Part shown: positions 1-64,000 of the stretch, piece by piece
Layout of the letters: the number at the start of each line of letters is the position of its first letter
Numbering within the stretch: the stretch's first letter is position 1
Assembly: GCA_019704295.1 (NCBI GenBank)
Contig: AP024596.1
Coordinates: forward strand, 608,001 to 672,000
Source of the DNA: Sulfolobales archaeon HS-7
GTDB lineage: Archaea > Thermoproteota > Thermoprotei_A > Sulfolobales > Sulfolobaceae
Reading direction: 5' to 3'
Length of the DNA stretch: 64,000 nt
Notes under the pieces: model-generated
Seen by the model: the letters and a program-made list of their open reading frames with translations, nothing else
Told to the model about the DNA's origin: nothing
Database searches by the model: none
Program-made: the position numbers and the translations under genes

Positions 1-28
1 TCGCCCAATTTTCCTTACACTGGCCTCA

Positions 29-592
29 TTAAATTGTAGCAACTAGATGTTCAGCGCCCTCTTCCTTCAGTAGATTTCTCAGCGCACCCTCTCCCCTTAT
101 CCTCTTTTGTAGCATTAATAATCCTCTAGCTAAGGCTTCGGGTCGAGTTGGGCATCCCGGCATGTAAATGTCCACTGGTAATCCTATTTCGCTAGGTAAA
201 ACTAAATTGTAACTATTCCAGAAAATCCCTCCTTCTAGGGAACATGCGCCCATAGCTATAACGTATTTGGGCTCAGGCATTTGTTCCCATACAATCCTAA
301 CGGCTCTAGCCATTTTCCTAGTCATAGTTCCCTCAATCACAAGTAGGTTAGATTGTCTGGCAGATGAAAAAGGAAGCATTCCAAATCTCTCAGAGTCGAA
401 CCGAGAAGCTGCAAAAGATCCAAATTCGGTTCCGCAGCAGCTAGTTGTCATGTGCGGGGGCCAAAGTGAGAACGACACCCCCCAGTCAATTAAGCTTCTT
501 ATAGGTTTCTTATTCAATAACCACCGTGCAGCTTTCCTAGCCGCGGTATTTGCGTCCCCTTGAAGTAATATTTCCTGTGTCAAAGAAATCAC
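29..592 (-). CDS. nuoB: NADH-quinone oxidoreductase-like complex subunit B
   Basis: TSCCGTE, MPEPKYVIAMGAC and DIYMPGCPTRPE motifs of NuoB. Confidence 0.92.
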   Translation of the reverse strand: MISLTQEILLQGDANTAARKAARWLLNKKPIRSLIDWGVSFSLWPPHMTTSCCGTEFGSFAASRFDSERFGMLPFSSARQSNLLVIEGTMTRKMARAVRIVWEQMPEPKYVIAMGACSLEGGIFWNSYNLVLPSEIGLPVDIYMPGCPTRPEALARGLLMLQKRIRGEGALRNLLKEEGAEHLVATI

Positions 593-669
593 ACCTTCAT
601 TATATATTAGACAGCTAGCTAAATAAATATTAGCTACAAGCTTTTGAAAGGTAGATATTAAACATTCGA

Positions 670-870
670 TTTATCTTCACTGAGGATTAAAGGGAAGCCA
701 TCTGGGAGGATGGGTGTCCCCCTTTGTATAACTTTGACTATCGTTTTGCAGTAGTATATAAATGACGGTAGTCGATGAGATAAGTGTCGTCGCGACCCCT
801 AAGAGAGGGTGGATGCGGTATGCCTCTGATCCAATCGGCGGTCCCCACAATACCATTATGTTAACTCGAC
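670..870 (+). mobile_element. IS200/IS605-derived non-autonomous element (SMN1-like MITE), copy 1, right end missing
   Basis: Begins TTTATCTTCA; its reverse complement aligns by eye with the copies at 10108, 22924 and 49624. Confidence 0.7.
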
Positions 871-1326
871 ACAGTATTAAATGCACGATTAATGTTAATA
901 ACTAAATAAACTAAAAAGTTATAGAATACGACTCTCTAGAATTAAATTCGCTTAATTATAATATAGAAGATAATATAAAATAAGTTTATTAGGAGTAGTT
1001 ACAAGTAATCATATGTTTCTCAAAAATCAAGGCCAAAAAGAGGTTTTCGACTTGATTAGTTCAAAGTTTACAGAGGGAACAATAGGATATTTTTAAGCTT
1101 AGGAAATTAACAAATGAGTTTAATCTCCCGTAATTCACCTATATAATCGCCATAATTATCCGATATATGCCTGGTTATTCCAATATCCTAAAATCTAGTT
1201 TTTAAAGTAAATTACATTTGTTATATTCGACATCATTTCATGTTATCCGATTTTTCGACCTTTTTCCCTTTATAATTTACGCAATAGGTGAATCATTTTT
1301 TCATTATCTTGAGATACCTTCAACGA

Positions 1327-1395
1327 GAAATTCCTAACCGCCTTGAATCTAAAGCTAGGAAAGGGGGACTTTCACCCTATCCTTGTCAAATTAAA
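1327..1395 (-). mobile_element. Short palindromic IS200/IS605 end remnant (PATE-like)
   Basis: Minus strand reads TTTAA-TTTGACAAGGATAGGGTGAAAGTCCCC...CAAGGCGGTTAGGAATTTC, resembling Sulfolobales IS605 ends (from recall). Confidence 0.35.
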
Positions 1396-1406
1396 TTCAA
1401 AAATTC

Positions 1407-1589
1407 CTATATCCACCACCCTGTGACAGACCAACAGCCATATCTTTCATTAAGTTTGACACATTGTGAACTATCCTTATTACATTCCTCACATAGCTTC
1501 TGATACTCCTTGACTGTTTCATTATCACATATTATTTGATTACAAATTCTCACACACTTTCTTCCAGCAATGTATATGTAGCATTCCAT
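1407..1589 (-). CDS. Small cysteine-rich protein
   Basis: MECYIYIAGRKC...CEEC...C...CWSVTGWWI; 8 Cys in 60 aa; start moved to the ATG at 1589. Confidence 0.6.
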   Translation of the reverse strand: MECYIYIAGRKCVRICNQIICDNETVKEYQKLCEECNKDSSQCVKLNERYGCWSVTGWWI

Positions 1590-1699
1590 ATACCTTTTTT
1601 CCCTCAATGATCATTTAAAGCGTTTCTCATAACGGGCAAGCTATGAGATTCCAATTCGTGACCTTAACTATATTGTAAATTTTTTATATGTAATACGTT

Positions 1700-2569
1700 T
1701 TAGAAAAGACGCGATATCATAATAAGGATAAATATTAGAGCTAGATATGGAGAGGATAGTTTGAATGATTCCCACGCTTCCTCTTTAGTCGGATTAATAA
1801 GAAGCTTTACGGAGGAATATATAATTAGCATAGAAAGTATTACGCATCCATACAAGTAGATTATATTTGTGTAAAAATAAAGAGAAAATGCTAAAGGTAG
1901 CATGAGGAAATTGGAAATTGCTATAGCTAGAGCTGAATTCCTCTCAGTAGTAAGCGATGGAAGCATTGGATAGTTGGCGTTAATATAATCCTCTCTCATT
2001 CTTAATGCCAATGACCAGAAATGTCCGGGAGTCCACATGAATATAAGAAGTCCTAGTAAAAACGCTTGAACGGAAAAACTACCTGTTATTGCAGAGAATC
2101 CCGCCCATGCCGCAGCGCTCCCAGCAAATCCCCCTATCACTATATTCCACCAGGTTCTCGGTTTAAGATACATGGTATATAGAAAAACATATATCAGAAC
2201 TCCTAGAGCTATAAAAAGTGCGGTAAGTGGATTTATAAGTAAACCTAAAATAACTCCAACTACTGATTGAATAGCCCCGATTAATATTGAGACATTTGGT
2301 GTAACACTGCCGACAACAGTAGGTCTTTTGGAAGTTCTTTTCATGACCCTGTCCCTATCAACCTCTAGTCCTTCATTAATCATTCCTGCGCCGCCTGACG
2401 CAAGACTCCCTGCTATTAGTAAAAGTACCATAATGATAAGTTGCTTAAGACTAAATGGTAATCTAATCCCAAGGAAAGCACCTGCTAGTGCAGCCAAGTC
2501 AAGCAACACTAATATTCGCGGTTTATTCAGCGTTAAGTAGTCCTTCAATGATATAGTGAGCGTATTCAT
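1700..2569 (-). CDS. cyoE: Protoheme IX farnesyltransferase (heme o synthase)
   Basis: LNKPRI, DRVMKRTSKRP and WTPGHFWSLAL motifs; multi-TM UbiA family. Confidence 0.92.
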   Translation of the reverse strand: MNTLTISLKDYLTLNKPRILVLLDLAALAGAFLGIRLPFSLKQLIIMVLLLIAGSLASGGAGMINEGLEVDRDRVMKRTSKRPTVVGSVTPNVSILIGAIQSVVGVILGLLINPLTALFIALGVLIYVFLYTMYLKPRTWWNIVIGGFAGSAAAWAGFSAITGSFSVQAFLLGLLIFMWTPGHFWSLALRMREDYINANYPMLPSLTTERNSALAIAISNFLMLPLAFSLYFYTNIIYLYGCVILSMLIIYSSVKLLINPTKEEAWESFKLSSPYLALIFILIMISRLF

Positions 2570-2909
2570 ATCGATTTAAATACCTCTACATCAGCGAAAT
2601 TATAAACATTGGTATGAATTTTATTTAACTGTGTTACAAACTAAAGTTAATTCGGAAAAAACCCGCTCGATCTAAGGTAGTTTAGTTAAGCGGTTTCCAA
2701 CCGTGAATTGCTTACGAACCTTAACGTAAAAACTCGATCTGCCAGGAGGACGTATAACAAGGTAAGTTATGAAAACATAAGAGAGCCCTTGTACTCAATT
2801 AAAGAACTCTCCTCTTTTAATTCGTGCTTACGCGTTAACTAAGGCCCTCACATAAATATCATACCATAAATTATAATTACCTCTAATGTAAGGTTACCCA
2901 TGGTGTTTA

Positions 2910-3038
2910 ATGTTGGAGGAAGAGGATTGGGAAGAAGAGGACTTTGAGGAAGAGGATTGGGAAGAAGAGGACTTTGAGGAAGAGGATTGGGAAGAAGAGG
3001 ACTTTGAGGAAGAGGATTGGGAAGAAAACGAATGGTAA
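2910..3038 (+). CDS. 42-aa ultra-acidic repeat peptide (not in ORF track)
   Basis: ATG at 2910 after GGTG SD (2902-2905); MLEEEDWEEEDF...EENEW, then TAA TAA; TATA-like element at ~2868-2876; T-tract at ~3070. Confidence 0.65.
   Translation: MLEEEDWEEEDFEEEDWEEEDFEEEDWEEEDFEEEDWEENEW
2916..3026 (+). repeat. Perfect 30-bp tandem repeat, about 3.7 copies
   Basis: GAGGAAGAGGATTGGGAAGAAGAGGACTTT x3 plus a partial copy; no spacers. Confidence 0.97.
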
Positions 3039-3310
3039 TAATGCCTCATCATACTAAGAAGACATTATCTATTTTTGGAGTAGTTTTACTAGTAAAGTGA
3101 GCTATTCTCATCCTGAATGGTTAGATCAAAAGTAGCTTATCTGAGTTTGAATTATTATAGTAAAATAATCTTGGAATTGATGTAAATAGTGTTCTAGTTA
3201 TTAGAATAAGCTTGTTGGAGTTAAGGGTCTTCAATTGCTTTCCGATAAATATTGTATAGTCTTCTAAAAATCAGACAGTGCAGCTTATTACCTAACGTTT
3301 CTAGCAAGAT

Positions 3311-3610
3311 ATAAATTCACCCCATCTTGGCAAAAGGAGGCTTCCTGTTTCACTGCTCCGCCTTGCGTGTAGTAAAGGGCGGAACTTCACAGGCCGTGAG
3401 GGTCGCCCCAGAAGTGAGCTTAACGTTAGTGTTTCACGCGGAACTGTAGCTGGAGTGTAGGCGTACCACATTTACCCTCACTTAGGTGTCTTGGTAACAT
3501 TCACCTAGCCGAATGCTATCACTGATGTACTGGCCGCGAATTGACTTAAACAGAAGAAGCTATCCATCCCCTCGCATATTCCGCCCTTTTGAACCTCTGA
3601 TAAAGATAAG
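3311..3610 (-). mobile_element. SMN1-like IS200/IS605 MITE, copy 2
   Basis: Shared blocks GCTTCCTG, TTAACGTTAGTGT, AGGCGTACCACAT, GCTATCCATCC and GAACC..GATAAAGATAA. Confidence 0.75.
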
Positions 3611-3719
3611 AAAACTTTATCGATTCTCTACTTAATATTAGATGCAAATATACCTGGTGGTTAATTAATGCCTTACTTTAGAAATAATAGTTTGTCCTTT
3701 AAATTCGGGAGGAATTGAC

Positions 3720-5522
3720 ATGAGATTAGCTGTAGTTAATTTAGATCTGTGTAAGCCTACTAAGTGTAATTACGAGTGTATAAACTTCTGTCCAGTTAAT
3801 AGGTCAGGCACTACTGCAATTGAAGCGCTAAATGAACTCAAGGGAAAACCAAGGATCTATGAGGAGACCTGTATAGGATGCGGTATTTGTGTAAAGAAAT
3901 GTCCCTTTGAGGTTATTTCAATAATAAACCTTCCTGATCAGTACGAGGGAGAAGTAGTCCACCGATATGGTGCAAATGGGTTTAAGCTCTTCGGTCTTCC
4001 GACACCAAAGACTGGAAAAGTTATAGGGATTTTGGGACGAAATGGTTCCGGTAAAACGACAATACTTAAAATACTCAGTGGAGAGATCATGCCTAATTTT
4101 GGCATAGTAGACCAGAATCCGACAATAGACTCTGTCCTAGATAACTTTCGCGGGAAAGAGATCTACGACTACTTCAGGAAGTTATACAATAGAGAATTAA
4201 AGGTAGTTCATAAAATACAGTATGTCGATCTCGTCGGGAAAAGATTATCAGGAAATGTAGCGTCTCTGTTAACCAAAGTGAACGAAAGCGGTAAGTTAGA
4301 TGAGATAAGAGAATTATTGAACATGAATTCCTTTTGGAATAAGGAAGTGAAGACACTAAGTGGGGGAGAGCTTCAGAAACTTCTGATAGCTGCTACTCTA
4401 GCGAGAGAGGCCGACGTATACGTACTCGATGAGCCGTCGTCTTACTTAGATGTAAGGGAGAGACTGAACATGGCTAGAGCAATTTTAACTCTTACGAAGA
4501 ACAAATTCGTTTTATTAGTAGAACATGACCTAGTAGTGTTAGATTACCTATCGGATCTAGTTCACATAGTCTATGGAGAACCGGCTGTTTACGGTAAGGT
4601 ATCCAAGCCATACTCCTCAAGAGTAGGAATAAATTACCTAATAGAGGGATATCTCCCCGCGGAGAACGTAAAGTTTAGGGACGATAAAATAATCTTCGAA
4701 TTAAAAGAGCTTAATGAAGAAAATAAAAAGGGGAAAGAAAAGAGGGTAGAGTGGTCGTCATTAAATGTAATTCTCTCTGGATTTCAACTTAGGGTGGAGG
4801 AAGGATATGCCTTTAGTGGGGAGATTATCGGCATCTTGGGACCTAACGGAATTGGAAAAACGACATTTATGCGTGTTCTAGTCGGAGAAGTAATGCCTTC
4901 CTCGGGATATGTTATAGTGTCAAACCTCACTATGGCGTACAAACCCCAAAAGATAACACCAGAATTTCCAGGGACAGTTAGAGAACTATTAATCGCATCA
5001 AGTGAAGACGCGTTATCCAACTCCTCTTGGTTTTACGTGGAAGTAATAAGGAAATTCGGACTCCACAAACTACTTGACTCTGAAATATCAACACTAAGTG
5101 GGGGAGAGCTTCAGAAACTTCTGATAGCTGCTACTCTAGCGAGAGAGGCCGACGTATACGTACTCGATGAGCCGTCGTCTTACTTAGATGTAGAAGATAG
5201 ATATACAATGGCTAAGGCAGTAAAAAGAGTTACCTTAGAAAGGGGGGCAGTAACCTTCATAGTTGAACACGATATCTCAATTCATGATTACATTGCGGAT
5301 AGGTTAATGGTTTTTACTGGACAACCAGGAATCAATGGTCGTGCGTCATCGCCCCTATCGAGGAAAGTCGGAATGAATAGCTTTCTCAAAGAGATGGATA
5401 TAACCTTTAGAAGAGATCCCGATACTGGTAGACCCAGAGTTAACAAACCAGATAGCTATCTAGATCGGGAGCAAAAGAGAAAGGGAGAGTATTACTTCGT
5501 GGAAAGTAAAGTTCTAGAATGA
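3720..5522 (+). CDS. rli1: Ribosome recycling ATPase ABCE1/Rli1
   Basis: N-terminal 2x[4Fe-4S] Cys motifs, two ABC NBDs, C-terminal RRDPDTGRPRVNK. Confidence 0.96.
   Translation: MRLAVVNLDLCKPTKCNYECINFCPVNRSGTTAIEALNELKGKPRIYEETCIGCGICVKKCPFEVISIINLPDQYEGEVVHRYGANGFKLFGLPTPKTGKVIGILGRNGSGKTTILKILSGEIMPNFGIVDQNPTIDSVLDNFRGKEIYDYFRKLYNRELKVVHKIQYVDLVGKRLSGNVASLLTKVNESGKLDEIRELLNMNSFWNKEVKTLSGGELQKLLIAATLAREADVYVLDEPSSYLDVRERLNMARAILTLTKNKFVLLVEHDLVVLDYLSDLVHIVYGEPAVYGKVSKPYSSRVGINYLIEGYLPAENVKFRDDKIIFELKELNEENKKGKEKRVEWSSLNVILSGFQLRVEEGYAFSGEIIGILGPNGIGKTTFMRVLVGEVMPSSGYVIVSNLTMAYKPQKITPEFPGTVRELLIASSEDALSNSSWFYVEVIRKFGLHKLLDSEISTLSGGELQKLLIAATLAREADVYVLDEPSSYLDVEDRYTMAKAVKRVTLERGAVTFIVEHDISIHDYIADRLMVFTGQPGINGRASSPLSRKVGMNSFLKEMDITFRRDPDTGRPRVNKPDSYLDREQKRKGEYYFVESKVLE
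4353..5192 (+). repeat. 102-bp exact direct repeat inside ABCE1 (4353-4454 and 5091-5192)
   Basis: Identical nucleotides encoding TLSGGELQKLLIAATLAREADVYVLDEPSSYLDV in both NBDs. Confidence 0.95.
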
Positions 5523-6388
5523 TTTTTTATATTATTTATAACTTTGTCTAAATCAACGATCACTCCGGCTCTCCTCGTAGGTATAGACGATAGAACGTCG
5601 TCTGATCGTCCAATCAGGTCGTTAATTTTGCCTAATATTTTCCTGACTTCATTGGCATTTCCTACATCTCCTGAAGGCTTAACGTATTCGACCTTTCTGT
5701 CTGAAATCATGAATGATGGCCAACTTTTTGCAACTTTAGGAAGTACTACAATTCCGTTGTCTCTAAGAAATGCAGGTACTTTAGCCCTAATCCATCCTCT
5801 CAGGGAAAATAAAACTAAAACGTCCCATTGCTCTTTAACTTCTCGGATCTGTCTAATTTCCTTAGGCAATTGAAATGAGGAATCGTCTCTAAACACTGCC
5901 AGATCTCTGACTTTATCTTGTAAATATAACGCAGTTATCGCGGAAAAAAGTCCTGTACCTAATATGAGTACGCTTTTTCCTTCTCCAATTTCTGCTACCT
6001 GTTTTGCAATAGATATGTGTGGAAGAAAGAGGTTATCCTCGTCATTGTTACCGACTACACGTATAACATCTAAAGGAATAGAAGAATATTCGCTCATTAC
6101 ACCATTAGCATCTATTCCTATTCCTCCATAACGCTCAGAATAGGGAAAGATAACTACCTTTTTCCCTATTAATGATTGTTCTACCTGGACCCCAACGTCT
6201 TCGCATACTCCCATACCAATACTTCCTAATATCCTGGACGGCTCTACCCACAGAAATCCTAAGTATATAGCGTTCTCAATACCATCTAATAATACCTTTT
6301 GCGGTTTTACTAATACGTGATCTTTTTCAATAAGCGGATTAGGCAAGTCCATATAAGTGATACCCTGGTTGAATACGACGCCTATTAT
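5492..6388 (-). CDS. Degenerate MDR/alcohol dehydrogenase GroES-like domain protein
   Basis: ILGSIGMG (GHE-like position) and VLILGTG Rossmann motif; frame open upstream to an ATA at 6388 behind a GGTGA SD; first ATG at 6352. Confidence 0.65.
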   Translation of the reverse strand: MIGVVFNQGITYMDLPNPLIEKDHVLVKPQKVLLDGIENAIYLGFLWVEPSRILGSIGMGVCEDVGVQVEQSLIGKKVVIFPYSERYGGIGIDANGVMSEYSSIPLDVIRVVGNNDEDNLFLPHISIAKQVAEIGEGKSVLILGTGLFSAITALYLQDKVRDLAVFRDDSSFQLPKEIRQIREVKEQWDVLVLFSLRGWIRAKVPAFLRDNGIVVLPKVAKSWPSFMISDRKVEYVKPSGDVGNANEVRKILGKINDLIGRSDDVLSSIPTRRAGVIVDLDKVINNIKNHSRTLLSTK

Positions 6389-6447
6389 ACTGTATCACCG
6401 TAATTATTCATATAATAACATAACTGGTTATAAAGATAAGTGATTAA

Positions 6448-6807
6448 ATGAAAATCATTCATAACATAAGCAAAAGCGCCAGGAGTCAAATAATTTCACT
6501 TATGTTAAGGGAGAGGACGGAAAAGGAACTAGCGGAGGCATTGGATATAAGTCCGGCGTCTATCACCAAGTATATTAAGGAAGTTACGCATCCTAGCGAT
6601 AAAATAATAGAAAAGTGCTTAGAAATAGCTAATGACTATGAGGCCGAACAAATAGTTTCAATAATTCTTTCGGATGTGTTTGAGGCCCTTGTCGAATTCC
6701 TGAAAGTAGCCGGTGATAAAATACCTAATGAGGAAGTTAACATCTTAGTAAGTAAAATAAGAAATGCTAAGAGAGACTCAAGACTTCTCCTTAATCAGGT
6801 CTCCTAA
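6448..6807 (+). CDS. XRE/Cro-like HTH protein
   Basis: EKELAEALDISPASITKY...HPS helix-turn-helix. Confidence 0.8.
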   Translation: MKIIHNISKSARSQIISLMLRERTEKELAEALDISPASITKYIKEVTHPSDKIIEKCLEIANDYEAEQIVSIILSDVFEALVEFLKVAGDKIPNEEVNILVSKIRNAKRDSRLLLNQVS

Positions 6808-7986
6808 TATTCTTATTCCCTCTTTTATCTCGTCGGGTGTGGGATAACTAAAGTTCAGCCTCATGGTATTCCTACCACTGTTATCGTAGAAGAAACCAGA
6901 ACCTGGTACATACGCTACTCCTCGTTCTAACGACTCAGCTAATAATTTTCCTGTATCAATTTTGTCACCTACTTTAGCAAATATGAACATACCTCCAACA
7001 GGACGACTCCACTCACAACCTTCAGGGAAGCTTTTTTCTAATTCGTCAAGCATTAGATCTCTCTTTTCTTTGTACATTTTTCTAATTCGTGGCAGATTCT
7101 TCTGTATTACTCCTCTCTTTATCGCTTCAAGTGCAATGTATTGTGTAAAAGTTGAGGAATGAAGGTCAACGCTTTGTTTCATCATTTCCATTTCCTTAAT
7201 AATATCTTCATCTGCAACAACCCATCCCAATCTTAATCCAGGAGACAGGATCTTGCTCATGGTTGACGTATATATTACTCTATTTTCCTCGTCTAGCGAT
7301 TTAATTGACGGAGGTGCCTCACCATCAAATACTACGTGTCCGTAAGCATCGTCCTCTATTATTAAGAAATTATATTTCGAGGCTAATTCAATTAAGTGTT
7401 TTCTCTTTTCCAAGCTCATCGTCACGCCGGCAGGGTTATGAGCCGTAGGTATTGTATAAAGGAATTTAACTCTCTTCCCTTCGTTATATAAGCGTTTTAA
7501 GTTCTCCTCGAGTTCCTCCATATTCATCCCGTCACTTTCTAATGTAATCCCGATAAAGGTAGGATAGTTCAGCCTGAATGAGTTAAGGGCAGCAAGATAC
7601 GTGGGATGTTCTATGATGAGAATGTCGCCAGGATCAAGTAGTAATTGACCTAAAATGTAAATCGATTCTTGGCTTCCGGTAGATACGAAAACGTTTTTAT
7701 AACTTATGCCACGTATTCCTCTTGATACCGAGAAATCGGCTATAGCTTTCCTAAATTCTGTAACACCTGCAGTTGTAGTATATTGGAGGGGTGCATAATC
7801 GTATTTATCTAGAATCTCCGAGGAAATCTGCTTTATATCTTCTGCCGGAAACGTATGTGGATCGGGTAGACCGCCAGCAAAGCTTATAACCTTCCTGCCC
7901 TCAGTAATTTTTAATATATCTCTAATCTCTGAGGCTCTGAGGTGTTTAGTTCTACTTGAGAAAACGTTTTGAAGAACGGTCTTCAT
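6778..7986 (-). CDS. PLP-dependent class I aminotransferase (LysN/Aro8-like)
   Basis: ISFAGGLPD, HNPAG, EDDAY and SKILSPGLRLGW motifs. Confidence 0.9.
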   Translation of the reverse strand: MKTVLQNVFSSRTKHLRASEIRDILKITEGRKVISFAGGLPDPHTFPAEDIKQISSEILDKYDYAPLQYTTTAGVTEFRKAIADFSVSRGIRGISYKNVFVSTGSQESIYILGQLLLDPGDILIIEHPTYLAALNSFRLNYPTFIGITLESDGMNMEELEENLKRLYNEGKRVKFLYTIPTAHNPAGVTMSLEKRKHLIELASKYNFLIIEDDAYGHVVFDGEAPPSIKSLDEENRVIYTSTMSKILSPGLRLGWVVADEDIIKEMEMMKQSVDLHSSTFTQYIALEAIKRGVIQKNLPRIRKMYKEKRDLMLDELEKSFPEGCEWSRPVGGMFIFAKVGDKIDTGKLLAESLERGVAYVPGSGFFYDNSGRNTMRLNFSYPTPDEIKEGIRILGDLIKEKS

Positions 7987-7995
7987 AAATAATAT

Positions 7996-8820
7996 TTGGT
8001 GATCGTCGTTAATAAATTCACGATCGACTGGGTGGAAATAATAACAGTAGGAAATGAGGTTGTTTCTGGAAGGACTGTAAATTCTAATGCTACAAATATA
8101 GCTAGGCGAATGCAGAGCCTAGGGTTTACAATTAATCGAGTAACTTCGGTCAGAGATGAAGAGGACGAAATAGTCGATGTTATTACATCTGCCTTAAGGA
8201 GAAAAAATAAAGTGATTATAATAACAGGAGGTTTAGGTCCCACTTACGACGATATAACGTCTCAATCTTTAGCAAAAGCTCTGAACAGAAAGCTTGAACA
8301 GAACGTAAAGGCCCTAGAACAAATAAAGGAGAAGTATAGGAAAAGGAATCTTGAGTTAACGCCAGAGAGAATTAAAATGGCATTTATCCCAGAAGGAGCT
8401 CAACCTGTAGATAATAATAAGGGAATTGCCCCAGGTATATATGTTAATGTAGAGGGGGTCGAAATATTAGCTACCCCTGGTGTTCCTAGCGAGATGGAAG
8501 ACGTTTTAGAGAACTTTATTAGGAGTTTCCTTAAATATCGCCCAGCTTTCAAATATTACGAGGCTAATTTGGAAGTACAGGGAGTAATGGAATCTGCAAT
8601 AGCCCCCCATATTGCTGAATTAGTCAAAAAGTACTTCCCTATATATATTAAAACTCACCCCCAAGGAAAGGAATTGGAAAAACCAGTGTTAAGGATCCAA
8701 ATAGCATTGAGTTCTGATAACGAGATGGAGGCCAAAAAGAAAATAGAGGACAGCAAAAGAGAGTTACTTAACGTCATTCACGCATTACACGGCACTGTGA
8801 CTGATCAGGGAACGTCATAG
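7996..8820 (+). CDS. CinA-like molybdopterin-binding domain protein
   Basis: EIITVGNE, TGGLGPTYDDIT and PGVPSEM motifs. Confidence 0.85.
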   Translation: MVIVVNKFTIDWVEIITVGNEVVSGRTVNSNATNIARRMQSLGFTINRVTSVRDEEDEIVDVITSALRRKNKVIIITGGLGPTYDDITSQSLAKALNRKLEQNVKALEQIKEKYRKRNLELTPERIKMAFIPEGAQPVDNNKGIAPGIYVNVEGVEILATPGVPSEMEDVLENFIRSFLKYRPAFKYYEANLEVQGVMESAIAPHIAELVKKYFPIYIKTHPQGKELEKPVLRIQIALSSDNEMEAKKKIEDSKRELLNVIHALHGTVTDQGTS

Positions 8821-9254
8821 AGAGGACAAGAAATACATAAGTAGGGAAACACTGAAACGATTACTTTTCTTCCAGATTCCGTCACCTGTATTGCGTCTTG
8901 GGGGATACCAAATATTTCAGGCTCGCTAATGTTCCATGCGCTACATATACCGCCCTTAGCATGCTTACAAGTTTGGGATTTCCATATTCCTTGGGATTTA
9001 GCTAAACTTAACCAAGAGAGCTGTTCATACTTAACTTCAAGACCTTTAACTTTTTCTTCCAACGTGGCAATTTTCTCATCGGTAGTTTTTTTGAACTCCA
9101 AATCCCCTATAATCTTATTGTTTATCTCTTCTTTTATTTCCTCGATCTCGCTCTTTACTGAAGATATTTCCTGATGTACTGAAGAGGAAGATACCAGAAT
9201 TACATCGGCTTTTAACGGATTATTAAATTGAGCTTCCATGAGTAATATCTTCAT
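8805..9254 (-). CDS. Hypothetical coiled-coil protein with Cys-rich C-terminus
   Basis: Coiled coil followed by C..C..CxxC; start uncertain. Confidence 0.65.
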   Translation of the reverse strand: MKILLMEAQFNNPLKADVILVSSSSVHQEISSVKSEIEEIKEEINNKIIGDLEFKKTTDEKIATLEEKVKGLEVKYEQLSWLSLAKSQGIWKSQTCKHAKGGICSAWNISEPEIFGIPQDAIQVTESGRKVIVSVFPYLCISCPLYDVP

Positions 9255-9293
9255 AACCTTATCCTTTTAAGCAAGTTATCACAATAAGACTCC

Positions 9294-10034
9294 ATGAATA
9301 AAGAGCTATATAAAGATAGGGTATCTGCCCTTGTTGACGTTATGGGTACTGTCTTAAAACAATGGCCAAGTATTGATAGGGATAACGTAATAAAAATCCT
9401 TGAGGAAACTTATAAAAGTAAGGGGATAAGACCGATTAGAGGCTTTAGAGCAGAGAATCTCTACGAAAAGGAAATGACCAGCTTGTACCTTATAGGAAAA
9501 TATGGATTAGGTCTTGCTGAAGAACACGATCAACTTTTTCAATTAATTTTTTATAGGGAGATTAAATACGACGAGATAGCAACCGCTTTAATTAACGGAA
9601 ATGTTGAAACCGGAATTAGAGATTCAATGAACGACTCCGATACTCTATCACGGGCATTGAGATTGATTTTCATTTCGACACTCTTTTCATTTCAGGATGA
9701 GGAAGCGCTATTTAGAGTTATTAGAGAATTAGGAAACAACGCTAACGAGGAGATCCGACATGTTTCGAGGAGTTTTGCTAGGTTTTTCACCGCCTTTAAA
9801 ATAGCAGAAGCCATAGCTGAAAGAACAGTAAGGGATAAGGTTACAGCCGAGGTTCTGGAGAAAGCTATAAGGATACGACTTGGAGCCGACTTCTTCTACC
9901 CGAAAAGAGAATACATAGCGCTAATAGCTAGGGAGGTTTTCGGCATAAATCCAAAGTACTTAAGGCGTGTTCTCGACTCAGATGGTTCAGAATTACTACA
10001 GAAAACTGTTTACAATTCTGGAAGAGAGAGTTGA
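9294..10034 (+). CDS. DUF2192-like conserved crenarchaeal protein
   Basis: IRPIRG...LYEKEMTSLYLIGKYGLGL motif. Confidence 0.7.
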   Translation: MNKELYKDRVSALVDVMGTVLKQWPSIDRDNVIKILEETYKSKGIRPIRGFRAENLYEKEMTSLYLIGKYGLGLAEEHDQLFQLIFYREIKYDEIATALINGNVETGIRDSMNDSDTLSRALRLIFISTLFSFQDEEALFRVIRELGNNANEEIRHVSRSFARFFTAFKIAEAIAERTVRDKVTAEVLEKAIRIRLGADFFYPKREYIALIAREVFGINPKYLRRVLDSDGSELLQKTVYNSGRES

Positions 10035-10107
10035 CTCCGACCCCCGGCTAACTTTTTGTTTCAATCCCATATCCTAACGTAAACTCTACCTAGTCATAAC
10101 GGAGAGG

Positions 10108-10397
10108 TTTTACCACGTCAAGGTAAGGATTTCCTGCTTCACACCTCCACTTTGCCCAGGGGACTCCTTAGGCATTAAGGGTAGCACCGACTTCGAGTTA
10201 ACATGATGGCGTTCTGAGGACCGTTGATTAGAGACGAGGCGTACCGCAGTGACCCCCGCTTAGGCGTCCCGATTACGCTTACTCCATCAATGAGTATGAT
10301 TGATATGTTGCCTGCGAACCAATATTTAAACTAATACGAAAAGGGTCATCCATCCTCAAAGGTCTTCAGCCCACTTAACCCCCTATTAAAATATAAA
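10108..10397 (-). mobile_element. SMN1-like IS200/IS605 MITE, copy 3
   Basis: Shared blocks TTCCTGCTTCAC, GAGGCGTACC, ACGCTTACTCCATCAATGA and TGCGAACC.ATATTTAAAC; ends ATAAA. Confidence 0.75.
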
Positions 10398-10462
10398 CCG
10401 TCTTCGTTCTGAGGAAAATATTTAATAATTTTTTCAGACTATTCACTTAATGTGAATTATAA

Positions 10463-11365
10463 TTGCAAAATCTTTCAATGACGCAAAGAGAAATTTTACT
10501 AGCCTTAATAGAACTGTATAACAAAGGGAAATCAATGATTAAGAGCAAGGAGGTTGCAGATATGATAGGCAAAGACGAAGGCACTGTAAGAAATGTTATT
10601 ATCAGTTTAAAGGTTCTAGGATTAGTTGAATCAAAGCCCGGTCCCAATGGCGGATACATGCCGACACTTAAAGCCTTCGAGTATATAAGGAATCCAAGTG
10701 TAGTTCCTGTTTACGATAAATTGAGCATTTATAGGAATGGTATAGAGACTGACATTAAAGTTTCCAATATTGAGATCCTAGACATAACTAACCCTAAGGG
10801 AAATAGAGTTCTACTAAAAGTAACTGGCGATATAGGAAAACTGAGGATTGGAGAAACTATAAGGATAGGACCAACACCTTACAGTAGGCTTGTGGTTGAG
10901 GGACTTATCATGCATATTGATGAAGTTAGAAAGGAGATAATAATTGACGTATCGAGGATGGTTAGCATACCTAAGGAAAGGATAGGAAACTTATTGTCTA
11001 GGAAATTAATAACAGTTAAAGGGGACATGAGCATAATGGACGTTGCATCAACTTTCTACAGAGAGGCTATCAGAGGAGCTCCAGTAGTCAATAACGACGG
11101 AAAGTTAGTTGGAATTATAACAACTGCAGATATAATGAAAGCCTTTTATGAGAGAAAGTTTGATGCCAAAGTTGAAGATTTTATGAGAACTAATGTAATT
11201 ACGATTACAGAGGATGAGGACATATTCGACGCAATAAGGAAAATGATAGCAAACGAGGTTGGAAGACTTTTAGTAGTGAGCAATAGCAATTCGCTTGTGG
11301 GCATTATAACCAGGACTGACATTCTGAGAAGGATAGCTGGTCTCGAGGGAAGCTGGGCCATATGA
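10463..11365 (+). CDS. HTH transcriptional regulator with CBS domain pair
   Basis: N-terminal wHTH (ESKPGPNGGY); C-terminal tandem CBS (LVGIIT..D). Confidence 0.85.
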   Translation: MQNLSMTQREILLALIELYNKGKSMIKSKEVADMIGKDEGTVRNVIISLKVLGLVESKPGPNGGYMPTLKAFEYIRNPSVVPVYDKLSIYRNGIETDIKVSNIEILDITNPKGNRVLLKVTGDIGKLRIGETIRIGPTPYSRLVVEGLIMHIDEVRKEIIIDVSRMVSIPKERIGNLLSRKLITVKGDMSIMDVASTFYREAIRGAPVVNNDGKLVGIITTADIMKAFYERKFDAKVEDFMRTNVITITEDEDIFDAIRKMIANEVGRLLVVSNSNSLVGIITRTDILRRIAGLEGSWAI

Positions 11366-11685
11366 AGGAGAGATGTTGGTTACTTCTAGATGATGGAGTT
11401 ATAGAAGTAAGTAACAAAAGTGAAAATGGCTTTTCATTTGATCCTGAGGAATTTCATGATGTATTGACCAACCATAAGGTTCTCGGAATAATTCATACCC
11501 ACGAAAAGAATTGTGCTCCCAGTATTCATGATATTGAGGGCATGATGTGGTGGAATTTCCCGTGGATTATTATGGCGCCTACATGCATTAAGGGATATAT
11601 TTTAGATTTGGGTGTAAAGGAGATTAACATTAATCCCTTTTTTCTTGAGATGCTCAAGGACCTTTTCATGAAGCTGAGCGATTAA
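11362..11685 (+). CDS. JAMM/MPN+ metalloprotease family protein
   Basis: N-terminal Glu and IHTHxxxCAPSxHD motif. Confidence 0.75.
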   Translation: MKERCWLLLDDGVIEVSNKSENGFSFDPEEFHDVLTNHKVLGIIHTHEKNCAPSIHDIEGMMWWNFPWIIMAPTCIKGYILDLGVKEININPFFLEMLKDLFMKLSD

Positions 11686-14232
11686 GTTCCTTTTATCAGA
11701 AGCTAGCACTACATCCGAATATTCCTTTATAATTATTGAATGAGCAAATGGACTCGGCACCTCCTCTGGACCAGTTGTTACAATGCTTATTTCTTTATTG
11801 GCAATTTTTTTCATTATTTCCTTAGCGTGAGCTATATCCATATAGTCTTCCAGTATTTCCCTTATCGTCTCCTTTAAAACCGGAAAGTTTGGTATATCCT
11901 TTACTACGTTTATCAGAGTATAAGAATTAAGTTGCCTTCTTTCGATGCTAGTTTCCCTTCCTTTATATCTCTTCAGTAACATGAAAGATCTTTCTGCAAC
12001 GTGTCTAAATCTCCTCCTTAACATTTCAGTCCTAAGTATAACGTTGGCTAAAACTTCCTCCGCATCACTCGTAACTGACCACGTTATAATATCATTGATA
12101 TTAACGTTAATCCTACCAGGAAGGGTTAATACAAATCCATTATCGTTAACTCCTATCCTTACGTCTACGCCATACTCGTTACTTATCGCATATGCAAAGA
12201 TTTTTGAAATGGCTTCAACAGTTCTTCTACCGAAAAGCATGTGAAATATGAGGTTTCTATTTCCTTCACTATCATCGTAAATCTCTACCACTATTGTTTT
12301 TTCTGAAGGGACTATACCATTAGTAAACAAGAATTGTTCTCCCACATATTCAAAAATAGCCCTTGCTGAATTCATCGTCAGTTGATAATTATCGACAATG
12401 TAGTTTATGATCTCCTTAGGATTTACTCCCTTCTTGATCATATCTCCTATTTCGCCCCGAAATTTACCTATTTCTAATGCCGAATCGTAAGCTAAAGGTA
12501 ACATTTCGGAGATCCAGCTGGGAACCGTGGGCCTTTTTCCCATTGCGTCTCTTATTATAATTGAACTTCCCTTACTAGTTAGGAATTGATACGTTTTACC
12601 CCCGAGCACAAAAATATCTCCCGGTACTAAATTTTCGACGAATTCCTCCTCTAGCGTTCCTATGACTTTTCCTTTCTCATCTCTAGCCAAAATCTTAGTT
12701 TCGTCAGGGATAGTTCCACTATTCATGAAAAACATCATTCTAAGTCCTCTCTTGTTTTTTAAGATACCCGCGTCCTCTCTGAGTTTCGAATATACATTCC
12801 TATCCTCTAAGGAATAGTCTCCTAAAAGGTAACTTATTACACTATCAAAATCCTTCCGCGGCAGTTCGGAAAATGTGTAGCTTTTCTTTAACACCTGAAA
12901 CAACTCGTCCTTATTAGGAGTTGACGCAAGAGTAGCAACTATAATAAGTTGAGTTAGGACGTCCAAGGGATTTCTAGGTATATGGATACTATCTATCTTT
13001 CTTTCTAAAGCCAGTTTTGCGAGAACGGAGCACTCTACTAAATCATCCCTATCAACAACTATTATCTTTCCCTTACTAGTCGTCCTTATATGATGACCAG
13101 ATCTGCCTATTCTTTGAAGAAGACGGCTTACGCTTTTAGGACTACTTAACAGAATCACTATATCGATATAGCCTATATCTATCCCCAATTCTAGACTTGT
13201 AGACGAAACAACTACTTTTAATTGTCCATTCTTTAATTTCTCCTCAACGTCAAGTCTTACATCCCTGCCTAGACTACTGTGATGGGCTCCAACTAAATCA
13301 GAATCGAAAAGTTTCTCCTCTGAAACGATATTTCTCAACTTATACGATACTCGTTCAGCTGCACTTCTAGTGTTTGTAAAGACTAGGGTAGTTCTATGCT
13401 TTTTCACCTCCTCTATAAGCGTACTATATATTCCCTCACTAACTTCCTGATCGTCGGCGTGAATTAAATCCTTAACAGGGGACATTACCTTAATGTCTAT
13501 GGGTTTTGCGAACCTAGCATCGGCAATTAGACAATCCCTATCAATCCCTACTAAAAACTCGGCGACTTTTTCTAAGGGGGAAACAGTAGCGCTCAATCCT
13601 ATTCTTGCAAAGGGGCTTTTTGAGAGATAATGTGAGAATATTTCAATCCCCCCCATGAGGTAACTTCCCCTCTTACTACTCGCTAGTTCATGGATCTCGT
13701 CTATCACAAACCAATTAACGTTAGTTAGTTTTTCCTTAAACTTTAATGAAGCAAGGGATATTACAAACGACTCGGGTGTTGTTATTAGGATATGCGGGGG
13801 ATTTCTTAACATCTTTTGCTTCTGATAAGAGGGAGTATCGCTTGTTCTTACTCCTATTCTTATTTCTTGAAGTTTTATTGAATTAGCTTCTGCAATCTGA
13901 TATATTTCATTAAGGGGCTGTAACAGGTTTCTATTCATATCGTTATTTAAAGCCCTTAGCGGAGATATGTAAACTGCGTAAATTTTATCTTCTAGTCTTC
14001 CCTCTTGCGCTAGAGTTATCAATTCATCAATTATTCCTAAAAATGCGGAAAGAGTTTTCCCAGTTCCAGTAGGACTTGATATAAGAATATTCTGCCTCCC
14101 CTTAATCGGTAATATGCTCATTTTTTGCGGCATAGTAAAGTCGGTGTACCTTTCCTTGAACCACCTTGAGATAATGGGATTTAGCTCTTTGTAAATCGAA
14201 GAACTACGTACGGGTTCAGCGAATTCAATCAT
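11602..14232 (-). CDS. lhr: Lhr-family SF2 helicase
   Basis: SPTGTGKT, DEIHE, SAT, QRIGRSGH and GTIPD motifs; C-terminal PSPFA. Confidence 0.93.
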   Translation of the reverse strand: MIEFAEPVRSSSIYKELNPIISRWFKERYTDFTMPQKMSILPIKGRQNILISSPTGTGKTLSAFLGIIDELITLAQEGRLEDKIYAVYISPLRALNNDMNRNLLQPLNEIYQIAEANSIKLQEIRIGVRTSDTPSYQKQKMLRNPPHILITTPESFVISLASLKFKEKLTNVNWFVIDEIHELASSKRGSYLMGGIEIFSHYLSKSPFARIGLSATVSPLEKVAEFLVGIDRDCLIADARFAKPIDIKVMSPVKDLIHADDQEVSEGIYSTLIEEVKKHRTTLVFTNTRSAAERVSYKLRNIVSEEKLFDSDLVGAHHSSLGRDVRLDVEEKLKNGQLKVVVSSTSLELGIDIGYIDIVILLSSPKSVSRLLQRIGRSGHHIRTTSKGKIIVVDRDDLVECSVLAKLALERKIDSIHIPRNPLDVLTQLIIVATLASTPNKDELFQVLKKSYTFSELPRKDFDSVISYLLGDYSLEDRNVYSKLREDAGILKNKRGLRMMFFMNSGTIPDETKILARDEKGKVIGTLEEEFVENLVPGDIFVLGGKTYQFLTSKGSSIIIRDAMGKRPTVPSWISEMLPLAYDSALEIGKFRGEIGDMIKKGVNPKEIINYIVDNYQLTMNSARAIFEYVGEQFLFTNGIVPSEKTIVVEIYDDSEGNRNLIFHMLFGRRTVEAISKIFAYAISNEYGVDVRIGVNDNGFVLTLPGRINVNINDIITWSVTSDAEEVLANVILRTEMLRRRFRHVAERSFMLLKRYKGRETSIERRQLNSYTLINVVKDIPNFPVLKETIREILEDYMDIAHAKEIMKKIANKEISIVTTGPEEVPSPFAHSIIIKEYSDVVLASDKRNLIAQLHEKVLEHLKKKGINVNLLYTQI

Positions 14233-14366
14233 TATGAATCAGTTTTTCCCCAGGCTAAAAAGGCTTGACATGAAAACTTCTTAAACCTTTGCGTACGACT
14301 TCAATTAAGTTATACTACTACTTTTTAGAAAGATTTTTATTTAGTTTTTGGTTAAATCATTATATT

Positions 14367-14750
14367 ATGGAAACAATGAAATTTGAGAAATCAAAGGTAA
14401 GACTCCCCTCAGGAAAAGAGGTAAGCGTTTCGGAAGCACTAAAATTTTGCTACGATTTATCTGATACGGATATACAAGTGCTCCAAGTCTTATCTAAGAC
14501 AGAATATAAAAGCGAGGATGAGATCTCCAATTCACTAAAACTAAGCAAGGCCTCCGTAAATAGAAGCCTAAATAAACTGTTATCTACAGGGTTTTGTGAC
14601 AGGATGAAAGATCAAAACTCAAAGGGAGGGAGACCTAGATACTTATATAAGGCGCTTAGCACTGAAATGTTCATAGAGAAGATAACACGTGACCTTAATT
14701 CCTGTGCAGATATATTTTCTCATGCCCTACCTCAACTTATCGGCAGTTAG
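14367..14750 (+). CDS. Lrs14/AbfR1-family winged-HTH DNA-binding protein
   Basis: RLPSGKEV...FCYDLSDTD...GGRPRYLY; start moved to the ATG at 14367. Confidence 0.8.
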
Positions 14751-14892
14751 TGACGAACCTAGTGGGTTCTTGCCTAAAGGCTAGTAGACATAATTCTGTG
14801 TCAAAATAGTATATCATATCATTACGCGGTTCTCTATACGGCGTACATTCGGCTTCGAATAGCCTATTACATACAGGACATACTACTTTCAT
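14737..14892 (-). CDS. Small YHS/TRASH-like metal-binding protein (not in ORF track)
   Basis: [51 protein letters not shown], 51 aa. Confidence 0.7.
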
Positions 14893-14948
14893 ATTCCCAA
14901 ACAAAATATATCTCATTAGTTAAATAATAGATTAACGCTGCTGCTAAC

Positions 14949-15626
14949 GGTTTTTGATAGAGTGTAAAATTTATCTTATTTCATCACAAATTTCATATGA
15001 TGTTGAGACCTAGAGAAGTGTGAAAGTGTCTAGGCACTCCATACTCCGCCTCTAGCACAACTATGGGAAAGGTTAGTCCAGAAACTTACATGTATCAACG
15101 TCGTAGACCTTGACGCTCTTACCCTAGGACAACTTGGACCTCTTTAGACCAAACCATTGTAGGGAATAATTATCCTCACGGCTAGTGCTACATGTTTTCC
15201 TCGAGGAAGTAGCTATACAGTCTTGAGAAAGGAATTGGGTTAAAGATGAGCAGAATAAGGTCGTTCGTATAGAGGAGTATTCAAAGTGTGTTGAAGTACA
15301 AGGCTCCTCTTTACGCTCCTTCAAGAAGAAGGTAAATCCTCGTCCAACCTCTGAGTCCTCCCGCTGTGGACGACTTTCCCCAATTGTCGGCGGGAATTTT
15401 AAGTGTGAGAGTTACAAATTCACTTTAGATAGACAACTAAACTCTTCCATAAACATATAGATCAAGATGTGTGGGTTTCCCCACGTCCCTGAACACCTCG
15501 GACGTGGGTCGGGGGGTTATCCTGCTGAAGGGATGGAGGAACGGGGCAATCCCCCGTAACTTCGGTAAAGTCCAAGGGCAGAGGATTAGATATAAATTCA
15601 TGAAAATTTTATGAAGCCAAAACCCC
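14949..15626 (+). mobile_element. Internally deleted IS607-family element
   Basis: 5' MLRPREV.. serine-resolvase start plus decayed tnpB 3' end (LDRQLN..KMCGFPHVP); both ends align with the copy at 55909-57801. Confidence 0.8.
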
Positions 15627-15636
15627 TAGAAAGTCT

Positions 15637-16182
15637 TCACCACGGCATAGCGACTTTTAATTTTGTAGTGTTGTCACCAACTAATACCTCAATCCTTACT
15701 GTTCCACAATCCTTCCGCAGTGATATATACTGTTCTGTAGCTCTAACTTTAAGTGGAGAGCAACCTTTTATTTCCCTTAGTTTTGAGGTATAAAAAGGAT
15801 TTCTTATTTTCCTAATTGCAGAGTTATACGCTTTATCGAATAATTGATTTAGGTCATTGCTTTGATATTTCCTCTTCATTATGACCTTTATTTCGATAGC
15901 GTCCTCGGAATAAGTGATACTCACATTGTCATTGGTTTTCCTTACAATAGTAGTCGATGCCAACAGTATTACGGGTTGTGAGATTATAATGGGGAGGAAA
16001 AAACTTTTTAAAAAAATATATAGTATAACTCCGCCCATAAGCGAAGGAATTAAAGAAAGTGATATATATATGATAGCTTCCTTTAACTCATAGCTAAAAT
16101 TCCCTATAAGGTAACCAGCTATTGCTGGCCCAAAAAAAGGTACAGTAGATGATGGTATCGCTAGCAATCTTCGATCTAGCAT
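15637..16182 (-). CDS. Hypothetical membrane protein
   Basis: N-terminal hydrophobic segments (PFFGPAIAGYLIG) and a soluble C-terminus. Confidence 0.6.
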   Translation of the reverse strand: MLDRRLLAIPSSTVPFFGPAIAGYLIGNFSYELKEAIIYISLSLIPSLMGGVILYIFLKSFFLPIIISQPVILLASTTIVRKTNDNVSITYSEDAIEIKVIMKRKYQSNDLNQLFDKAYNSAIRKIRNPFYTSKLREIKGCSPLKVRATEQYISLRKDCGTVRIEVLVGDNTTKLKVAMPW

Positions 16183-16245
16183 AGTTAGTAATATAGTGGT
16201 AATACAACCTTAAAAATATTCATAATAACTTGTTTTCGATCTTTT

Positions 16246-17010
16246 ATGGATACTATATCTGCAAAGGACGAGGGAGAAATATTCTGGGTATATTTAGATC
16301 GAGAGAAAAAGAAGAACGCAATAAACACTCAAATGCTGAGGGAACTTCTGTACCAACTTGACGTTATCGAACAAAACGAAAAAGTAAAAGTCGTAGTTAT
16401 AACTGGTAAAGGAGATGTATTTTGCGCCGGTGCCGATATTAATGAATTTCTTAATTTAAATGTATTAAATGCATATGAATTTTCGAAATTAGGTAAATTG
16501 GTAACAGAAAGAATAGAGAAATCGGCAAAAATATACGTTGCATTAATTAATGGACATGCGTTCGGTGGAGGATTAGAACTAGCTATGGCGTGTGATTTAA
16601 GGATTTCCCAACTAAAATCGGAATTGGGTTTACCCGAGATTAAACTTGGAATATTTCCAGGATTCGGTGGCACGCAAAGGTTAGTGAAATTAGTCGGTAA
16701 GGGAAGGGCATTTGATATTATTCTAACGGGAAGGAGGATTACAGGAGAAGAAGCGAGGAATATAGGACTAGTTAACTACGTGTTTGGAGAAGAGGAATTC
16801 TATGATGAAAGCCTAAAGCTATTAAAAGAGTTAGCGGCTAAACCCATAGCTACGCTATCACTGATTAAAAGAGTAATCAACGACGGTTCGGATCTTCCAC
16901 TTCATTATGGACTATCCGTTGAGAGCTTAGCTTGGGGGATGACTTTTTCCAGGAGCGATATAAATGATGGATTTGAGGAATTTCTTAAAAGGAAGAAATA
17001 TAAATATTGA
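16246..17010 (+). CDS. Enoyl-CoA hydratase/crotonase family
   Basis: FCAGADI, GGGLELAMACD and PEIKLGIFPGFGGTQRL motifs. Confidence 0.92.
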   Translation: MDTISAKDEGEIFWVYLDREKKKNAINTQMLRELLYQLDVIEQNEKVKVVVITGKGDVFCAGADINEFLNLNVLNAYEFSKLGKLVTERIEKSAKIYVALINGHAFGGGLELAMACDLRISQLKSELGLPEIKLGIFPGFGGTQRLVKLVGKGRAFDIILTGRRITGEEARNIGLVNYVFGEEEFYDESLKLLKELAAKPIATLSLIKRVINDGSDLPLHYGLSVESLAWGMTFSRSDINDGFEEFLKRKKYKY

Positions 17011-17682
17011 TATTTGAGAAAATATAATATAGTTTTCTAACTATACAATGATTGGCTAAGATTTGAGATACTTAGAGTTAAAAGGATGTTTACATGATTC
17101 CAAGTTATAGTCCCTTAGAGCGAGATGCTTTCCACTAACACCATTAAGTTCTCAACATGCTAAAGGGGCGTAGCTAGTATTACTGATAGTATTATTCACA
17201 AAACTTAATATTATTTACAAAACTTTGATTTAACGTATCCACAAGAGGCATCCGTTCCCGTAATGGTCCCTTACATCCTGTACAATCCTTATTTTATATA
17301 ACCTCATTTTAAATGAAGATTGTTACCCCCTAAAATATGAAGACTATAACACGTTTACGTAACTTTTAATTACTTTTAATCATTTCTTAATATGATCTTT
17401 ATTAAGGTTACGTTTATATAGTGTTACCTTAATGACGTATATTGGTGAACTCCCTACTGATTACGGGATCTGCTCACGAGGTTTTAAGAGTGATAGATAG
17501 GAAAGTAGGGTATATGTGTTTCTCTCGACTAGCTCCAATGAGTTAAGGGTAACTGTGTATGATCCCTTAAGAGGAGTGCCCGCGGTGAATTAAAAGTAAA
17601 GGATAAGTTACACCACGGATAAACACGAATAAGATGGACCTTCACATATTTGAATTTTTATCTAGTTTAAAAAGTGATTATA

Positions 17683-19947
17683 TTATTGAACAAAACTCCA
17701 GAGAGTTACACTTACACTATTCATTGCCATTCCTATTGCCGCATATTGCGGGGGAAGAATTATGCCTAGCGAGTATAACATACCTGCAGCTATGGGTACC
17801 AAAATTGCATTATACGTTAATGCCCATATTATGTTTTCCTTAATCTTCCTTACTGTTTTAGATAATTGTCTCAGAAGAAACTTCAAAGATCCTAAGTTTG
17901 GTATTACCACATCACCTGCGTACTTTGCAATGTCTGTTCCGGTTGAAAGAGCTATACCAACGTCCGCTTCTTTCAGTGATTGGGCATCGTTTATTCCATC
18001 TCCGACAAACGCAACTCCTCCCTCTGATTTAAGCTTTTTAACTAGTTCTACCTTCTCCTCGGGAGATAGACCCTTTCTAAGTTCCACACCAATCTCCTGT
18101 GCAACTCTATCCGCATACAGACTTGAGTCGCCAGTTGCTATAACAATCTTATAACGTTTTTTCAAATCTCCTATTAACTCTCTTGCATCTTCTCTAATTG
18201 GATCGCTTAACCACAGGTCTGCGGAGATCTTCCAGTTAACACAGACTGAAACGTCGCCGCTAGTTTCCCCCTCACAGTTTCTCTTAATTAGTTCGGGCTT
18301 ACCTACGAGAACTTCAAAACCGTCTACTTTTCCATAGACTCCTCCTTCAATTTCCTCAAAATTTTCTACTCTATGTGCTGAAGATGATAATGTGGCTATT
18401 GCCCTCGCTATAGGATGACTACTCATCCTTTCAAGGGATGCCGCAAGTTCAAGTGTACCTGGAACGTATTCCTGAAACTTCCTCACCTCTATTTCTCCTT
18501 TAGTTATAGTCCCAGTCTTATCAAACACAAAGGTTCTAACATTCTTAAGTTTCTCCAGGCTCTCGCCGTTCTTCACTATAATCCCCTTTTTAAGAAGCCT
18601 TCTGATACCAATAATTACTGCCATAGGCGTTGCTAATCCAAAACCACATGGGCACGCCGAGGCCAAAATCGCCACAGCTATTAACACCGAGAATGTCAAA
18701 GTCTGATGCATAATGTAAAACCATACGACGAAGGAAATTAACGATATTAAGATAATTGACGGCACGAATACGAAAGATATCTTGTCTGTCAGATCCTGTA
18801 TGGGCATTCTCACTGTCTCTGCTTCCCTCAAGGCCTCAATTACCTGAGCCATGTAGGTCCTGTCCCCTGCTCTTGTAACATATATCGAAAGAAATCCAGA
18901 AACTAGCGTAGAACCCCCTATAACGGGATCGCCCTTGACCTTCTTTACCGCTGAAGGCTCTCCAGTATAAATTGATTCTACAATGTACCCCTCACCATCA
19001 TCAACGATTCCGTCTGAAGGCACGAGTTCCCCTGACTTAACGATAACTACATCTCCGACCTTTAGCTTCCTTGAGTCTACTATCTCCCCAGTGGATTTTC
19101 TGGCCTTAATAGATTGAAGGGTTATTATATCCCTATTTGACATCTCCTTGATATAAGCCTCTAGCGTTTTCCCTGCAAGGATGAATGTTACTAGAAGGGA
19201 CGCAGAGTCGAAAAAGTACCCTGAATGCAGGATTAGAAAGGATAGTAAGCTGTAAACCCATGCCGTTAGCGAGGAAAGGGAAACTAAGACATCCATATTC
19301 ATTGTCTTATTTCTAATAGCCCTGTACGCCCCTAGGTGAAATCTCATCCCTGAGAAGAATACCACAGGAATGGATAGGAGCAGTTGAAGTATAGGAATTC
19401 CAATTAAGGTAAAGGGAGAGACGAGTGCGCCTACAAGGAGATAAAGTAAGAGTTTCCTTACTTCACTTGACTTAGATAACTTCTCTTCAGCGATATCAAG
19501 TTTATACCCCTTTTTCCTAATTTCCTCTTGAATTCTTTCAGAGGAAGTCGTCATTGGGTTAAACTCCACTATAACGATTCCCGAGCTGGGGTTAATTTTG
19601 GCCGATACTACTCCATCCAATTCCTCAATAAATTGTCTAAGTCTAGTAGATTCCTCTTCACTTACTATAACTTTTCCCGTAAATTTCTGAAGAGCTACAT
19701 CATAACCTGCTTTCCTAATTGCGGAGACTACGTCCTTTAACTTGCCTCCTTCCAATACTACTTTGGCGTTTCCTGATGCTAGATTAACTCTAGTATCCTT
19801 AACACCCTGAATTGCCGAAATAGCCTTAGTTAGAGTAACCTCACATGTAGCACAATGCATACCAAGAATCCTTAATTCTTCCTCCCTCCTTAACCTAAGA
19901 GGATTAGCCAACACGTCATCCGTAGGCTTCTTATCGTGATCACCCAT
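17683..19947 (-). CDS. copA: Cu(I)-transporting P1B-type ATPase
   Basis: GMHCATC HMA domain; TGEP, CPC, DKTGT and GDGIND; YN and MxxxS motifs. Confidence 0.93.
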   Translation of the reverse strand: MGDHDKKPTDDVLANPLRLRREEELRILGMHCATCEVTLTKAISAIQGVKDTRVNLASGNAKVVLEGGKLKDVVSAIRKAGYDVALQKFTGKVIVSEEESTRLRQFIEELDGVVSAKINPSSGIVIVEFNPMTTSSERIQEEIRKKGYKLDIAEEKLSKSSEVRKLLLYLLVGALVSPFTLIGIPILQLLLSIPVVFFSGMRFHLGAYRAIRNKTMNMDVLVSLSSLTAWVYSLLSFLILHSGYFFDSASLLVTFILAGKTLEAYIKEMSNRDIITLQSIKARKSTGEIVDSRKLKVGDVVIVKSGELVPSDGIVDDGEGYIVESIYTGEPSAVKKVKGDPVIGGSTLVSGFLSIYVTRAGDRTYMAQVIEALREAETVRMPIQDLTDKISFVFVPSIILISLISFVVWFYIMHQTLTFSVLIAVAILASACPCGFGLATPMAVIIGIRRLLKKGIIVKNGESLEKLKNVRTFVFDKTGTITKGEIEVRKFQEYVPGTLELAASLERMSSHPIARAIATLSSSAHRVENFEEIEGGVYGKVDGFEVLVGKPELIKRNCEGETSGDVSVCVNWKISADLWLSDPIREDARELIGDLKKRYKIVIATGDSSLYADRVAQEIGVELRKGLSPEEKVELVKKLKSEGGVAFVGDGINDAQSLKEADVGIALSTGTDIAKYAGDVVIPNLGSLKFLLRQLSKTVRKIKENIIWALTYNAILVPIAAGMLYSLGIILPPQYAAIGMAMNSVSVTLWSFVQ

Positions 19948-20018
19948 TTCACATTCCTCTGTAGCCCTTTACGTGTTTATAACAAAGAATTAGTCGTTTG
20001 CTCTCAGATATCATTCAA

Positions 20019-20183
20019 CTAGTTGTCGGGCATGCCCTTTGGACCTTCCTTGATATACACCTCTGGATTCTTCTCAAATTCAACCTTGCAATGAGAACTA
20101 CAGAAGTAATATATTTTGCCCTTATACATAGTCTTGTAGTTAGACGTTTCCCCTACTTCCATTCCACATACGGGATCCTTCAT
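20019..20183 (-). CDS. copT: Copper chaperone (YHS/TRASH; CopT/CopM)
   Basis: [10 protein letters not shown]...YYFCSSHC; directly upstream of copA. Confidence 0.85.
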
Positions 20184-20299
20184 AAGTGATCGTGTTAAAA
20201 TCTGATTCAAAGCTTAAATTCCCATCGTGTACACTATCTATTGTTTTCGAAATGCGTGGGTCAAAGTGACATATAGAAGGAGAACCAGGGTGAACAGAG

Positions 20300-20806
20300 T
20301 TGACAAACGTAAATGAACTAAGTGATTTAGAATACAAAGTGATAACTTATTTAAAATCTGATTCCAGAATTAGTTCGAGTAAGCTGGCTAAGGAATTGGG
20401 AGTTAGTAGAGCTACTGTGGCCAAAGTTATCCATTCCCTAAGGAATAAGGGAGTTAAATTCACTGTAGATTTTTACGAAGATGGAAAGCTTACAGTTTTC
20501 GCCATCGCAAACAGCTGTATCAATGAGGGGGAGTGCTATAGGCTTATTGATGGCAGATTTTTGGTAATTACGTCAGGTAACATGAACGAGATCGAAGGAC
20601 TTCTCTCGAAACTAAAAAGTGAGCATTACTTCATAGCTGTCGATAAAACCGGTTCCCCTAGTGTCAAACAGAAGGGGCTAAAGTGTGACTACTGTGGTGG
20701 AGATATAAAAGGAGAGCCCCTCCTAATAAAAAGGGGAAAGAAGAGGTATTATGCATGTTGTAGGACCTGTCAGACTCATCTCGTTAAAAAATTGAACAAG
20801 AGGTAA
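20300..20806 (+). CDS. copR: Copper-responsive regulator (Lrp-type HTH plus TRASH)
   Basis: N-terminal HTH; C-terminal CDYCG...YYACCRTC. Confidence 0.85.
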   Translation: MTNVNELSDLEYKVITYLKSDSRISSSKLAKELGVSRATVAKVIHSLRNKGVKFTVDFYEDGKLTVFAIANSCINEGECYRLIDGRFLVITSGNMNEIEGLLSKLKSEHYFIAVDKTGSPSVKQKGLKCDYCGGDIKGEPLLIKRGKKRYYACCRTCQTHLVKKLNKR

Positions 20807-20838
20807 AACTCCCGTTAAGATAAACGTTTTCTAAATAC

Positions 20839-21975
20839 TTATTGCGCTACTCCCCCTGTATTTCCAACTCCTACTAAAACTACAGTATCGCCTTCATTAG
20901 TTCTCTCCTTTATGATTTCCCTTACTAGATCTAATGCTTTCTCTGCAGCATTGTACACTTCTTTCCTCATAGCAGTTATTGCCTCATCTAAGCCCATCTT
21001 GATAACTACAGCATCGATTGGTATAGTGTATTTCGCAGCAACTCTCTCTATCTCTATTTTCTCAGGACCGGGATCTCCCATTGCTACTCCAGTTCCCTCA
21101 GCAACTGTTCCAGTTTCCTCCCCTTCTAGTCTTAGCATAGCGTCAACAGTAACTATTCTTTTAACCTTGCCCTCTTGTTCCTCTATAACTTTCGCTACTG
21201 CCTCTCCTGGCGTACCTACAGTTGCCTTAGGTCCTTCGGCCTTAACTACTATTAATTTCCTTCCCTCAAACATTACGTCCCCCGCTATTGTATCCTTGCT
21301 TACAGTCCTCTTATTATCAGCGTTCATAAGTAGGCGTGATGCAACAAGAGGTCCTATCGCATCTCCAACTGGGATCCCTTTTTCAAAAACCTTCTGAGCC
21401 TTTAAGTAAGCCTCGGCTTGCTTAACAAGTATAGGAACTATCATTTGCAGTTGATATAATAACAGATAGTTATTTAGCTTCTTTGCGGTTAGCATGTAAT
21501 GCCTTACTACTTTATAAAACATATTAAGAGCGTTAGTTACTTCTGCTGACATCTCTATTTTACTTCTGGTTATAGTATCGACATTCGGAATTGACCTCTG
21601 AATCAAGTCGACAATCTTGTCCTCAGTCGTTCTATAAAGAAGTCTCATTCTATTTATTATATCAGTAGGCTCTACCCCAACTGGTTCGATTGTAAATAGT
21701 TCCGCTAACCTCTCTGTAAGGGGTTTTGGATCGCTTACGCCTTTCTCCTTAAGGAGCTTTTCCGTGTTTTCCCTTGCATCCTTTGCGTATTTCTCAAGTA
21801 CTACTAGTCTACTTTCAACATCTCTTAACAAAAACCACATCTGAGCCCTTTGATTAAGACCGGGAAGAAAGGCAAATGCAAAGGAAGCAATAAATAATAT
21901 ATATATAATGTATGTGAGGTACAAATCTGCCCCTGATGGCGCCGCACTTGTTTGGGCTAATGCAATAATAAACAT
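20839..21975 (-). CDS. DUF1512 family membrane-anchored protein
   Basis: [20 protein letters not shown] and [10 protein letters not shown] motifs. Confidence 0.8.
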
Positions 21976-22321
21976 TAATCCTTACCTACCATAATTCCGC
22001 GCGGGGAAAATTAAGCTTTTTCATAAATTATAGAAACCGTATTTTACCGGATTTTTTACGTGATATAGATTAAGGCAGTGAAAGTCCCCTTTCGCGGCAG
22101 TAGATCAAAACTCATCACTTCATAAGTAATTCGATTTAAGTTTTTGGTACTGTATTTATTTCACAATAGGAAATTATTTTTGCTATTAACATAATATTCA
22201 TTTAAAAAAATAAACTAATTTTGGTCTGTCAGTAAGGTCAAGTAGTTCTCGAACTAAAACGTAAATGTCGATTTAGTTGTTAGCACTTAAGCGTTAAATA
22301 TAGGCTTTTCTCATATAAGCC

Positions 22322-22864
22322 ATGCTAATAGCCATTAGCGGTCCTCCTGGTAGTGGAAAGACATCCGTTGCGCGTAAAGTCGCAGAGTTAAGTGGAATGG
22401 AACTAGTATCTGGGGGCATGATATTTAGGGAAATGGCTAAGGAAAAGGGAATATCCGTTATCGAATTAAACCAGATTGCTGAAAAGGATAAGAATATAGA
22501 TTATTACGTTGATAATACATTAGTTAAGATGGCTAAATTAAAAGATAATGCGGTATTTGAATCGCACTTAGCTGGATGGTTATTACGAGGAGTAGCGTCA
22601 TACGCAGTCTATTTAAATGCTCCTATTGATGTACGGTCCAAACGGGTGGCTGATAGGGATAACATCTCCCCCATACAGGCACTTAGGGAGATAGCAAAAA
22701 GAGAGTTAAGTCACTACGTGAGGTTTTGGGAACTTTATGGGATAGATATTACCGATTTAAGTGGCTTTGATCTTATAATCAGTACAGAAAAACTCAATAT
22801 CCTAAAAGTGGCGGAAATCATATTATCCGCTATTAAAAGTCTAAATACTGGAGAGCAATTCTGA
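22322..22864 (+). CDS. cmk: Cytidylate kinase (archaeal type)
   Basis: ISGPPGSGKT, FREMAKE, ESHLAGW and YGIDI motifs. Confidence 0.9.
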   Translation: MLIAISGPPGSGKTSVARKVAELSGMELVSGGMIFREMAKEKGISVIELNQIAEKDKNIDYYVDNTLVKMAKLKDNAVFESHLAGWLLRGVASYAVYLNAPIDVRSKRVADRDNISPIQALREIAKRELSHYVRFWELYGIDITDLSGFDLIISTEKLNILKVAEIILSAIKSLNTGEQF

Positions 22865-22923
22865 ATGCTGATGAACTGGCTTACAGATGGTTCTCATTAT
22901 TTTATAGCTTCGTCTTACTAGCT

Positions 22924-23233
22924 ATGAACTCACCCCCTTTTGTAAAAGGGGCTTCCTGCTTCACAGCTGCACCTTGCCAGTACTAAAGAACTGAGCTCCT
23001 CAGACTCTGAGGACCGCACCTCGAAGTTAACGTTAGTGTTTAACATGGCACCGCTGATTGGAGGAGAGGTGTGTCACATCGACCCTTTCTCAGGAGGTTA
23101 AGTGACGCTTACTCTGTCGATGATTGTCGTTGATATATTAGGCTGCGAACCGATACTCCAAACTAAATCAAAGAGGGCTATCCATCCTCGCGGATGAGGG
23201 TCTTCCACCCCTCTAATCCCCGATGAAGATAAA
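22924..23233 (-). mobile_element. SMN1-like IS200/IS605 MITE, copy 4 (best-preserved right end)
   Basis: Right-end hairpin CCCCTTTT-GT-AAAAGGGG with minus-strand end GTGAGTTCAT; left end TTTAT-CTTCATCGGGG. Confidence 0.8.
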
Positions 23234-23274
23234 TTTCAATCCCCAAAATATTATATCTTCTACCTTACTGTAAT

Positions 23275-24777
23275 ATGTGGATACAGTTGGTTAAATGGGA
23301 TCCAGTAAGAATAAAAGTGTTAGACGAACTAAGAAATAATAATATTAATCCATATCCACATAAATTTTATTTTTCGCATACAATAGAACAAATAAGAAAA
23401 ATGTATGGTAATAAGAAGAAGGAAGAAAGTGAATATATTACAGAGAACATTTCTACAGTAGGTAGAATCGCAAACATACGGAGACAAGGGAAGGCAAGCT
23501 TCGTCGATATCTTTGACGAGGGAGAGAAACTACAACTGTATCTCAGAGTAAACGAACTTGGTGAAAAATACGAACTCTTCTTTAAGTATTTTAGTCGAGG
23601 AGACATAATTGGGGTAGAGGGAAAACTATTCTTCACGCAAAGAGGGGAACTCACTCTTCTTGTACAGCAGTACACCATGCTTGCTAAATCGTTAATTGAA
23701 CCTCCTGATTGGTCTAAATTGTCTCCTGAATTCAGATATGCTCACAGATACGTAGATTTCCTCTATAACTCGAATTCGAGAAAGAACATGCTAATTAGAT
23801 TTAGTGTCATTAAGGCGATAAGGGACTTACTGGCAGAAAAGGGTTTTATGGAAGTTGAAACGCCAATTCTCCAACCGGTTTATGGCGGGGCTTTAGCAAA
23901 ACCTTTCACAACGAAAGTTAATTTCTTCGACGAAACATGGTATCTCCGCATATCATTAGAACTATATTTGAAAAGATACATTATTGGTGGTTTTAATAAG
24001 GTATTTGAGATAGGTAAGGTATTTCGTAATGAAGATATAGATGTAACTCACAGCCCTGAGTTCACTATGTTAGAACTGTACTGGGCATACGCGGATTATA
24101 ACGATATCATGAGTCTCACTGAGGAGATGTTGCATGCGATATTCCAAAAGCATGTAAAATCTGAAAGTGTGAAATACACCGTAGGAGACAAGCAATACGA
24201 AATAAATTTGTCTGTACCGTTTAGAAGGCTTCCTATGGATAGTGCAGTAAGCGACGTTCTCGGTTACGATGTAAATACAGCACGTGAGGATAAGTTGATA
24301 GCGGAACTCCAAAAATACTCCTTAGTGCCTAGAGGAGGCGTTTATAGCAGAGGGCTTATAATTGAGAAACTATTTGACAAACTCGTAGTTCCTACCTTAA
24401 TCCAGCCGACGTTTATTATAGATCATCCACTTGAGACAACTCCCCTTTGTAAACCACATAGAACTAAAGAGGGTAAAATTGAGAGGTTCGAACTTTTCAT
24501 CGGAAGTATGGAAATAGCTAACGCATATACGGAACTTAATGATCCAATATTGCAGGACAAACTATTCAAAGAGGAAGTGGAAAGATATAAAAAAGGTGAC
24601 AAAGAGGCTCACCCGTATGATGTAGACTTCATAAGAGCTTTAGGATATGGAATGCCTCCTACTGGTGGTTTAGGTGTTGGCGTTGACAGGATAGTTATGC
24701 TGATAAGTAATAATACTAGTATAAAAGAAGTGATTCCCTTTCCTATGCTAAGTGCAAAAATAATTGAGGAGGACTAG
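23275..24777 (+). CDS. lysS: Lysyl-tRNA synthetase, class II
   Basis: OB-fold; [19 protein letters not shown] and [14 protein letters not shown] motifs. Confidence 0.96.
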
Positions 24778-25036
24778 CTTTTACTATATCTGTATTTAAT
24801 TTATAACTAGAATCACTAATGTAAAGAAAAAGGAAAACAATTAGGGAGATTTAAGCGAGTCAATTTAACCTATGGTAGGGCTTCCCTTAATTTTACATAA
24901 CTACCACATAACAATTATTAAAATGACTATAATGTAATTGAAAAACTTTAATAAGAGAGATGAGGAGAGTTCACTGATTAGCCTCATGTGTTTTCTTAAA
25001 TAACGAAAACTTCATAATTTGTTCCGTTAGTTGTAA

Positions 25037-25996
25037 TTGATGTTTACAGAACTAGTGGGTAGTTATCCTCGCCCCTACGTGCTCAATGAGTATATCAAGA
25101 AGTTTCGCAGTGAAAAGGTAGAAAAGGAAAAGTTCGACTCTAGAATGGGAAAGTTTAAGGGCGAACTCCTGAATAGTTTAATTAATAACAATTTCTCGTT
25201 TTTCACTGACGGCATGTTAGAGTATGATGATATTGTAGATGTCGTATTTCATATGATTAGTGGGATAAAGAGAGGAGAGTTAACTCGATTTTACGACAAT
25301 AACTTCTACTATAGGACTCCCACGGTTAAGGAGAAAATAACCTGCAGTCCTGAACAATACCTTAACAGATTTAAGGCTACTATTGATCTAGCTAATAAGT
25401 TAGGTATTAATTCAGATAAAATAAAGGCTTACACTTTAGGACCATTGACCTTCTCCCAGATGGCAGAGGATAACTTCTACAATGATAGAGTAGAACTAGC
25501 GTTTGAGTACTCAAAGTCGCTGAAGGAATGTTTAACAAAATTAGAAAAGTATACAAAGATTGTGGAAATACACGAACCAGGATTTTACTCCAGAACGTTG
25601 CAGAAGAAAGTTATAGAGAGAAGTGTTGAAATATACGATGTATTAAAGACTACAATGGAAAGAAGGGTATATCCACATTTTAATATATCCCTAGATAGAT
25701 TGGAATTGCTTTTCAGATTGGATGCTGATGTAGTAGGTGTTGATATAGTAGGTAATATAAGAATGGCCGGAAACATATATAATAAACTTACGGGGAAAAA
25801 AATATCATTGGGGGTTGTAGACGCTCGTACAACAAAAATGGAAACTAAAAGTAAGATTAGGCGGATTATTGAAAAGGCGCTAGATAGGAAACCAGAAAAG
25901 ATCTTATTAAGCAATAACACATTTCTCGACTTCATACCAGAAATTGTAGCGAAAAGAAAATTAGTATTACTTTCGCAGGTGGCAATGAATGAATGA
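25037..25996 (+). CDS. Split MetE, N-terminal (folate-binding)-like subunit
   Basis: GSYPRP and [12 protein letters not shown]; lacks Zn ligands; overlaps metE. Confidence 0.75.
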
Positions 25997-26963
25997 ATTA
26001 CCCATTCTTCCAACTACAGTAATAGGTAGTTATCCTAGACCTAAATGGTTAAGGGAGATGATAAGGCTAAACCTTGCGGGTAGAGTTACGGACGACGAGT
26101 TAGCAGAGGCCTTTAACGATTCAGTAATATCGGTGTTTCGCGATCATCAGTTAGCAGGAGTAGACGTGCCTTCTGATGGAGAAATGAGGAGAGATGAAAT
26201 GACAGAGTTCTTTGCTAAAAAACTTAAGGGTTTCAAATTTTATGGACCGGTTAGAGTTTGGGGGACCAATTATTATAATAAGCCTTCGGTAGTTGGTAAA
26301 ATACAATATGAACAGCCAATGCTAGTGAACGAATTTGAGTTTGCTAAGGGCGCTTCCTATACCCCTAATTTAAAAATTACCATTACGGGTCCATATACAA
26401 TTGCCGACTGGTCGTATAATGAGTACTATAGGACAAAATACGATATGGCAAAGGACTTGGCTAAGACTATCAATCTGGAAATAAAAAAACTAATTGAGGT
26501 CGGGGCCAAAATAATACAAGTAGATGAACCTGCTTTGCATTCCCATAGTGAAGAAGTAGAGTGGGCTATAGATATTACGAACGAGGCTATCGCCGGAACG
26601 AATGTGAAGACAATAATTCATATCTGCTACGGAGACTATTCACTTTTAACACCGTATATTGAAAACCTAAAGTATAATCAGATAAACTTAGCGTTAAAGA
26701 ATTACAATTACAAACCATTGAAATTATTCAAGAAATGGCATGGAGAACTCGGGATTGGTGTGATTGACGTTCATCAAAGGAGAGTGGAGTCGGCAGAAGA
26801 GGTGGCAGAGGATATAGAACACGTTCTAACTCAGTACCCAGCTAAGAAAATATGGATCAATCCTGATTGTGGCTTAAAGTTACTACCGAGAAGTATCGCA
26901 TTCCAAAAGTTAAAATCCATGGTAGATGGAACAAAAATAGTTAGAGAAAAGCTAAAATCGTAG
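25989..26963 (+). CDS. metE: Cobalamin-independent methionine synthase catalytic subunit
   Basis: [11 protein letters not shown]; Zn ligands in HICYG and WINPDCGL. Confidence 0.92.
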
Positions 26964-26981
26964 TAACGTATACATAATTTA

Positions 26982-27188
26982 ATGAGCGTAAGCGAGAAAG
27001 ATATAGAAATTGCCATAAGGTATTTTAGAGGTGTACTTTCTGTTGGAGAAATATTAGCCATTTACGAACTTAGGGCTGCGGGTATAAAGGAACCGGAAAA
27101 AGTGTTAGGCGAACTAATTAGGAAGGGGATTATTGAGAGAGGCGAGGGGTGTTATAATCTAATTAGAAAAAAGTCTTTTGAACAGTAA
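26982..27188 (+). CDS. pbp2: PolB1-binding protein PBP2
   Basis: SVGEI...[12 protein letters not shown], matching Sulfolobus PBP2. Confidence 0.8.
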
Positions 27189-28079
27189 GGAATGGAGATC
27201 GAACTCATTATTAATATGAAATGTCCTATCTTTGAGTAATTTGATGCTCTTTAACGATATATCCCATGTCTTTTCCAGTATGGAAGTCATAAGATATTGT
27301 CTTGATACTTCCTTTGAAAGCAACTTAAGTTCTGAACTGTAGTCCTTATCGTAAACTAGCCAATTTTGTACAGGCTCTAGAAGTCTTGCTATACTAAATA
27401 TGCCTCCACCAGTGAAAGTTTTTATTAGGCCAGTTGAATCCCCAATATAGCCTAAGGTTACCTTTTTAGGTTTAACGCGAGGAATTATCCCTCCGTGAAT
27501 CCCTATCCGCCTTTTATCAATATGAGGAACGAAAAGTCTTGGATCTGAATAAGATATTGCACCTACTAAAGTACGGTCTCCAAGAGGAACTATCCAAGAG
27601 AAACCTGCAGGATTTCGCTTATCTAGAAATACTGATATGAAGTCTTCGTTTATTGGTTCTTTTTCCTCCTCTATCGCTTTAACCCACCTAGCCCTTCCTT
27701 GCCAGCCGGTAGCTAATATCACTTTTCCACAGAAGCTCTCTACATTGGTTCCTACACAATGTTCATTAATCAGATTAACTGAGGTTGGATGAAGTACTTT
27801 CAAGTTTTCTGCTAGGTCCCTTTCTAATTTTTCTCTATTCAATCTTATAATATTCGTCTTAATGAAAACAGAATCCTTACCCACACTTATCTTAATTGTA
27901 TCAAAAGGTGCGTCAATATATTCCTTACTTACCCCTAACCTCTCAAACGTATGGCGACTTATAATTCCCGTACATTTTTTCCCGAATACTCTTCTCCTAT
28001 CAAACAGAATCACATCAGAAAATAACCTACTGCCTAACAATAACCCAGCGATTCCCGCTCCCACTATTATAAACTTCAA
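27159..28079 (-). CDS. FAD-dependent oxidoreductase, geranylgeranyl reductase-like
   Basis: [18 protein letters not shown] and IGD.....K.FTGGGI motifs. Confidence 0.8.
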
Positions 28080-28483
28080 AATTCAGAGGACCTGTCTGCT
28101 TCGTTTATTGTGTACTTTTCTGCTCCCAATGCGTTAACTATGTACTCAAATGCGCTCCTAGGCTCGGTATGTGCCCCGCACGAATAAACGTCAACAGTCG
28201 CGAAGTTGTATTCAGGCCAGGTATGAACAGCGATGTGACTCTCTAGGATAATTGCTATAATACTAACGCCATCACCTATTTTCCATTTCTTTATATCTAA
28301 GATTCTCATTTTCCCTTTTTCCGCAGCCCCTCTAACTATGTCTTCAAGCGTTTCTAAGGATCGCAGCTTTTGGGGTTCACATCCGTACAGATTTCCATAG
28401 ACCTCTCTTCCAACAACGGTAGGGCTTCCCAAGTTTTTTGTAAATTCTTCAGCTTCATAACTCCCCCCTATCATCGAGACCAT
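28076..28483 (-). CDS. speH: S-adenosylmethionine decarboxylase proenzyme
   Basis: [13 protein letters not shown] self-cleavage site; C-terminal EADRSSEF; start uncertain. Confidence 0.85.
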
Positions 28484-28876
28484 ATATTCGCTATCACATA
28501 CACTATAAAAAAATTTTGGTTTCTTATCAGTTTGTGGATTACCTGATATCACTCAAAAATTATACCTTTAGACACTGGAGATGTCGTTGTTGAAAGTTTC
28601 GGATGAACCATAGAGTTTATATACTTTACATATAAATATATTATATAATTCCTATCACGGGATGTTAAAGAATTTTCTCTAAAGGTGACACGGTACTACG
28701 CAAATGTGTAGTCTTGTTTCGCCAAAAAATCTCACGCTTATAAGATATTATTAGGGTAACTTATACATAGAAATATATGATTAAGTAAACTTAAGAGATA
28801 TAACAATGTGATATGTTTAGTCGAAATCTGCTACATTTTACAAGTTGATGATAATAAACACAAGAAGTTCTGAATT

Positions 28877-31299
28877 TACCTCACGAGGTTAAAGCAAGGT
28901 ACATAGTCGACCTTGTAGCCTGAAAACGCCTAGAGGAGGTTGACGAACTGGTCAAACGCTAGGGGCTTTTCTCCTAGTGGCTTAAAGTTAAACGAGAGGA
29001 AGAGGTAAAAGTTCCACGCAGTGTCTAGGAGCGCGTAGATCAGGTAGAGGTGTTTGCATAACCTCCTGATGAGTTCTATCCTTGCTTTCCTCGTCTTGAA
29101 CCCTTCCTCTACGCCTCGACCTGTAGGTCTTGGCTAACTCGTAGGGATCTTCCTTGATGTTGGTCACGAAAACGAAGTGCGTTAGTTTCCCCTTATGTTT
29201 CACGTAAATCACGTCGTAATAGTCCCTCGTACTCTAGCCTTCTATAAGCAACGTAAGTTCTATCCTTAACCGTGTGGTATTTCACGGTAAGGGGCTGAGT
29301 AAAGAGTTGATTAACTCCTTTCAGGTAGCTCTTCCCTCTGATCACGGTTTTAGCGGGTAACTCCTTGAGGATCTCGAGATTGAGGAATCCAGCGTCGGCT
29401 ATGACCTAACTCAAGTTGATATACTGTACAGGCTTGTTGACGAAATCTTGAAGAAACTCGGAGGGCTTTTGATCCCCTAGAACTGCGAATTGGGTAACCA
29501 CGTTACACCTGACGGGAGACAAGAGATCTGCAGATCTAACCTTTTCCGAGAAGAGTTTGTCCTCTACCCCCTTCTCAGCTTCCTTCTCTCCCACCGTCAA
29601 GAAGGTCCTGTCGAATCCCAGCACGGTCTCAGAGAAGATCGAGCCCAGTTCCCAGAACTCAAAGGTTTTACCCAAGAGGCGCTACACGCTTCGCCTCTAA
29701 CATAGCTACGGAAACAGCGTGTTCAAAACACTACTTACGTTAACGTCGTAGTCCTTGACGTTCTTAGCCTTGATCAACTTCGACCTCTTTGTAACTAAAC
29801 CCCTGTACACGCGATCCACTAGAACGTGGTAGGTTATGCTGGCGAGCTTCCCCGCGAGCGCACAAGTTACCTCAACACTACTTTTTTAGTGATGAGCCTC
29901 TCGTAGAAATCCGCAAAAGGTCCACGCCTAGCTATCCTAGCGGACAAGTAAAATGCCCTTCGCAAGTACTTGTTACCCTCTATCCACGTGGGACTTGCTA
30001 TTTCCGCTCTGCTTAGTCCTTGGGGCACGCGTAAGCTCTCGCAGCCTTGGAACTTAGAAAACGAGAGACGTCGCCGAACTCATCGTAGATCGTCGCAGCG
30101 GTTTAACTCCGGGGATCTTGGAGAGCTCTACAACTTCTTGCGGGATTTTCGAAAGTATTGCTTTCTCGACGCCATCATGTCCTTTAGTTGCTTTAACAGC
30201 TCCACAAGCTGTTCAAGCTAGCCTCTCGGCTCGATTCAGTGTTCTCCCCAACTTCTCGCCTAACTCCCTCTTGTCCTTCTGCTTCAACTCTCCCTTGGAC
30301 AGCTTCTCAAGCAGTTCCCCTCTCGTTGAACGGCTCTAACTTATACCGAGCGGTCTCTAGAATTTTCCTTATCTCGTCACTTGCGCCTCTTTCTCCACAA
30401 GGCTCGTCTCGCACCTCGTTAGCTCCCTTATCTCCCCGTCAGGTATGAACCTTTGACTACTCCCGTCATGAAGGCCATTACAAGCCTTTGCGCGTCCAGT
30501 CCGTCTTCTTCCCGAGTATTTCGGACAAATGTAGGGTTAACTACCGTTACCTTGAATCCTCTCTGAGTTTCTCGTGCAGGTAGTAGAAGGGCCTGTAGCC
30601 TCCATTATTCCCTCCCTGTAATCGCTAAGGAATTTCACGAGCTCCTCTATCCCCTCGTTGTCGTTTTTGATTCCCTCCTTGATTGAATACGGATTTCCCT
30701 TGTTCCACTAGAAGTTCTCCCTTTGCCACAGTTAACTCTCGGATATGTCTATCGCGAAGCCCTTGGTAACGACTTCCATGGTGTATCTTGCTCACTCGTG
30801 AAATATTACCTTAACTAGTGTAATACCGTCTCCCTCGTTTCATAGCACCAGCTACCGTCAACCCCTAGAGAAACTTGTTACAACCTCGGGGGTTCTATCC
30901 CCTCTTGTGTTCTAGAGACATCACAGCCAGCCTCTTCTACGGGGTTTTCCCTCCATTGGGTCGGGCTTACCTTGTTTTCTCCTTGTCGCCTTACATGCTT
31001 AACTCACGTAATACTTGTTTTATCTCCATAACTAGTGGTACGCGTTTTCCCCGTGGAAGTTCCCCCTAACTTTTCCCTTGTCTTACAAGGGATATGTTCC
31101 CTTCCTCTATCCCCAAGAGGAGGGATTTACTCCTCTTGATAATGTCACGGGGTTAGAGAAAATCTTCTTAAACGCTTCCTCTGCTATTAGCGAAGGACTT
31201 GCCCTTTGCTAGTTTGGTTTTCCTCATATCAAGGCTTGGGAAGTCCCTCGCTTAAACTTTAACGTCCTCATTTCTACCCGCTTGATAACATACGAGGTA
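28877..31299 (-). mobile_element. Decayed DDE transposon (IS4/ISH3-like) interrupted by IS110
   Basis: N-terminal fragments at 31250-31005 and the remainder at 29630-28930 (GFDRT, ADAGF, VTN...LA..Y..R...EEGFK); imperfect TACCTC.. terminal inverted repeats. Confidence 0.65.
29675..31000 (-). mobile_element. IS110-family element, transposase pseudogene
   Basis: ATG at 30779, AIDIS, KKTD..DAQRL and GNKYLRRAFYL..FYERL with many frameshifts; about 220 bp of non-coding left end; boundaries approximate. Confidence 0.8.
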
Positions 31300-31371
31300 T
31301 TACTATACGTATAAAACCTAGGTTACGTGCCTTTTGCTGAGGTAAAAATTGTTCCTTTCTCCACTTTAATG

Positions 31372-31497
31372 GAAATTTTCCTAATTTCTACTTTTGAGAA
31401 CGAGATTTTCCCGTGTTTTAGAAATTGTCTCATTTTTAGTAAAATTAATTAAATACGACTGGGGATATACTTTTTGTAAAGTCATGGAAAGGAAATT
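31372..31497 (+). promoter_or_regulatory. Cluster of ANTTTC DNA-damage-response hexamers upstream of cedA1
   Basis: ANTTTC at 31375, 31383 and 31405; GAAATT (reverse) at 31372, 31421 and 31492. Confidence 0.5.
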
Positions 31498-31543
31498 AGT
31501 TACGATTTACTCTAACTACTAAATAGACCTTATCATCAAAATC

Positions 31544-31807
31544 ATGACGGACATAGTATCATTTGTAAACCAATTAACAACTGAGGTTACTGAAGTCGCC
31601 TGGGCAGTTTTTATCTTAGGATGGGCTATTGGATGGGGATTAAGAGGTTCCCCAATACCGATATTTAGAGTAAAGCGAGCGGGACAGGATATCTTAGAAG
31701 ATGCGATTTTTGCCGCATTCTGGCTCGCTATGGGTTCTTCTATCTTCTACTTAATAATATACATTTTGGGGCAGGTAGGAAATCCTTCACCTCCTCCACC
31801 CCCTTAG
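31544..31807 (+). CDS. cedA1: Ced DNA import pilin-like protein
   Basis: Two TMs, GWGLRGSPIPI..VKRAGQD.LEDA..AAFWLA.G. Confidence 0.88.
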   Translation: MTDIVSFVNQLTTEVTEVAWAVFILGWAIGWGLRGSPIPIFRVKRAGQDILEDAIFAAFWLAMGSSIFYLIIYILGQVGNPSPPPPP

Positions 31808-31817
31808 GTGAGCTGTC

Positions 31818-32609
31818 ATGTATTCTTCTACATACTTTATTTTTCTTGCAGAGACGATCGGTATGTTTACTTACGTTCTAGGTACGTTATTCTTGGGTTT
31901 GCCGCTTCCTATTTCCTCCCTGAAAAGATGGGGAACCCGTATGATTAGAGACGGAATATATATCATGGTTCTCGTTAACATATGGGTTCCAATGCAGGAG
32001 CTTGCGATGGTAATTGGAAGTATGTTAGGAGCAAGTTGGTCAAACTTCTTCTCATGGTGTGGAACGACTGTACAGAATCAATTAGAAATACTTTCAATCA
32101 TTGAAGTCATTTACTCCACTATTCAAGCGCTAGGTTTGGGCACTCTATCTGCTCTTCTTTCCCCATTATCCACGGTGAGTACTATACTTACTATTTCGAT
32201 GACAGGCATAGAAACATTAGTAGTGATTGGGAAGATCGTTTATACTTTGATGGGGGTATTCTCAGCGATGGGTATAATGCTGATTGCCCTTCCGTTTAGG
32301 GTGGGTAGGGTTATTGGTTCCTCCTTGCTAGCGTTCTCAATAATATTTTATGCGGGACTCCCCTATTTACCATACTTCGTTCAAAATGTATTTGGTTCAG
32401 TCTCAATAGTTAGTCTAAGTTACTCCACAGCTCAACAGATAAATACCAGTGTAACATCTCTATTAACACAGGTAATACCTAATGTTATTGGAATCTCAAT
32501 AATAGGACCAGCGATCTATCTGACAGTATTGGGAAGCTTATCTTTAGGTCTAGCATCGGCAATTAGTGGGAGTCGTGCAGTGCTGCCTATCTCGATAGAT
32601 GTGTTCTAG
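31818..32609 (+). CDS. cedA: Ced DNA import membrane protein
   Basis: Multi-TM; LPLPI..LKRWG..MIRDG and LPFRVGR..G motifs; follows cedA1. Confidence 0.85.
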   Translation: MYSSTYFIFLAETIGMFTYVLGTLFLGLPLPISSLKRWGTRMIRDGIYIMVLVNIWVPMQELAMVIGSMLGASWSNFFSWCGTTVQNQLEILSIIEVIYSTIQALGLGTLSALLSPLSTVSTILTISMTGIETLVVIGKIVYTLMGVFSAMGIMLIALPFRVGRVIGSSLLAFSIIFYAGLPYLPYFVQNVFGSVSIVSLSYSTAQQINTSVTSLLTQVIPNVIGISIIGPAIYLTVLGSLSLGLASAISGSRAVLPISIDVF

Positions 32610-32619
32610 GTGAATATGT

Positions 32620-32769
32620 GTGAAAGCACTAAAAATCCTTATCATTTTTACTCTAATTAGTAGCATAGAGGAAATCGTCGTAATAAAAAACGTTGAATTA
32701 TTTTTAACGATTATAGGTCTAGGTATTCTTGGCGTTATTCTTTCTCAGAAGTTTTTGTCTCGGCACTAG
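32620..32769 (+). CDS. cedA2: Small two-TM protein, probable CedA2 (not in ORF track)
   Basis: GTG start after GGTGA SD; MKALKILIIFTLISSIEEIVVIKNVELFLTIIGLGILGVILSQKFLSRH; directly after cedA. Confidence 0.6.
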   Translation: MKALKILIIFTLISSIEEIVVIKNVELFLTIIGLGILGVILSQKFLSRH

Positions 32770-32850
32770 TCCTTTTACTTTCCCTCTTTGTTTCCTTTAT
32801 CATAAATAGTGTAGTTTTTTGTCTTCCTCCCATAAATATAGATATAAGGA

Positions 32851-33291
32851 ATGGGGTTTAATAAATTGAGTCATAAGAAGTATGAGTACTTAGAGCATAC
32901 AGCGGATGTAGGAATAAGAGCTTACGGAAAAACCTTAAATGAAGCTTTCGAAAACTCCGCAATAGCTTTATTTAACCTAATAAGTAATATTGAGAAAATT
33001 AACGTAATAAAGAAATTCTCAATAGATATATTAGGATTCGATCTCGAGAACCTCTTTTATAAATGGATTGAATCTCTTTTAATAATTCATGATAGTTATA
33101 ATGTCATACTCTCTCGCTTTAATGTTAATATTGATATGAATACTCTTAATCTGTCGGGGACAGTAGGCGGTGAAACTTTTAATCGCGATACACACGAAAA
33201 GAGGGTCGTAGTAAAGGCAATTACATATCATGAAATTAAGATTGTTGAAGAAGAGGGATTAGTAATGATAGAATTTGTCGTGGACATATGA
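32851..33291 (+). CDS. Archease
   Basis: EHTADVG, VKAITYH and C-terminal VDI. Confidence 0.92.
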   Translation: MGFNKLSHKKYEYLEHTADVGIRAYGKTLNEAFENSAIALFNLISNIEKINVIKKFSIDILGFDLENLFYKWIESLLIIHDSYNVILSRFNVNIDMNTLNLSGTVGGETFNRDTHEKRVVVKAITYHEIKIVEEEGLVMIEFVVDI

Positions 33292-33377
33292 GGGAGTTAG
33301 TGATTATCTATAAACTTTATTAGCGACTTTCGACTAAAGTTTTTATCCCTAATATCAATACTTATTTTAAGACGATA

Positions 33378-33848
33378 ATGCGTACCTCAAAACTAAAGTC
33401 GGAATTAGACGAGACTGATAAGAAGCTTTTAATGGAACTCTTAAGAGATGGTAGGGTTACTCTCAGGCGCTTGGGAGAAACTATGAATATGTCTTCTGCT
33501 GCAATACATAATAGGTTATCTAGACTAGTGCAATTGGGAGTTGTTAAGGGATACGTGCCCCTGTTAGATTACTCTAAGTTAGGATATAACGTAACAAGTG
33601 TCATTTCGGCTAAGATAGATGGAAAACATTTAATAGAATTTGAGAAAGAAATAGCTAGCAATCCTAACGTGGTTGCTGTTTACGACATAACGGGAGAGAA
33701 CGATGTATTGTTTATTGCAAAATTTAGAAATATTGAAGAATTGGATGGATTTATAAAGCAAGTTCTTCGAAACCCCAGTGTGGAAAGGACGTCGACCAGT
33801 ATCGTGTTAAATGTTGTTAAAGAGGATCCTCGTCTCAGAATACCATAA
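33378..33848 (+). CDS. Lrp/AsnC family regulator
   Basis: LDETD..LL..L..DGR HTH; YDITGE.D RAM domain. Confidence 0.9.
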
Positions 33849-33969
33849 CATGATTCATGAACATGGGTTGCTAAGAGAGAATAATACCACGTCATATAGA
33901 ACCGTGCCCTATTGCTTAGGAGGTCGTAAATCTGAGAACACCTCCAAACATGAGGAAGCTTTTATTGTG

Positions 33970-34689
33970 CTATTTTTCCTCCCACTGTGTAAGGTATCGA
34001 GCACATATCGTGAAGAGAGCTGTTTCCAATAACAGAACAGCCACTGATGACATAGTTGAGGGACCGTCAAGACCACTTTGCACAATTACAGATGCCGGAG
34101 TAACTGGGGTTGCCATCAGAATATACAGTATAATCTTAGGGAGTATTTGATAAGGGTAATAAAGTGGTGGTATTATAGTAAATACGATTGATAGGAATGA
34201 GGAAAGTCCCCAGCTGTGCCTGACGTGCTTGAGTCTGCTCGATGTTATTATTCCAAGAGACGACGTGGAAAACATAACCAATATAAGGACTCCAAATATT
34301 GGTGGTATTTCAATTAGTGGGAAAACCTTGAGTATTATTCCCAAAATAATGTAAAGGACTATCCCTGGAAAAGAGAATACCAGATCACCTAGCATTAGCC
34401 CTATCATATAATCAACTGGTCCAACTTCAGTTGCCACTAGCAGATCTATCATTCTGAGTTCCAGCTTGAAGAAGGCATTATCGCTTACGAGCGATAGAGC
34501 GTTAGATGCGACTACTGCTATCATCCCTCCTATTATTCCGTAGGATAAAAGTTCTCCACGAGATATTATAAACACTAGAAGTAATAGCGAAAGCGGTAGA
34601 CTTAGATAGGATAAAACGTATACGGGACCACGCTTTAGGCCAGACCACCCATAAAACCAGGCAAAAGTGAGAATAAATTTAAGATTCAA
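33970..34689 (-). CDS. ABC-2 type transporter permease
   Basis: Six TMs, PPLYYPY..LP; coupled to the ATPase gene. Confidence 0.8.
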
Positions 34690-35506
34690 TTTCTACACCC
34701 ATCGTTATGAAAACGTCTTCCAACGTTATAGGCTTTAGAGTGACGTTTTTATCCAGTAACTCAGAGGCCTTTGTTTTGTCTACATAAGATAATCTTGTCT
34801 TACCTATAATTATATCACCCATACCCTCCACTCTAACTTTTCCTTTCAGAGGTTCCAATAGCTCGTTAACCGTACCCAGCCCTCGTAATTTTCCACGATC
34901 CAAAATAGCTATCTGACCGCAAAGTTCCTGAGCCTCCTCCATGTAGTGTGTAGTAAGGAGGATTTTAGACCTTATTTCCCTTACGGCAGACCATACCTCC
35001 ATTCTTGAAATTGGATCTAGGCCAGTAGTAGGTTCATCTAAGAACACCACATCAGTGTTCGATGATATGGCCATAGCAACGAAGATCTTTCTCTTCATTC
35101 CTCCTGATAATTCGTCAGTAGGTTTATCGATAACCTCACCTAGTCCAACCGCCTCAAGGGCTACTTTCGCTTCCCGAACAGCGTCACGAAACGACATACC
35201 CTTGGCAGTTAGATACATTGTTACATGTTCTAGAGGACTAGCTATGCCCATAGGCTTCGCCTCTTGAGGAATGCTAGTAATTTTCTTCCTTAGTGTTTTC
35301 CTATCCCTTTCTATATCATATCCGTTAATTACCGCCTTTCCACTAGTGGGTTTTAATTGAGTTGAAAGTATTCTAGTTAATGTAGTCTTACCTGCACCGT
35401 TCCTACCGATTAAACAGGATATTTTACTATCTAATTTCATTGTTAATGAGTTTAGGGCAATAGTACCGTCGTCATATCTTTTAGTAAGCTCAAAAGTCTC
35501 AATCAT
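34679..35506 (-). CDS. ABC transporter ATP-binding protein (DrrA-like)
   Basis: [23 protein letters not shown] and TTHYMEEA motifs. Confidence 0.92.
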
Positions 35507-35686
35507 AGTTTTTACTTAAGTTAGCAAAGCTTATGAAATTGAAGCATATAGGGGTTAAGCACCCCAAAACCTCATATTTAACCTCGAAGCGGTGAAAACA
35601 TGTTTATACAAGCATTATTTTAACATGATTACCTTCCCAAATGCTTAAAAGCTTACATATTGTTAATACATGTTAGTGGTACTTTA

Positions 35687-35980
35687 ATGCCAACGGAACA
35701 AACTAAAAGTGAAAAGCTTGACTACAGAATAATAGAAATTATAAATGCATCGCCTGCTACAGAAATAAAGGTAATTATAGTACTAAACAGAATTCCAAGT
35801 CCAGATATTGTTAACGATATATCGGCCATGTCAGGTGTGTCTGTAGTAAAGGTAATACCAGATATAAACGTAATAAAGGCAAAGGGAAAGGCTAGGCTCT
35901 TTTATGAGGTGGCTTCCAAGAACTACGTTAGCCACATAATACTCGAAGAAATTTTATCTAAAGAAAGGGAAAACATCTAG
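35687..35980 (+). CDS. Hypothetical protein
   Basis: ORF abutting xpd; ATG at 35687. Confidence 0.55.
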   Translation: MPTEQTKSEKLDYRIIEIINASPATEIKVIIVLNRIPSPDIVNDISAMSGVSVVKVIPDINVIKAKGKARLFYEVASKNYVSHIILEEILSKERENI

Positions 35981-37626
35981 TGCAGTTAAGGACATGGCAA
36001 TCTAAAGCGTTTGACAAGGTGATAAATGAGATAAAAGAAAACAAGATCGTAGCGTTACAGTCTCCTACAGGTTCTGGAAAAACATTATTTGCCTTATTCG
36101 TAGGATTTAAGGAATTTAAAAAAATTCTATTCGTCGTAAGAACACATAATCAGTTTTATCCGGTATATAAGGAGATCTTGAATAACTTTCCTGACAAATC
36201 CTTCTCGTTCCTAACTGGTAAACCAGTTTCTTGTGTCTATGCAGATAAAACTGTTGAACCAGAGGATATTAATTGTAAATTTTGTAACATATTCACTGCA
36301 ATTCAAGTAAAGGTAGACAGACCCCCTTTTCAATTTCTCGATTCCCTTAAAGAGCTTGGAGCAGAAGAAGGATTCTGCCCTTACCATTCCCTCCATCTAT
36401 CAGCGGAAAAAAGTGACGTATTAACTATAACTTACCCCTACCTGTTTTTACCTCCTCTTAGGGAGACCTTGGATATAGATCTTGAGGAATACTTTATAGT
36501 GATCGATGAAGCCCACAATCTTGATAGCCTTTCGGATTACGATGAAAGAACCTTATCAGAACAGACTCTAGTAAGTGCTATGTCTCAGTCCTCCTCGACA
36601 TCAGTAAACAAAATTCTTGAGAAGTTGCGATTATTTGTAAAGAAAAACGTCAATCCAAATGATAAATACGTTGAGGTAAAGAATCTTCTAAGGCTTGATG
36701 AAGACGAGGAGGAACTTGTTGAAGACGAGTATATAAAGCTCAGGGATAAAATGATCCTTGACAGAAAAATAAGGAAAAATTACATAGGAAGCGTAATCAA
36801 ATTCGTAAAATCACTTAAAGAAGAAAACGTAAAGCTTTTCTCAATATCTGGGAAACTTGTTATAAAAAAGTTAGATATATCTAAATATCTGGAAATATTA
36901 GAAAAAAGTAATCTGGCAATACTAATGATGTCTGGCACATTGCCTCCTCCAGAATACATAAGTAAAGTATGGGGTATAAAGAGAGAAATATCGTACATAG
37001 ATGTGGAGAGCGAATTTGGGCTTAAAGGGTGGGGGAGGAAGAACTTCCTCCTAGCCAAGGATGTAACGACCTCCTACTCGTTTAGAAGTGAGATCATGTG
37101 GAGGAAGTACGCTTCATACCTCATGAGGATCTATTACAGTTCTATCAATAATGTACTGGCGGTAACTCCCAGTTACGAAACACTTCAAAAAATTTCCACA
37201 TTGTTAGAGAATAACATATCAGTAATTGTTGAAAACAAGGATACGACAATAGAAGACATTGAGAAAGCCATAAAGAGGGGAAAGACGCTAATTATGGGGG
37301 TAGCACGAGGGAAATTTTCGGAGGGAATAGAGTTTACCGAAAACAGGAGAAGCCTAATAACGGATATAGCAATAGTAGGCATTCCCTATCCATCAACAGA
37401 TGACTTCGCTAAGGCGAAAATAGAAACTATTAGTAAAAGAGTTAATGGTGACGTCAGAGAACTCCTGTTTTCGATTCCAGCACTTGTTGCAGTGAGGCAA
37501 ATTATAGGAAGGGCAATAAGAAACGAATTCGATTCGCCTAATATATGGTTATTGGATAAAAGATTTGATAGTGAGTGGTGGAAGAACAAATTAGGGGCAT
37601 TTAATGCAAAGAAAATAAGATTATGA
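35980..37626 (+). CDS. xpd: XPD/Rad3 Fe-S helicase
   Basis: SPTGSGKT, four Fe-S Cys (C..C..C..CPY), DEAHN, SGTL and QIIGRAIR. Confidence 0.92.
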   Translation: MQLRTWQSKAFDKVINEIKENKIVALQSPTGSGKTLFALFVGFKEFKKILFVVRTHNQFYPVYKEILNNFPDKSFSFLTGKPVSCVYADKTVEPEDINCKFCNIFTAIQVKVDRPPFQFLDSLKELGAEEGFCPYHSLHLSAEKSDVLTITYPYLFLPPLRETLDIDLEEYFIVIDEAHNLDSLSDYDERTLSEQTLVSAMSQSSSTSVNKILEKLRLFVKKNVNPNDKYVEVKNLLRLDEDEEELVEDEYIKLRDKMILDRKIRKNYIGSVIKFVKSLKEENVKLFSISGKLVIKKLDISKYLEILEKSNLAILMMSGTLPPPEYISKVWGIKREISYIDVESEFGLKGWGRKNFLLAKDVTTSYSFRSEIMWRKYASYLMRIYYSSINNVLAVTPSYETLQKISTLLENNISVIVENKDTTIEDIEKAIKRGKTLIMGVARGKFSEGIEFTENRRSLITDIAIVGIPYPSTDDFAKAKIETISKRVNGDVRELLFSIPALVAVRQIIGRAIRNEFDSPNIWLLDKRFDSEWWKNKLGAFNAKKIRL

Positions 37627-37698
37627 GTATAGGAGTTAAGGGGGATATACTACAGTTTTAGAGATGGATTAATATAGTCGAACTAGAGTAATATTATA

Positions 37699-38967
37699 AT
37701 GGAGTTAACGCTTAGGCATTGTGATTTTATAGTAAGTGCCGACAAGATCTACGAAAACACGAACTTAGTAATACAGGGGAATACGATCAAAACTATTGGG
37801 GATTATATAGAGGGCGATGAACTAGAATGTAAGGGAAAGATAGTAATACCTGGCTTAGTTAATACTCATACTCATCTAGGAATGACTTTTCTTAGGGGTT
37901 ACTATGATGATGCTGATTTCCCATTATGGATACATAAGATGTGGGAGAGCGAGAGAAAGGCCACCCGCGAAATTTTATCTCTTTCAACGGAGATCGCTAT
38001 TCTAGAGGCGATATCCTCTGGCACAACAGCGATTTTTGACATGTATTTTAATCCAGAAGATGTGAAGGAATTCTCTAATAAGTACGGAATAAGGACTTAC
38101 GGTGGTTACGTATTCCTTGATAGTAGGAATGATCCCTTTGAAATTGATAAGTTAAATAGGATGTTAAAGCCAACGGAATTGTTTACTCCGATCATAAACA
38201 TCCATAGTATATATTCCACGAGTGAAACTACGCTAAAATTGGCATCTCAATTGGCAAGAGAGGCAAACAGGAAAGTACAGATCCACATGTCTGAAACGAG
38301 GGAGGAAGTCTTCAATACTAAGAAGAAGTACGGTATGACTCCTATACAATACTTAAACAAATTAGTAGATATTAACGAGAAATGGGAACTCGTGCATCTC
38401 GGGTGGGTTACTAATTGGGAAATCGAGATTTTAAAGCGTGTAAACGCTACAGCTGTTCATTGCCCAACATCTAATATGAAGTTAGCAACTGCAGGCACTT
38501 TCCCTATGAGAACTTTCCTAGAGGAAGGGATAAACGTTACACTAGGGACAGACGGACCTGCCAGTAATAACTCGTTAGACATGTTCAGAGAAATGAAGAC
38601 AGCGGTGCTTCTACAGAGGAATACTTACTGGAATTATGATATAGGAGCCAAAGAAGTTATCTCCGCCTCCACGCGAAATGGTTATAGATATGCTGGACTT
38701 AATGCGGGATACGTAAAGGAGGGATGGTTAGCTGATCTAGTCGTGTTAGACAGCAAAGGGTTAAGACCCCTAAGTAAGGAACGCGTTCTCTCGTCAATTG
38801 TATACAACGCTGTTGGCGAAAACGTTGACACTGTTATAGTAAATGGACAAATAGTTTACAAAAAGGGTATGTTTAATGAGAAGCTAAACGCCCTATATGC
38901 AGAACTCGAAGGTATATTATTCAAAGGAGAAAACGTTACTTCCAACGAACTTCAAATCCCATTATAA
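37699..38967 (+). CDS. Metal-dependent amidohydrolase (MTA/SAH deaminase-like)
   Basis: PGLVNTHTH, HMSE, HCPTSN and LGTDG motifs. Confidence 0.88.
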   Translation: MELTLRHCDFIVSADKIYENTNLVIQGNTIKTIGDYIEGDELECKGKIVIPGLVNTHTHLGMTFLRGYYDDADFPLWIHKMWESERKATREILSLSTEIAILEAISSGTTAIFDMYFNPEDVKEFSNKYGIRTYGGYVFLDSRNDPFEIDKLNRMLKPTELFTPIINIHSIYSTSETTLKLASQLAREANRKVQIHMSETREEVFNTKKKYGMTPIQYLNKLVDINEKWELVHLGWVTNWEIEILKRVNATAVHCPTSNMKLATAGTFPMRTFLEEGINVTLGTDGPASNNSLDMFREMKTAVLLQRNTYWNYDIGAKEVISASTRNGYRYAGLNAGYVKEGWLADLVVLDSKGLRPLSKERVLSSIVYNAVGENVDTVIVNGQIVYKKGMFNEKLNALYAELEGILFKGENVTSNELQIPL

Positions 38968-39032
38968 ATATTAAATTACTACACTCGTTATTTGGTCTAT
39001 AAAGTTCTCTGCTTCCAATATAACTCTTCCTT

Positions 39033-39671
39033 TCAGGAAGAGATCCGTTCCGACTCGATACCGTTAATTTTACTCATAATTGATTTGAACTGCGATATAC
39101 TAATTTGACCTGGAGCTGTGCTTTCTCCGCAATTAACGTAAAATAATTTAGAACCTAAAAGAGCAAACGCTAATCTTGTTCGAAACGAATCTTCCAGTGG
39201 CATAACACTAGAATTTGAGTATGTCTCTAGAAATTTAAGGAGTGTATTTAGGCAGTTTTTACCCTTAGTTACAGCTAACTTTAAAGAAAAGGCCTCTCTA
39301 AACTTCTCCATTAAAGATATAGGTTCGTTTGGATCTTCTGGAGGCGAATTGATGTAATGAACGGAAACTATTTCATTCCTAAAAGGCATAGGGTATTTGA
39401 TTAAAAATCTAGCCTCTATATCATACATTAACCCTAACTCCCTAGCTCTTGAGAGGATTCGTCTCTTTAATTCGGGTTTAACGTAGTTTATTCCTCCCTC
39501 TGATATATCCCTTATCGTAATAATTGTTCTTTTTCTCCTTACTTTCTCTAATATATCGGGATTAATAGTTGGTAGATAGTCTAGGCGTAACTCAACGAAA
39601 TCTCCCCCGCAGTTCATTGCCCTATTTATGTCTTCGGATTTCCTAACTGGTACTGAGACGACTACTTTAAA
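39033..39671 (-). CDS. aroD: Type I 3-dehydroquinate dehydratase
   Basis: VELRLD, R...EGG, SVH and TAPGQ motifs; frame open to 39671 (TTT), first ATG at 39617. Confidence 0.85.
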   Translation of the reverse strand, partial: FKVVVSVPVRKSEDINRAMNCGGDFVELRLDYLPTINPDILEKVRRKRTIITIRDISEGGINYVKPELKRRILSRARELGLMYDIEARFLIKYPMPFRNEIVSVHYINSPPEDPNEPISLMEKFREAFSLKLAVTKGKNCLNTLLKFLETYSNSSVMPLEDSFRTRLAFALLGSKLFYVNCGESTAPGQISISQFKSIMSKINGIESERISS

Positions 39672-40849
39672 GAGACATCACCTCCTAGTGCTCTTAAAGT
39701 GTCCCAAAAGCTGGGATTGCTCTTATTAACGCATTCGGCTTCCCTTATAATTCCTCCTACCATCACTGACGGGACGGATAACATCATACCAACCCTATGA
39801 TCCCCATTACAGTTAACCTCACTCCTTGTCAGTTCTTTAGAACCGTTTATCCTTATTTTCTCGTCGTGGACTTCAATCTTAACACCAAACTTCGCTAGTT
39901 CCAGAATACCGTTAACTCTGTCGCTCTCTTTAATCCTAAGTCTACTCGTGCCCTCAATCCCTATGGTGGAATTAAGACCACTAGCTACTGCGGCTATTGA
40001 CATTGCAGTATCAATAGCGTCTTCTACGTTAAATTCAGAATCCACTTCTTTTTCTATTCCATCTACTATCCATGAGGAATTGGTATAAGAGCTCCTAATA
40101 CCCATGGCTTTAAAGACGTCAACAATTGAGTGATCACCGAAAAAAGGTGGAGGCTCGTAGAGACCGGTTATTTCTAATCTTCCTCCAGTCAGTGCAGAAC
40201 CTGCTGCATAAAACGAAGAGAGAAGGTAATCTCCAGGGACACTTCCCCTATACGGTTTTAGTTCCGAATCCTCCACTTCTATCTGATTCTCAAAAACCTT
40301 AATACGTGCTCCGATACTCCTAAGCAGGTGGGCTGTTAAATTCACATACGATTTAGAAACCATTTTCCCTTTAATAGATATCTTCCCTCCTCCCATGAGG
40401 AGCAAGGAATATATAAGTCCTGAGATATGTTGACTGCTTTCACTTCCATCTACTTCAATTTCAGTATCTCTCAGCTTCCCGTAGAGCTTAATTGGCAGGT
40501 GATTTGAGGAGAACTCAATTCCGTAATTACGTAGTTCCAGAAGCGCAGAGAGGGGCCTGCTTTTAAGTTGGGATTCTCCATCTATTATCCCTTGACAACC
40601 GAATGCGCCCATTATAGGTATAATCATTCTTAAAGTAGTAGCCGAACCCCTTAACTTAAGAATTCCTTTGCAACCTCCTTTTATGTAGTTCACAGCATCA
40701 AGTGCGTCCAATACGTCATTAGATAGAGCCAAATTCTCCAATTTGATATCCGTTAATACCGAAGCTAAAATTAGCCTGATTGCTATAGATTTTGATTGAG
40801 GTGCTTTGATTGACCCCTGAATTATCGAGGGATTTATCTCAGCTATCAT
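39662..40849 (-). CDS. aroA: EPSP synthase
   Basis: PQSKS, SATTLR, SSQHISG, LRIKESDR, DHR and KS.P.FW motifs. Confidence 0.92.
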   Translation of the reverse strand: MIAEINPSIIQGSIKAPQSKSIAIRLILASVLTDIKLENLALSNDVLDALDAVNYIKGGCKGILKLRGSATTLRMIIPIMGAFGCQGIIDGESQLKSRPLSALLELRNYGIEFSSNHLPIKLYGKLRDTEIEVDGSESSQHISGLIYSLLLMGGGKISIKGKMVSKSYVNLTAHLLRSIGARIKVFENQIEVEDSELKPYRGSVPGDYLLSSFYAAGSALTGGRLEITGLYEPPPFFGDHSIVDVFKAMGIRSSYTNSSWIVDGIEKEVDSEFNVEDAIDTAMSIAAVASGLNSTIGIEGTSRLRIKESDRVNGILELAKFGVKIEVHDEKIRINGSKELTRSEVNCNGDHRVGMMLSVPSVMVGGIIREAECVNKSNPSFWDTLRALGGDVSLK

Positions 40850-41639
40850 TCTGTTTCTCCACTCTCTTAATCGGCACAGGTTGAAACACCTTAACTGGTC
40901 CATAAGGGGAAAGAGCGTCTACTACTTTCATCTCATAACCTTTATTAACAATTGCAAAGTAAGAAGGTCCGTTTCCAGAGATACCTGATGAAAGAGATCC
41001 GACCTTTAATGCCGTTTGAATTGGTTTCTGATCGTAATTCAGTATTTCCGACATTAATAGGCCGTTAAGTAGCGTTGCCTCTATAATTTTACCTGAGAGG
41101 GCAATTCCAAAAATCTGAGCGAAAACCGAACTGAATTTTCTCAAGTCCTTAGGGATAATTTTTTTCTTTCCTTGCCTAATTAATAGCACTATCCTTATAT
41201 TGTCAGGAGGACTTCTATGGGAAATCTCCCTAAGTCTCTTATTGTCAGTAAACGATACCCCTCCGTAGTAAGAAGCGACTGCATCGTCAAAGGCTCCTGT
41301 AATGGACACCCCCGCTTTAATCGAGAGCTGTGCAGATACAGTTGGTGGATAAAAGTTAGAGTTATACAGAGAATTGAGCGCTGATATTGCGGCAACAGAT
41401 ACAGCGGAACTGCTTTTCAGACCAGACGACGATGGAATAGAAGAATTTACAATTACACAAGCGTCTCCTCCGAACTTTCGTCTAAAAAAGTCAACTATTA
41501 CTCCTATCAAGACAGAGCTTGTTTCGCATTTCCCCCACTCCGCCTTAACATATACCGGCATATTAATAGCCATCGTAGAACCTAGCCACGAAGGTATTGC
41601 GTTTACTACTGAGATCCCGCCGAAAGAGCTTGCTGACAC
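40839..41639 (-). CDS. aroK: Archaeal shikimate kinase (GHMP)
   Basis: IP...[15 protein letters not shown] and SGNGPS motifs. Confidence 0.9.
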
Positions 41640-42784
41640 AGAGATTTATACTCACCCCAGTTTCTCTCTATTTCCTCAACCTCATCTTTCTCTAATTTAA
41701 CCAAAGATACATAACCTGCTCTTAGCATATGATCGGCAAACGTCAAGGCTATCATGGCCTCGCCAACTGCGATGCCCCTTATTGCAACGCAAGGGTCATG
41801 CCTTCCCTTTACTGAAATCGTGGTGCTTTCCCCTGTTTTTACATTAACCGTATTCTGGGGTTTCCTTATAGAGGATGTTGGCTTGAATGCTATTCTGATA
41901 ATAACGTCTTCACCATTAGTTAAACCACCGAGAATACCGCCTGCGGAGTTCTTTGAGTAGCGAGGTCTTCCATTCTCCATCACAATTTGATCATTAGCCT
42001 CCGACCCCTTCATTTTAGCTCCTTCAAAACCCAGACCGTACTCGAAACCCGTGACAGCTGGTATTGATAGCAGCGACTTGGCTAGATCTGCCTTTATTTT
42101 ATCAAATACTGGTTCCCCGAGACCAGTAGGAGTATTCCTAACGATAAATTCCGCTGTTCCCCCTACACTGTCCCCCTCATCAAATACCGACTTAAGAAGA
42201 CTCGTGTAACTGTTCTCAATGTCCTTAGAAGGCGCTCTCACTGGACTATACTTAGCGCATATAGCTGAATCGAAATCTACCTTCCCCTCTACTTTTATAT
42301 TACCCATGCTTTTGAGATACCCCGCTATTAATATACGCCTTAATAGTAACAGTTTTTTAGCAACAGTTCCAGCTATAACCCTTGATACGGTCTCTCTTGC
42401 ACTAGCCCTTCCACCTCCTCTATAATCCCAGTTTTCGAAACCGTACTTCTGTATATATGGTAGATCTGCGTGACCTGGTCGAGGGGTGTATTTGGTCTCC
42501 TCGTACAGGGACGAAATTACGTCTTCGTTATTCACAATGACGGCTATGGGTGCTCCAGTAGTCTTTCCGTTAAATAAACCACTAACTATCTTAGGCTGAT
42601 CTCGTTCTCTTCTCCCAGAAACTAAATACCTCCCCGGTCTTCTAAATGACAGTTCAAACGCAATATCCTCTTCCGATAAAGGAAGTCCCGCTGGAACACC
42701 ATCAATTACCACCCCTACCAATGGACCGTGACTTTCCCCGAATGTAGTGACCCTAAATACTTTTCCAATAGAGTTACCTGGCAT
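41606..42784 (-). CDS. aroC: Chorismate synthase
   Basis: FGESHG, PRPGHAD, RASARET and GRHDPC motifs. Confidence 0.96.
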
Positions 42785-43556
42785 CTAAAACCCTCCTAAC
42801 CTTATCCTCATTAACGGATTTACCTAACCAGATTTTTTGGGACTCTAATGCTTGCTTTATAAGAATTGTGATCCCGTCAATGAGTTTTATTCCCCTTTCT
42901 TTGACCGTCTTGGAAAAGCGGGATTCCTTAGCGTAAGAAAAATCTATTGCAATATCCCCATTTGGAATACACGGGATTGTCGCTTCAGCAGGCAACGCGT
43001 TAGCTAGAACGGAATACGTCTTCTCGCAGTAATCCCCTCTATATGAGGGGAAGGAGATTACATTTAATCCCATCCTAACCTCCTTATCTGCAAACGATTT
43101 AGCCCTATCGTAGTTCCTATTTACCAAGATAACGTCGCATCCACTCTCGGCTAGGGCTACTGTTATTGTCTTACCAGCTCCACCTGCCCCGAATACTAAG
43201 CAATTGCCTCCTAACTTCTTAGGAATTAATTGCTTCACCGCGATGTAATCAGTATTATATCCCGTACCATTATGAACAGTATTTACTGCACCAATTCTCT
43301 CCGCTTCAGTACTTAGATGCTTCACATATCTTAATACCTCTTCCTTATAGGGAATAGTCACGTTTATCCCATCGGAAATGGATAGAAGGGCAGGAAACAC
43401 TGTATGAAAGTTTGACGGATCAATGTCAAAAGCTAAGTAGACGGCATTCAACATAAGCTCTCTAAAAGAATAATTATGAATAGTTGGGGACAGACTGTAC
43501 TTAATTCCGTTACCTACTAAACAGTATAACCTTGTCTCGGCGTTTATGTTAAACAT
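42774..43556 (-). CDS. aroE: Shikimate dehydrogenase
   Basis: [23 protein letters not shown] and GAGGAG motifs. Confidence 0.93.
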
Positions 43557-44602
43557 TGAAATATCGCTTTTTCCAACCAACTCTTCTCCACCTCAACTCT
43601 TTTCCAACTTCCTATACGTACAGGTAATGGAAGGGAGATCTTATCTCCATACCCTTTTTTATCCATACTTAATAGTAAGGAGATCTCATTTGGGTCGCCC
43701 TTGATGTTAAGTTCTGACGCGGTTAGAGGCAGACCAAACAACGATAGTATCCACTCAGTGTCCTCAACTACTCCCTCCTCACCAATCCCCAGTTCCTCTG
43801 ATATCTCAGCCTCACAGACCATACCCACTGCCACTGCCATGCCGTGATGAATCGAAAAACCAGATAAGGACTCGATAACGTGCCCGACTGTATGACCGAA
43901 ATTAAGCACAGAACGGATCCCTATTCGTTCCCTTTCGTCACTACTCACTATCTGGAGCTTCGATTCTACTGAAGACGCTATTATCTCCTCCACTGCTTCC
44001 TCATCCCTTTGTAATATCCTTTCGGAGTTGTTTGATAAGTAATCGTAGAGTCTTTTATTGAGAGTTATCCCATATTTTATCACCTCGGCAAGTCCCTGCC
44101 TGAAGTTTTTCTGCTCGAGAGAGTCGAGAAACCTAAGATCCTCAAGTACTAATTTAGGCTGATAAAACGTCCCTATTAAATTCTTTATTCCCCTATAATC
44201 GATACCGTTTTTACCGCCTAGAGAGGCATCGACCATCCCAAGTAGAGTAGTAGGCACGTTAGTTAAGTTGATCCCTCTCTTATAAATCGAGGCAATAAAG
44301 CCTACAACATCAGTTACCGTACCGCCTCCTACTGCGATCAGTGTATCTCTTCGCGACAAGTTTAATTCAATTAACTTATCTATTATTGACAAGACAGTCT
44401 GCAAATTTTTACTCCTCTCCCCATCATCTATTTCTAAGAGGGTATTGGGCTGTAATCCATGAAGGTAATTCCTAACATCATTAGTTAATCCAGAACCGTA
44501 TATAACTACTTTCTTCCCCTCTAGGCTTAATTCCTTAAGAGCTCCCCTTCCTATGTAAACTGTGATAGTTTCGTCTCCAACTTTTTCGGTAATCACTCTC
44601 AT
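43544..44602 (-). CDS. aroB: 3-dehydroquinate synthase
   Basis: GGGTVTD, PTTLLGMVDASLGGKNG and LNFGHT motifs. Confidence 0.95.
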   Translation of the reverse strand: MRVITEKVGDETITVYIGRGALKELSLEGKKVVIYGSGLTNDVRNYLHGLQPNTLLEIDDGERSKNLQTVLSIIDKLIELNLSRRDTLIAVGGGTVTDVVGFIASIYKRGINLTNVPTTLLGMVDASLGGKNGIDYRGIKNLIGTFYQPKLVLEDLRFLDSLEQKNFRQGLAEVIKYGITLNKRLYDYLSNNSERILQRDEEAVEEIIASSVESKLQIVSSDERERIGIRSVLNFGHTVGHVIESLSGFSIHHGMAVAVGMVCEAEISEELGIGEEGVVEDTEWILSLFGLPLTASELNIKGDPNEISLLLSMDKKGYGDKISLPLPVRIGSWKRVEVEKSWLEKAIFQCLT

Positions 44603-45585
44603 ATTCTCCGTCCTATTACTTTGGAAAGTCCCCTTATCTGGTTCATAAGCTCCTCGAACATTGATATTGTTAATTGTTGTTTAGAATCGCTTAACGCCTT
44701 CTCAGGTTCAGGATGAACCTCGATGAGTAACATATCTGCTCCTGCAGCTATTGATGCTAGGGCCATGGACCTAACAAGTTCCCTATCTCCTGCAGGATGA
44801 CTTGGATCTGCACATACGGGTAAATGTGATAACCTCTTCGCAACGATCATTCCTCCTATATCAATAGTAAATCGCGTTGAATGCTCAAATGTCCTTATCC
44901 CCCTTTCACATAAAACAACTGAACCGTTTCCCTCTGCTAACACGTAATCTGCAGATGATAACCATTCGTCAACAGTATTTCCCATACCCCTTTTAAGGAG
45001 TACTGGTTTCCCGTATTTCCCTACATCCCTAAGTAGGGTGAAGTTTTGCGAGTTCCTGGCCCCAATTTGAATCATATTGACTCGATCGAAGTAGGGTAAA
45101 TCCCTTGCATCAAGCAATTCAGTAACAGTGGGTAATCCCGTTGACTCTGAGGCCTTAGTAAGTATTTCTATTCCTTTTGGTCCTAATCCCTGAAATGAAA
45201 ACGGCGAAGTCCTTGGTTTATATGCTCCTCCTCTGAGGAATTTTGCACCAGCTCTTTTTACTCCCTTAGCTACTTCGAAAACCTGTTCCTCGCTTTCCAC
45301 AGCGCATGGTCCAGCCGCTACGACAACGTCATTCCCCCCAATTTCGACTCCATTAACGTCAACTATAGTCTTCTCTTTCTTCCACTCGTTTCCAGATAAG
45401 ACGAAAGGAGTTTTTACCCTTACCTTAATCTCTATTGACGGATCGTCTATTCTAATCGCCTCTTCATCGGGCCATACTATCATTAATTGTTTCCCATACA
45501 ACTCAACGCTCTTGAAAGAAGCTGAAGATTTCTCCAGCTTTTCCTTAACGGAGTCCCATTTCCGCTTCATAATGAATACGTACAT
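44599..45585 (-). CDS. aroF: DAHP synthase type I-beta
   Basis: AGPCAVES, KPRTSP.SFQG, CERGIR and DPSH motifs. Confidence 0.92.
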   Translation of the reverse strand: MYVFIMKRKWDSVKEKLEKSSASFKSVELYGKQLMIVWPDEEAIRIDDPSIEIKVRVKTPFVLSGNEWKKEKTIVDVNGVEIGGNDVVVAAGPCAVESEEQVFEVAKGVKRAGAKFLRGGAYKPRTSPFSFQGLGPKGIEILTKASESTGLPTVTELLDARDLPYFDRVNMIQIGARNSQNFTLLRDVGKYGKPVLLKRGMGNTVDEWLSSADYVLAEGNGSVVLCERGIRTFEHSTRFTIDIGGMIVAKRLSHLPVCADPSHPAGDRELVRSMALASIAAGADMLLIEVHPEPEKALSDSKQQLTISMFEELMNQIRGLSKVIGRRI

Positions 45586-46613
45586 CTTGAACCAAGCGCC
45601 TCCGCTACCTCGACAAGTTTTCTTACACCTATTAATCTAACTTCATGAGAGTATGGATTTTCCTCCTGTATTTCAAGTATTACGGGCAGTATCTCAGAAA
45701 TTTTCTGTAACAGTTTTTTCATCTCGGAGAAATTGGTAGTTGTTAGTCCCTCATCGTACTTTCCTAGCCTATTCCTTGCCTCCTCTATTGCCTTAATTAA
45801 TGCTATCATGTAGAAGTGAACAAGAGATTGGGTCACGGCCATGGTCCTTTCATGTTCTTCGAGATGGGTAGAGACAGGAGATAATCCGCATCCTCTCCAG
45901 AACTCAACATATTTCTTTACACTTACTTCTTCAAGGTTATCTATAATGATCGCTATCTTCTCGCCTATCGGTAATAACATTGGACCAAAAAGGGGGTGGA
46001 TGCTCACGTAATTGAAATCGAACTTTTTCGATAGCTCCAGGAATAATGGGAATGTCTTTGTCTTAGATGAAGAGATCTCACTTACGTCTTTCCCCTTTCC
46101 AAATTTTAATAATTCCTTGAAATACTTAGTGTAATACGCCTTAGGTGGTAGAGTAAATATTACGTATTCGGCCTCTCTGAATCCCTCTTCTTCACCAACA
46201 GCATTTACCGATAGGGAATTCGCAATTTTCCTAGTCTCTATCGGATCTACCCCACTCAGCATAACCTTGTGTCCGGCATAGGAAACCAATCTTCCTATTG
46301 TCTGTGCCATATTTCCGTAACCTATTATCAAGACGCTCTTCTTCTCATTAGGCAATACCTGCATCGCCCTAGAAAAGGGAATAATAGCCTCTATTACTTT
46401 ACTAGATAATGCCTCGGGGACTCCCTGAAGTCTGGATAACTCCTTCCATCTATTTATAACACTCTCCTCCCGTTTATAGTCCGAAATCTCCAGATTATTT
46501 GATGCCTTAATATGACCTATTTTTTCGCTTAATTTCAACCTCTCAGCAATTAACTTTACAATCTCTTCATCGACATAGTCAATTTGCGTCCTTAATTCTT
46601 CAAGCTCCTTCAT
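45567..46613 (-). CDS. Chorismate mutase / prephenate dehydrogenase fusion
   Basis: N-terminal AroQ (LR..ID..D); IIGYGNM, HPLFGP and H...MA.TQ motifs. Confidence 0.85.
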
Positions 46614-47527
46614 ACGAACACTATCTCCTTTGCGGAATTGACCAACGCGGTTTTAGATAGCCCGAAGTGATCGAGGAGTTCCCTGTGATTTTTTGCTGTT
46701 CTACCAAATCCGTTTGTTCCCACCATCTTTATCCTGACCGGATACTTGCTTATTACAACTTCGGCAACAGCAGAACCAATTCCTCCATATACGTTATGTT
46801 CCTCTACCGTAATTATACGACCGGTTTTCCTAGCATATTTCTCTATTAAGTTCTCATCAATTGGCTTAATTGAGAGAAGGTTCACAACGGCTGCGCTTAT
46901 CCCTAACCTCTTCAAATCACGTGCAGCCTGTAAAGCGTCAAAGAGAGGAACTCCAGCTCCTATGAAGGTGAGATCATCGCCATCAGTAAGAACCTGAGCC
47001 TTACCTATTTCAAACTCGTAATCGATATCCCTAGTAATAGGAGGGGAGTAATCCCTTCCTATGCGATAATATAACGGTCCTTTACTTGTCACAACCTTTT
47101 CTAGGCTTCTGTTAATATCGTAAGAGTCCGCGGGGATAACTACTCTCATATTGGGCAAAACCCTCATAAGCGCAATGTCCTCTAAGACCTGATGACTACT
47201 CCCGTCACCACTATCGCTAAACCCTGTGTGGGTGGCAATTAGCTTTACATTCAAATTCATCCTGCACACTGTGTTTCTAATTTGTTCCCAAGCTCTTAAC
47301 AGAAACATGCCGAAATTTACTATAAGCGGTTTAAGTCCCATGGTAGCCATACCTGAAGCAAAACCTACTAAATCTTGTTCTGATATGCCCACGTTAAAGT
47401 ATCTGTCCGGGTATCTTTCTCTAAAGTACGATGCCCTCGTTGAATCACCAACATCAGCTGTTAATATCATAACGTCGTTGTATTTAGCTCCGATTTCAAG
47501 AAGCCCCTTCCCTAGAGCTTCACGCAT
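46610..47527 (-). CDS. Transketolase C-terminal subunit
   Basis: GISEQ, DGSSHQ..EDIA and TVEEH motifs. Confidence 0.92.
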
Positions 47528-48332
47528 CGATGAACTTTCTTGCGATATCTGGACTCACCCGTTGTTTCTTCGTATTTTCAATAGGTTCAAATCCCTTCCC
47601 CCTTACAGTCCTAGCCAATATAACAGTTGGGTTCTGTGAATCTAGAGCTCTATCGATCGCTTTAGAAATTTGAGCTACATCATGACCATCGCACTCTATC
47701 ACATTCCACCCTATTGCCTCCCAGACCTTTCCTAATCTAGTTTTTGGCTTAATTTCGTCAGTTCTCCCATCGAGTTGTATTCCATTAACCTCAATAATTA
47801 CCGTTAAGTTATTTAGATTACGTGTAACCACATGAGTTGCGGCCTCCCATACCTGTCCTTCGTCGGTTTCTCCATCGCCCATGACTACAAACACCCTTCC
47901 CATTCCATTCATCATCTTTATTGATGCAGCAATTCCAGCTCCAAAGCTGAGTCCCTGACCCAAACTCCCCGTAGACATATCTACACCAGGTATGAAGGTT
48001 TCAGGATGTCCCTGGAGAATGGCGTTAACGCTGCCAATTTTCCACAGTTCCTCCTCGCTGAAATAGGCGAGTTCGGCGAGGATAGCGTATAGGGCTGGTG
48101 CCGCATGACCTTTACTCAAGATTATCCAGTTCCTGTTTACTAGTTCGTTACAATCATTCCTATATCTAAAGAGAAGAGTGGCTAAAACCTCAATACTACT
48201 TAAAGCTGAACCCGCGTGTATCGACTGATCGTATAACTGCATTTTTATTACATTCTTCCTCGCCCTGAGGGCGATCTGACTAATAGAAGAAATCTCTTCT
48301 ATTGATATTGGCTTTGCATCTGACCTCTCCAT
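47520..48332 (-). CDS. Transketolase N-terminal subunit
   Basis: [14 protein letters not shown] and GDGE..EG motifs; start moved to the ATG at 48332. Confidence 0.92.
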
Positions 48333-48398
48333 TGGTGCATTTGAAACACCTGAAAATAACAGAATTCTTTTATTAATAAGCATTTCGAGTCTCATTAG

Positions 48399-49265
48399 AT
48401 GGAAAGGTATTCGAGGCAGATTCTTGCGATAGGAGTAGACATTCAGGAGAAAATACAGAGGAGCAGGGTTGCTGTAATAGGAATAGGAGCTCTGGGTTCA
48501 AGGGTCTCAGAAATACTTACTCGAATGGGCGTGAAAAGATTAAGGTTCGTAGATCCCGATATAGTTGAGATATCGAACCTCCACAGGGTTTCTCTGTTTG
48601 ATGAAAGCGACATAGGAATGCCAAAAGTAATAGCAGCGACTAAGCATCTCGAGAAAATAAATAGCGAAGTTACTTTTGAACCCATTGTTGATACAGTAGA
48701 TAATATAAGCTGGAGGGAACTGCTGAAAGGAATTGATGTAATAATTGACGGTCTCGACAATGATTTAAGCCGTTCCTTTCTGAATTACGCCTCTGTACAT
48801 TTGGGGATACCGTATATATACGGGGCAGTAACCGGCGAATATGGAAACGCTATGTTAATATTACCAGGAAAAACTCCTTGTTTAGCTTGTTTTATGAAAG
48901 TTAGTTCGACCAATAACGCATGTGAGGTAATCGGCGTTTCTCCGCCAATAGTCGAAACTATTGCAGCTTTAGAGGTCCAACTCTTTTTAAATCTCTTGAG
49001 GGGGATTGAGGAGTCGGAGCTTCTGTACGTCGACTTATCCAATATGTCTTTAGATAAGATAAAAATCAAAAGAAATGATAAGTGCAGCGTATGCTCATTG
49101 GGGAAAGAACCCAGTATAAACGGGAATCCTTGTGGTGTAGAGAGAGTGAAGCAGTATGATGGAGAACTAACGTTTTCAAACGAATACATAAACGTCTATA
49201 ATTCAGAAAAAGGAGTTTATCTTGTGTATAAGGATAAAATATTCCTTAAGAAGAGAGTATCCTAG
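48399..49265 (+). CDS. ThiF/MoeB E1-like enzyme
   Basis: RYSRQ, GIGALG, SNLHR and two CxxC motifs. Confidence 0.9.
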   Translation: MERYSRQILAIGVDIQEKIQRSRVAVIGIGALGSRVSEILTRMGVKRLRFVDPDIVEISNLHRVSLFDESDIGMPKVIAATKHLEKINSEVTFEPIVDTVDNISWRELLKGIDVIIDGLDNDLSRSFLNYASVHLGIPYIYGAVTGEYGNAMLILPGKTPCLACFMKVSSTNNACEVIGVSPPIVETIAALEVQLFLNLLRGIEESELLYVDLSNMSLDKIKIKRNDKCSVCSLGKEPSINGNPCGVERVKQYDGELTFSNEYINVYNSEKGVYLVYKDKIFLKKRVS

Positions 49266-49369
49266 CGATTTCCTGAATTTTACGTAACTAGTGTCTACAG
49301 ACGCTAAAATAAGCTCTTTGTAATTGAGTGTCCTCAATTCCTTCTTATTTATCCTTTACAACCTCCTTA

Positions 49370-49580
49370 AACTCGGGAAACGCCGCTCTTATTACCTTCC
49401 ACGGGGAAACACGTAGTACTAGGGATGAGGATAGCAAGTCTACACAATGGATTAGTGCTAAGAAGTCGAAGTTGCCCAAGGCTAATAACGTCAAGGACTA
49501 TTACGTCTATGTAGGTAGCGTTCTGAACTCACTCTTACCACGGCTGTGTTAGAGGCGAAGTGGTGCCTCTACTATCACTC
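49370..49580 (+). mobile_element. IS110 right-end remnant
   Basis: Aligns with the reverse complement of 29675-29860 (GTCGAAGTTG..CAAGGCTAA.AACGTCAAGGACTA...TGTTAGAGGCGAAG). Confidence 0.75.
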
Positions 49581-49623
49581 CCACCCTTTTGGGAGTAGCA
49601 ATATCCATGTAAGTTATCTCTTT

Positions 49624-49922
49624 GCGAACTTACCCTTTTTTGGCAGAATAAGCTTCCTGCCTCACAGCTCTTCCCCCCAGAGGTCACCATAGGCACTAAT
49701 GGTCGTACCGACCCCAAAGTGAACTTAACGTTAGTGTCCCACATAGGACTGTTATTGGAGCAGAGGCGTACCACATCAACCCTCGCTTAGACGTCTTGAT
49801 GACGCTTACTCCATCAATGACTGCTATTGATATCTTGATGCGAACCGATATTTAAACTGACACAAACGGGCTATCCACCCTCGTGGGTCTTCCGCCCCCT
49901 TTTGAACCCCTATCAAGATAAA
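49624..49922 (-). mobile_element. SMN1-like IS200/IS605 MITE, copy 5
   Basis: Full-length; TTTAT left end, internal TTTAAATA box, right end GGGTAAGTTCGC. Confidence 0.8.
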
Positions 49923-50017
49923 AAATCGCTAATAAGCAATCCTACTGCGTGAAAAGTACTTATCTAGTAAATGCCTAATCCCAATAATGTTTTAAATACA
50001 GGATTAGAAGTCTAGTT

Positions 50018-50530
50018 ATGCCATTACGACCGGGAAGATGTTACAGAAAGTTTTCGGGACCAGCGTATACTAGGAAGGAATATATTCCAGGAGTTCCCAT
50101 GCCTAAAATATCCAAGTTTACTATGGGAGATCCCAACAAGGACTACGATTACGAGGTGTCACTCGTCCTTACTCAAGTAGGACAGATAAGACATAACGCA
50201 CTAGAAGCGTCAAGAGTTATCGCGCATAAAACCATGAGTACTAGAGTGGGAAACGAAACCGATTTCTTCATGACCGTAAATAAATATCCTCACCATGTTA
50301 TAAGGGAGAACAAAATGATGGCTTTCGCGGGAGCAGATAGATTACAAGATGGAATGAGACTGTCTTTCGGAAAGCCAATAGGTACCGCAGTCAGAGTTTA
50401 TACACAAGGTGAAGTGTTGATGAAGTTCTACGTTAAAAAACAGCACCTCACGTTTGCTAGAGAGGCCTTTGATATAGCCTCAAAGAAGCTTCCACTGAGA
50501 ACGAGAGTAGAGGTAAAGCCACTAAAATGA
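50018..50530 (+). CDS. rpl10e: 50S ribosomal protein L10e/uL16
   Basis: RPGRCYR and [16 protein letters not shown] motifs. Confidence 0.97.
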
Positions 50531-51525
50531 GTTTTGACTTCGATTTAGATGGAGTATTGGAGTCGGTAAAAAAGCACGGAGCTAAAAGGGTTTTACTTCA
50601 ATTTCCAGATGGGTTAAAGCCATTCTCTACGGAAATTGTAAATAAACTTGAGGAAAGACTTCCTGGTGTAGAATTCGTAATTTCTGGCGAACATAGCTAC
50701 GGTTCATGTGATATAGCTGAAGACGAGGCAGAACTGGTGTCGGCAGATCTAATCATACATTTTGGTCATTCCCCTTATACCTGGTACTTCCCCAAGTTTC
50801 CTACCACGTTTATTGAGGTAAAAGCTGACTTCAAGATGAGCGAGGACCTGATTAACTCCCTCCTCTCGTACATAGATAAGTACTCAGCTAAGAGTGTATC
50901 TATATCATCTACATTACAATACGCTAACGTAATACAAGAGTTGAGGAGGAGGTTAGAGGAAAAGGTTAAAGTTTACGTAGGGAAGCCGTCGATCCCTGTT
51001 ATGAAGGATGGACAAATTTTAGGATGCGATCTGAAGGCAGTTAATATTAATGCCGACTTAAATGTCCATGTTTCTGGAGGGATGTTCCATGCACTCGGTG
51101 TGGGATTAGCCACAGGGAAGCCAACAGTAAAAGTTGATCCCGATTTAAACAAAGTCCAGGATATATCCCCTGAAGTCTATAGAGTATTGAAAATAAGATA
51201 TGCGAAGGTAATGGAGGCCATGTATGCATCGAACTGGATTATAGTACAGGGATTGAAAGTGGGACAGAACAGACCCTATATGGTGAAATATTTAAAGAGG
51301 GGATTAGAGAGTAAGAACAGAAAAGTTTACATTATTACATCTAAATTGTTGACTAAGGACGTATTAAGGAACGTTGATAGGAGTTACATTGATGCGTATG
51401 TCGTAACCAGCTGCCCACGAATACCTACAGACGACTTATATGATTTTGAAAAACCCGTTCTAACTCCAGGAGAGGCAAAAATGATTATTAATGAGAAACT
51501 CGATACCTATATATTTCCGTGGTGA
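50527..51525 (+). CDS. dph2: Diphthamide biosynthesis protein Dph2
   Basis: LQFPDGL, YGSCD, GQILGC and CPR (three Fe-S Cys). Confidence 0.93.
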
Positions 51526-51527
51526 AA

Positions 51528-52109
51528 ATGGCAGATAACGAGATAGTTCTGCCTTCTCAAAGGCTTGCAACAGAAGAGGAGTTCATGCCTGGAGATAATA
51601 CCTACGTTATCAACGGAGAAGTCAGAGCATCACAAGTCGGTAAGGCATTCTTCGACATGATAAACAGGAAAGTAAACGTAATATCTCCTAAGAAAAGTGG
51701 TGTTATACTACTAAAAAATGCTAAGACAGCTACGGGGGAAGTTGTTGAAGTAAGGGATGACATGGCATACGTCGAGATCTTTATGTTAGACGAGAAGGAG
51801 ATATCAGGGACAATATCTGCAATTCTCCCCTTCGCTTATACTAAGGAAAAGGGGATAGAGAGCATAAAGGAAGCTGTAAGAATAGGTGATATAATTAGGG
51901 GAAAACCCCTTAACAAAAACATTCCGGTAATACTTACCATTAAACAGAAGGAATTTGGCGTTATATTCGCCAGGTGCTCAATTTGCGGCACGGTCTTGCT
52001 AAGGGAGGAAAATGTTCTTAAATGTGGAAACTGCGGTAATATAGAGAAGAGAAAGCTAGGAGTCTATATGGTGAAGAGGAATGGAACTAAAAGTCAGAGA
52101 AAGGAGTAA
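51528..52109 (+). CDS. csl4: Exosome subunit Csl4
   Basis: EEFMPG, S1 domain, C-terminal Zn ribbon with EKRK. Confidence 0.9.
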   Translation: MADNEIVLPSQRLATEEEFMPGDNTYVINGEVRASQVGKAFFDMINRKVNVISPKKSGVILLKNAKTATGEVVEVRDDMAYVEIFMLDEKEISGTISAILPFAYTKEKGIESIKEAVRIGDIIRGKPLNKNIPVILTIKQKEFGVIFARCSICGTVLLREENVLKCGNCGNIEKRKLGVYMVKRNGTKSQRKE

Positions 52110-52383
52110 TACGACGTTAGTGGTTGAAATAGAGGGGGAAGAACACACATTAGGAAACTTACTGGTAAAGCAACTGGGAAGGGAATCTCATGTGAAGGTT
52201 GCATCGTATTATAAGGAACACCCGCTTACAGATTCTATAGTATTGAGGATCGAAACTGACGGTCAGGTAACTCCTGAGGAGGCAATTAAGAACGTGATAG
52301 GGAAAATAATGGCCCTATCGGAGAGATTTGAGGAAGAGGTAAAAAATGGGACAGAAAAGGGGAAGAGTAGGCGTAAAGGTTGA
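52081..52383 (+). CDS. rpoL: RNA polymerase subunit Rpo11 (L)
   Basis: GEEHTLGNLL...HPL motif. Confidence 0.93.
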   Translation: MELKVRERSNTTLVVEIEGEEHTLGNLLVKQLGRESHVKVASYYKEHPLTDSIVLRIETDGQVTPEEAIKNVIGKIMALSERFEEEVKNGTEKGKSRRKG

Positions 52384-52594
52384 GGTAAACGGTATATACT
52401 TTTTATGCGTATTCAGAGAAGGCGTTTTAGAGCACATATTTATAGGGGAGGATAAACTGGGCAAAGTAAGGGAAGAGATTACTTATTCCAACTTCGGTGT
52501 TGGGCTTCAATATTCTGGGGAATTAATTCACGAATGCGAAAGGCTCGGAGAGATGATTAGCGTAAAGCTAAAAAAGCTTGCTGAAGATAAGTAG
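52346..52594 (+). CDS. Hypothetical protein
   Basis: Operonic ORF between rpoL and tfs. Confidence 0.6.
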   Translation: MGQKRGRVGVKVEVNGIYFLCVFREGVLEHIFIGEDKLGKVREEITYSNFGVGLQYSGELIHECERLGEMISVKLKKLAEDK

Positions 52595-52605
52595 AGGGTA
52601 TTGCT

Positions 52606-52932
52606 ATGAAGTTCTGTCCAAAGTGTAACTCAATGCTCCTTCCAAGGAAAGTAAACGGCGTGTCCAAGTTAGTATGTTCAAAATGCGGATATGAGGAGGA
52701 ATCTGCGGAAAAAACTACCCTAAAGACTACAGTAAAGCATACAGTTCACGATAAAACCCTCGTCATCGAAGAAGAAACTGCTAGCGCTCAAAGGATAAAG
52801 GGGGTGGTCTGTCCTAATTGTAAAAACGATGAGGCTTATTTTTGGATGCTCCAAACTAGAAGTGCAGATGAGCCCGCAACAAGATTTTACAGATGCGTAA
52901 AGTGTAATAAGGTTTGGAGAGAGTACGAATAG
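52606..52932 (+). CDS. tfs: Transcription factor S
   Basis: Two Zn ribbons and QTRSADEP. Confidence 0.95.
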   Translation: MKFCPKCNSMLLPRKVNGVSKLVCSKCGYEEESAEKTTLKTTVKHTVHDKTLVIEEETASAQRIKGVVCPNCKNDEAYFWMLQTRSADEPATRFYRCVKCNKVWREYE

Positions 52933-52976
52933 CGATTTTGAAGGATCAATATATATATTCTCTGACGGTAATAAAA

Positions 52977-53741
52977 ATGGAGAAATTCTTGGTAAGCAGT
53001 GCTGAAAGGGAAGCTAAGGAAAACCTCATAGCGTTAATAGCAAAAGGAGTAGATAGGATCTGCTTTCAAAGGGATAGCACGGACTCAATAATTTTCGCGA
53101 TGAACGTTGCCAAGGAGGCGAAAGCAATAACGATTCTTTCCAATAACTATGACGAAAGATGTGAGGTTTCTGTAAAAAGGGGTGACAGTAACGTCATGAA
53201 ATTAAGGGAGAGAGTCTTCTCTCTTGGTAAAACCTCGTTCTCTTCGATTCTACCTATAACCGAATCTAATACACCTACAATATTGCTAGGTATTACATCA
53301 TCTGTCATTGAGGAGAAAAGGGTACCTACAGCCTGGGAGGAAAGCGTAATGTCCTCTGTAGCAGGGAATGGGATAAACTACGAGAAGTCTCCTCCATTAA
53401 TTTCGTATAGGACGATGAACATTGAAACTTCCTTAAAACTATCATCCTACTTATTCAAGGATGCCAACAAAGTAAAAAACAGGTTAATTGAGGAAAACGT
53501 TAATCTAAAGCAGAAGTACACAGAGTTAACCGATGAGTTAACTATAAGAATTGACGAGATATTAAGGGAAGAAATTACCATGTACGTTCCGGAGAAATCG
53601 GCGTATTACTTTGATGTAGATATCAGGGAGGTTTTCTTCGCAATACGAAACAAGTTTAACGCGTTACTGGAATTTTGTTGGAACCCTCAATACATGTATA
53701 AAGTAATAGCGGATTACAGAAGGGATATACATTTAGTCTAA
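52977..53741 (+). CDS. Probable degenerate RecJ/Cdc45-like (RecJdbh) protein
   Basis: EKR.PT.WE..V......GI..EK...L.SYR......SL.LS resembles Sulfolobales Cdc45 from recall; no DHH motif. Confidence 0.5.
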   Translation: MEKFLVSSAEREAKENLIALIAKGVDRICFQRDSTDSIIFAMNVAKEAKAITILSNNYDERCEVSVKRGDSNVMKLRERVFSLGKTSFSSILPITESNTPTILLGITSSVIEEKRVPTAWEESVMSSVAGNGINYEKSPPLISYRTMNIETSLKLSSYLFKDANKVKNRLIEENVNLKQKYTELTDELTIRIDEILREEITMYVPEKSAYYFDVDIREVFFAIRNKFNALLEFCWNPQYMYKVIADYRRDIHLV

Positions 53742-53789
53742 GATAGGCTAACAGAAAACGAAACCCTTATAAGTTTTCAAAAGAAATGG

Positions 53790-54593
53790 ATGCGAATAAT
53801 GAGAGTTATAGTATTAGGCAATATCCCAGAGCTTCTGATAGATAAGGTTTTGGACACCGGAGCAACGTTGTTCCATAAGGGAAATTACGTGCCATTCATC
53901 AGAAGAAATCAATTCGATAAAATAGCGATACTCTTTGAGAAAAGGTTTATAAGAGGAGCATATAACCTGGCAAAGAAGATCAGTGAGGTATACGCCCTTT
54001 CTTACCCAGAACTCGGGGACAGCATAGAACTTGTAGGTGCTTTAAGGGAAAACGGGGTAAAGGCTGGCATACTATGGTATGGAAAGGCCAGCATTGAGGA
54101 GAGGAGTATTCCCTTAGTTTTCTCGAAAAAGGTAAGAGTAGCTGTCATCAGACCAGACGAACCTGATCTACTGGGGTGGGTTATAGAGGATAGTGATAAT
54201 TTCGTCATAGATTACCTGGAAAATTATGAGGAGGGAAATTACGATTTAGTTGGATGCTTAGATTGCACCGCCTGCTTTCCCACCTTCGACTCTAGATTAG
54301 TGGCTTTAGCGGCCATTTTGAATATAAAATGCACTGCAGTAACGGTAAGTGATGTTAGGGAAAACGACATTATATTGAACATACCCTGTGAAAGGAAATT
54401 CAATGAAAGAGTAGTGTCGTTAGTAAGGCCAAATAAGTGGTTTAGTAGATTTCAGATAGTTGAGGGAAAAATAGAGGGACGTACTCTTCACCTTTCCAAT
54501 GGAGCTGGGGCCATCCTGGAAAGACCTTTGGGAAAGGCATTTCTACTCTATGAGATGGATGCTTCTTCATTAATGGAGGAAATATACAAGTGA
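53790..54593 (+). CDS. Hypothetical protein
   Basis: Long ORF with typical codon usage; CLDCTAC motif. Confidence 0.65.
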   Translation: MRIMRVIVLGNIPELLIDKVLDTGATLFHKGNYVPFIRRNQFDKIAILFEKRFIRGAYNLAKKISEVYALSYPELGDSIELVGALRENGVKAGILWYGKASIEERSIPLVFSKKVRVAVIRPDEPDLLGWVIEDSDNFVIDYLENYEEGNYDLVGCLDCTACFPTFDSRLVALAAILNIKCTAVTVSDVRENDIILNIPCERKFNERVVSLVRPNKWFSRFQIVEGKIEGRTLHLSNGAGAILERPLGKAFLLYEMDASSLMEEIYK

Positions 54594-54638
54594 AAACTGA
54601 GATCGCCTTAATATACTCAGTTTCTCAGACTATTAATC

Positions 54639-54977
54639 ATGGCAAGAGTTGTTGATATAGCACATTTCGATAAAGATGGTAATCTAACGTCTCTAAAGAT
54701 AGACGACATAGAACCCATGGCCGGAGAGAAGGGATTCGCTCAAGAAGGGGGTTTCTTTGTTACAGTTAAGGGAAAAGAGGGAAGGGCTGTGATAAAAATA
54801 TCCGATAAAGAGGCGATAGACATGGCAAACAGGATAATCGAGGCCTACAGGGAACACGTGAAAAACTTCATAGAATTGTCTAAGAGAAGACAGCCCCTAA
54901 CCCAGGAAAGGAGAAGAAAAGATGAAGATGAGGAGATTATGGACGAATTAGATGAAGAGGATTTCGGATCAAAGTGA
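54639..54977 (+). CDS. Hypothetical protein with basic then acidic C-terminal tail
   Basis: ORF translationally coupled to nep1. Confidence 0.7.
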   Translation: MARVVDIAHFDKDGNLTSLKIDDIEPMAGEKGFAQEGGFFVTVKGKEGRAVIKISDKEAIDMANRIIEAYREHVKNFIELSKRRQPLTQERRRKDEDEEIMDELDEEDFGSK

Positions 54978-55558
54978 GGATTGTACTACTCGATTCCGGT
55001 TTGGAATTAGTTCCTCCAGAAATGAATTATAAAGGGAATTCTTTACTTGACATTAACTACCATTATAGATCAATGAAGAGATTAAGGGACTGGTATAAGC
55101 GCGGAAGACCTGATATAGTTCACTTCTCCTTACTTCAACTACTATCTTGGCCTACATTCTCTGGGGAAATTTACGTGCATACATTCGACGGAAAAGTGAT
55201 CTACGTGGATAGGAAAACGCGAATACCTAAATCACAGGCCAGGTTTAACTCACTAATTGTACAGCTCCTTAAATACGGAAAAGTTCCCACGAAAGGTGAA
55301 CCTCTCATGGTAGTTACTTCCTACAGATTGAATGACGTAATTAATCAGCCTTTTTTACTATTTGATGAGAGGGGAGATTTAACATTTAATAGCGAACTCT
55401 GCGGTAATGTATCGGTAGGAATAGGGGCTTTTCAGAGAGGTGAATTCTCAGACGAAGTACTCTCAATACCGCATAAGAAAATTTCAGTCTCGAAGTCTAA
55501 AATCGAAACTTTCCAAGTAGTGTGTAATATATTACAGAAATGCTTTCCATTAGAGTGA
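54974..55558 (+). CDS. nep1: 16S rRNA pseudouridine methyltransferase Nep1
   Basis: LLD.NYH, RGRPDIVH, RIPK...RF and IGAF..G motifs. Confidence 0.9.
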   Translation: MRIVLLDSGLELVPPEMNYKGNSLLDINYHYRSMKRLRDWYKRGRPDIVHFSLLQLLSWPTFSGEIYVHTFDGKVIYVDRKTRIPKSQARFNSLIVQLLKYGKVPTKGEPLMVVTSYRLNDVINQPFLLFDERGDLTFNSELCGNVSVGIGAFQRGEFSDEVLSIPHKKISVSKSKIETFQVVCNILQKCFPLE

Positions 55559-55683
55559 CGTAAGTGGTTTCGAAGAACAGGAGATAAGAAGTCAATTGTA
55601 AATTAAGTCGATAGCACTCCAGCCTTTAGGGGAATATGTCATTTTTATACCTCTTTTGAATCCTAAGCATCACAGTACTTTTC

Positions 55684-55897
55684 TTTATCTTAATGCGGGA
55701 TCGGGAGAGAAAGACCTACGTGGACAGGTGGTCCACTCAATGAGTTCATGCAGAACTGTTAATGAGGGGTACTTACGGGGTCACTAAGACGTCTGAGAGA
55801 GTTGATGTGTTAAGCCTGGCTTCAATCAACTATCCTCAAGACACCATATCATCACGTTAGCGCTCAGGGTTAAAACGACCCTTAATGCCTGTGGAGC
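55684..55897 (+). mobile_element. SMN1-like IS200/IS605 MITE, copy 6, cut off at the IS607
   Basis: TTTATCTT start; AAGACGTCT, GTTGATGTG and ACGACCCTTAATGCCT blocks shared with other copies. Confidence 0.6.
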
Positions 55898-55959
55898 CGT
55901 TGTCGACAGTTTTTAATAAACTGTAAAGTTTATGTTATTTTATTACAAGCTCTTATATA

Positions 55960-56520
55960 ATGCTAAGACCTAAAGAAGTATGCCAACGTCTAGGAATCTC
56001 ATAAAACACTTAGAGAATACGTCAAGGCTACATTAAACACGCAATCCTAGAGACCGGTAAATGGAGATTCAAAGAAGAGGATGTTGAGAAACTAATGGTC
56101 ATTTTCAAGAAGAGGAAAACAATATTATACGCCAGAGTATCATCGAACACACGAAAGGACAACTTAATAAACCAAGTAAAGTACTTACAAGAACAAGTTA
56201 AGGAATACGACCAAGTAATAACGGATATAGCTGGATTGAACGTGAAAAGTATTTCAGACTAGAAAATGATATTAAATAACGAGGTATCAAAAATAGTTAT
56301 TGTATACCCTAAGACTAATAAGATTGGGTTTCCAGAAACTTGAGGAAGTATGCAACGCACACAATTGCTACTCGCATTAAACATGAAGGACAAGACACCA
56401 GAATAAGAGTTAATTGAGGACCTTATCTCTCTACGGTCTCATTTAGCGGTAAACTCTACAGTATGAGGGGTCACAAATACGAGAAGGCGAAGGAAATATG
56501 TCGAAGAGCTTAAGGTTTAG
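55960..56520 (+). pseudogene. tnpA: IS607 serine recombinase pseudogene
   Basis: MLRPKEVCQRLGIS*, ILYARVSS and ELIEDL; multiple stops and frameshifts. Confidence 0.85.
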
Positions 56521-57790
56521 AATACTTCAACCAGAAGAGGAGTACGTATACTTAACGTACTCCATCAACAATGAAAAGAAGGAGGAAAGCAAAGTACTAC
56601 TAAAGAACTACAAGACAATACTACAGAAGGCGTTAGACTGGTTATGGAAGAGGAATAGGGTAGAGAGGAAGGAGATTAAAAAGGGTAGGAAAGTTCTCAT
56701 GAAGCTCAAGATTAAATTACCTAAGAAGAGCGAAGTGTATAAGACGTTAACGGATGAACTGGAGAAGGTAAACGCGCTAGCTTCCCACTACGTCAACAAG
56801 GCGATAAGCGACACATTCTCTATCCTAAACTCCTGGAAGAGGAGGGGCGAAATGGGACAAGCGTCACCTAGAAAACCGAAACTCAAGAGGGTGTACGTTA
56901 GGGTGAAGTCGACGCTGAGGAAAGTGGAGGGTGAATCATTTAGGGTAACAGTAAGACCGTACGAGTACATTACCTTCTCTTGGTCTAACACATGGTTCTC
57001 TCGATGGGTTAAGGGACTTGAGCTTGGTGAGCCTGTAATTAATGAGGATAAGGTGTACTTACCATTCCGTTATAAGCTACCTTAGAGAACTCCATTAGAC
57101 TTCCTCTCAATTGACAGTAACTTGTATACTCTTGATGCTTACGATGGAGAGAAGTTTGTCACGTTCTCCATGAAGGAGTTGTATAGTTTGAAGTACGGGA
57201 TGCAGTTGAAGACGGGTAGGATAAGGTCTTTTGCTTCTAAGCACGGCAGGAATGGTAAAGAACTTATGAAGAAATATTCTCGCCGTGAAAAGAATCGTGT
57301 GATGGACTACGTCCACAAGTTTGTTAACAGTTTGCTGTAGATGTATCCTCTCACTCTGTTTGCTGTTGAGAAGTCAAATAAACAATCAATGTTTGAGGAT
57401 ACAAGCGATTCCCTCTCTAGGAGGATATCGAGGACTGTATGAAGGACTATTCATAATCTCATGAAATATAAAGCCCCCTGTATGGTTCTTTTGTAAAGGA
57501 AGTGAACCCGCACCTAACTTCTAAGTCCTGCCCCAGATGTGGATGGGTCTCCTGAAAGGTAGGTGGGACTTTTAGATGTCAGAGATGCGGGTTTACTCTG
57601 GACAGACAGTTAAATGCGTCCTTAAATATCTACCTTAAGATGTGTGGGTTTCCCCACATCCTTGATGCCCCACGGTTGCGAGTTGGGGTTATCCCGCTAA
57701 AGGGACGGAAAAGGAGGAACGGAACAATGCCCCGTGACTTTGGTTAATTCCAAGGGCTGAGGGTTGATATGAAATGTGAAATCCCATGAA
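56498..57790 (+). pseudogene. tnpB: TnpB pseudogene
   Basis: SIDSN, AVE, TSKSCPRCG and DRQLNAS motifs, split by stops at 57083, 57338 and later. Confidence 0.88.
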
Positions 57791-57901
57791 GCTCAAACCC
57801 CTTTTACCCGTGGATAATGTGAAGAAGTAGAAAGCCCTATTCATAAGGACAACGTAAATTTCCTGAAACTTAGGAGTGCTATCTCAAGTTGTAGAATATC
57901 A

Positions 57902-58262
57902 CTACAAGCTTTCTTCGAGCTCCTTAGCTAGGTTTTTAAGCCTTTTTGCCTCTTTCTTCATCTCTACGACAAAGAGAGAAGGGGGGGTTTTCCCACTCAC
58001 TAGGAGTAAATGCAAAGAACTCTATCCTAGCCCTTAGAAACCTGCTGAGCATATATCCTCTCTGCTTGTTATTCAGTCCCTCAAATTCCTTTGATATTAT
58101 CATTAAGTCGATGTCACTTGTATCAAGATAATCTCCCCTTGCTCTCGAGCCTACAACGTAAACTTTCTCCACTTCAACCTCCTTGCTGACGTCATTAACG
58201 AACTCTATTGCCCTCTTAATAATGTCCACTTGACTCTTCAGCGCAGATTTCGCTTTACCCAC
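57902..58262 (-). pseudogene. Minimal nucleotidyltransferase (MNT), C-terminal frameshift
   Basis: GSRARGD...SDIDL intact; the G7 tract at 57981-57987 appears to shift off the tail ...SLFVVEMKKEAKRL... Confidence 0.65.
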
Positions 58263-58626
58263 TCTATCACCTTATCTGCTCACCTAACCGATTCCTCTGC
58301 ATCTTCCCTAGTATAGAGAGAGTATGGAACTGAATTGGCGGCATCAGGATATCTAGAAACTATGTAGTGAAAAGTGAGTTTAGCAGCGTCCTCTCTAATC
58401 TCCTCAACCAGCAAATTAAGCTCTTGTCTTATCATGTCGAGTATCTCATTTGAATCATGAGTTCTTACAGCTTTCCCACTCTGTAAAAGTAGAGCCTTTA
58501 GCGCTTTTCCTGCAGCTTGTTCAGCCCAGAATACTGAAGCGTAATAATGACCGGTCGCTATTATATCCTTAGCGGTGGACAAATCCTCGAGGCTTGTTTG
58601 AACCATTTCTCCGCTTCTTCCGTCAC
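58238..58626 (-). pseudogene. HEPN-domain protein pseudogene
   Basis: MTEEAEKWFKQA, frameshift to LEDL; Q..KALKA, TH and SRYPD; internal TGA at 58280-58282 before ADKVIEWVK. Confidence 0.75.
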
Positions 58627-58977
58627 AAACTTATACTTACTTGTCATGTATTTTAATTCTTCTTCTGTCAGACGTAAGTATTATTCCTCTGATTAGAGGA
58701 TCAAAACCCATTACCTATATAATACTGGATATAGAGAAATGGCAGAATACTAGTAAGAACCGAAAAATTATTTTATAGGTCGCATTCGTAAAAATCCGAT
58801 GCTTACAGTGTTTAATATTAATTTTTGTGTTTTCCCTGAAACTCTCCTAAGCGACGACGCAACCCTAATGTAAATCCCTCTATCTATTTTGATACTTATA
58901 TATGTTCATGTCCCTAACTATTTCCCTTCCTTAACTTATACTCCCTAGATTTCATTAAATAACAACATCTCGTACTT

Positions 58978-59124
58978 TCATACGGCCTTAATGACCTTAA
59001 TTCCCTGTCTCCTCACCATGTAAATCACCTTGTAACCGCAATAAGGGCACCTGAGTCCTGGAAGTATCTGAAGATTTGAGTCGTCAAAGGTTTTATTGCA
59101 CCTACCACATACGTATATTGCCAT
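58978..59124 (-). CDS. rpoP: RNA polymerase subunit Rpo12 (P) (not in ORF track)
   Basis: [13 protein letters not shown]...[19 protein letters not shown]....IKAV, 48 aa. Confidence 0.92.
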
Positions 59125-59161
59125 AAAACTAGGTACCTCCTAAGAGAATATAACGTTAAGC

Positions 59162-59953
59162 TCATTTAGTTGTTGCTCCGCCCTCCTTATACCTGCTCAG
59201 TGCCATTGCAACCGTGGGATACATTTCGTTATTCATTGGTACGACTAGGATAAGACCCCCCTTCTGAGATATATCCGTTAATGCCTCTATAAACCTCAAC
59301 TGCATAGCTATTGGCTTACGATCGTAAAAGTCTGACGCTTCTGCAAGTATATTGGCTGACTGCCTCTCCCCTTCGCTTAATATGATTTTGGCTCTCCTTA
59401 ACCTTTCTGCCTCAGCTTGTTTAGCCATCGCCGTTAATAAGTCGGGGGAAAGCCTTATATCCCTTACAGTCACTGCTGTAACCTTAACGCCCCAAGGTTC
59501 TGTTGATGCGTCTAAGATCTCCTGGAGTTTCATATTTATCTCTTCTCTCTTACTAAGTATGTCGTCCAACTCCATCTGTCCTACTATGTCCCTAAGTGAG
59601 GTCTGCGCGAGGTTAAGTACAGCAGAATTATAATTATATACGGAAGTGACTGCCTTCATCGCATCAATAACCTTATAGTAAAGAACAGCATCTATTGTAA
59701 CCGTAACGTTGTCCTTAGTAACTATTGTTTGAGCCGGAATATCGGATGTCTTTACCCTCAGATCTACGATAGTAGGCTTATCAACAAAGGGAATAAGGAA
59801 TATTATGCCAGGTCCCTTAACTCCAAGAACTCTCCCTAGCCTGAGGACGACTGCTCTCTCCCACTCTTTCACTATCCTAAATGACAAGCTAAGAATAATA
59901 ACTATTATAATGAATAGGAAAATACCGCCTACAATAAGTTCTACTTCACTCAT
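59162..59953 (-). CDS. SPFH/band 7 (slipin) protein
   Basis: N-terminal TM; EWERAVVLRLG, TKDNV and QAEAER..RA motifs. Confidence 0.92.
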   Translation of the reverse strand: MSEVELIVGGIFLFIIIVIILSLSFRIVKEWERAVVLRLGRVLGVKGPGIIFLIPFVDKPTIVDLRVKTSDIPAQTIVTKDNVTVTIDAVLYYKVIDAMKAVTSVYNYNSAVLNLAQTSLRDIVGQMELDDILSKREEINMKLQEILDASTEPWGVKVTAVTVRDIRLSPDLLTAMAKQAEAERLRRAKIILSEGERQSANILAEASDFYDRKPIAMQLRFIEALTDISQKGGLILVVPMNNEMYPTVAMALSRYKEGGATTK

Positions 59954-60076
59954 TAATAATTAATAATACACTCGAGTTTAAAAAATAGTATGTGATCTTT
60001 AATTTCATAAATCTGTCGTCTACTACGTACAATCTCGCTCAGAATTGGGAGTAAGTGCTGAACACATGAAAAGTAG

Positions 60077-60152
<76 letters not shown>

Positions 60153-60201
60153 ACGTACAATGTTTGAAAAGGAATATTAAGGTTTATGATCAGAGTAACC
60201 C

Positions 60202-60405
60202 ATGATTATAAGGGTAAAAATATTCATTAATAGAAATACCCTGCCCATTATATTTCCAGATAACGTAAACCCGCCCTCTGATATGAGGATAACTAGTAAC
60301 GAAAACGAAATTACTCTAGAATGTTCAAACATAAACCGATGCAAAAGTACAGTAAATGAGATACTTGAACAATTGGAACTTATTGAAAAAATAGAGGGAA
60401 TTTAA
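60202..60405 (+). CDS. KEOPS Pcc1-family small protein
   Basis: 67 aa; PDN...C.NI....STVNEIL..L pattern. Confidence 0.55.
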   Translation: MIIRVKIFINRNTLPIIFPDNVNPPSDMRITSNENEITLECSNINRCKSTVNEILEQLELIEKIEGI

Positions 60406-60410
60406 AAAAA

Positions 60411-61799
60411 TTATGGCTTTATTCTTTTCATGACACTAAATGCTTCAAGTAGTGCTACTATAGCTAGTACAATTCCAACCACAGCAACGCCTATAGCGAC
60501 ATAGCCTATCGTTGAAATAGAACCTATCTTCGAGTTAAGGGATGCGACCTCACTATTTAGATTAGTTATATTACTCTCTAGCGTGGCAATCTCCGACTTC
60601 AGGGCTTGTAAACTCGTAACAGTGGTATTTAGAGTACTCACTTCAGACATTAGCGTACTTACTTGGGATTCCAGAGTTTTAACAGTTGCATTAACGGAGG
60701 ACAGCTCGGTCTCGAGTGTTGATATTGAAGTATTTGCCGCTGCGAGTTCGCTTTCTAGCGTAGATATTTCTGCACTTAACGAAGTAACTTCACTCCTTAA
60801 TGCAGAGATTTCGGCGTAAAGGTTCGGACTGGCGGAGTACTCCACTTCTACCTGAGTTGCAAGACCGTCTCCTGAAACAGTCATGACCTCTGTTCCAATA
60901 TAGGAGGAGTTAGCGGGCATAACAGTAAAGGTTACGTTGTAGAATCCACCGCCGAGATTGGTTACAGTACCTTGGGACACTGAAACCGTAGCATTTGTAA
61001 CTGGTACGCCGGCAAACAGTACCTGGATCTCTATGGACGCAGTGGTCGACATGTTAAACCCTGTTGTGTATTGATTAGTAATGGTTTGGAAGAACGGTTC
61101 CACCATTCCGTTATCCTTTACCGAAACTACCTTCACCTGAAGAACCTGTGGCGTTAAGTAAATTGTTTCACTAAAAGATGACAGAGAGGTTGAGAATGAA
61201 GCAGTAGTAGTGTTAGTAACATAACCAGATTGCGATACAGTAAACTGCAAAGTTACTGAGGCCTGAGATACGTTAACTGGTATGTATACAACCGCTACAC
61301 CATTAGCCCCTGTCAGCGATGAATTGGATATCTTTAGTTCGGTATTCGTTACAGTCACGTTAGCACCGGGCACTGGTTCATGAGTCTGAGAGTTTAGTAC
61401 GGTAACTGACACCGGCTTTTCAGTGTACGTGAACGTCACATTAACTTGAGCACTTGCTAAACCGTCAATGATCAATACAGTGTAAGTCCCAGGAGGCACA
61501 GTTGAGTTAATTACAGTGGGCCAAGTAAAGGTCGTCATAAAGTACCCCGTTCCATTCGACTTTGCGGTTGCCAGGAATTTATCGATGCCGTGATACTCTA
61601 TATATATCGTTACTGGCGAGTTGGGATATGCACCGTCCTGACCTGAGATAATCATCACTGCCCCCGGACCAAAAGTTTGGTTAGGAGCAGGAGAGTACAC
61701 AGTAATTCCATTCTGGGTAAAGGTCGCGAGGGAGACAGCAGATCCCGCCACAGTGAGTAATAGTAAAATAAAACCAAAATACTTAACGGACCCTTTCAA
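60411..61799 (-). CDS. slaB: S-layer stalk protein SlaB
   Basis: Signal peptide, NxS/T-rich beta domains, long heptad coiled coil, C-terminal TM. Confidence 0.8.
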   Translation of the reverse strand: MKGSVKYFGFILLLLTVAGSAVSLATFTQNGITVYSPAPNQTFGPGAVMIISGQDGAYPNSPVTIYIEYHGIDKFLATAKSNGTGYFMTTFTWPTVINSTVPPGTYTVLIIDGLASAQVNVTFTYTEKPVSVTVLNSQTHEPVPGANVTVTNTELKISNSSLTGANGVAVVYIPVNVSQASVTLQFTVSQSGYVTNTTTASFSTSLSSFSETIYLTPQVLQVKVVSVKDNGMVEPFFQTITNQYTTGFNMSTTASIEIQVLFAGVPVTNATVSVSQGTVTNLGGGFYNVTFTVMPANSSYIGTEVMTVSGDGLATQVEVEYSASPNLYAEISALRSEVTSLSAEISTLESELAAANTSISTLETELSSVNATVKTLESQVSTLMSEVSTLNTTVTSLQALKSEIATLESNITNLNSEVASLNSKIGSISTIGYVAIGVAVVGIVLAIVALLEAFSVMKRIKP

Positions 61800-61832
61800 G
61801 AGATATCACCTTTTGTGAACATTATAAAAAAA

Positions 61833-64000
61833 TTAACTATAATATACCACCACATATAGGAATGTCGGCGAAGTCGATATAGGTATTCCGTTAAAGTATC
61901 CTTCAGCTACTAACTGGACAGTGTAGTAAGCACCCGGTGTAATTGATGCTAAGTTCAGTGTTATCGGGAAGAATGTAGGAGTTAGCTTTCCTAGACCAGC
62001 AGGGAATATTGAGTTATCAACAGTCAGGATGGGTATACTCTGTAGTCCTCCTCCAGTAGTTATGTGAGATGTCTGGTTTCCTGCATATATGTTGGCTACT
62101 ACGAAGAATTCCACTGGGTAGTTTATGAGCGAGGTCACATTAAGAGCTATTTGCGTATTCGTTGCTGAGAGGGTTATTAATTTCTGATATATTCCATAGG
62201 AATTGTTCTGGAAAGTCATTACCTCGGATTTCTGCCCGTATAGAGTGATCAGTATTGGTCTAACAGGTGAGGGTATTATATATGTGTTGTAGGTAAAGTC
62301 TATGCTATTTACAGTATCCTCATAAGTTACGCTTACAGAAGCGTTAATTGGTGGGGATACTACGTTGCTGTAGGCTACATCTTGTGTCGGTGCTAGCGCT
62401 AGCATTGTCCCGTTAGGCAGTACGAAGTATAGAGTGGTGTTAGGTGCGGTGGCCGTTCCTTCAGGTGCATAGAGATCTAGAATTGCCCCCGTGAAGTTAC
62501 CCGTTCCTGGACTTGATTCCGATAGGGATTCTATAAATCCAGGTATATGATACACTGCATATGTCATACCATTCACGGTCGACATTATGTTAGTGTAAGT
62601 ACCGTTATATGACCCAGTTATACTCACCATACTATTGGAGATCTTAAAGCTTGTCAAGTAAAGGAATTGTACTGAAGTTGTCGACACCTTAGCCAAGTTA
62701 GGATCAATGGCATATACATTGGGTTTAGTAACTCCCGCCTCTATTCCATATACTACCTCTTCGGTATGCGTTACGTTCACGACTACAGTCTTCTCAGCAA
62801 CTATCTCATTATTTAATATGAACGGTGTAGGTACGGGGCCCTGGGATATATTCTCGAGTAATAGTATTGTGCTTGCAGTGTAATTAGCATTTGTGGCTTC
62901 ATCATAGTATTTCATTGTGAGGTTCGAACCGTTGAGTACAGTTGAGTTCACGCCTAATATTGACTCAAGCTCAGGAATAGATATAGCAAATGAGAAGTTC
63001 CCCGTGCACATACCGTTTTGTGGTAGAGTAAGGCTTTCGAAGAGATTAGTCACGTTCTGAGATGAAAGCACTATATTCATTGTCTTACCGCTTGCCAAAG
63101 TCACTGTTATACTCCTAAGCACACCTACTTGCACTGGACCGTAGGATGGAATACCGGGTATCTCTAAGTAAACTCCTGGCGGAGTGGTGTTAGTTGCAAG
63201 CACCAGTTGAGTACTTACGAATTGAGACGTGTAGAGGTAGTCGTAGATATTTCCCATTATATACTGATTATAGAGAGGAGTGATTGCCGGTAATATCAGC
63301 TTGGCCGATGTTACATTAAACCCAGTAACTGCGGTTATGTTGGCTCTTGATGGGATCAAATACTGTACTGCAAAGTCATTATCGACGAATGTTACGTTGA
63401 CAAGGGCTTTACTGATCTCTGATGGAGTCAGATATACCTGTACAACTGTGATTCCATGAACGTTTACGAAGTCGATTTCTGAGTTATTCGAGGTTAGCAG
63501 GAATTGGACGAGGAGTGTGTAGTTGTCAGTATAGTATAGCTGACCGAACGGATTTATTCCCTGTTCGGGATTCATAGAGATCGCGTAGGATATGTTGCTG
63601 AATCCTTTAACATCCTTCACGCTAACTAGGAATCCTGCCATTGAAAATCCGTTCCAAGGTCCGGTCACGTTGGGGAAGTTGAATGTATTTGATAGTAATG
63701 AAGGGGCATAGGGATAAAGCACACCAGAGGGATCAAGTACTGTAACCCTTGCAACATGGCAGTACGCGTTGTTAGGCCCTATTGTAGGTTCTGGTATGTA
63801 AGAGAACGTTGGAGGAATTACTCTGGGATAAAATATCTGGTTCCCATTATATGCTGCACTCGTCACGCCCTCATAATCCTCAGCAACTACAGTAACCGTT
63901 GTCTGGTTATTCCATAAACCGAATTCAACAAGAGCTATGTATGATAAGGCTCCAGGGATTTCCAGCGGTATTGTTGAAGTGTAGGTGGTCGTGGCAGGAA
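61833..64000 (-). CDS. slaA: S-layer protein SlaA, C-terminal part (5' end outside window)
   Basis: Large N/T/S/V-rich, sequon-rich ORF directly upstream of slaB; appears to stay open to the window edge. Confidence 0.75.
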   Translation of the reverse strand, partial: PATTTYTSTIPLEIPGALSYIALVEFGLWNNQTTVTVVAEDYEGVTSAAYNGNQIFYPRVIPPTFSYIPEPTIGPNNAYCHVARVTVLDPSGVLYPYAPSLLSNTFNFPNVTGPWNGFSMAGFLVSVKDVKGFSNISYAISMNPEQGINPFGQLYYTDNYTLLVQFLLTSNNSEIDFVNVHGITVVQVYLTPSEISKALVNVTFVDNDFAVQYLIPSRANITAVTGFNVTSAKLILPAITPLYNQYIMGNIYDYLYTSQFVSTQLVLATNTTPPGVYLEIPGIPSYGPVQVGVLRSITVTLASGKTMNIVLSSQNVTNLFESLTLPQNGMCTGNFSFAISIPELESILGVNSTVLNGSNLTMKYYDEATNANYTASTILLLENISQGPVPTPFILNNEIVAEKTVVVNVTHTEEVVYGIEAGVTKPNVYAIDPNLAKVSTTSVQFLYLTSFKISNSMVSITGSYNGTYTNIMSTVNGMTYAVYHIPGFIESLSESSPGTGNFTGAILDLYAPEGTATAPNTTLYFVLPNGTMLALAPTQDVAYSNVVSPPINASVSVTYEDTVNSIDFTYNTYIIPSPVRPILITLYGQKSEVMTFQNNSYGIYQKLITLSATNTQIALNVTSLINYPVEFFVVANIYAGNQTSHITTGGGLQSIPILTVDNSIFPAGLGKLTPTFFPITLNLASITPGAYYTVQLVAEGYFNGIPISTSPTFLYVVVYYS

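Follow-up and report, generated by a model that had tools for sequence, protein, structure and literature searches.

The window, a 64,000-nucleotide stretch of the genome, carries six homologous loci, here numbered c1 to c6 from left to right. A repeat search of the window finds them to be 64 to 80% identical to each other and all intergenic, and their six-copy alignment has a mean column identity of 61%. The first-pass annotation had described six homologous non-coding elements in at least two sub-lineages, and this description holds: all six align and lack ORFs, and the division of c2, c4, and c5 from c1 and c3 is real.

Six non-coding elements in the window

Copies c2 to c5 are full length and lie on the minus strand. 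The c5 element (49624-49922) belongs to subfamily A, as do c2 and c4, and shows the whole arrangement, with the target motif TTTAT at 49918-49922, a left end extending to ~49831 that contains TTTAAATA at 49849-49856, a core at ~49716-49830, and a right tail at 49624-49715 with the terminus AAGTTCGC (nhmmer E 7e-83; covariance model, 188.5 bits). In c4 (22924-23233), TTTAT occupies 23229-23233, the TATA box is degenerate (TTTGGAGTAT), and the terminus is GAGTTCAT; the right-end hairpin reported earlier, CCCCTTTT-AC-AAAAGGGG, is found here (nhmmer E 3e-76; covariance model, 188 bits). The c2 copy (3311-3610) has CTTAT at 3606-3610 and the terminus GAATTTAT, with its TATA region deleted, and matches profile positions 6-323 with an E of 2e-63 and the covariance model with 171 bits. 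The remaining full-length copy, c3 (10079-10397), belongs to a long-right-end subfamily; TTTAT lies at 10393-10397, TTTAAATA is perfect, and the terminus GAGTTTAC at 10079-10086 is preceded by an extra hairpin, a trait of that subfamily (covariance-model match at 10079-10320, 117 bits).

Two copies on the plus strand are truncated at the 3' side. In c1 (670-884), TTTAT at 670-674 is followed by the left end and the family-specific core, while the right-end tail and terminus are absent; the nhmmer match covers 657-867 (profile positions 8-224, E 4e-37), and the covariance model matches positions 12-148 only. In c6 (55684-55898), TTTAT at 55684-55688 likewise precedes a left end and core. This copy is diverged, matching profile positions 15-256 with an E of 3e-19 by nhmmer and giving no match to covariance model R1 at E<=0.001. 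A degenerate IS607-type element lies directly 3' of c6. That this element split c6 was considered but not accepted, as the weak profile match beyond it (E 6.6) reads as the IS607-type element's own right end. The coordinates first given for c2, c4, and c5 thus stand, whereas the right end of c3 lies 29 nt past the proposed 10108, and the 3' limits of the truncated c1 and c6 move to 884 and 55898, respectively. An ATCAAT-N7-ATTGAT hairpin, also noted at first pass, is found in c3 and c5.

Architecture and relation to tnpB and tnpA elements

A full copy measures ~300-320 nt and comprises three parts. The left end (~95 nt) is common to the tnpB elements of the genome and holds a large subterminal hairpin, AAAGGGGG...CCCCCTTT, and the tnpB TATA region. 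The core (~105 nt) is confined to the mini-elements. In the right tail (~90-125 nt), the motif GAAGCAGGAAG is conserved, a subterminal hairpin (CCTTCTGCCAAGAAGG) shows double changes in each of its nine pairs, and the element closes with (A)GTTCAC, in agreement with the GTTCAY-like end first proposed; beyond it, flanking sequences are unrelated. TTTAT is exact before 34 of 60 left ends, and most of the remainder deviate at a single base. The two ends, CTTCATTGGGGG... and ...GGTGAGTTCAC, do not form inverted repeats. Across the copies examined there is no target duplication, and no ORF is common to the aligned copies (300-320 nt), both as claimed. The core is the best-conserved stretch, with a majority-base fraction of 0.81-0.84 versus 0.67-0.77 elsewhere, and it is retained across genera, a combination that fits some constraint on the source lineages which our preferred explanation, given below, does not name.

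The proposed IS200/IS605-type non-autonomous origin is well founded, as both ends match tnpB-bearing elements of the same genome. Profile positions 13-117 on the left and 221-321 on the right flank tnpB at at least five loci, both ends also flank the genome's single tnpA+tnpB element (~1.73 kb), and in the genomes of relatives they likewise flank tnpB/tnpA elements. Elsewhere in the genome are three intact tnpB genes and one intact tnpA. The TnpB ORFs, of 409, 414, and 380 amino acids, carry PF01385 and PF07282; the 409-amino-acid TnpB matches the ISDra2 TnpB structures (8bf8/8exa) with an E of 6e-27 and retains the DVG, MEDIN, and DRDYNA motifs. The TnpB ORF ends at a TGA inside GGTGAGTTCA, and the mini-element tail shares 82 to 84% identity with the 3' terminal part of the intact 409-amino-acid TnpB element (84% for c4 and 82% for c5). 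Judged by its sequence, the tail of c2 to c5 corresponds to the 3' portion of a TnpB omegaRNA scaffold, a portion that c1 and c6 lack.

The first-pass annotation proposed a search for homology between the right ~200 nt and tnpB 3' ends; such homology covers the last 90-125 nt, to which the scaffold homology is limited, but not the ~105-nt core upstream, which has no detectable similarity to tnpB coding sequence. When the core was aligned locally with the 140 nt that precede the tail in each of eight tnpB elements, the mean z was 0.19, and nhmmer --max at E 10 found no match to the core in the tnpB/tnpA loci of this genome and its relatives. As the core is absent from all full-length elements examined, a simple origin by internal deletion is rejected for the core.

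The family is large. A profile built from the six copies gave 78-100 further matches in the 2.15-Mb genome (nhmmer, E<1e-3), and the family as a whole counts ~100 nhmmer matches and 60 covariance-model matches there, many of them truncated fragments. These ~100 non-coding repeats fill roughly 1% of the genome. Three other genera of Sulfolobaceae have full copies as well. The family has a star-like tree whose branches are long, with a median pairwise identity of 58%; a near-identical pair of copies (706898/707971), the sole recent-looking pair in the genome, sets the element boundaries. With the star-like tree, the absence of excess pairing in subfamily A, and the scarcity of TATA boxes (both detailed below), most of the copies now in the genome seem to have been degenerating since they inserted, and not to be maintained as functional guide genes. 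A plasmid or virus origin is rejected, as blastn finds no match to the element in plasmid and phage collections. So is membership in a known RNA family, as only a tRNA reaches the Rfam gathering score in the window and c5 yields nothing at E<=10 except a chance sR15 match.

TATA box, predicted RNA structure, and putative guides

The TATA box claimed at 49849-49856 and ~10323-10330 (TTTAAATA) is present at both places, but among the window copies only c3 and c5 have a good one. Genome-wide, a good TATA box is found in 10 of 33 full copies, and the distance from it to the terminus is ~200 nt.

Predicted folds have energies of -46 to -73 kcal/mol for 193-236 nt. RNAalifold on a plain MAFFT alignment of 33 copies returned no structure, and a crude column-pair scan yielded G/U-rich noise only; because indels shift the hairpins and defeat both methods, covariance model R1 was used. 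Structural covariation is then seen across lineages, on a model-fitted alignment, but not within the main subfamily. In subfamily A, the helices pair no better than after column shuffling (82.9% versus 82.1% paired). In a 47-copy alignment fitted to the covariance model, and therefore biased towards structure, every helix group is above shuffles. The cross-lineage signal is strongest in the terminal hairpin (e.g., UA:18/GC:11 and CG:16/UA:15), and this hairpin is also required as DNA by TnpA. About 17-20% of pair cells are broken, and there are many G-U for G-C exchanges, consistent with pairing on the element strand. Selection for RNA structure could explain the family-level excess of pairing under the model. 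A pseudoknot between core and tail (CUGCU with AGCAG) was rejected, as inspection of alignment A3 by eye showed no covariation.

The 16-nt right flanks, where putative guides would lie, match no second site in the genome exactly with a TTTAT-type motif alongside. The idea that the guides target other loci was rejected, the single apparent case being a copy with a mislocated end. Since c1 and c6 have no right end, guide capture is impossible for two of the six window copies.

Origin of the family and comparison with known systems

We conclude that the six loci most probably belong to an old, high-copy family of non-autonomous, PATE-type (palindrome-associated transposable element) IS200/IS605 elements, comparable to SMN1 and to the orfB-derived MITE-like repeats of Acidianus. 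On this explanation, a Y1 TnpA supplied in trans, for which the one intact tnpA is the candidate, would have mobilized copies as single strands. In copies that keep their TATA box, such as c5 and c3, transcription may start ~25 nt downstream and give an RNA of roughly 200 nt, which would read through the tail into flanking DNA as an omegaRNA-like guide; a TnpB encoded elsewhere could use such a guide to re-cut the empty site (homing).

The first-pass annotation went further, proposing promoter-plus-scaffold units that feed guides to TnpB in trans. The IS605 ends, the omegaRNA tail, and the intact TnpB and TnpA elsewhere agree with this proposal, whereas the core unlike tnpB, the scarce TATA boxes, the tailless c1 and c6, the star-like tree, and the absence of compensation in subfamily A do not. 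In its strong form, the copies would be maintained stand-alone omegaRNA genes, each with a promoter and a complete scaffold in which the core replaces the tnpB-embedded half, and each giving TnpB a different guide. The ~200 nt from TATA box to terminus fits the roughly 176-nt reRNA of Sulfolobus islandicus TnpB7 (PMC11043419), no other part is as conserved as the core, which is retained across genera, the family-level covariation exceeds shuffles, the G-U exchanges fit pairing on the element strand, and intact TnpB genes are at hand. We nonetheless consider such maintenance unlikely, given a core that does not resemble tnpB 3' coding sequence, the TATA box in only 10 of 33 copies, the main subfamily's lack of compensatory signal, long terminal branches, the 17-20% of broken pair cells, the missing tails of c1 and c6, and guides with no second genomic target bearing the TTTAT motif; the covariation in its favor was, moreover, measured on a structure-fitted alignment. 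Bolder still, and quite improbable in our estimation, is a reading in which core and tail form a streamlined non-coding omegaRNA gene with its own promoter, spreading as its own mini-transposon across Sulfolobaceae genera and living off TnpB and TnpA as a parasite that brings only a guide. The RNAs of this gene would load onto TnpB encoded elsewhere and either make the mini-element home or compete against the parent's own guide, and the core would represent a new 5' module of the scaffold whose evolution was not bound by any coding role.

There are two further alternatives. The loci might be structured non-coding RNA genes, such as a regulatory small RNA family, that are unrelated to transposition and merely resemble transposon ends. 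Their intergenic position, conserved core, and low-energy folds would suit such genes, but both ends share homology with those of tnpB/tnpA elements, a fixed TTTAT motif and sharp boundaries mark the copies, many are truncated fragments, no Rfam family matches, and the copies diverge by 20-45%, which paralogous functional RNA genes do not; we give this idea very little credence. Host takeover of the guides, whether for TldR-like RNA-guided regulation or as a guide array against other loci or invaders, has precedent in exapted TnpB relatives that act as RNA-guided regulators (PMC10705468), and the copies do adjoin gene ends. It is nevertheless highly improbable here, as none of the 16-nt right flanks recurs exactly elsewhere in the genome beside a TTTAT-type motif, plasmid and phage collections yield no matches, the TnpB genes retain their nuclease motifs, and the copies are decayed.

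With the PATE-type explanation preferred, the present value of the family lies mainly in genome annotation: it accounts for ~100 non-coding repeats, shows where they begin and end and which target motif they follow, and warns that they can be mistaken for "novel RNA". Should better-preserved copies such as c5 and c3 yield transcripts that are loaded onto TnpB, one genome would contain dozens of natural loci that supply only a guide. Such loci could probe the proposed use of TnpB in trans by gene-less IS200/IS605 elements and could define which omegaRNA scaffold parts are needed in thermophilic archaea when coding constraint is removed.

Elements of this kind have been described before, and the use of their guides in trans has been proposed. 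PATEs were first defined in Haloquadratum as gene-less IS200/IS605 derivatives (PMC3119063), and in Geobacillus they are reported often to encode omegaRNAs that would serve TnpB in trans (Meers et al. 2023 preprint, 10.1101/2023.03.14.532601). The present family shares with PATEs the absence of inverted terminal repeats and target duplication, subterminal hairpins at both ends, a short conserved target motif on the 5' side, a non-coding length, ends common to tnpB/tnpA elements, and heterogeneous, often truncated copies. It differs in its ~105-nt core missing from parent elements, its Sulfolobaceae host, and its TTTAT ... (A)GTTCAC ends.

Closer to the host, SMN1 is a 320-bp non-autonomous element of S. 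islandicus mobilized by ISC1733 (PMC3718332). Compared by description, the two agree in size, host family, and an IS605-type tnpA+tnpB parent, the ~1.73-kb tnpA+tnpB element of this genome being like ISC1733; full copies of our family in other Sulfolobaceae genera extend the parallel. In Acidianus, one end of the orfB-derived MITE-like repeats is the downstream end of orfB (tnpB), and these repeats, in about 10 or more copies, are reported to occur also in other Sulfolobus and crenarchaeal genomes, with no proof of mobility (PMC3119797). The family resembles them, again by description, in its multiple copies and in one end that matches the downstream end of tnpB; they were described before TnpB was known to be RNA-guided.

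For the putative guide RNA, the nearest comparison is the IS605-type TnpB7 of S. islandicus, with the TAM TTTAA, the transposon end TTCAC, and a scaffold of about 150 nt, 113 nt of which lie inside the tnpB coding sequence (PMC11043419). As in the omegaRNAs of TnpB7 and ISDra2 TnpB, the scaffold end of the mini-elements coincides with the transposon right end TTCAC, and a putative guide would come from the flank; the target motifs are also close, TTTAT for the mini-elements versus TTTAA, both TAM and insertion motif, for TnpB7. Unlike in TnpB7, what precedes the tail is a non-coding core without detectable tnpB similarity, and the guide function of these elements is putative.

Family size and element boundaries

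The six gene-less mini-elements in the window, c1 at 670-884(+), c2 at 3311-3610(-), c3 at 10079-10397(-), c4 at 22924-23233(-), c5 at 49624-49922(-), and c6 at 55684-55898(+), are homologous, as the first-pass annotation had proposed: they align over their whole length, share 64 to 80% identity in a repeat search of the window, and each reads on the strand assigned to it. An Rfam search of the window brought one tRNA and no other family to threshold. Across the genome, a single 2.15-Mb contig of which the window is 608001-672000, a profile built from c1 to c6 yields 78 matches, a profile from 30 full-length mini-elements yields 100 at E<1e-3, and a covariance model of the mini-element core and tail yields 60. 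The six copies are therefore members of a family covering roughly 1% of the genome.

Outside the window, a three-member cluster of the family (genome 706718-708288) holds its only near-identical pair, 706898-707212(-) and 707971-708288(+), which are 97% identical and inverted with about 760 bp between them. This pair is the sole sign of recent activity or duplication in the family. The two copies share sequence with exact limits at TTTAT and GAGTTCA, and the DNA beyond both limits is unrelated. Among 60 left ends, 34 have exact TTTAT, and most of the remainder are one base off (TTTAA, CTTAT, ATTAT); right ends carry (A)GTTCAC or a one-base variant. Mini-elements have no inverted terminal repeats, and the claimed absence of a target duplication holds. 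The true end of c3 lies at 10079, and this copy belongs to a subfamily with an additional hairpin ahead of the terminus. Copies c1 and c6 lack the right end, since their matches end at profile positions 224 and 256, respectively. Directly after the truncated c6 lies a degenerate IS607-type element (55899-57850). It consists of a remnant of a serine recombinase N-terminus (56095-56262), pieces of tnpB (56498-57085 and 57122-57340), and, at 57478-57630, a zinc-ribbon match containing an in-frame TGA. At 15326-15492, a zinc-ribbon remnant of tnpB stands isolated (PF07282 match at 15326-15457); it is 71% identical to 57533-57665.

Other repeats occur in the window. A second dispersed family of about 117 nt, holding a GAGGCG...CGCCTC hairpin, has about 30 BLAST matches genome-wide (68 to 88% identity), with two window copies, 29689-29800(+) and 49474-49590(-), that are 82% identical to each other. 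One of these two lies 34 nt past the right end of c5, and another copy (genome 1021180-1021296) lies about 120 nt past the right end of an intact tnpB element. A tandem 15-nt repeat of six or more units (2913-3046), which would encode an acidic EEEDW/EEEDF-type stretch, lies close by c2, and a 600-aa ORF (3720-5522) has an internal duplication, a 129-nt direct repeat at 4353-4481 and 5091-5219 with 91% identity.

Kinship with IS605-type tnpB elements

The TnpB zinc-ribbon family has 16 matches in the genome. Three fall within long open frames, all of which carry PF01385 and PF07282, and there is a single Y1 transposase gene, tnpA, at about 1660385-1660789. The 409-aa TnpB (genome 1019825-1021054) matches ISDra2 TnpB structures at E 6e-27 and has retained its RuvC motifs. 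In the intact tnpB element at 1019717-1021061, the left 95 to 105 nt of the mini-element (profile positions 13-117, which take in the TATA region) precede the start of tnpB, the last ~100 nt (profile positions 221-320) form the 3' end, and the tnpB frame stops at a TGA within GGTGAGTTCA. Matches to these two profile segments also flank tnpB at four more loci, and left and right end matches flank a tnpA+tnpB element of about 1.73 kb as well as tnpA+tnpB elements of other genera. Compared with the tail of the intact tnpB element, those of c2, c4, and c5 show 82 to 84% identity. As tail homology starts immediately past the conserved NILRR of the 409-aa TnpB, the mini-elements share the element portion downstream of the TnpB core.

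Family-specific core, promoter, and structure

Between left end and tail lies a middle of ~105 nt, found in mini-elements only. Even the most permissive nhmmer setting gave no core match in any full-length element examined in this genome and its relatives, and when the core is locally aligned with the 140 nt that precede the tail in eight tnpB elements, the scores are no better than those of dinucleotide shuffles (mean z, 0.19). Rfam and the plasmid and phage collections searched also contain no match to it. This core is nonetheless the best-conserved stretch, with a majority-base fraction of 0.81 to 0.84 versus 0.67 to 0.77 elsewhere in the mini-element, and four genomes from three other genera of the same family carry it in full stand-alone copies.

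The internal TATA box is perfect (TTTAAATA) in c5 and c3, but only 10 of 33 full copies keep it at the homologous place with no more than one mismatch; the site is lost in c2, and c4 carries the degenerate TTTGGAGTAT there. A start about 25 nt past the TATA box would give a predicted RNA of roughly 200 nt to the terminus, close in length to the ~176-nt reRNA needed by Sulfolobus islandicus TnpB7, to which the coding sequence contributes 113 nt and the right end 38 (PMC11043419).

For a nine-helix RNAalifold fold of 16 copies from the main subfamily (that of c2, c4, and c5), pairing is 82.9% versus 82.1% in column shuffles, and covariation likewise equals that of shuffles (39/500 and 162/500); pair partners therefore change independently within this subfamily. 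Among 44 long copies median identity is 58%, and their tree has a star-like shape in which the terminal branches are long. When 47 distinct copies, a set that also covers further subfamilies and genera and three tnpB elements, are realigned to the covariance model, all measures lie above 500 shuffles. The strongest signal is in the terminal hairpin, where each of the nine pairs shows double changes, and a weaker one is seen in core hairpins and long-range helices. Because the structure itself guided this alignment and the sequences are related, the signal is suggestive only. On the simplest reading, structure was under selection in the source lineages, since at least the terminal hairpin is needed in DNA form by TnpA and in RNA form by TnpB, and single inserted copies decay afterwards.

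Putative guides and similar known elements

Beside TTTAT-type motifs, the genome contains no second exact copy of the 16 nt past any right end, a finding that speaks against a set of guides directed to other loci. Judged from sequence, this lack of a second target is the pattern expected of homing-type guides.

The first-pass annotation had read c1 to c6 as stand-alone cassettes of promoter and omegaRNA scaffold that could serve TnpB in trans. That reading is partly supported: the mini-elements are IS605-type mini-transposons with an omegaRNA tail, a kind of element already known, but a full scaffold, a promoter common to the copies, and upkeep by selection are hypothetical. They agree with PATEs at every sequence-level point of definition (PMC3119063) and, compared by description, with the 320-bp SMN1 of S. 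islandicus, mobilised by ISC1733, in size and parent element (PMC3718332). According to Meers et al. (10.1101/2023.03.14.532601), gene-less IS200/IS605 elements often encode omegaRNAs, which TnpB has to use in trans. The mini-elements also fit the published description of MITE-like repeats in Acidianus hospitalis, which correspond on one side to the downstream end of orfB and are stated to be present in other Sulfolobus genomes (PMC3119797).
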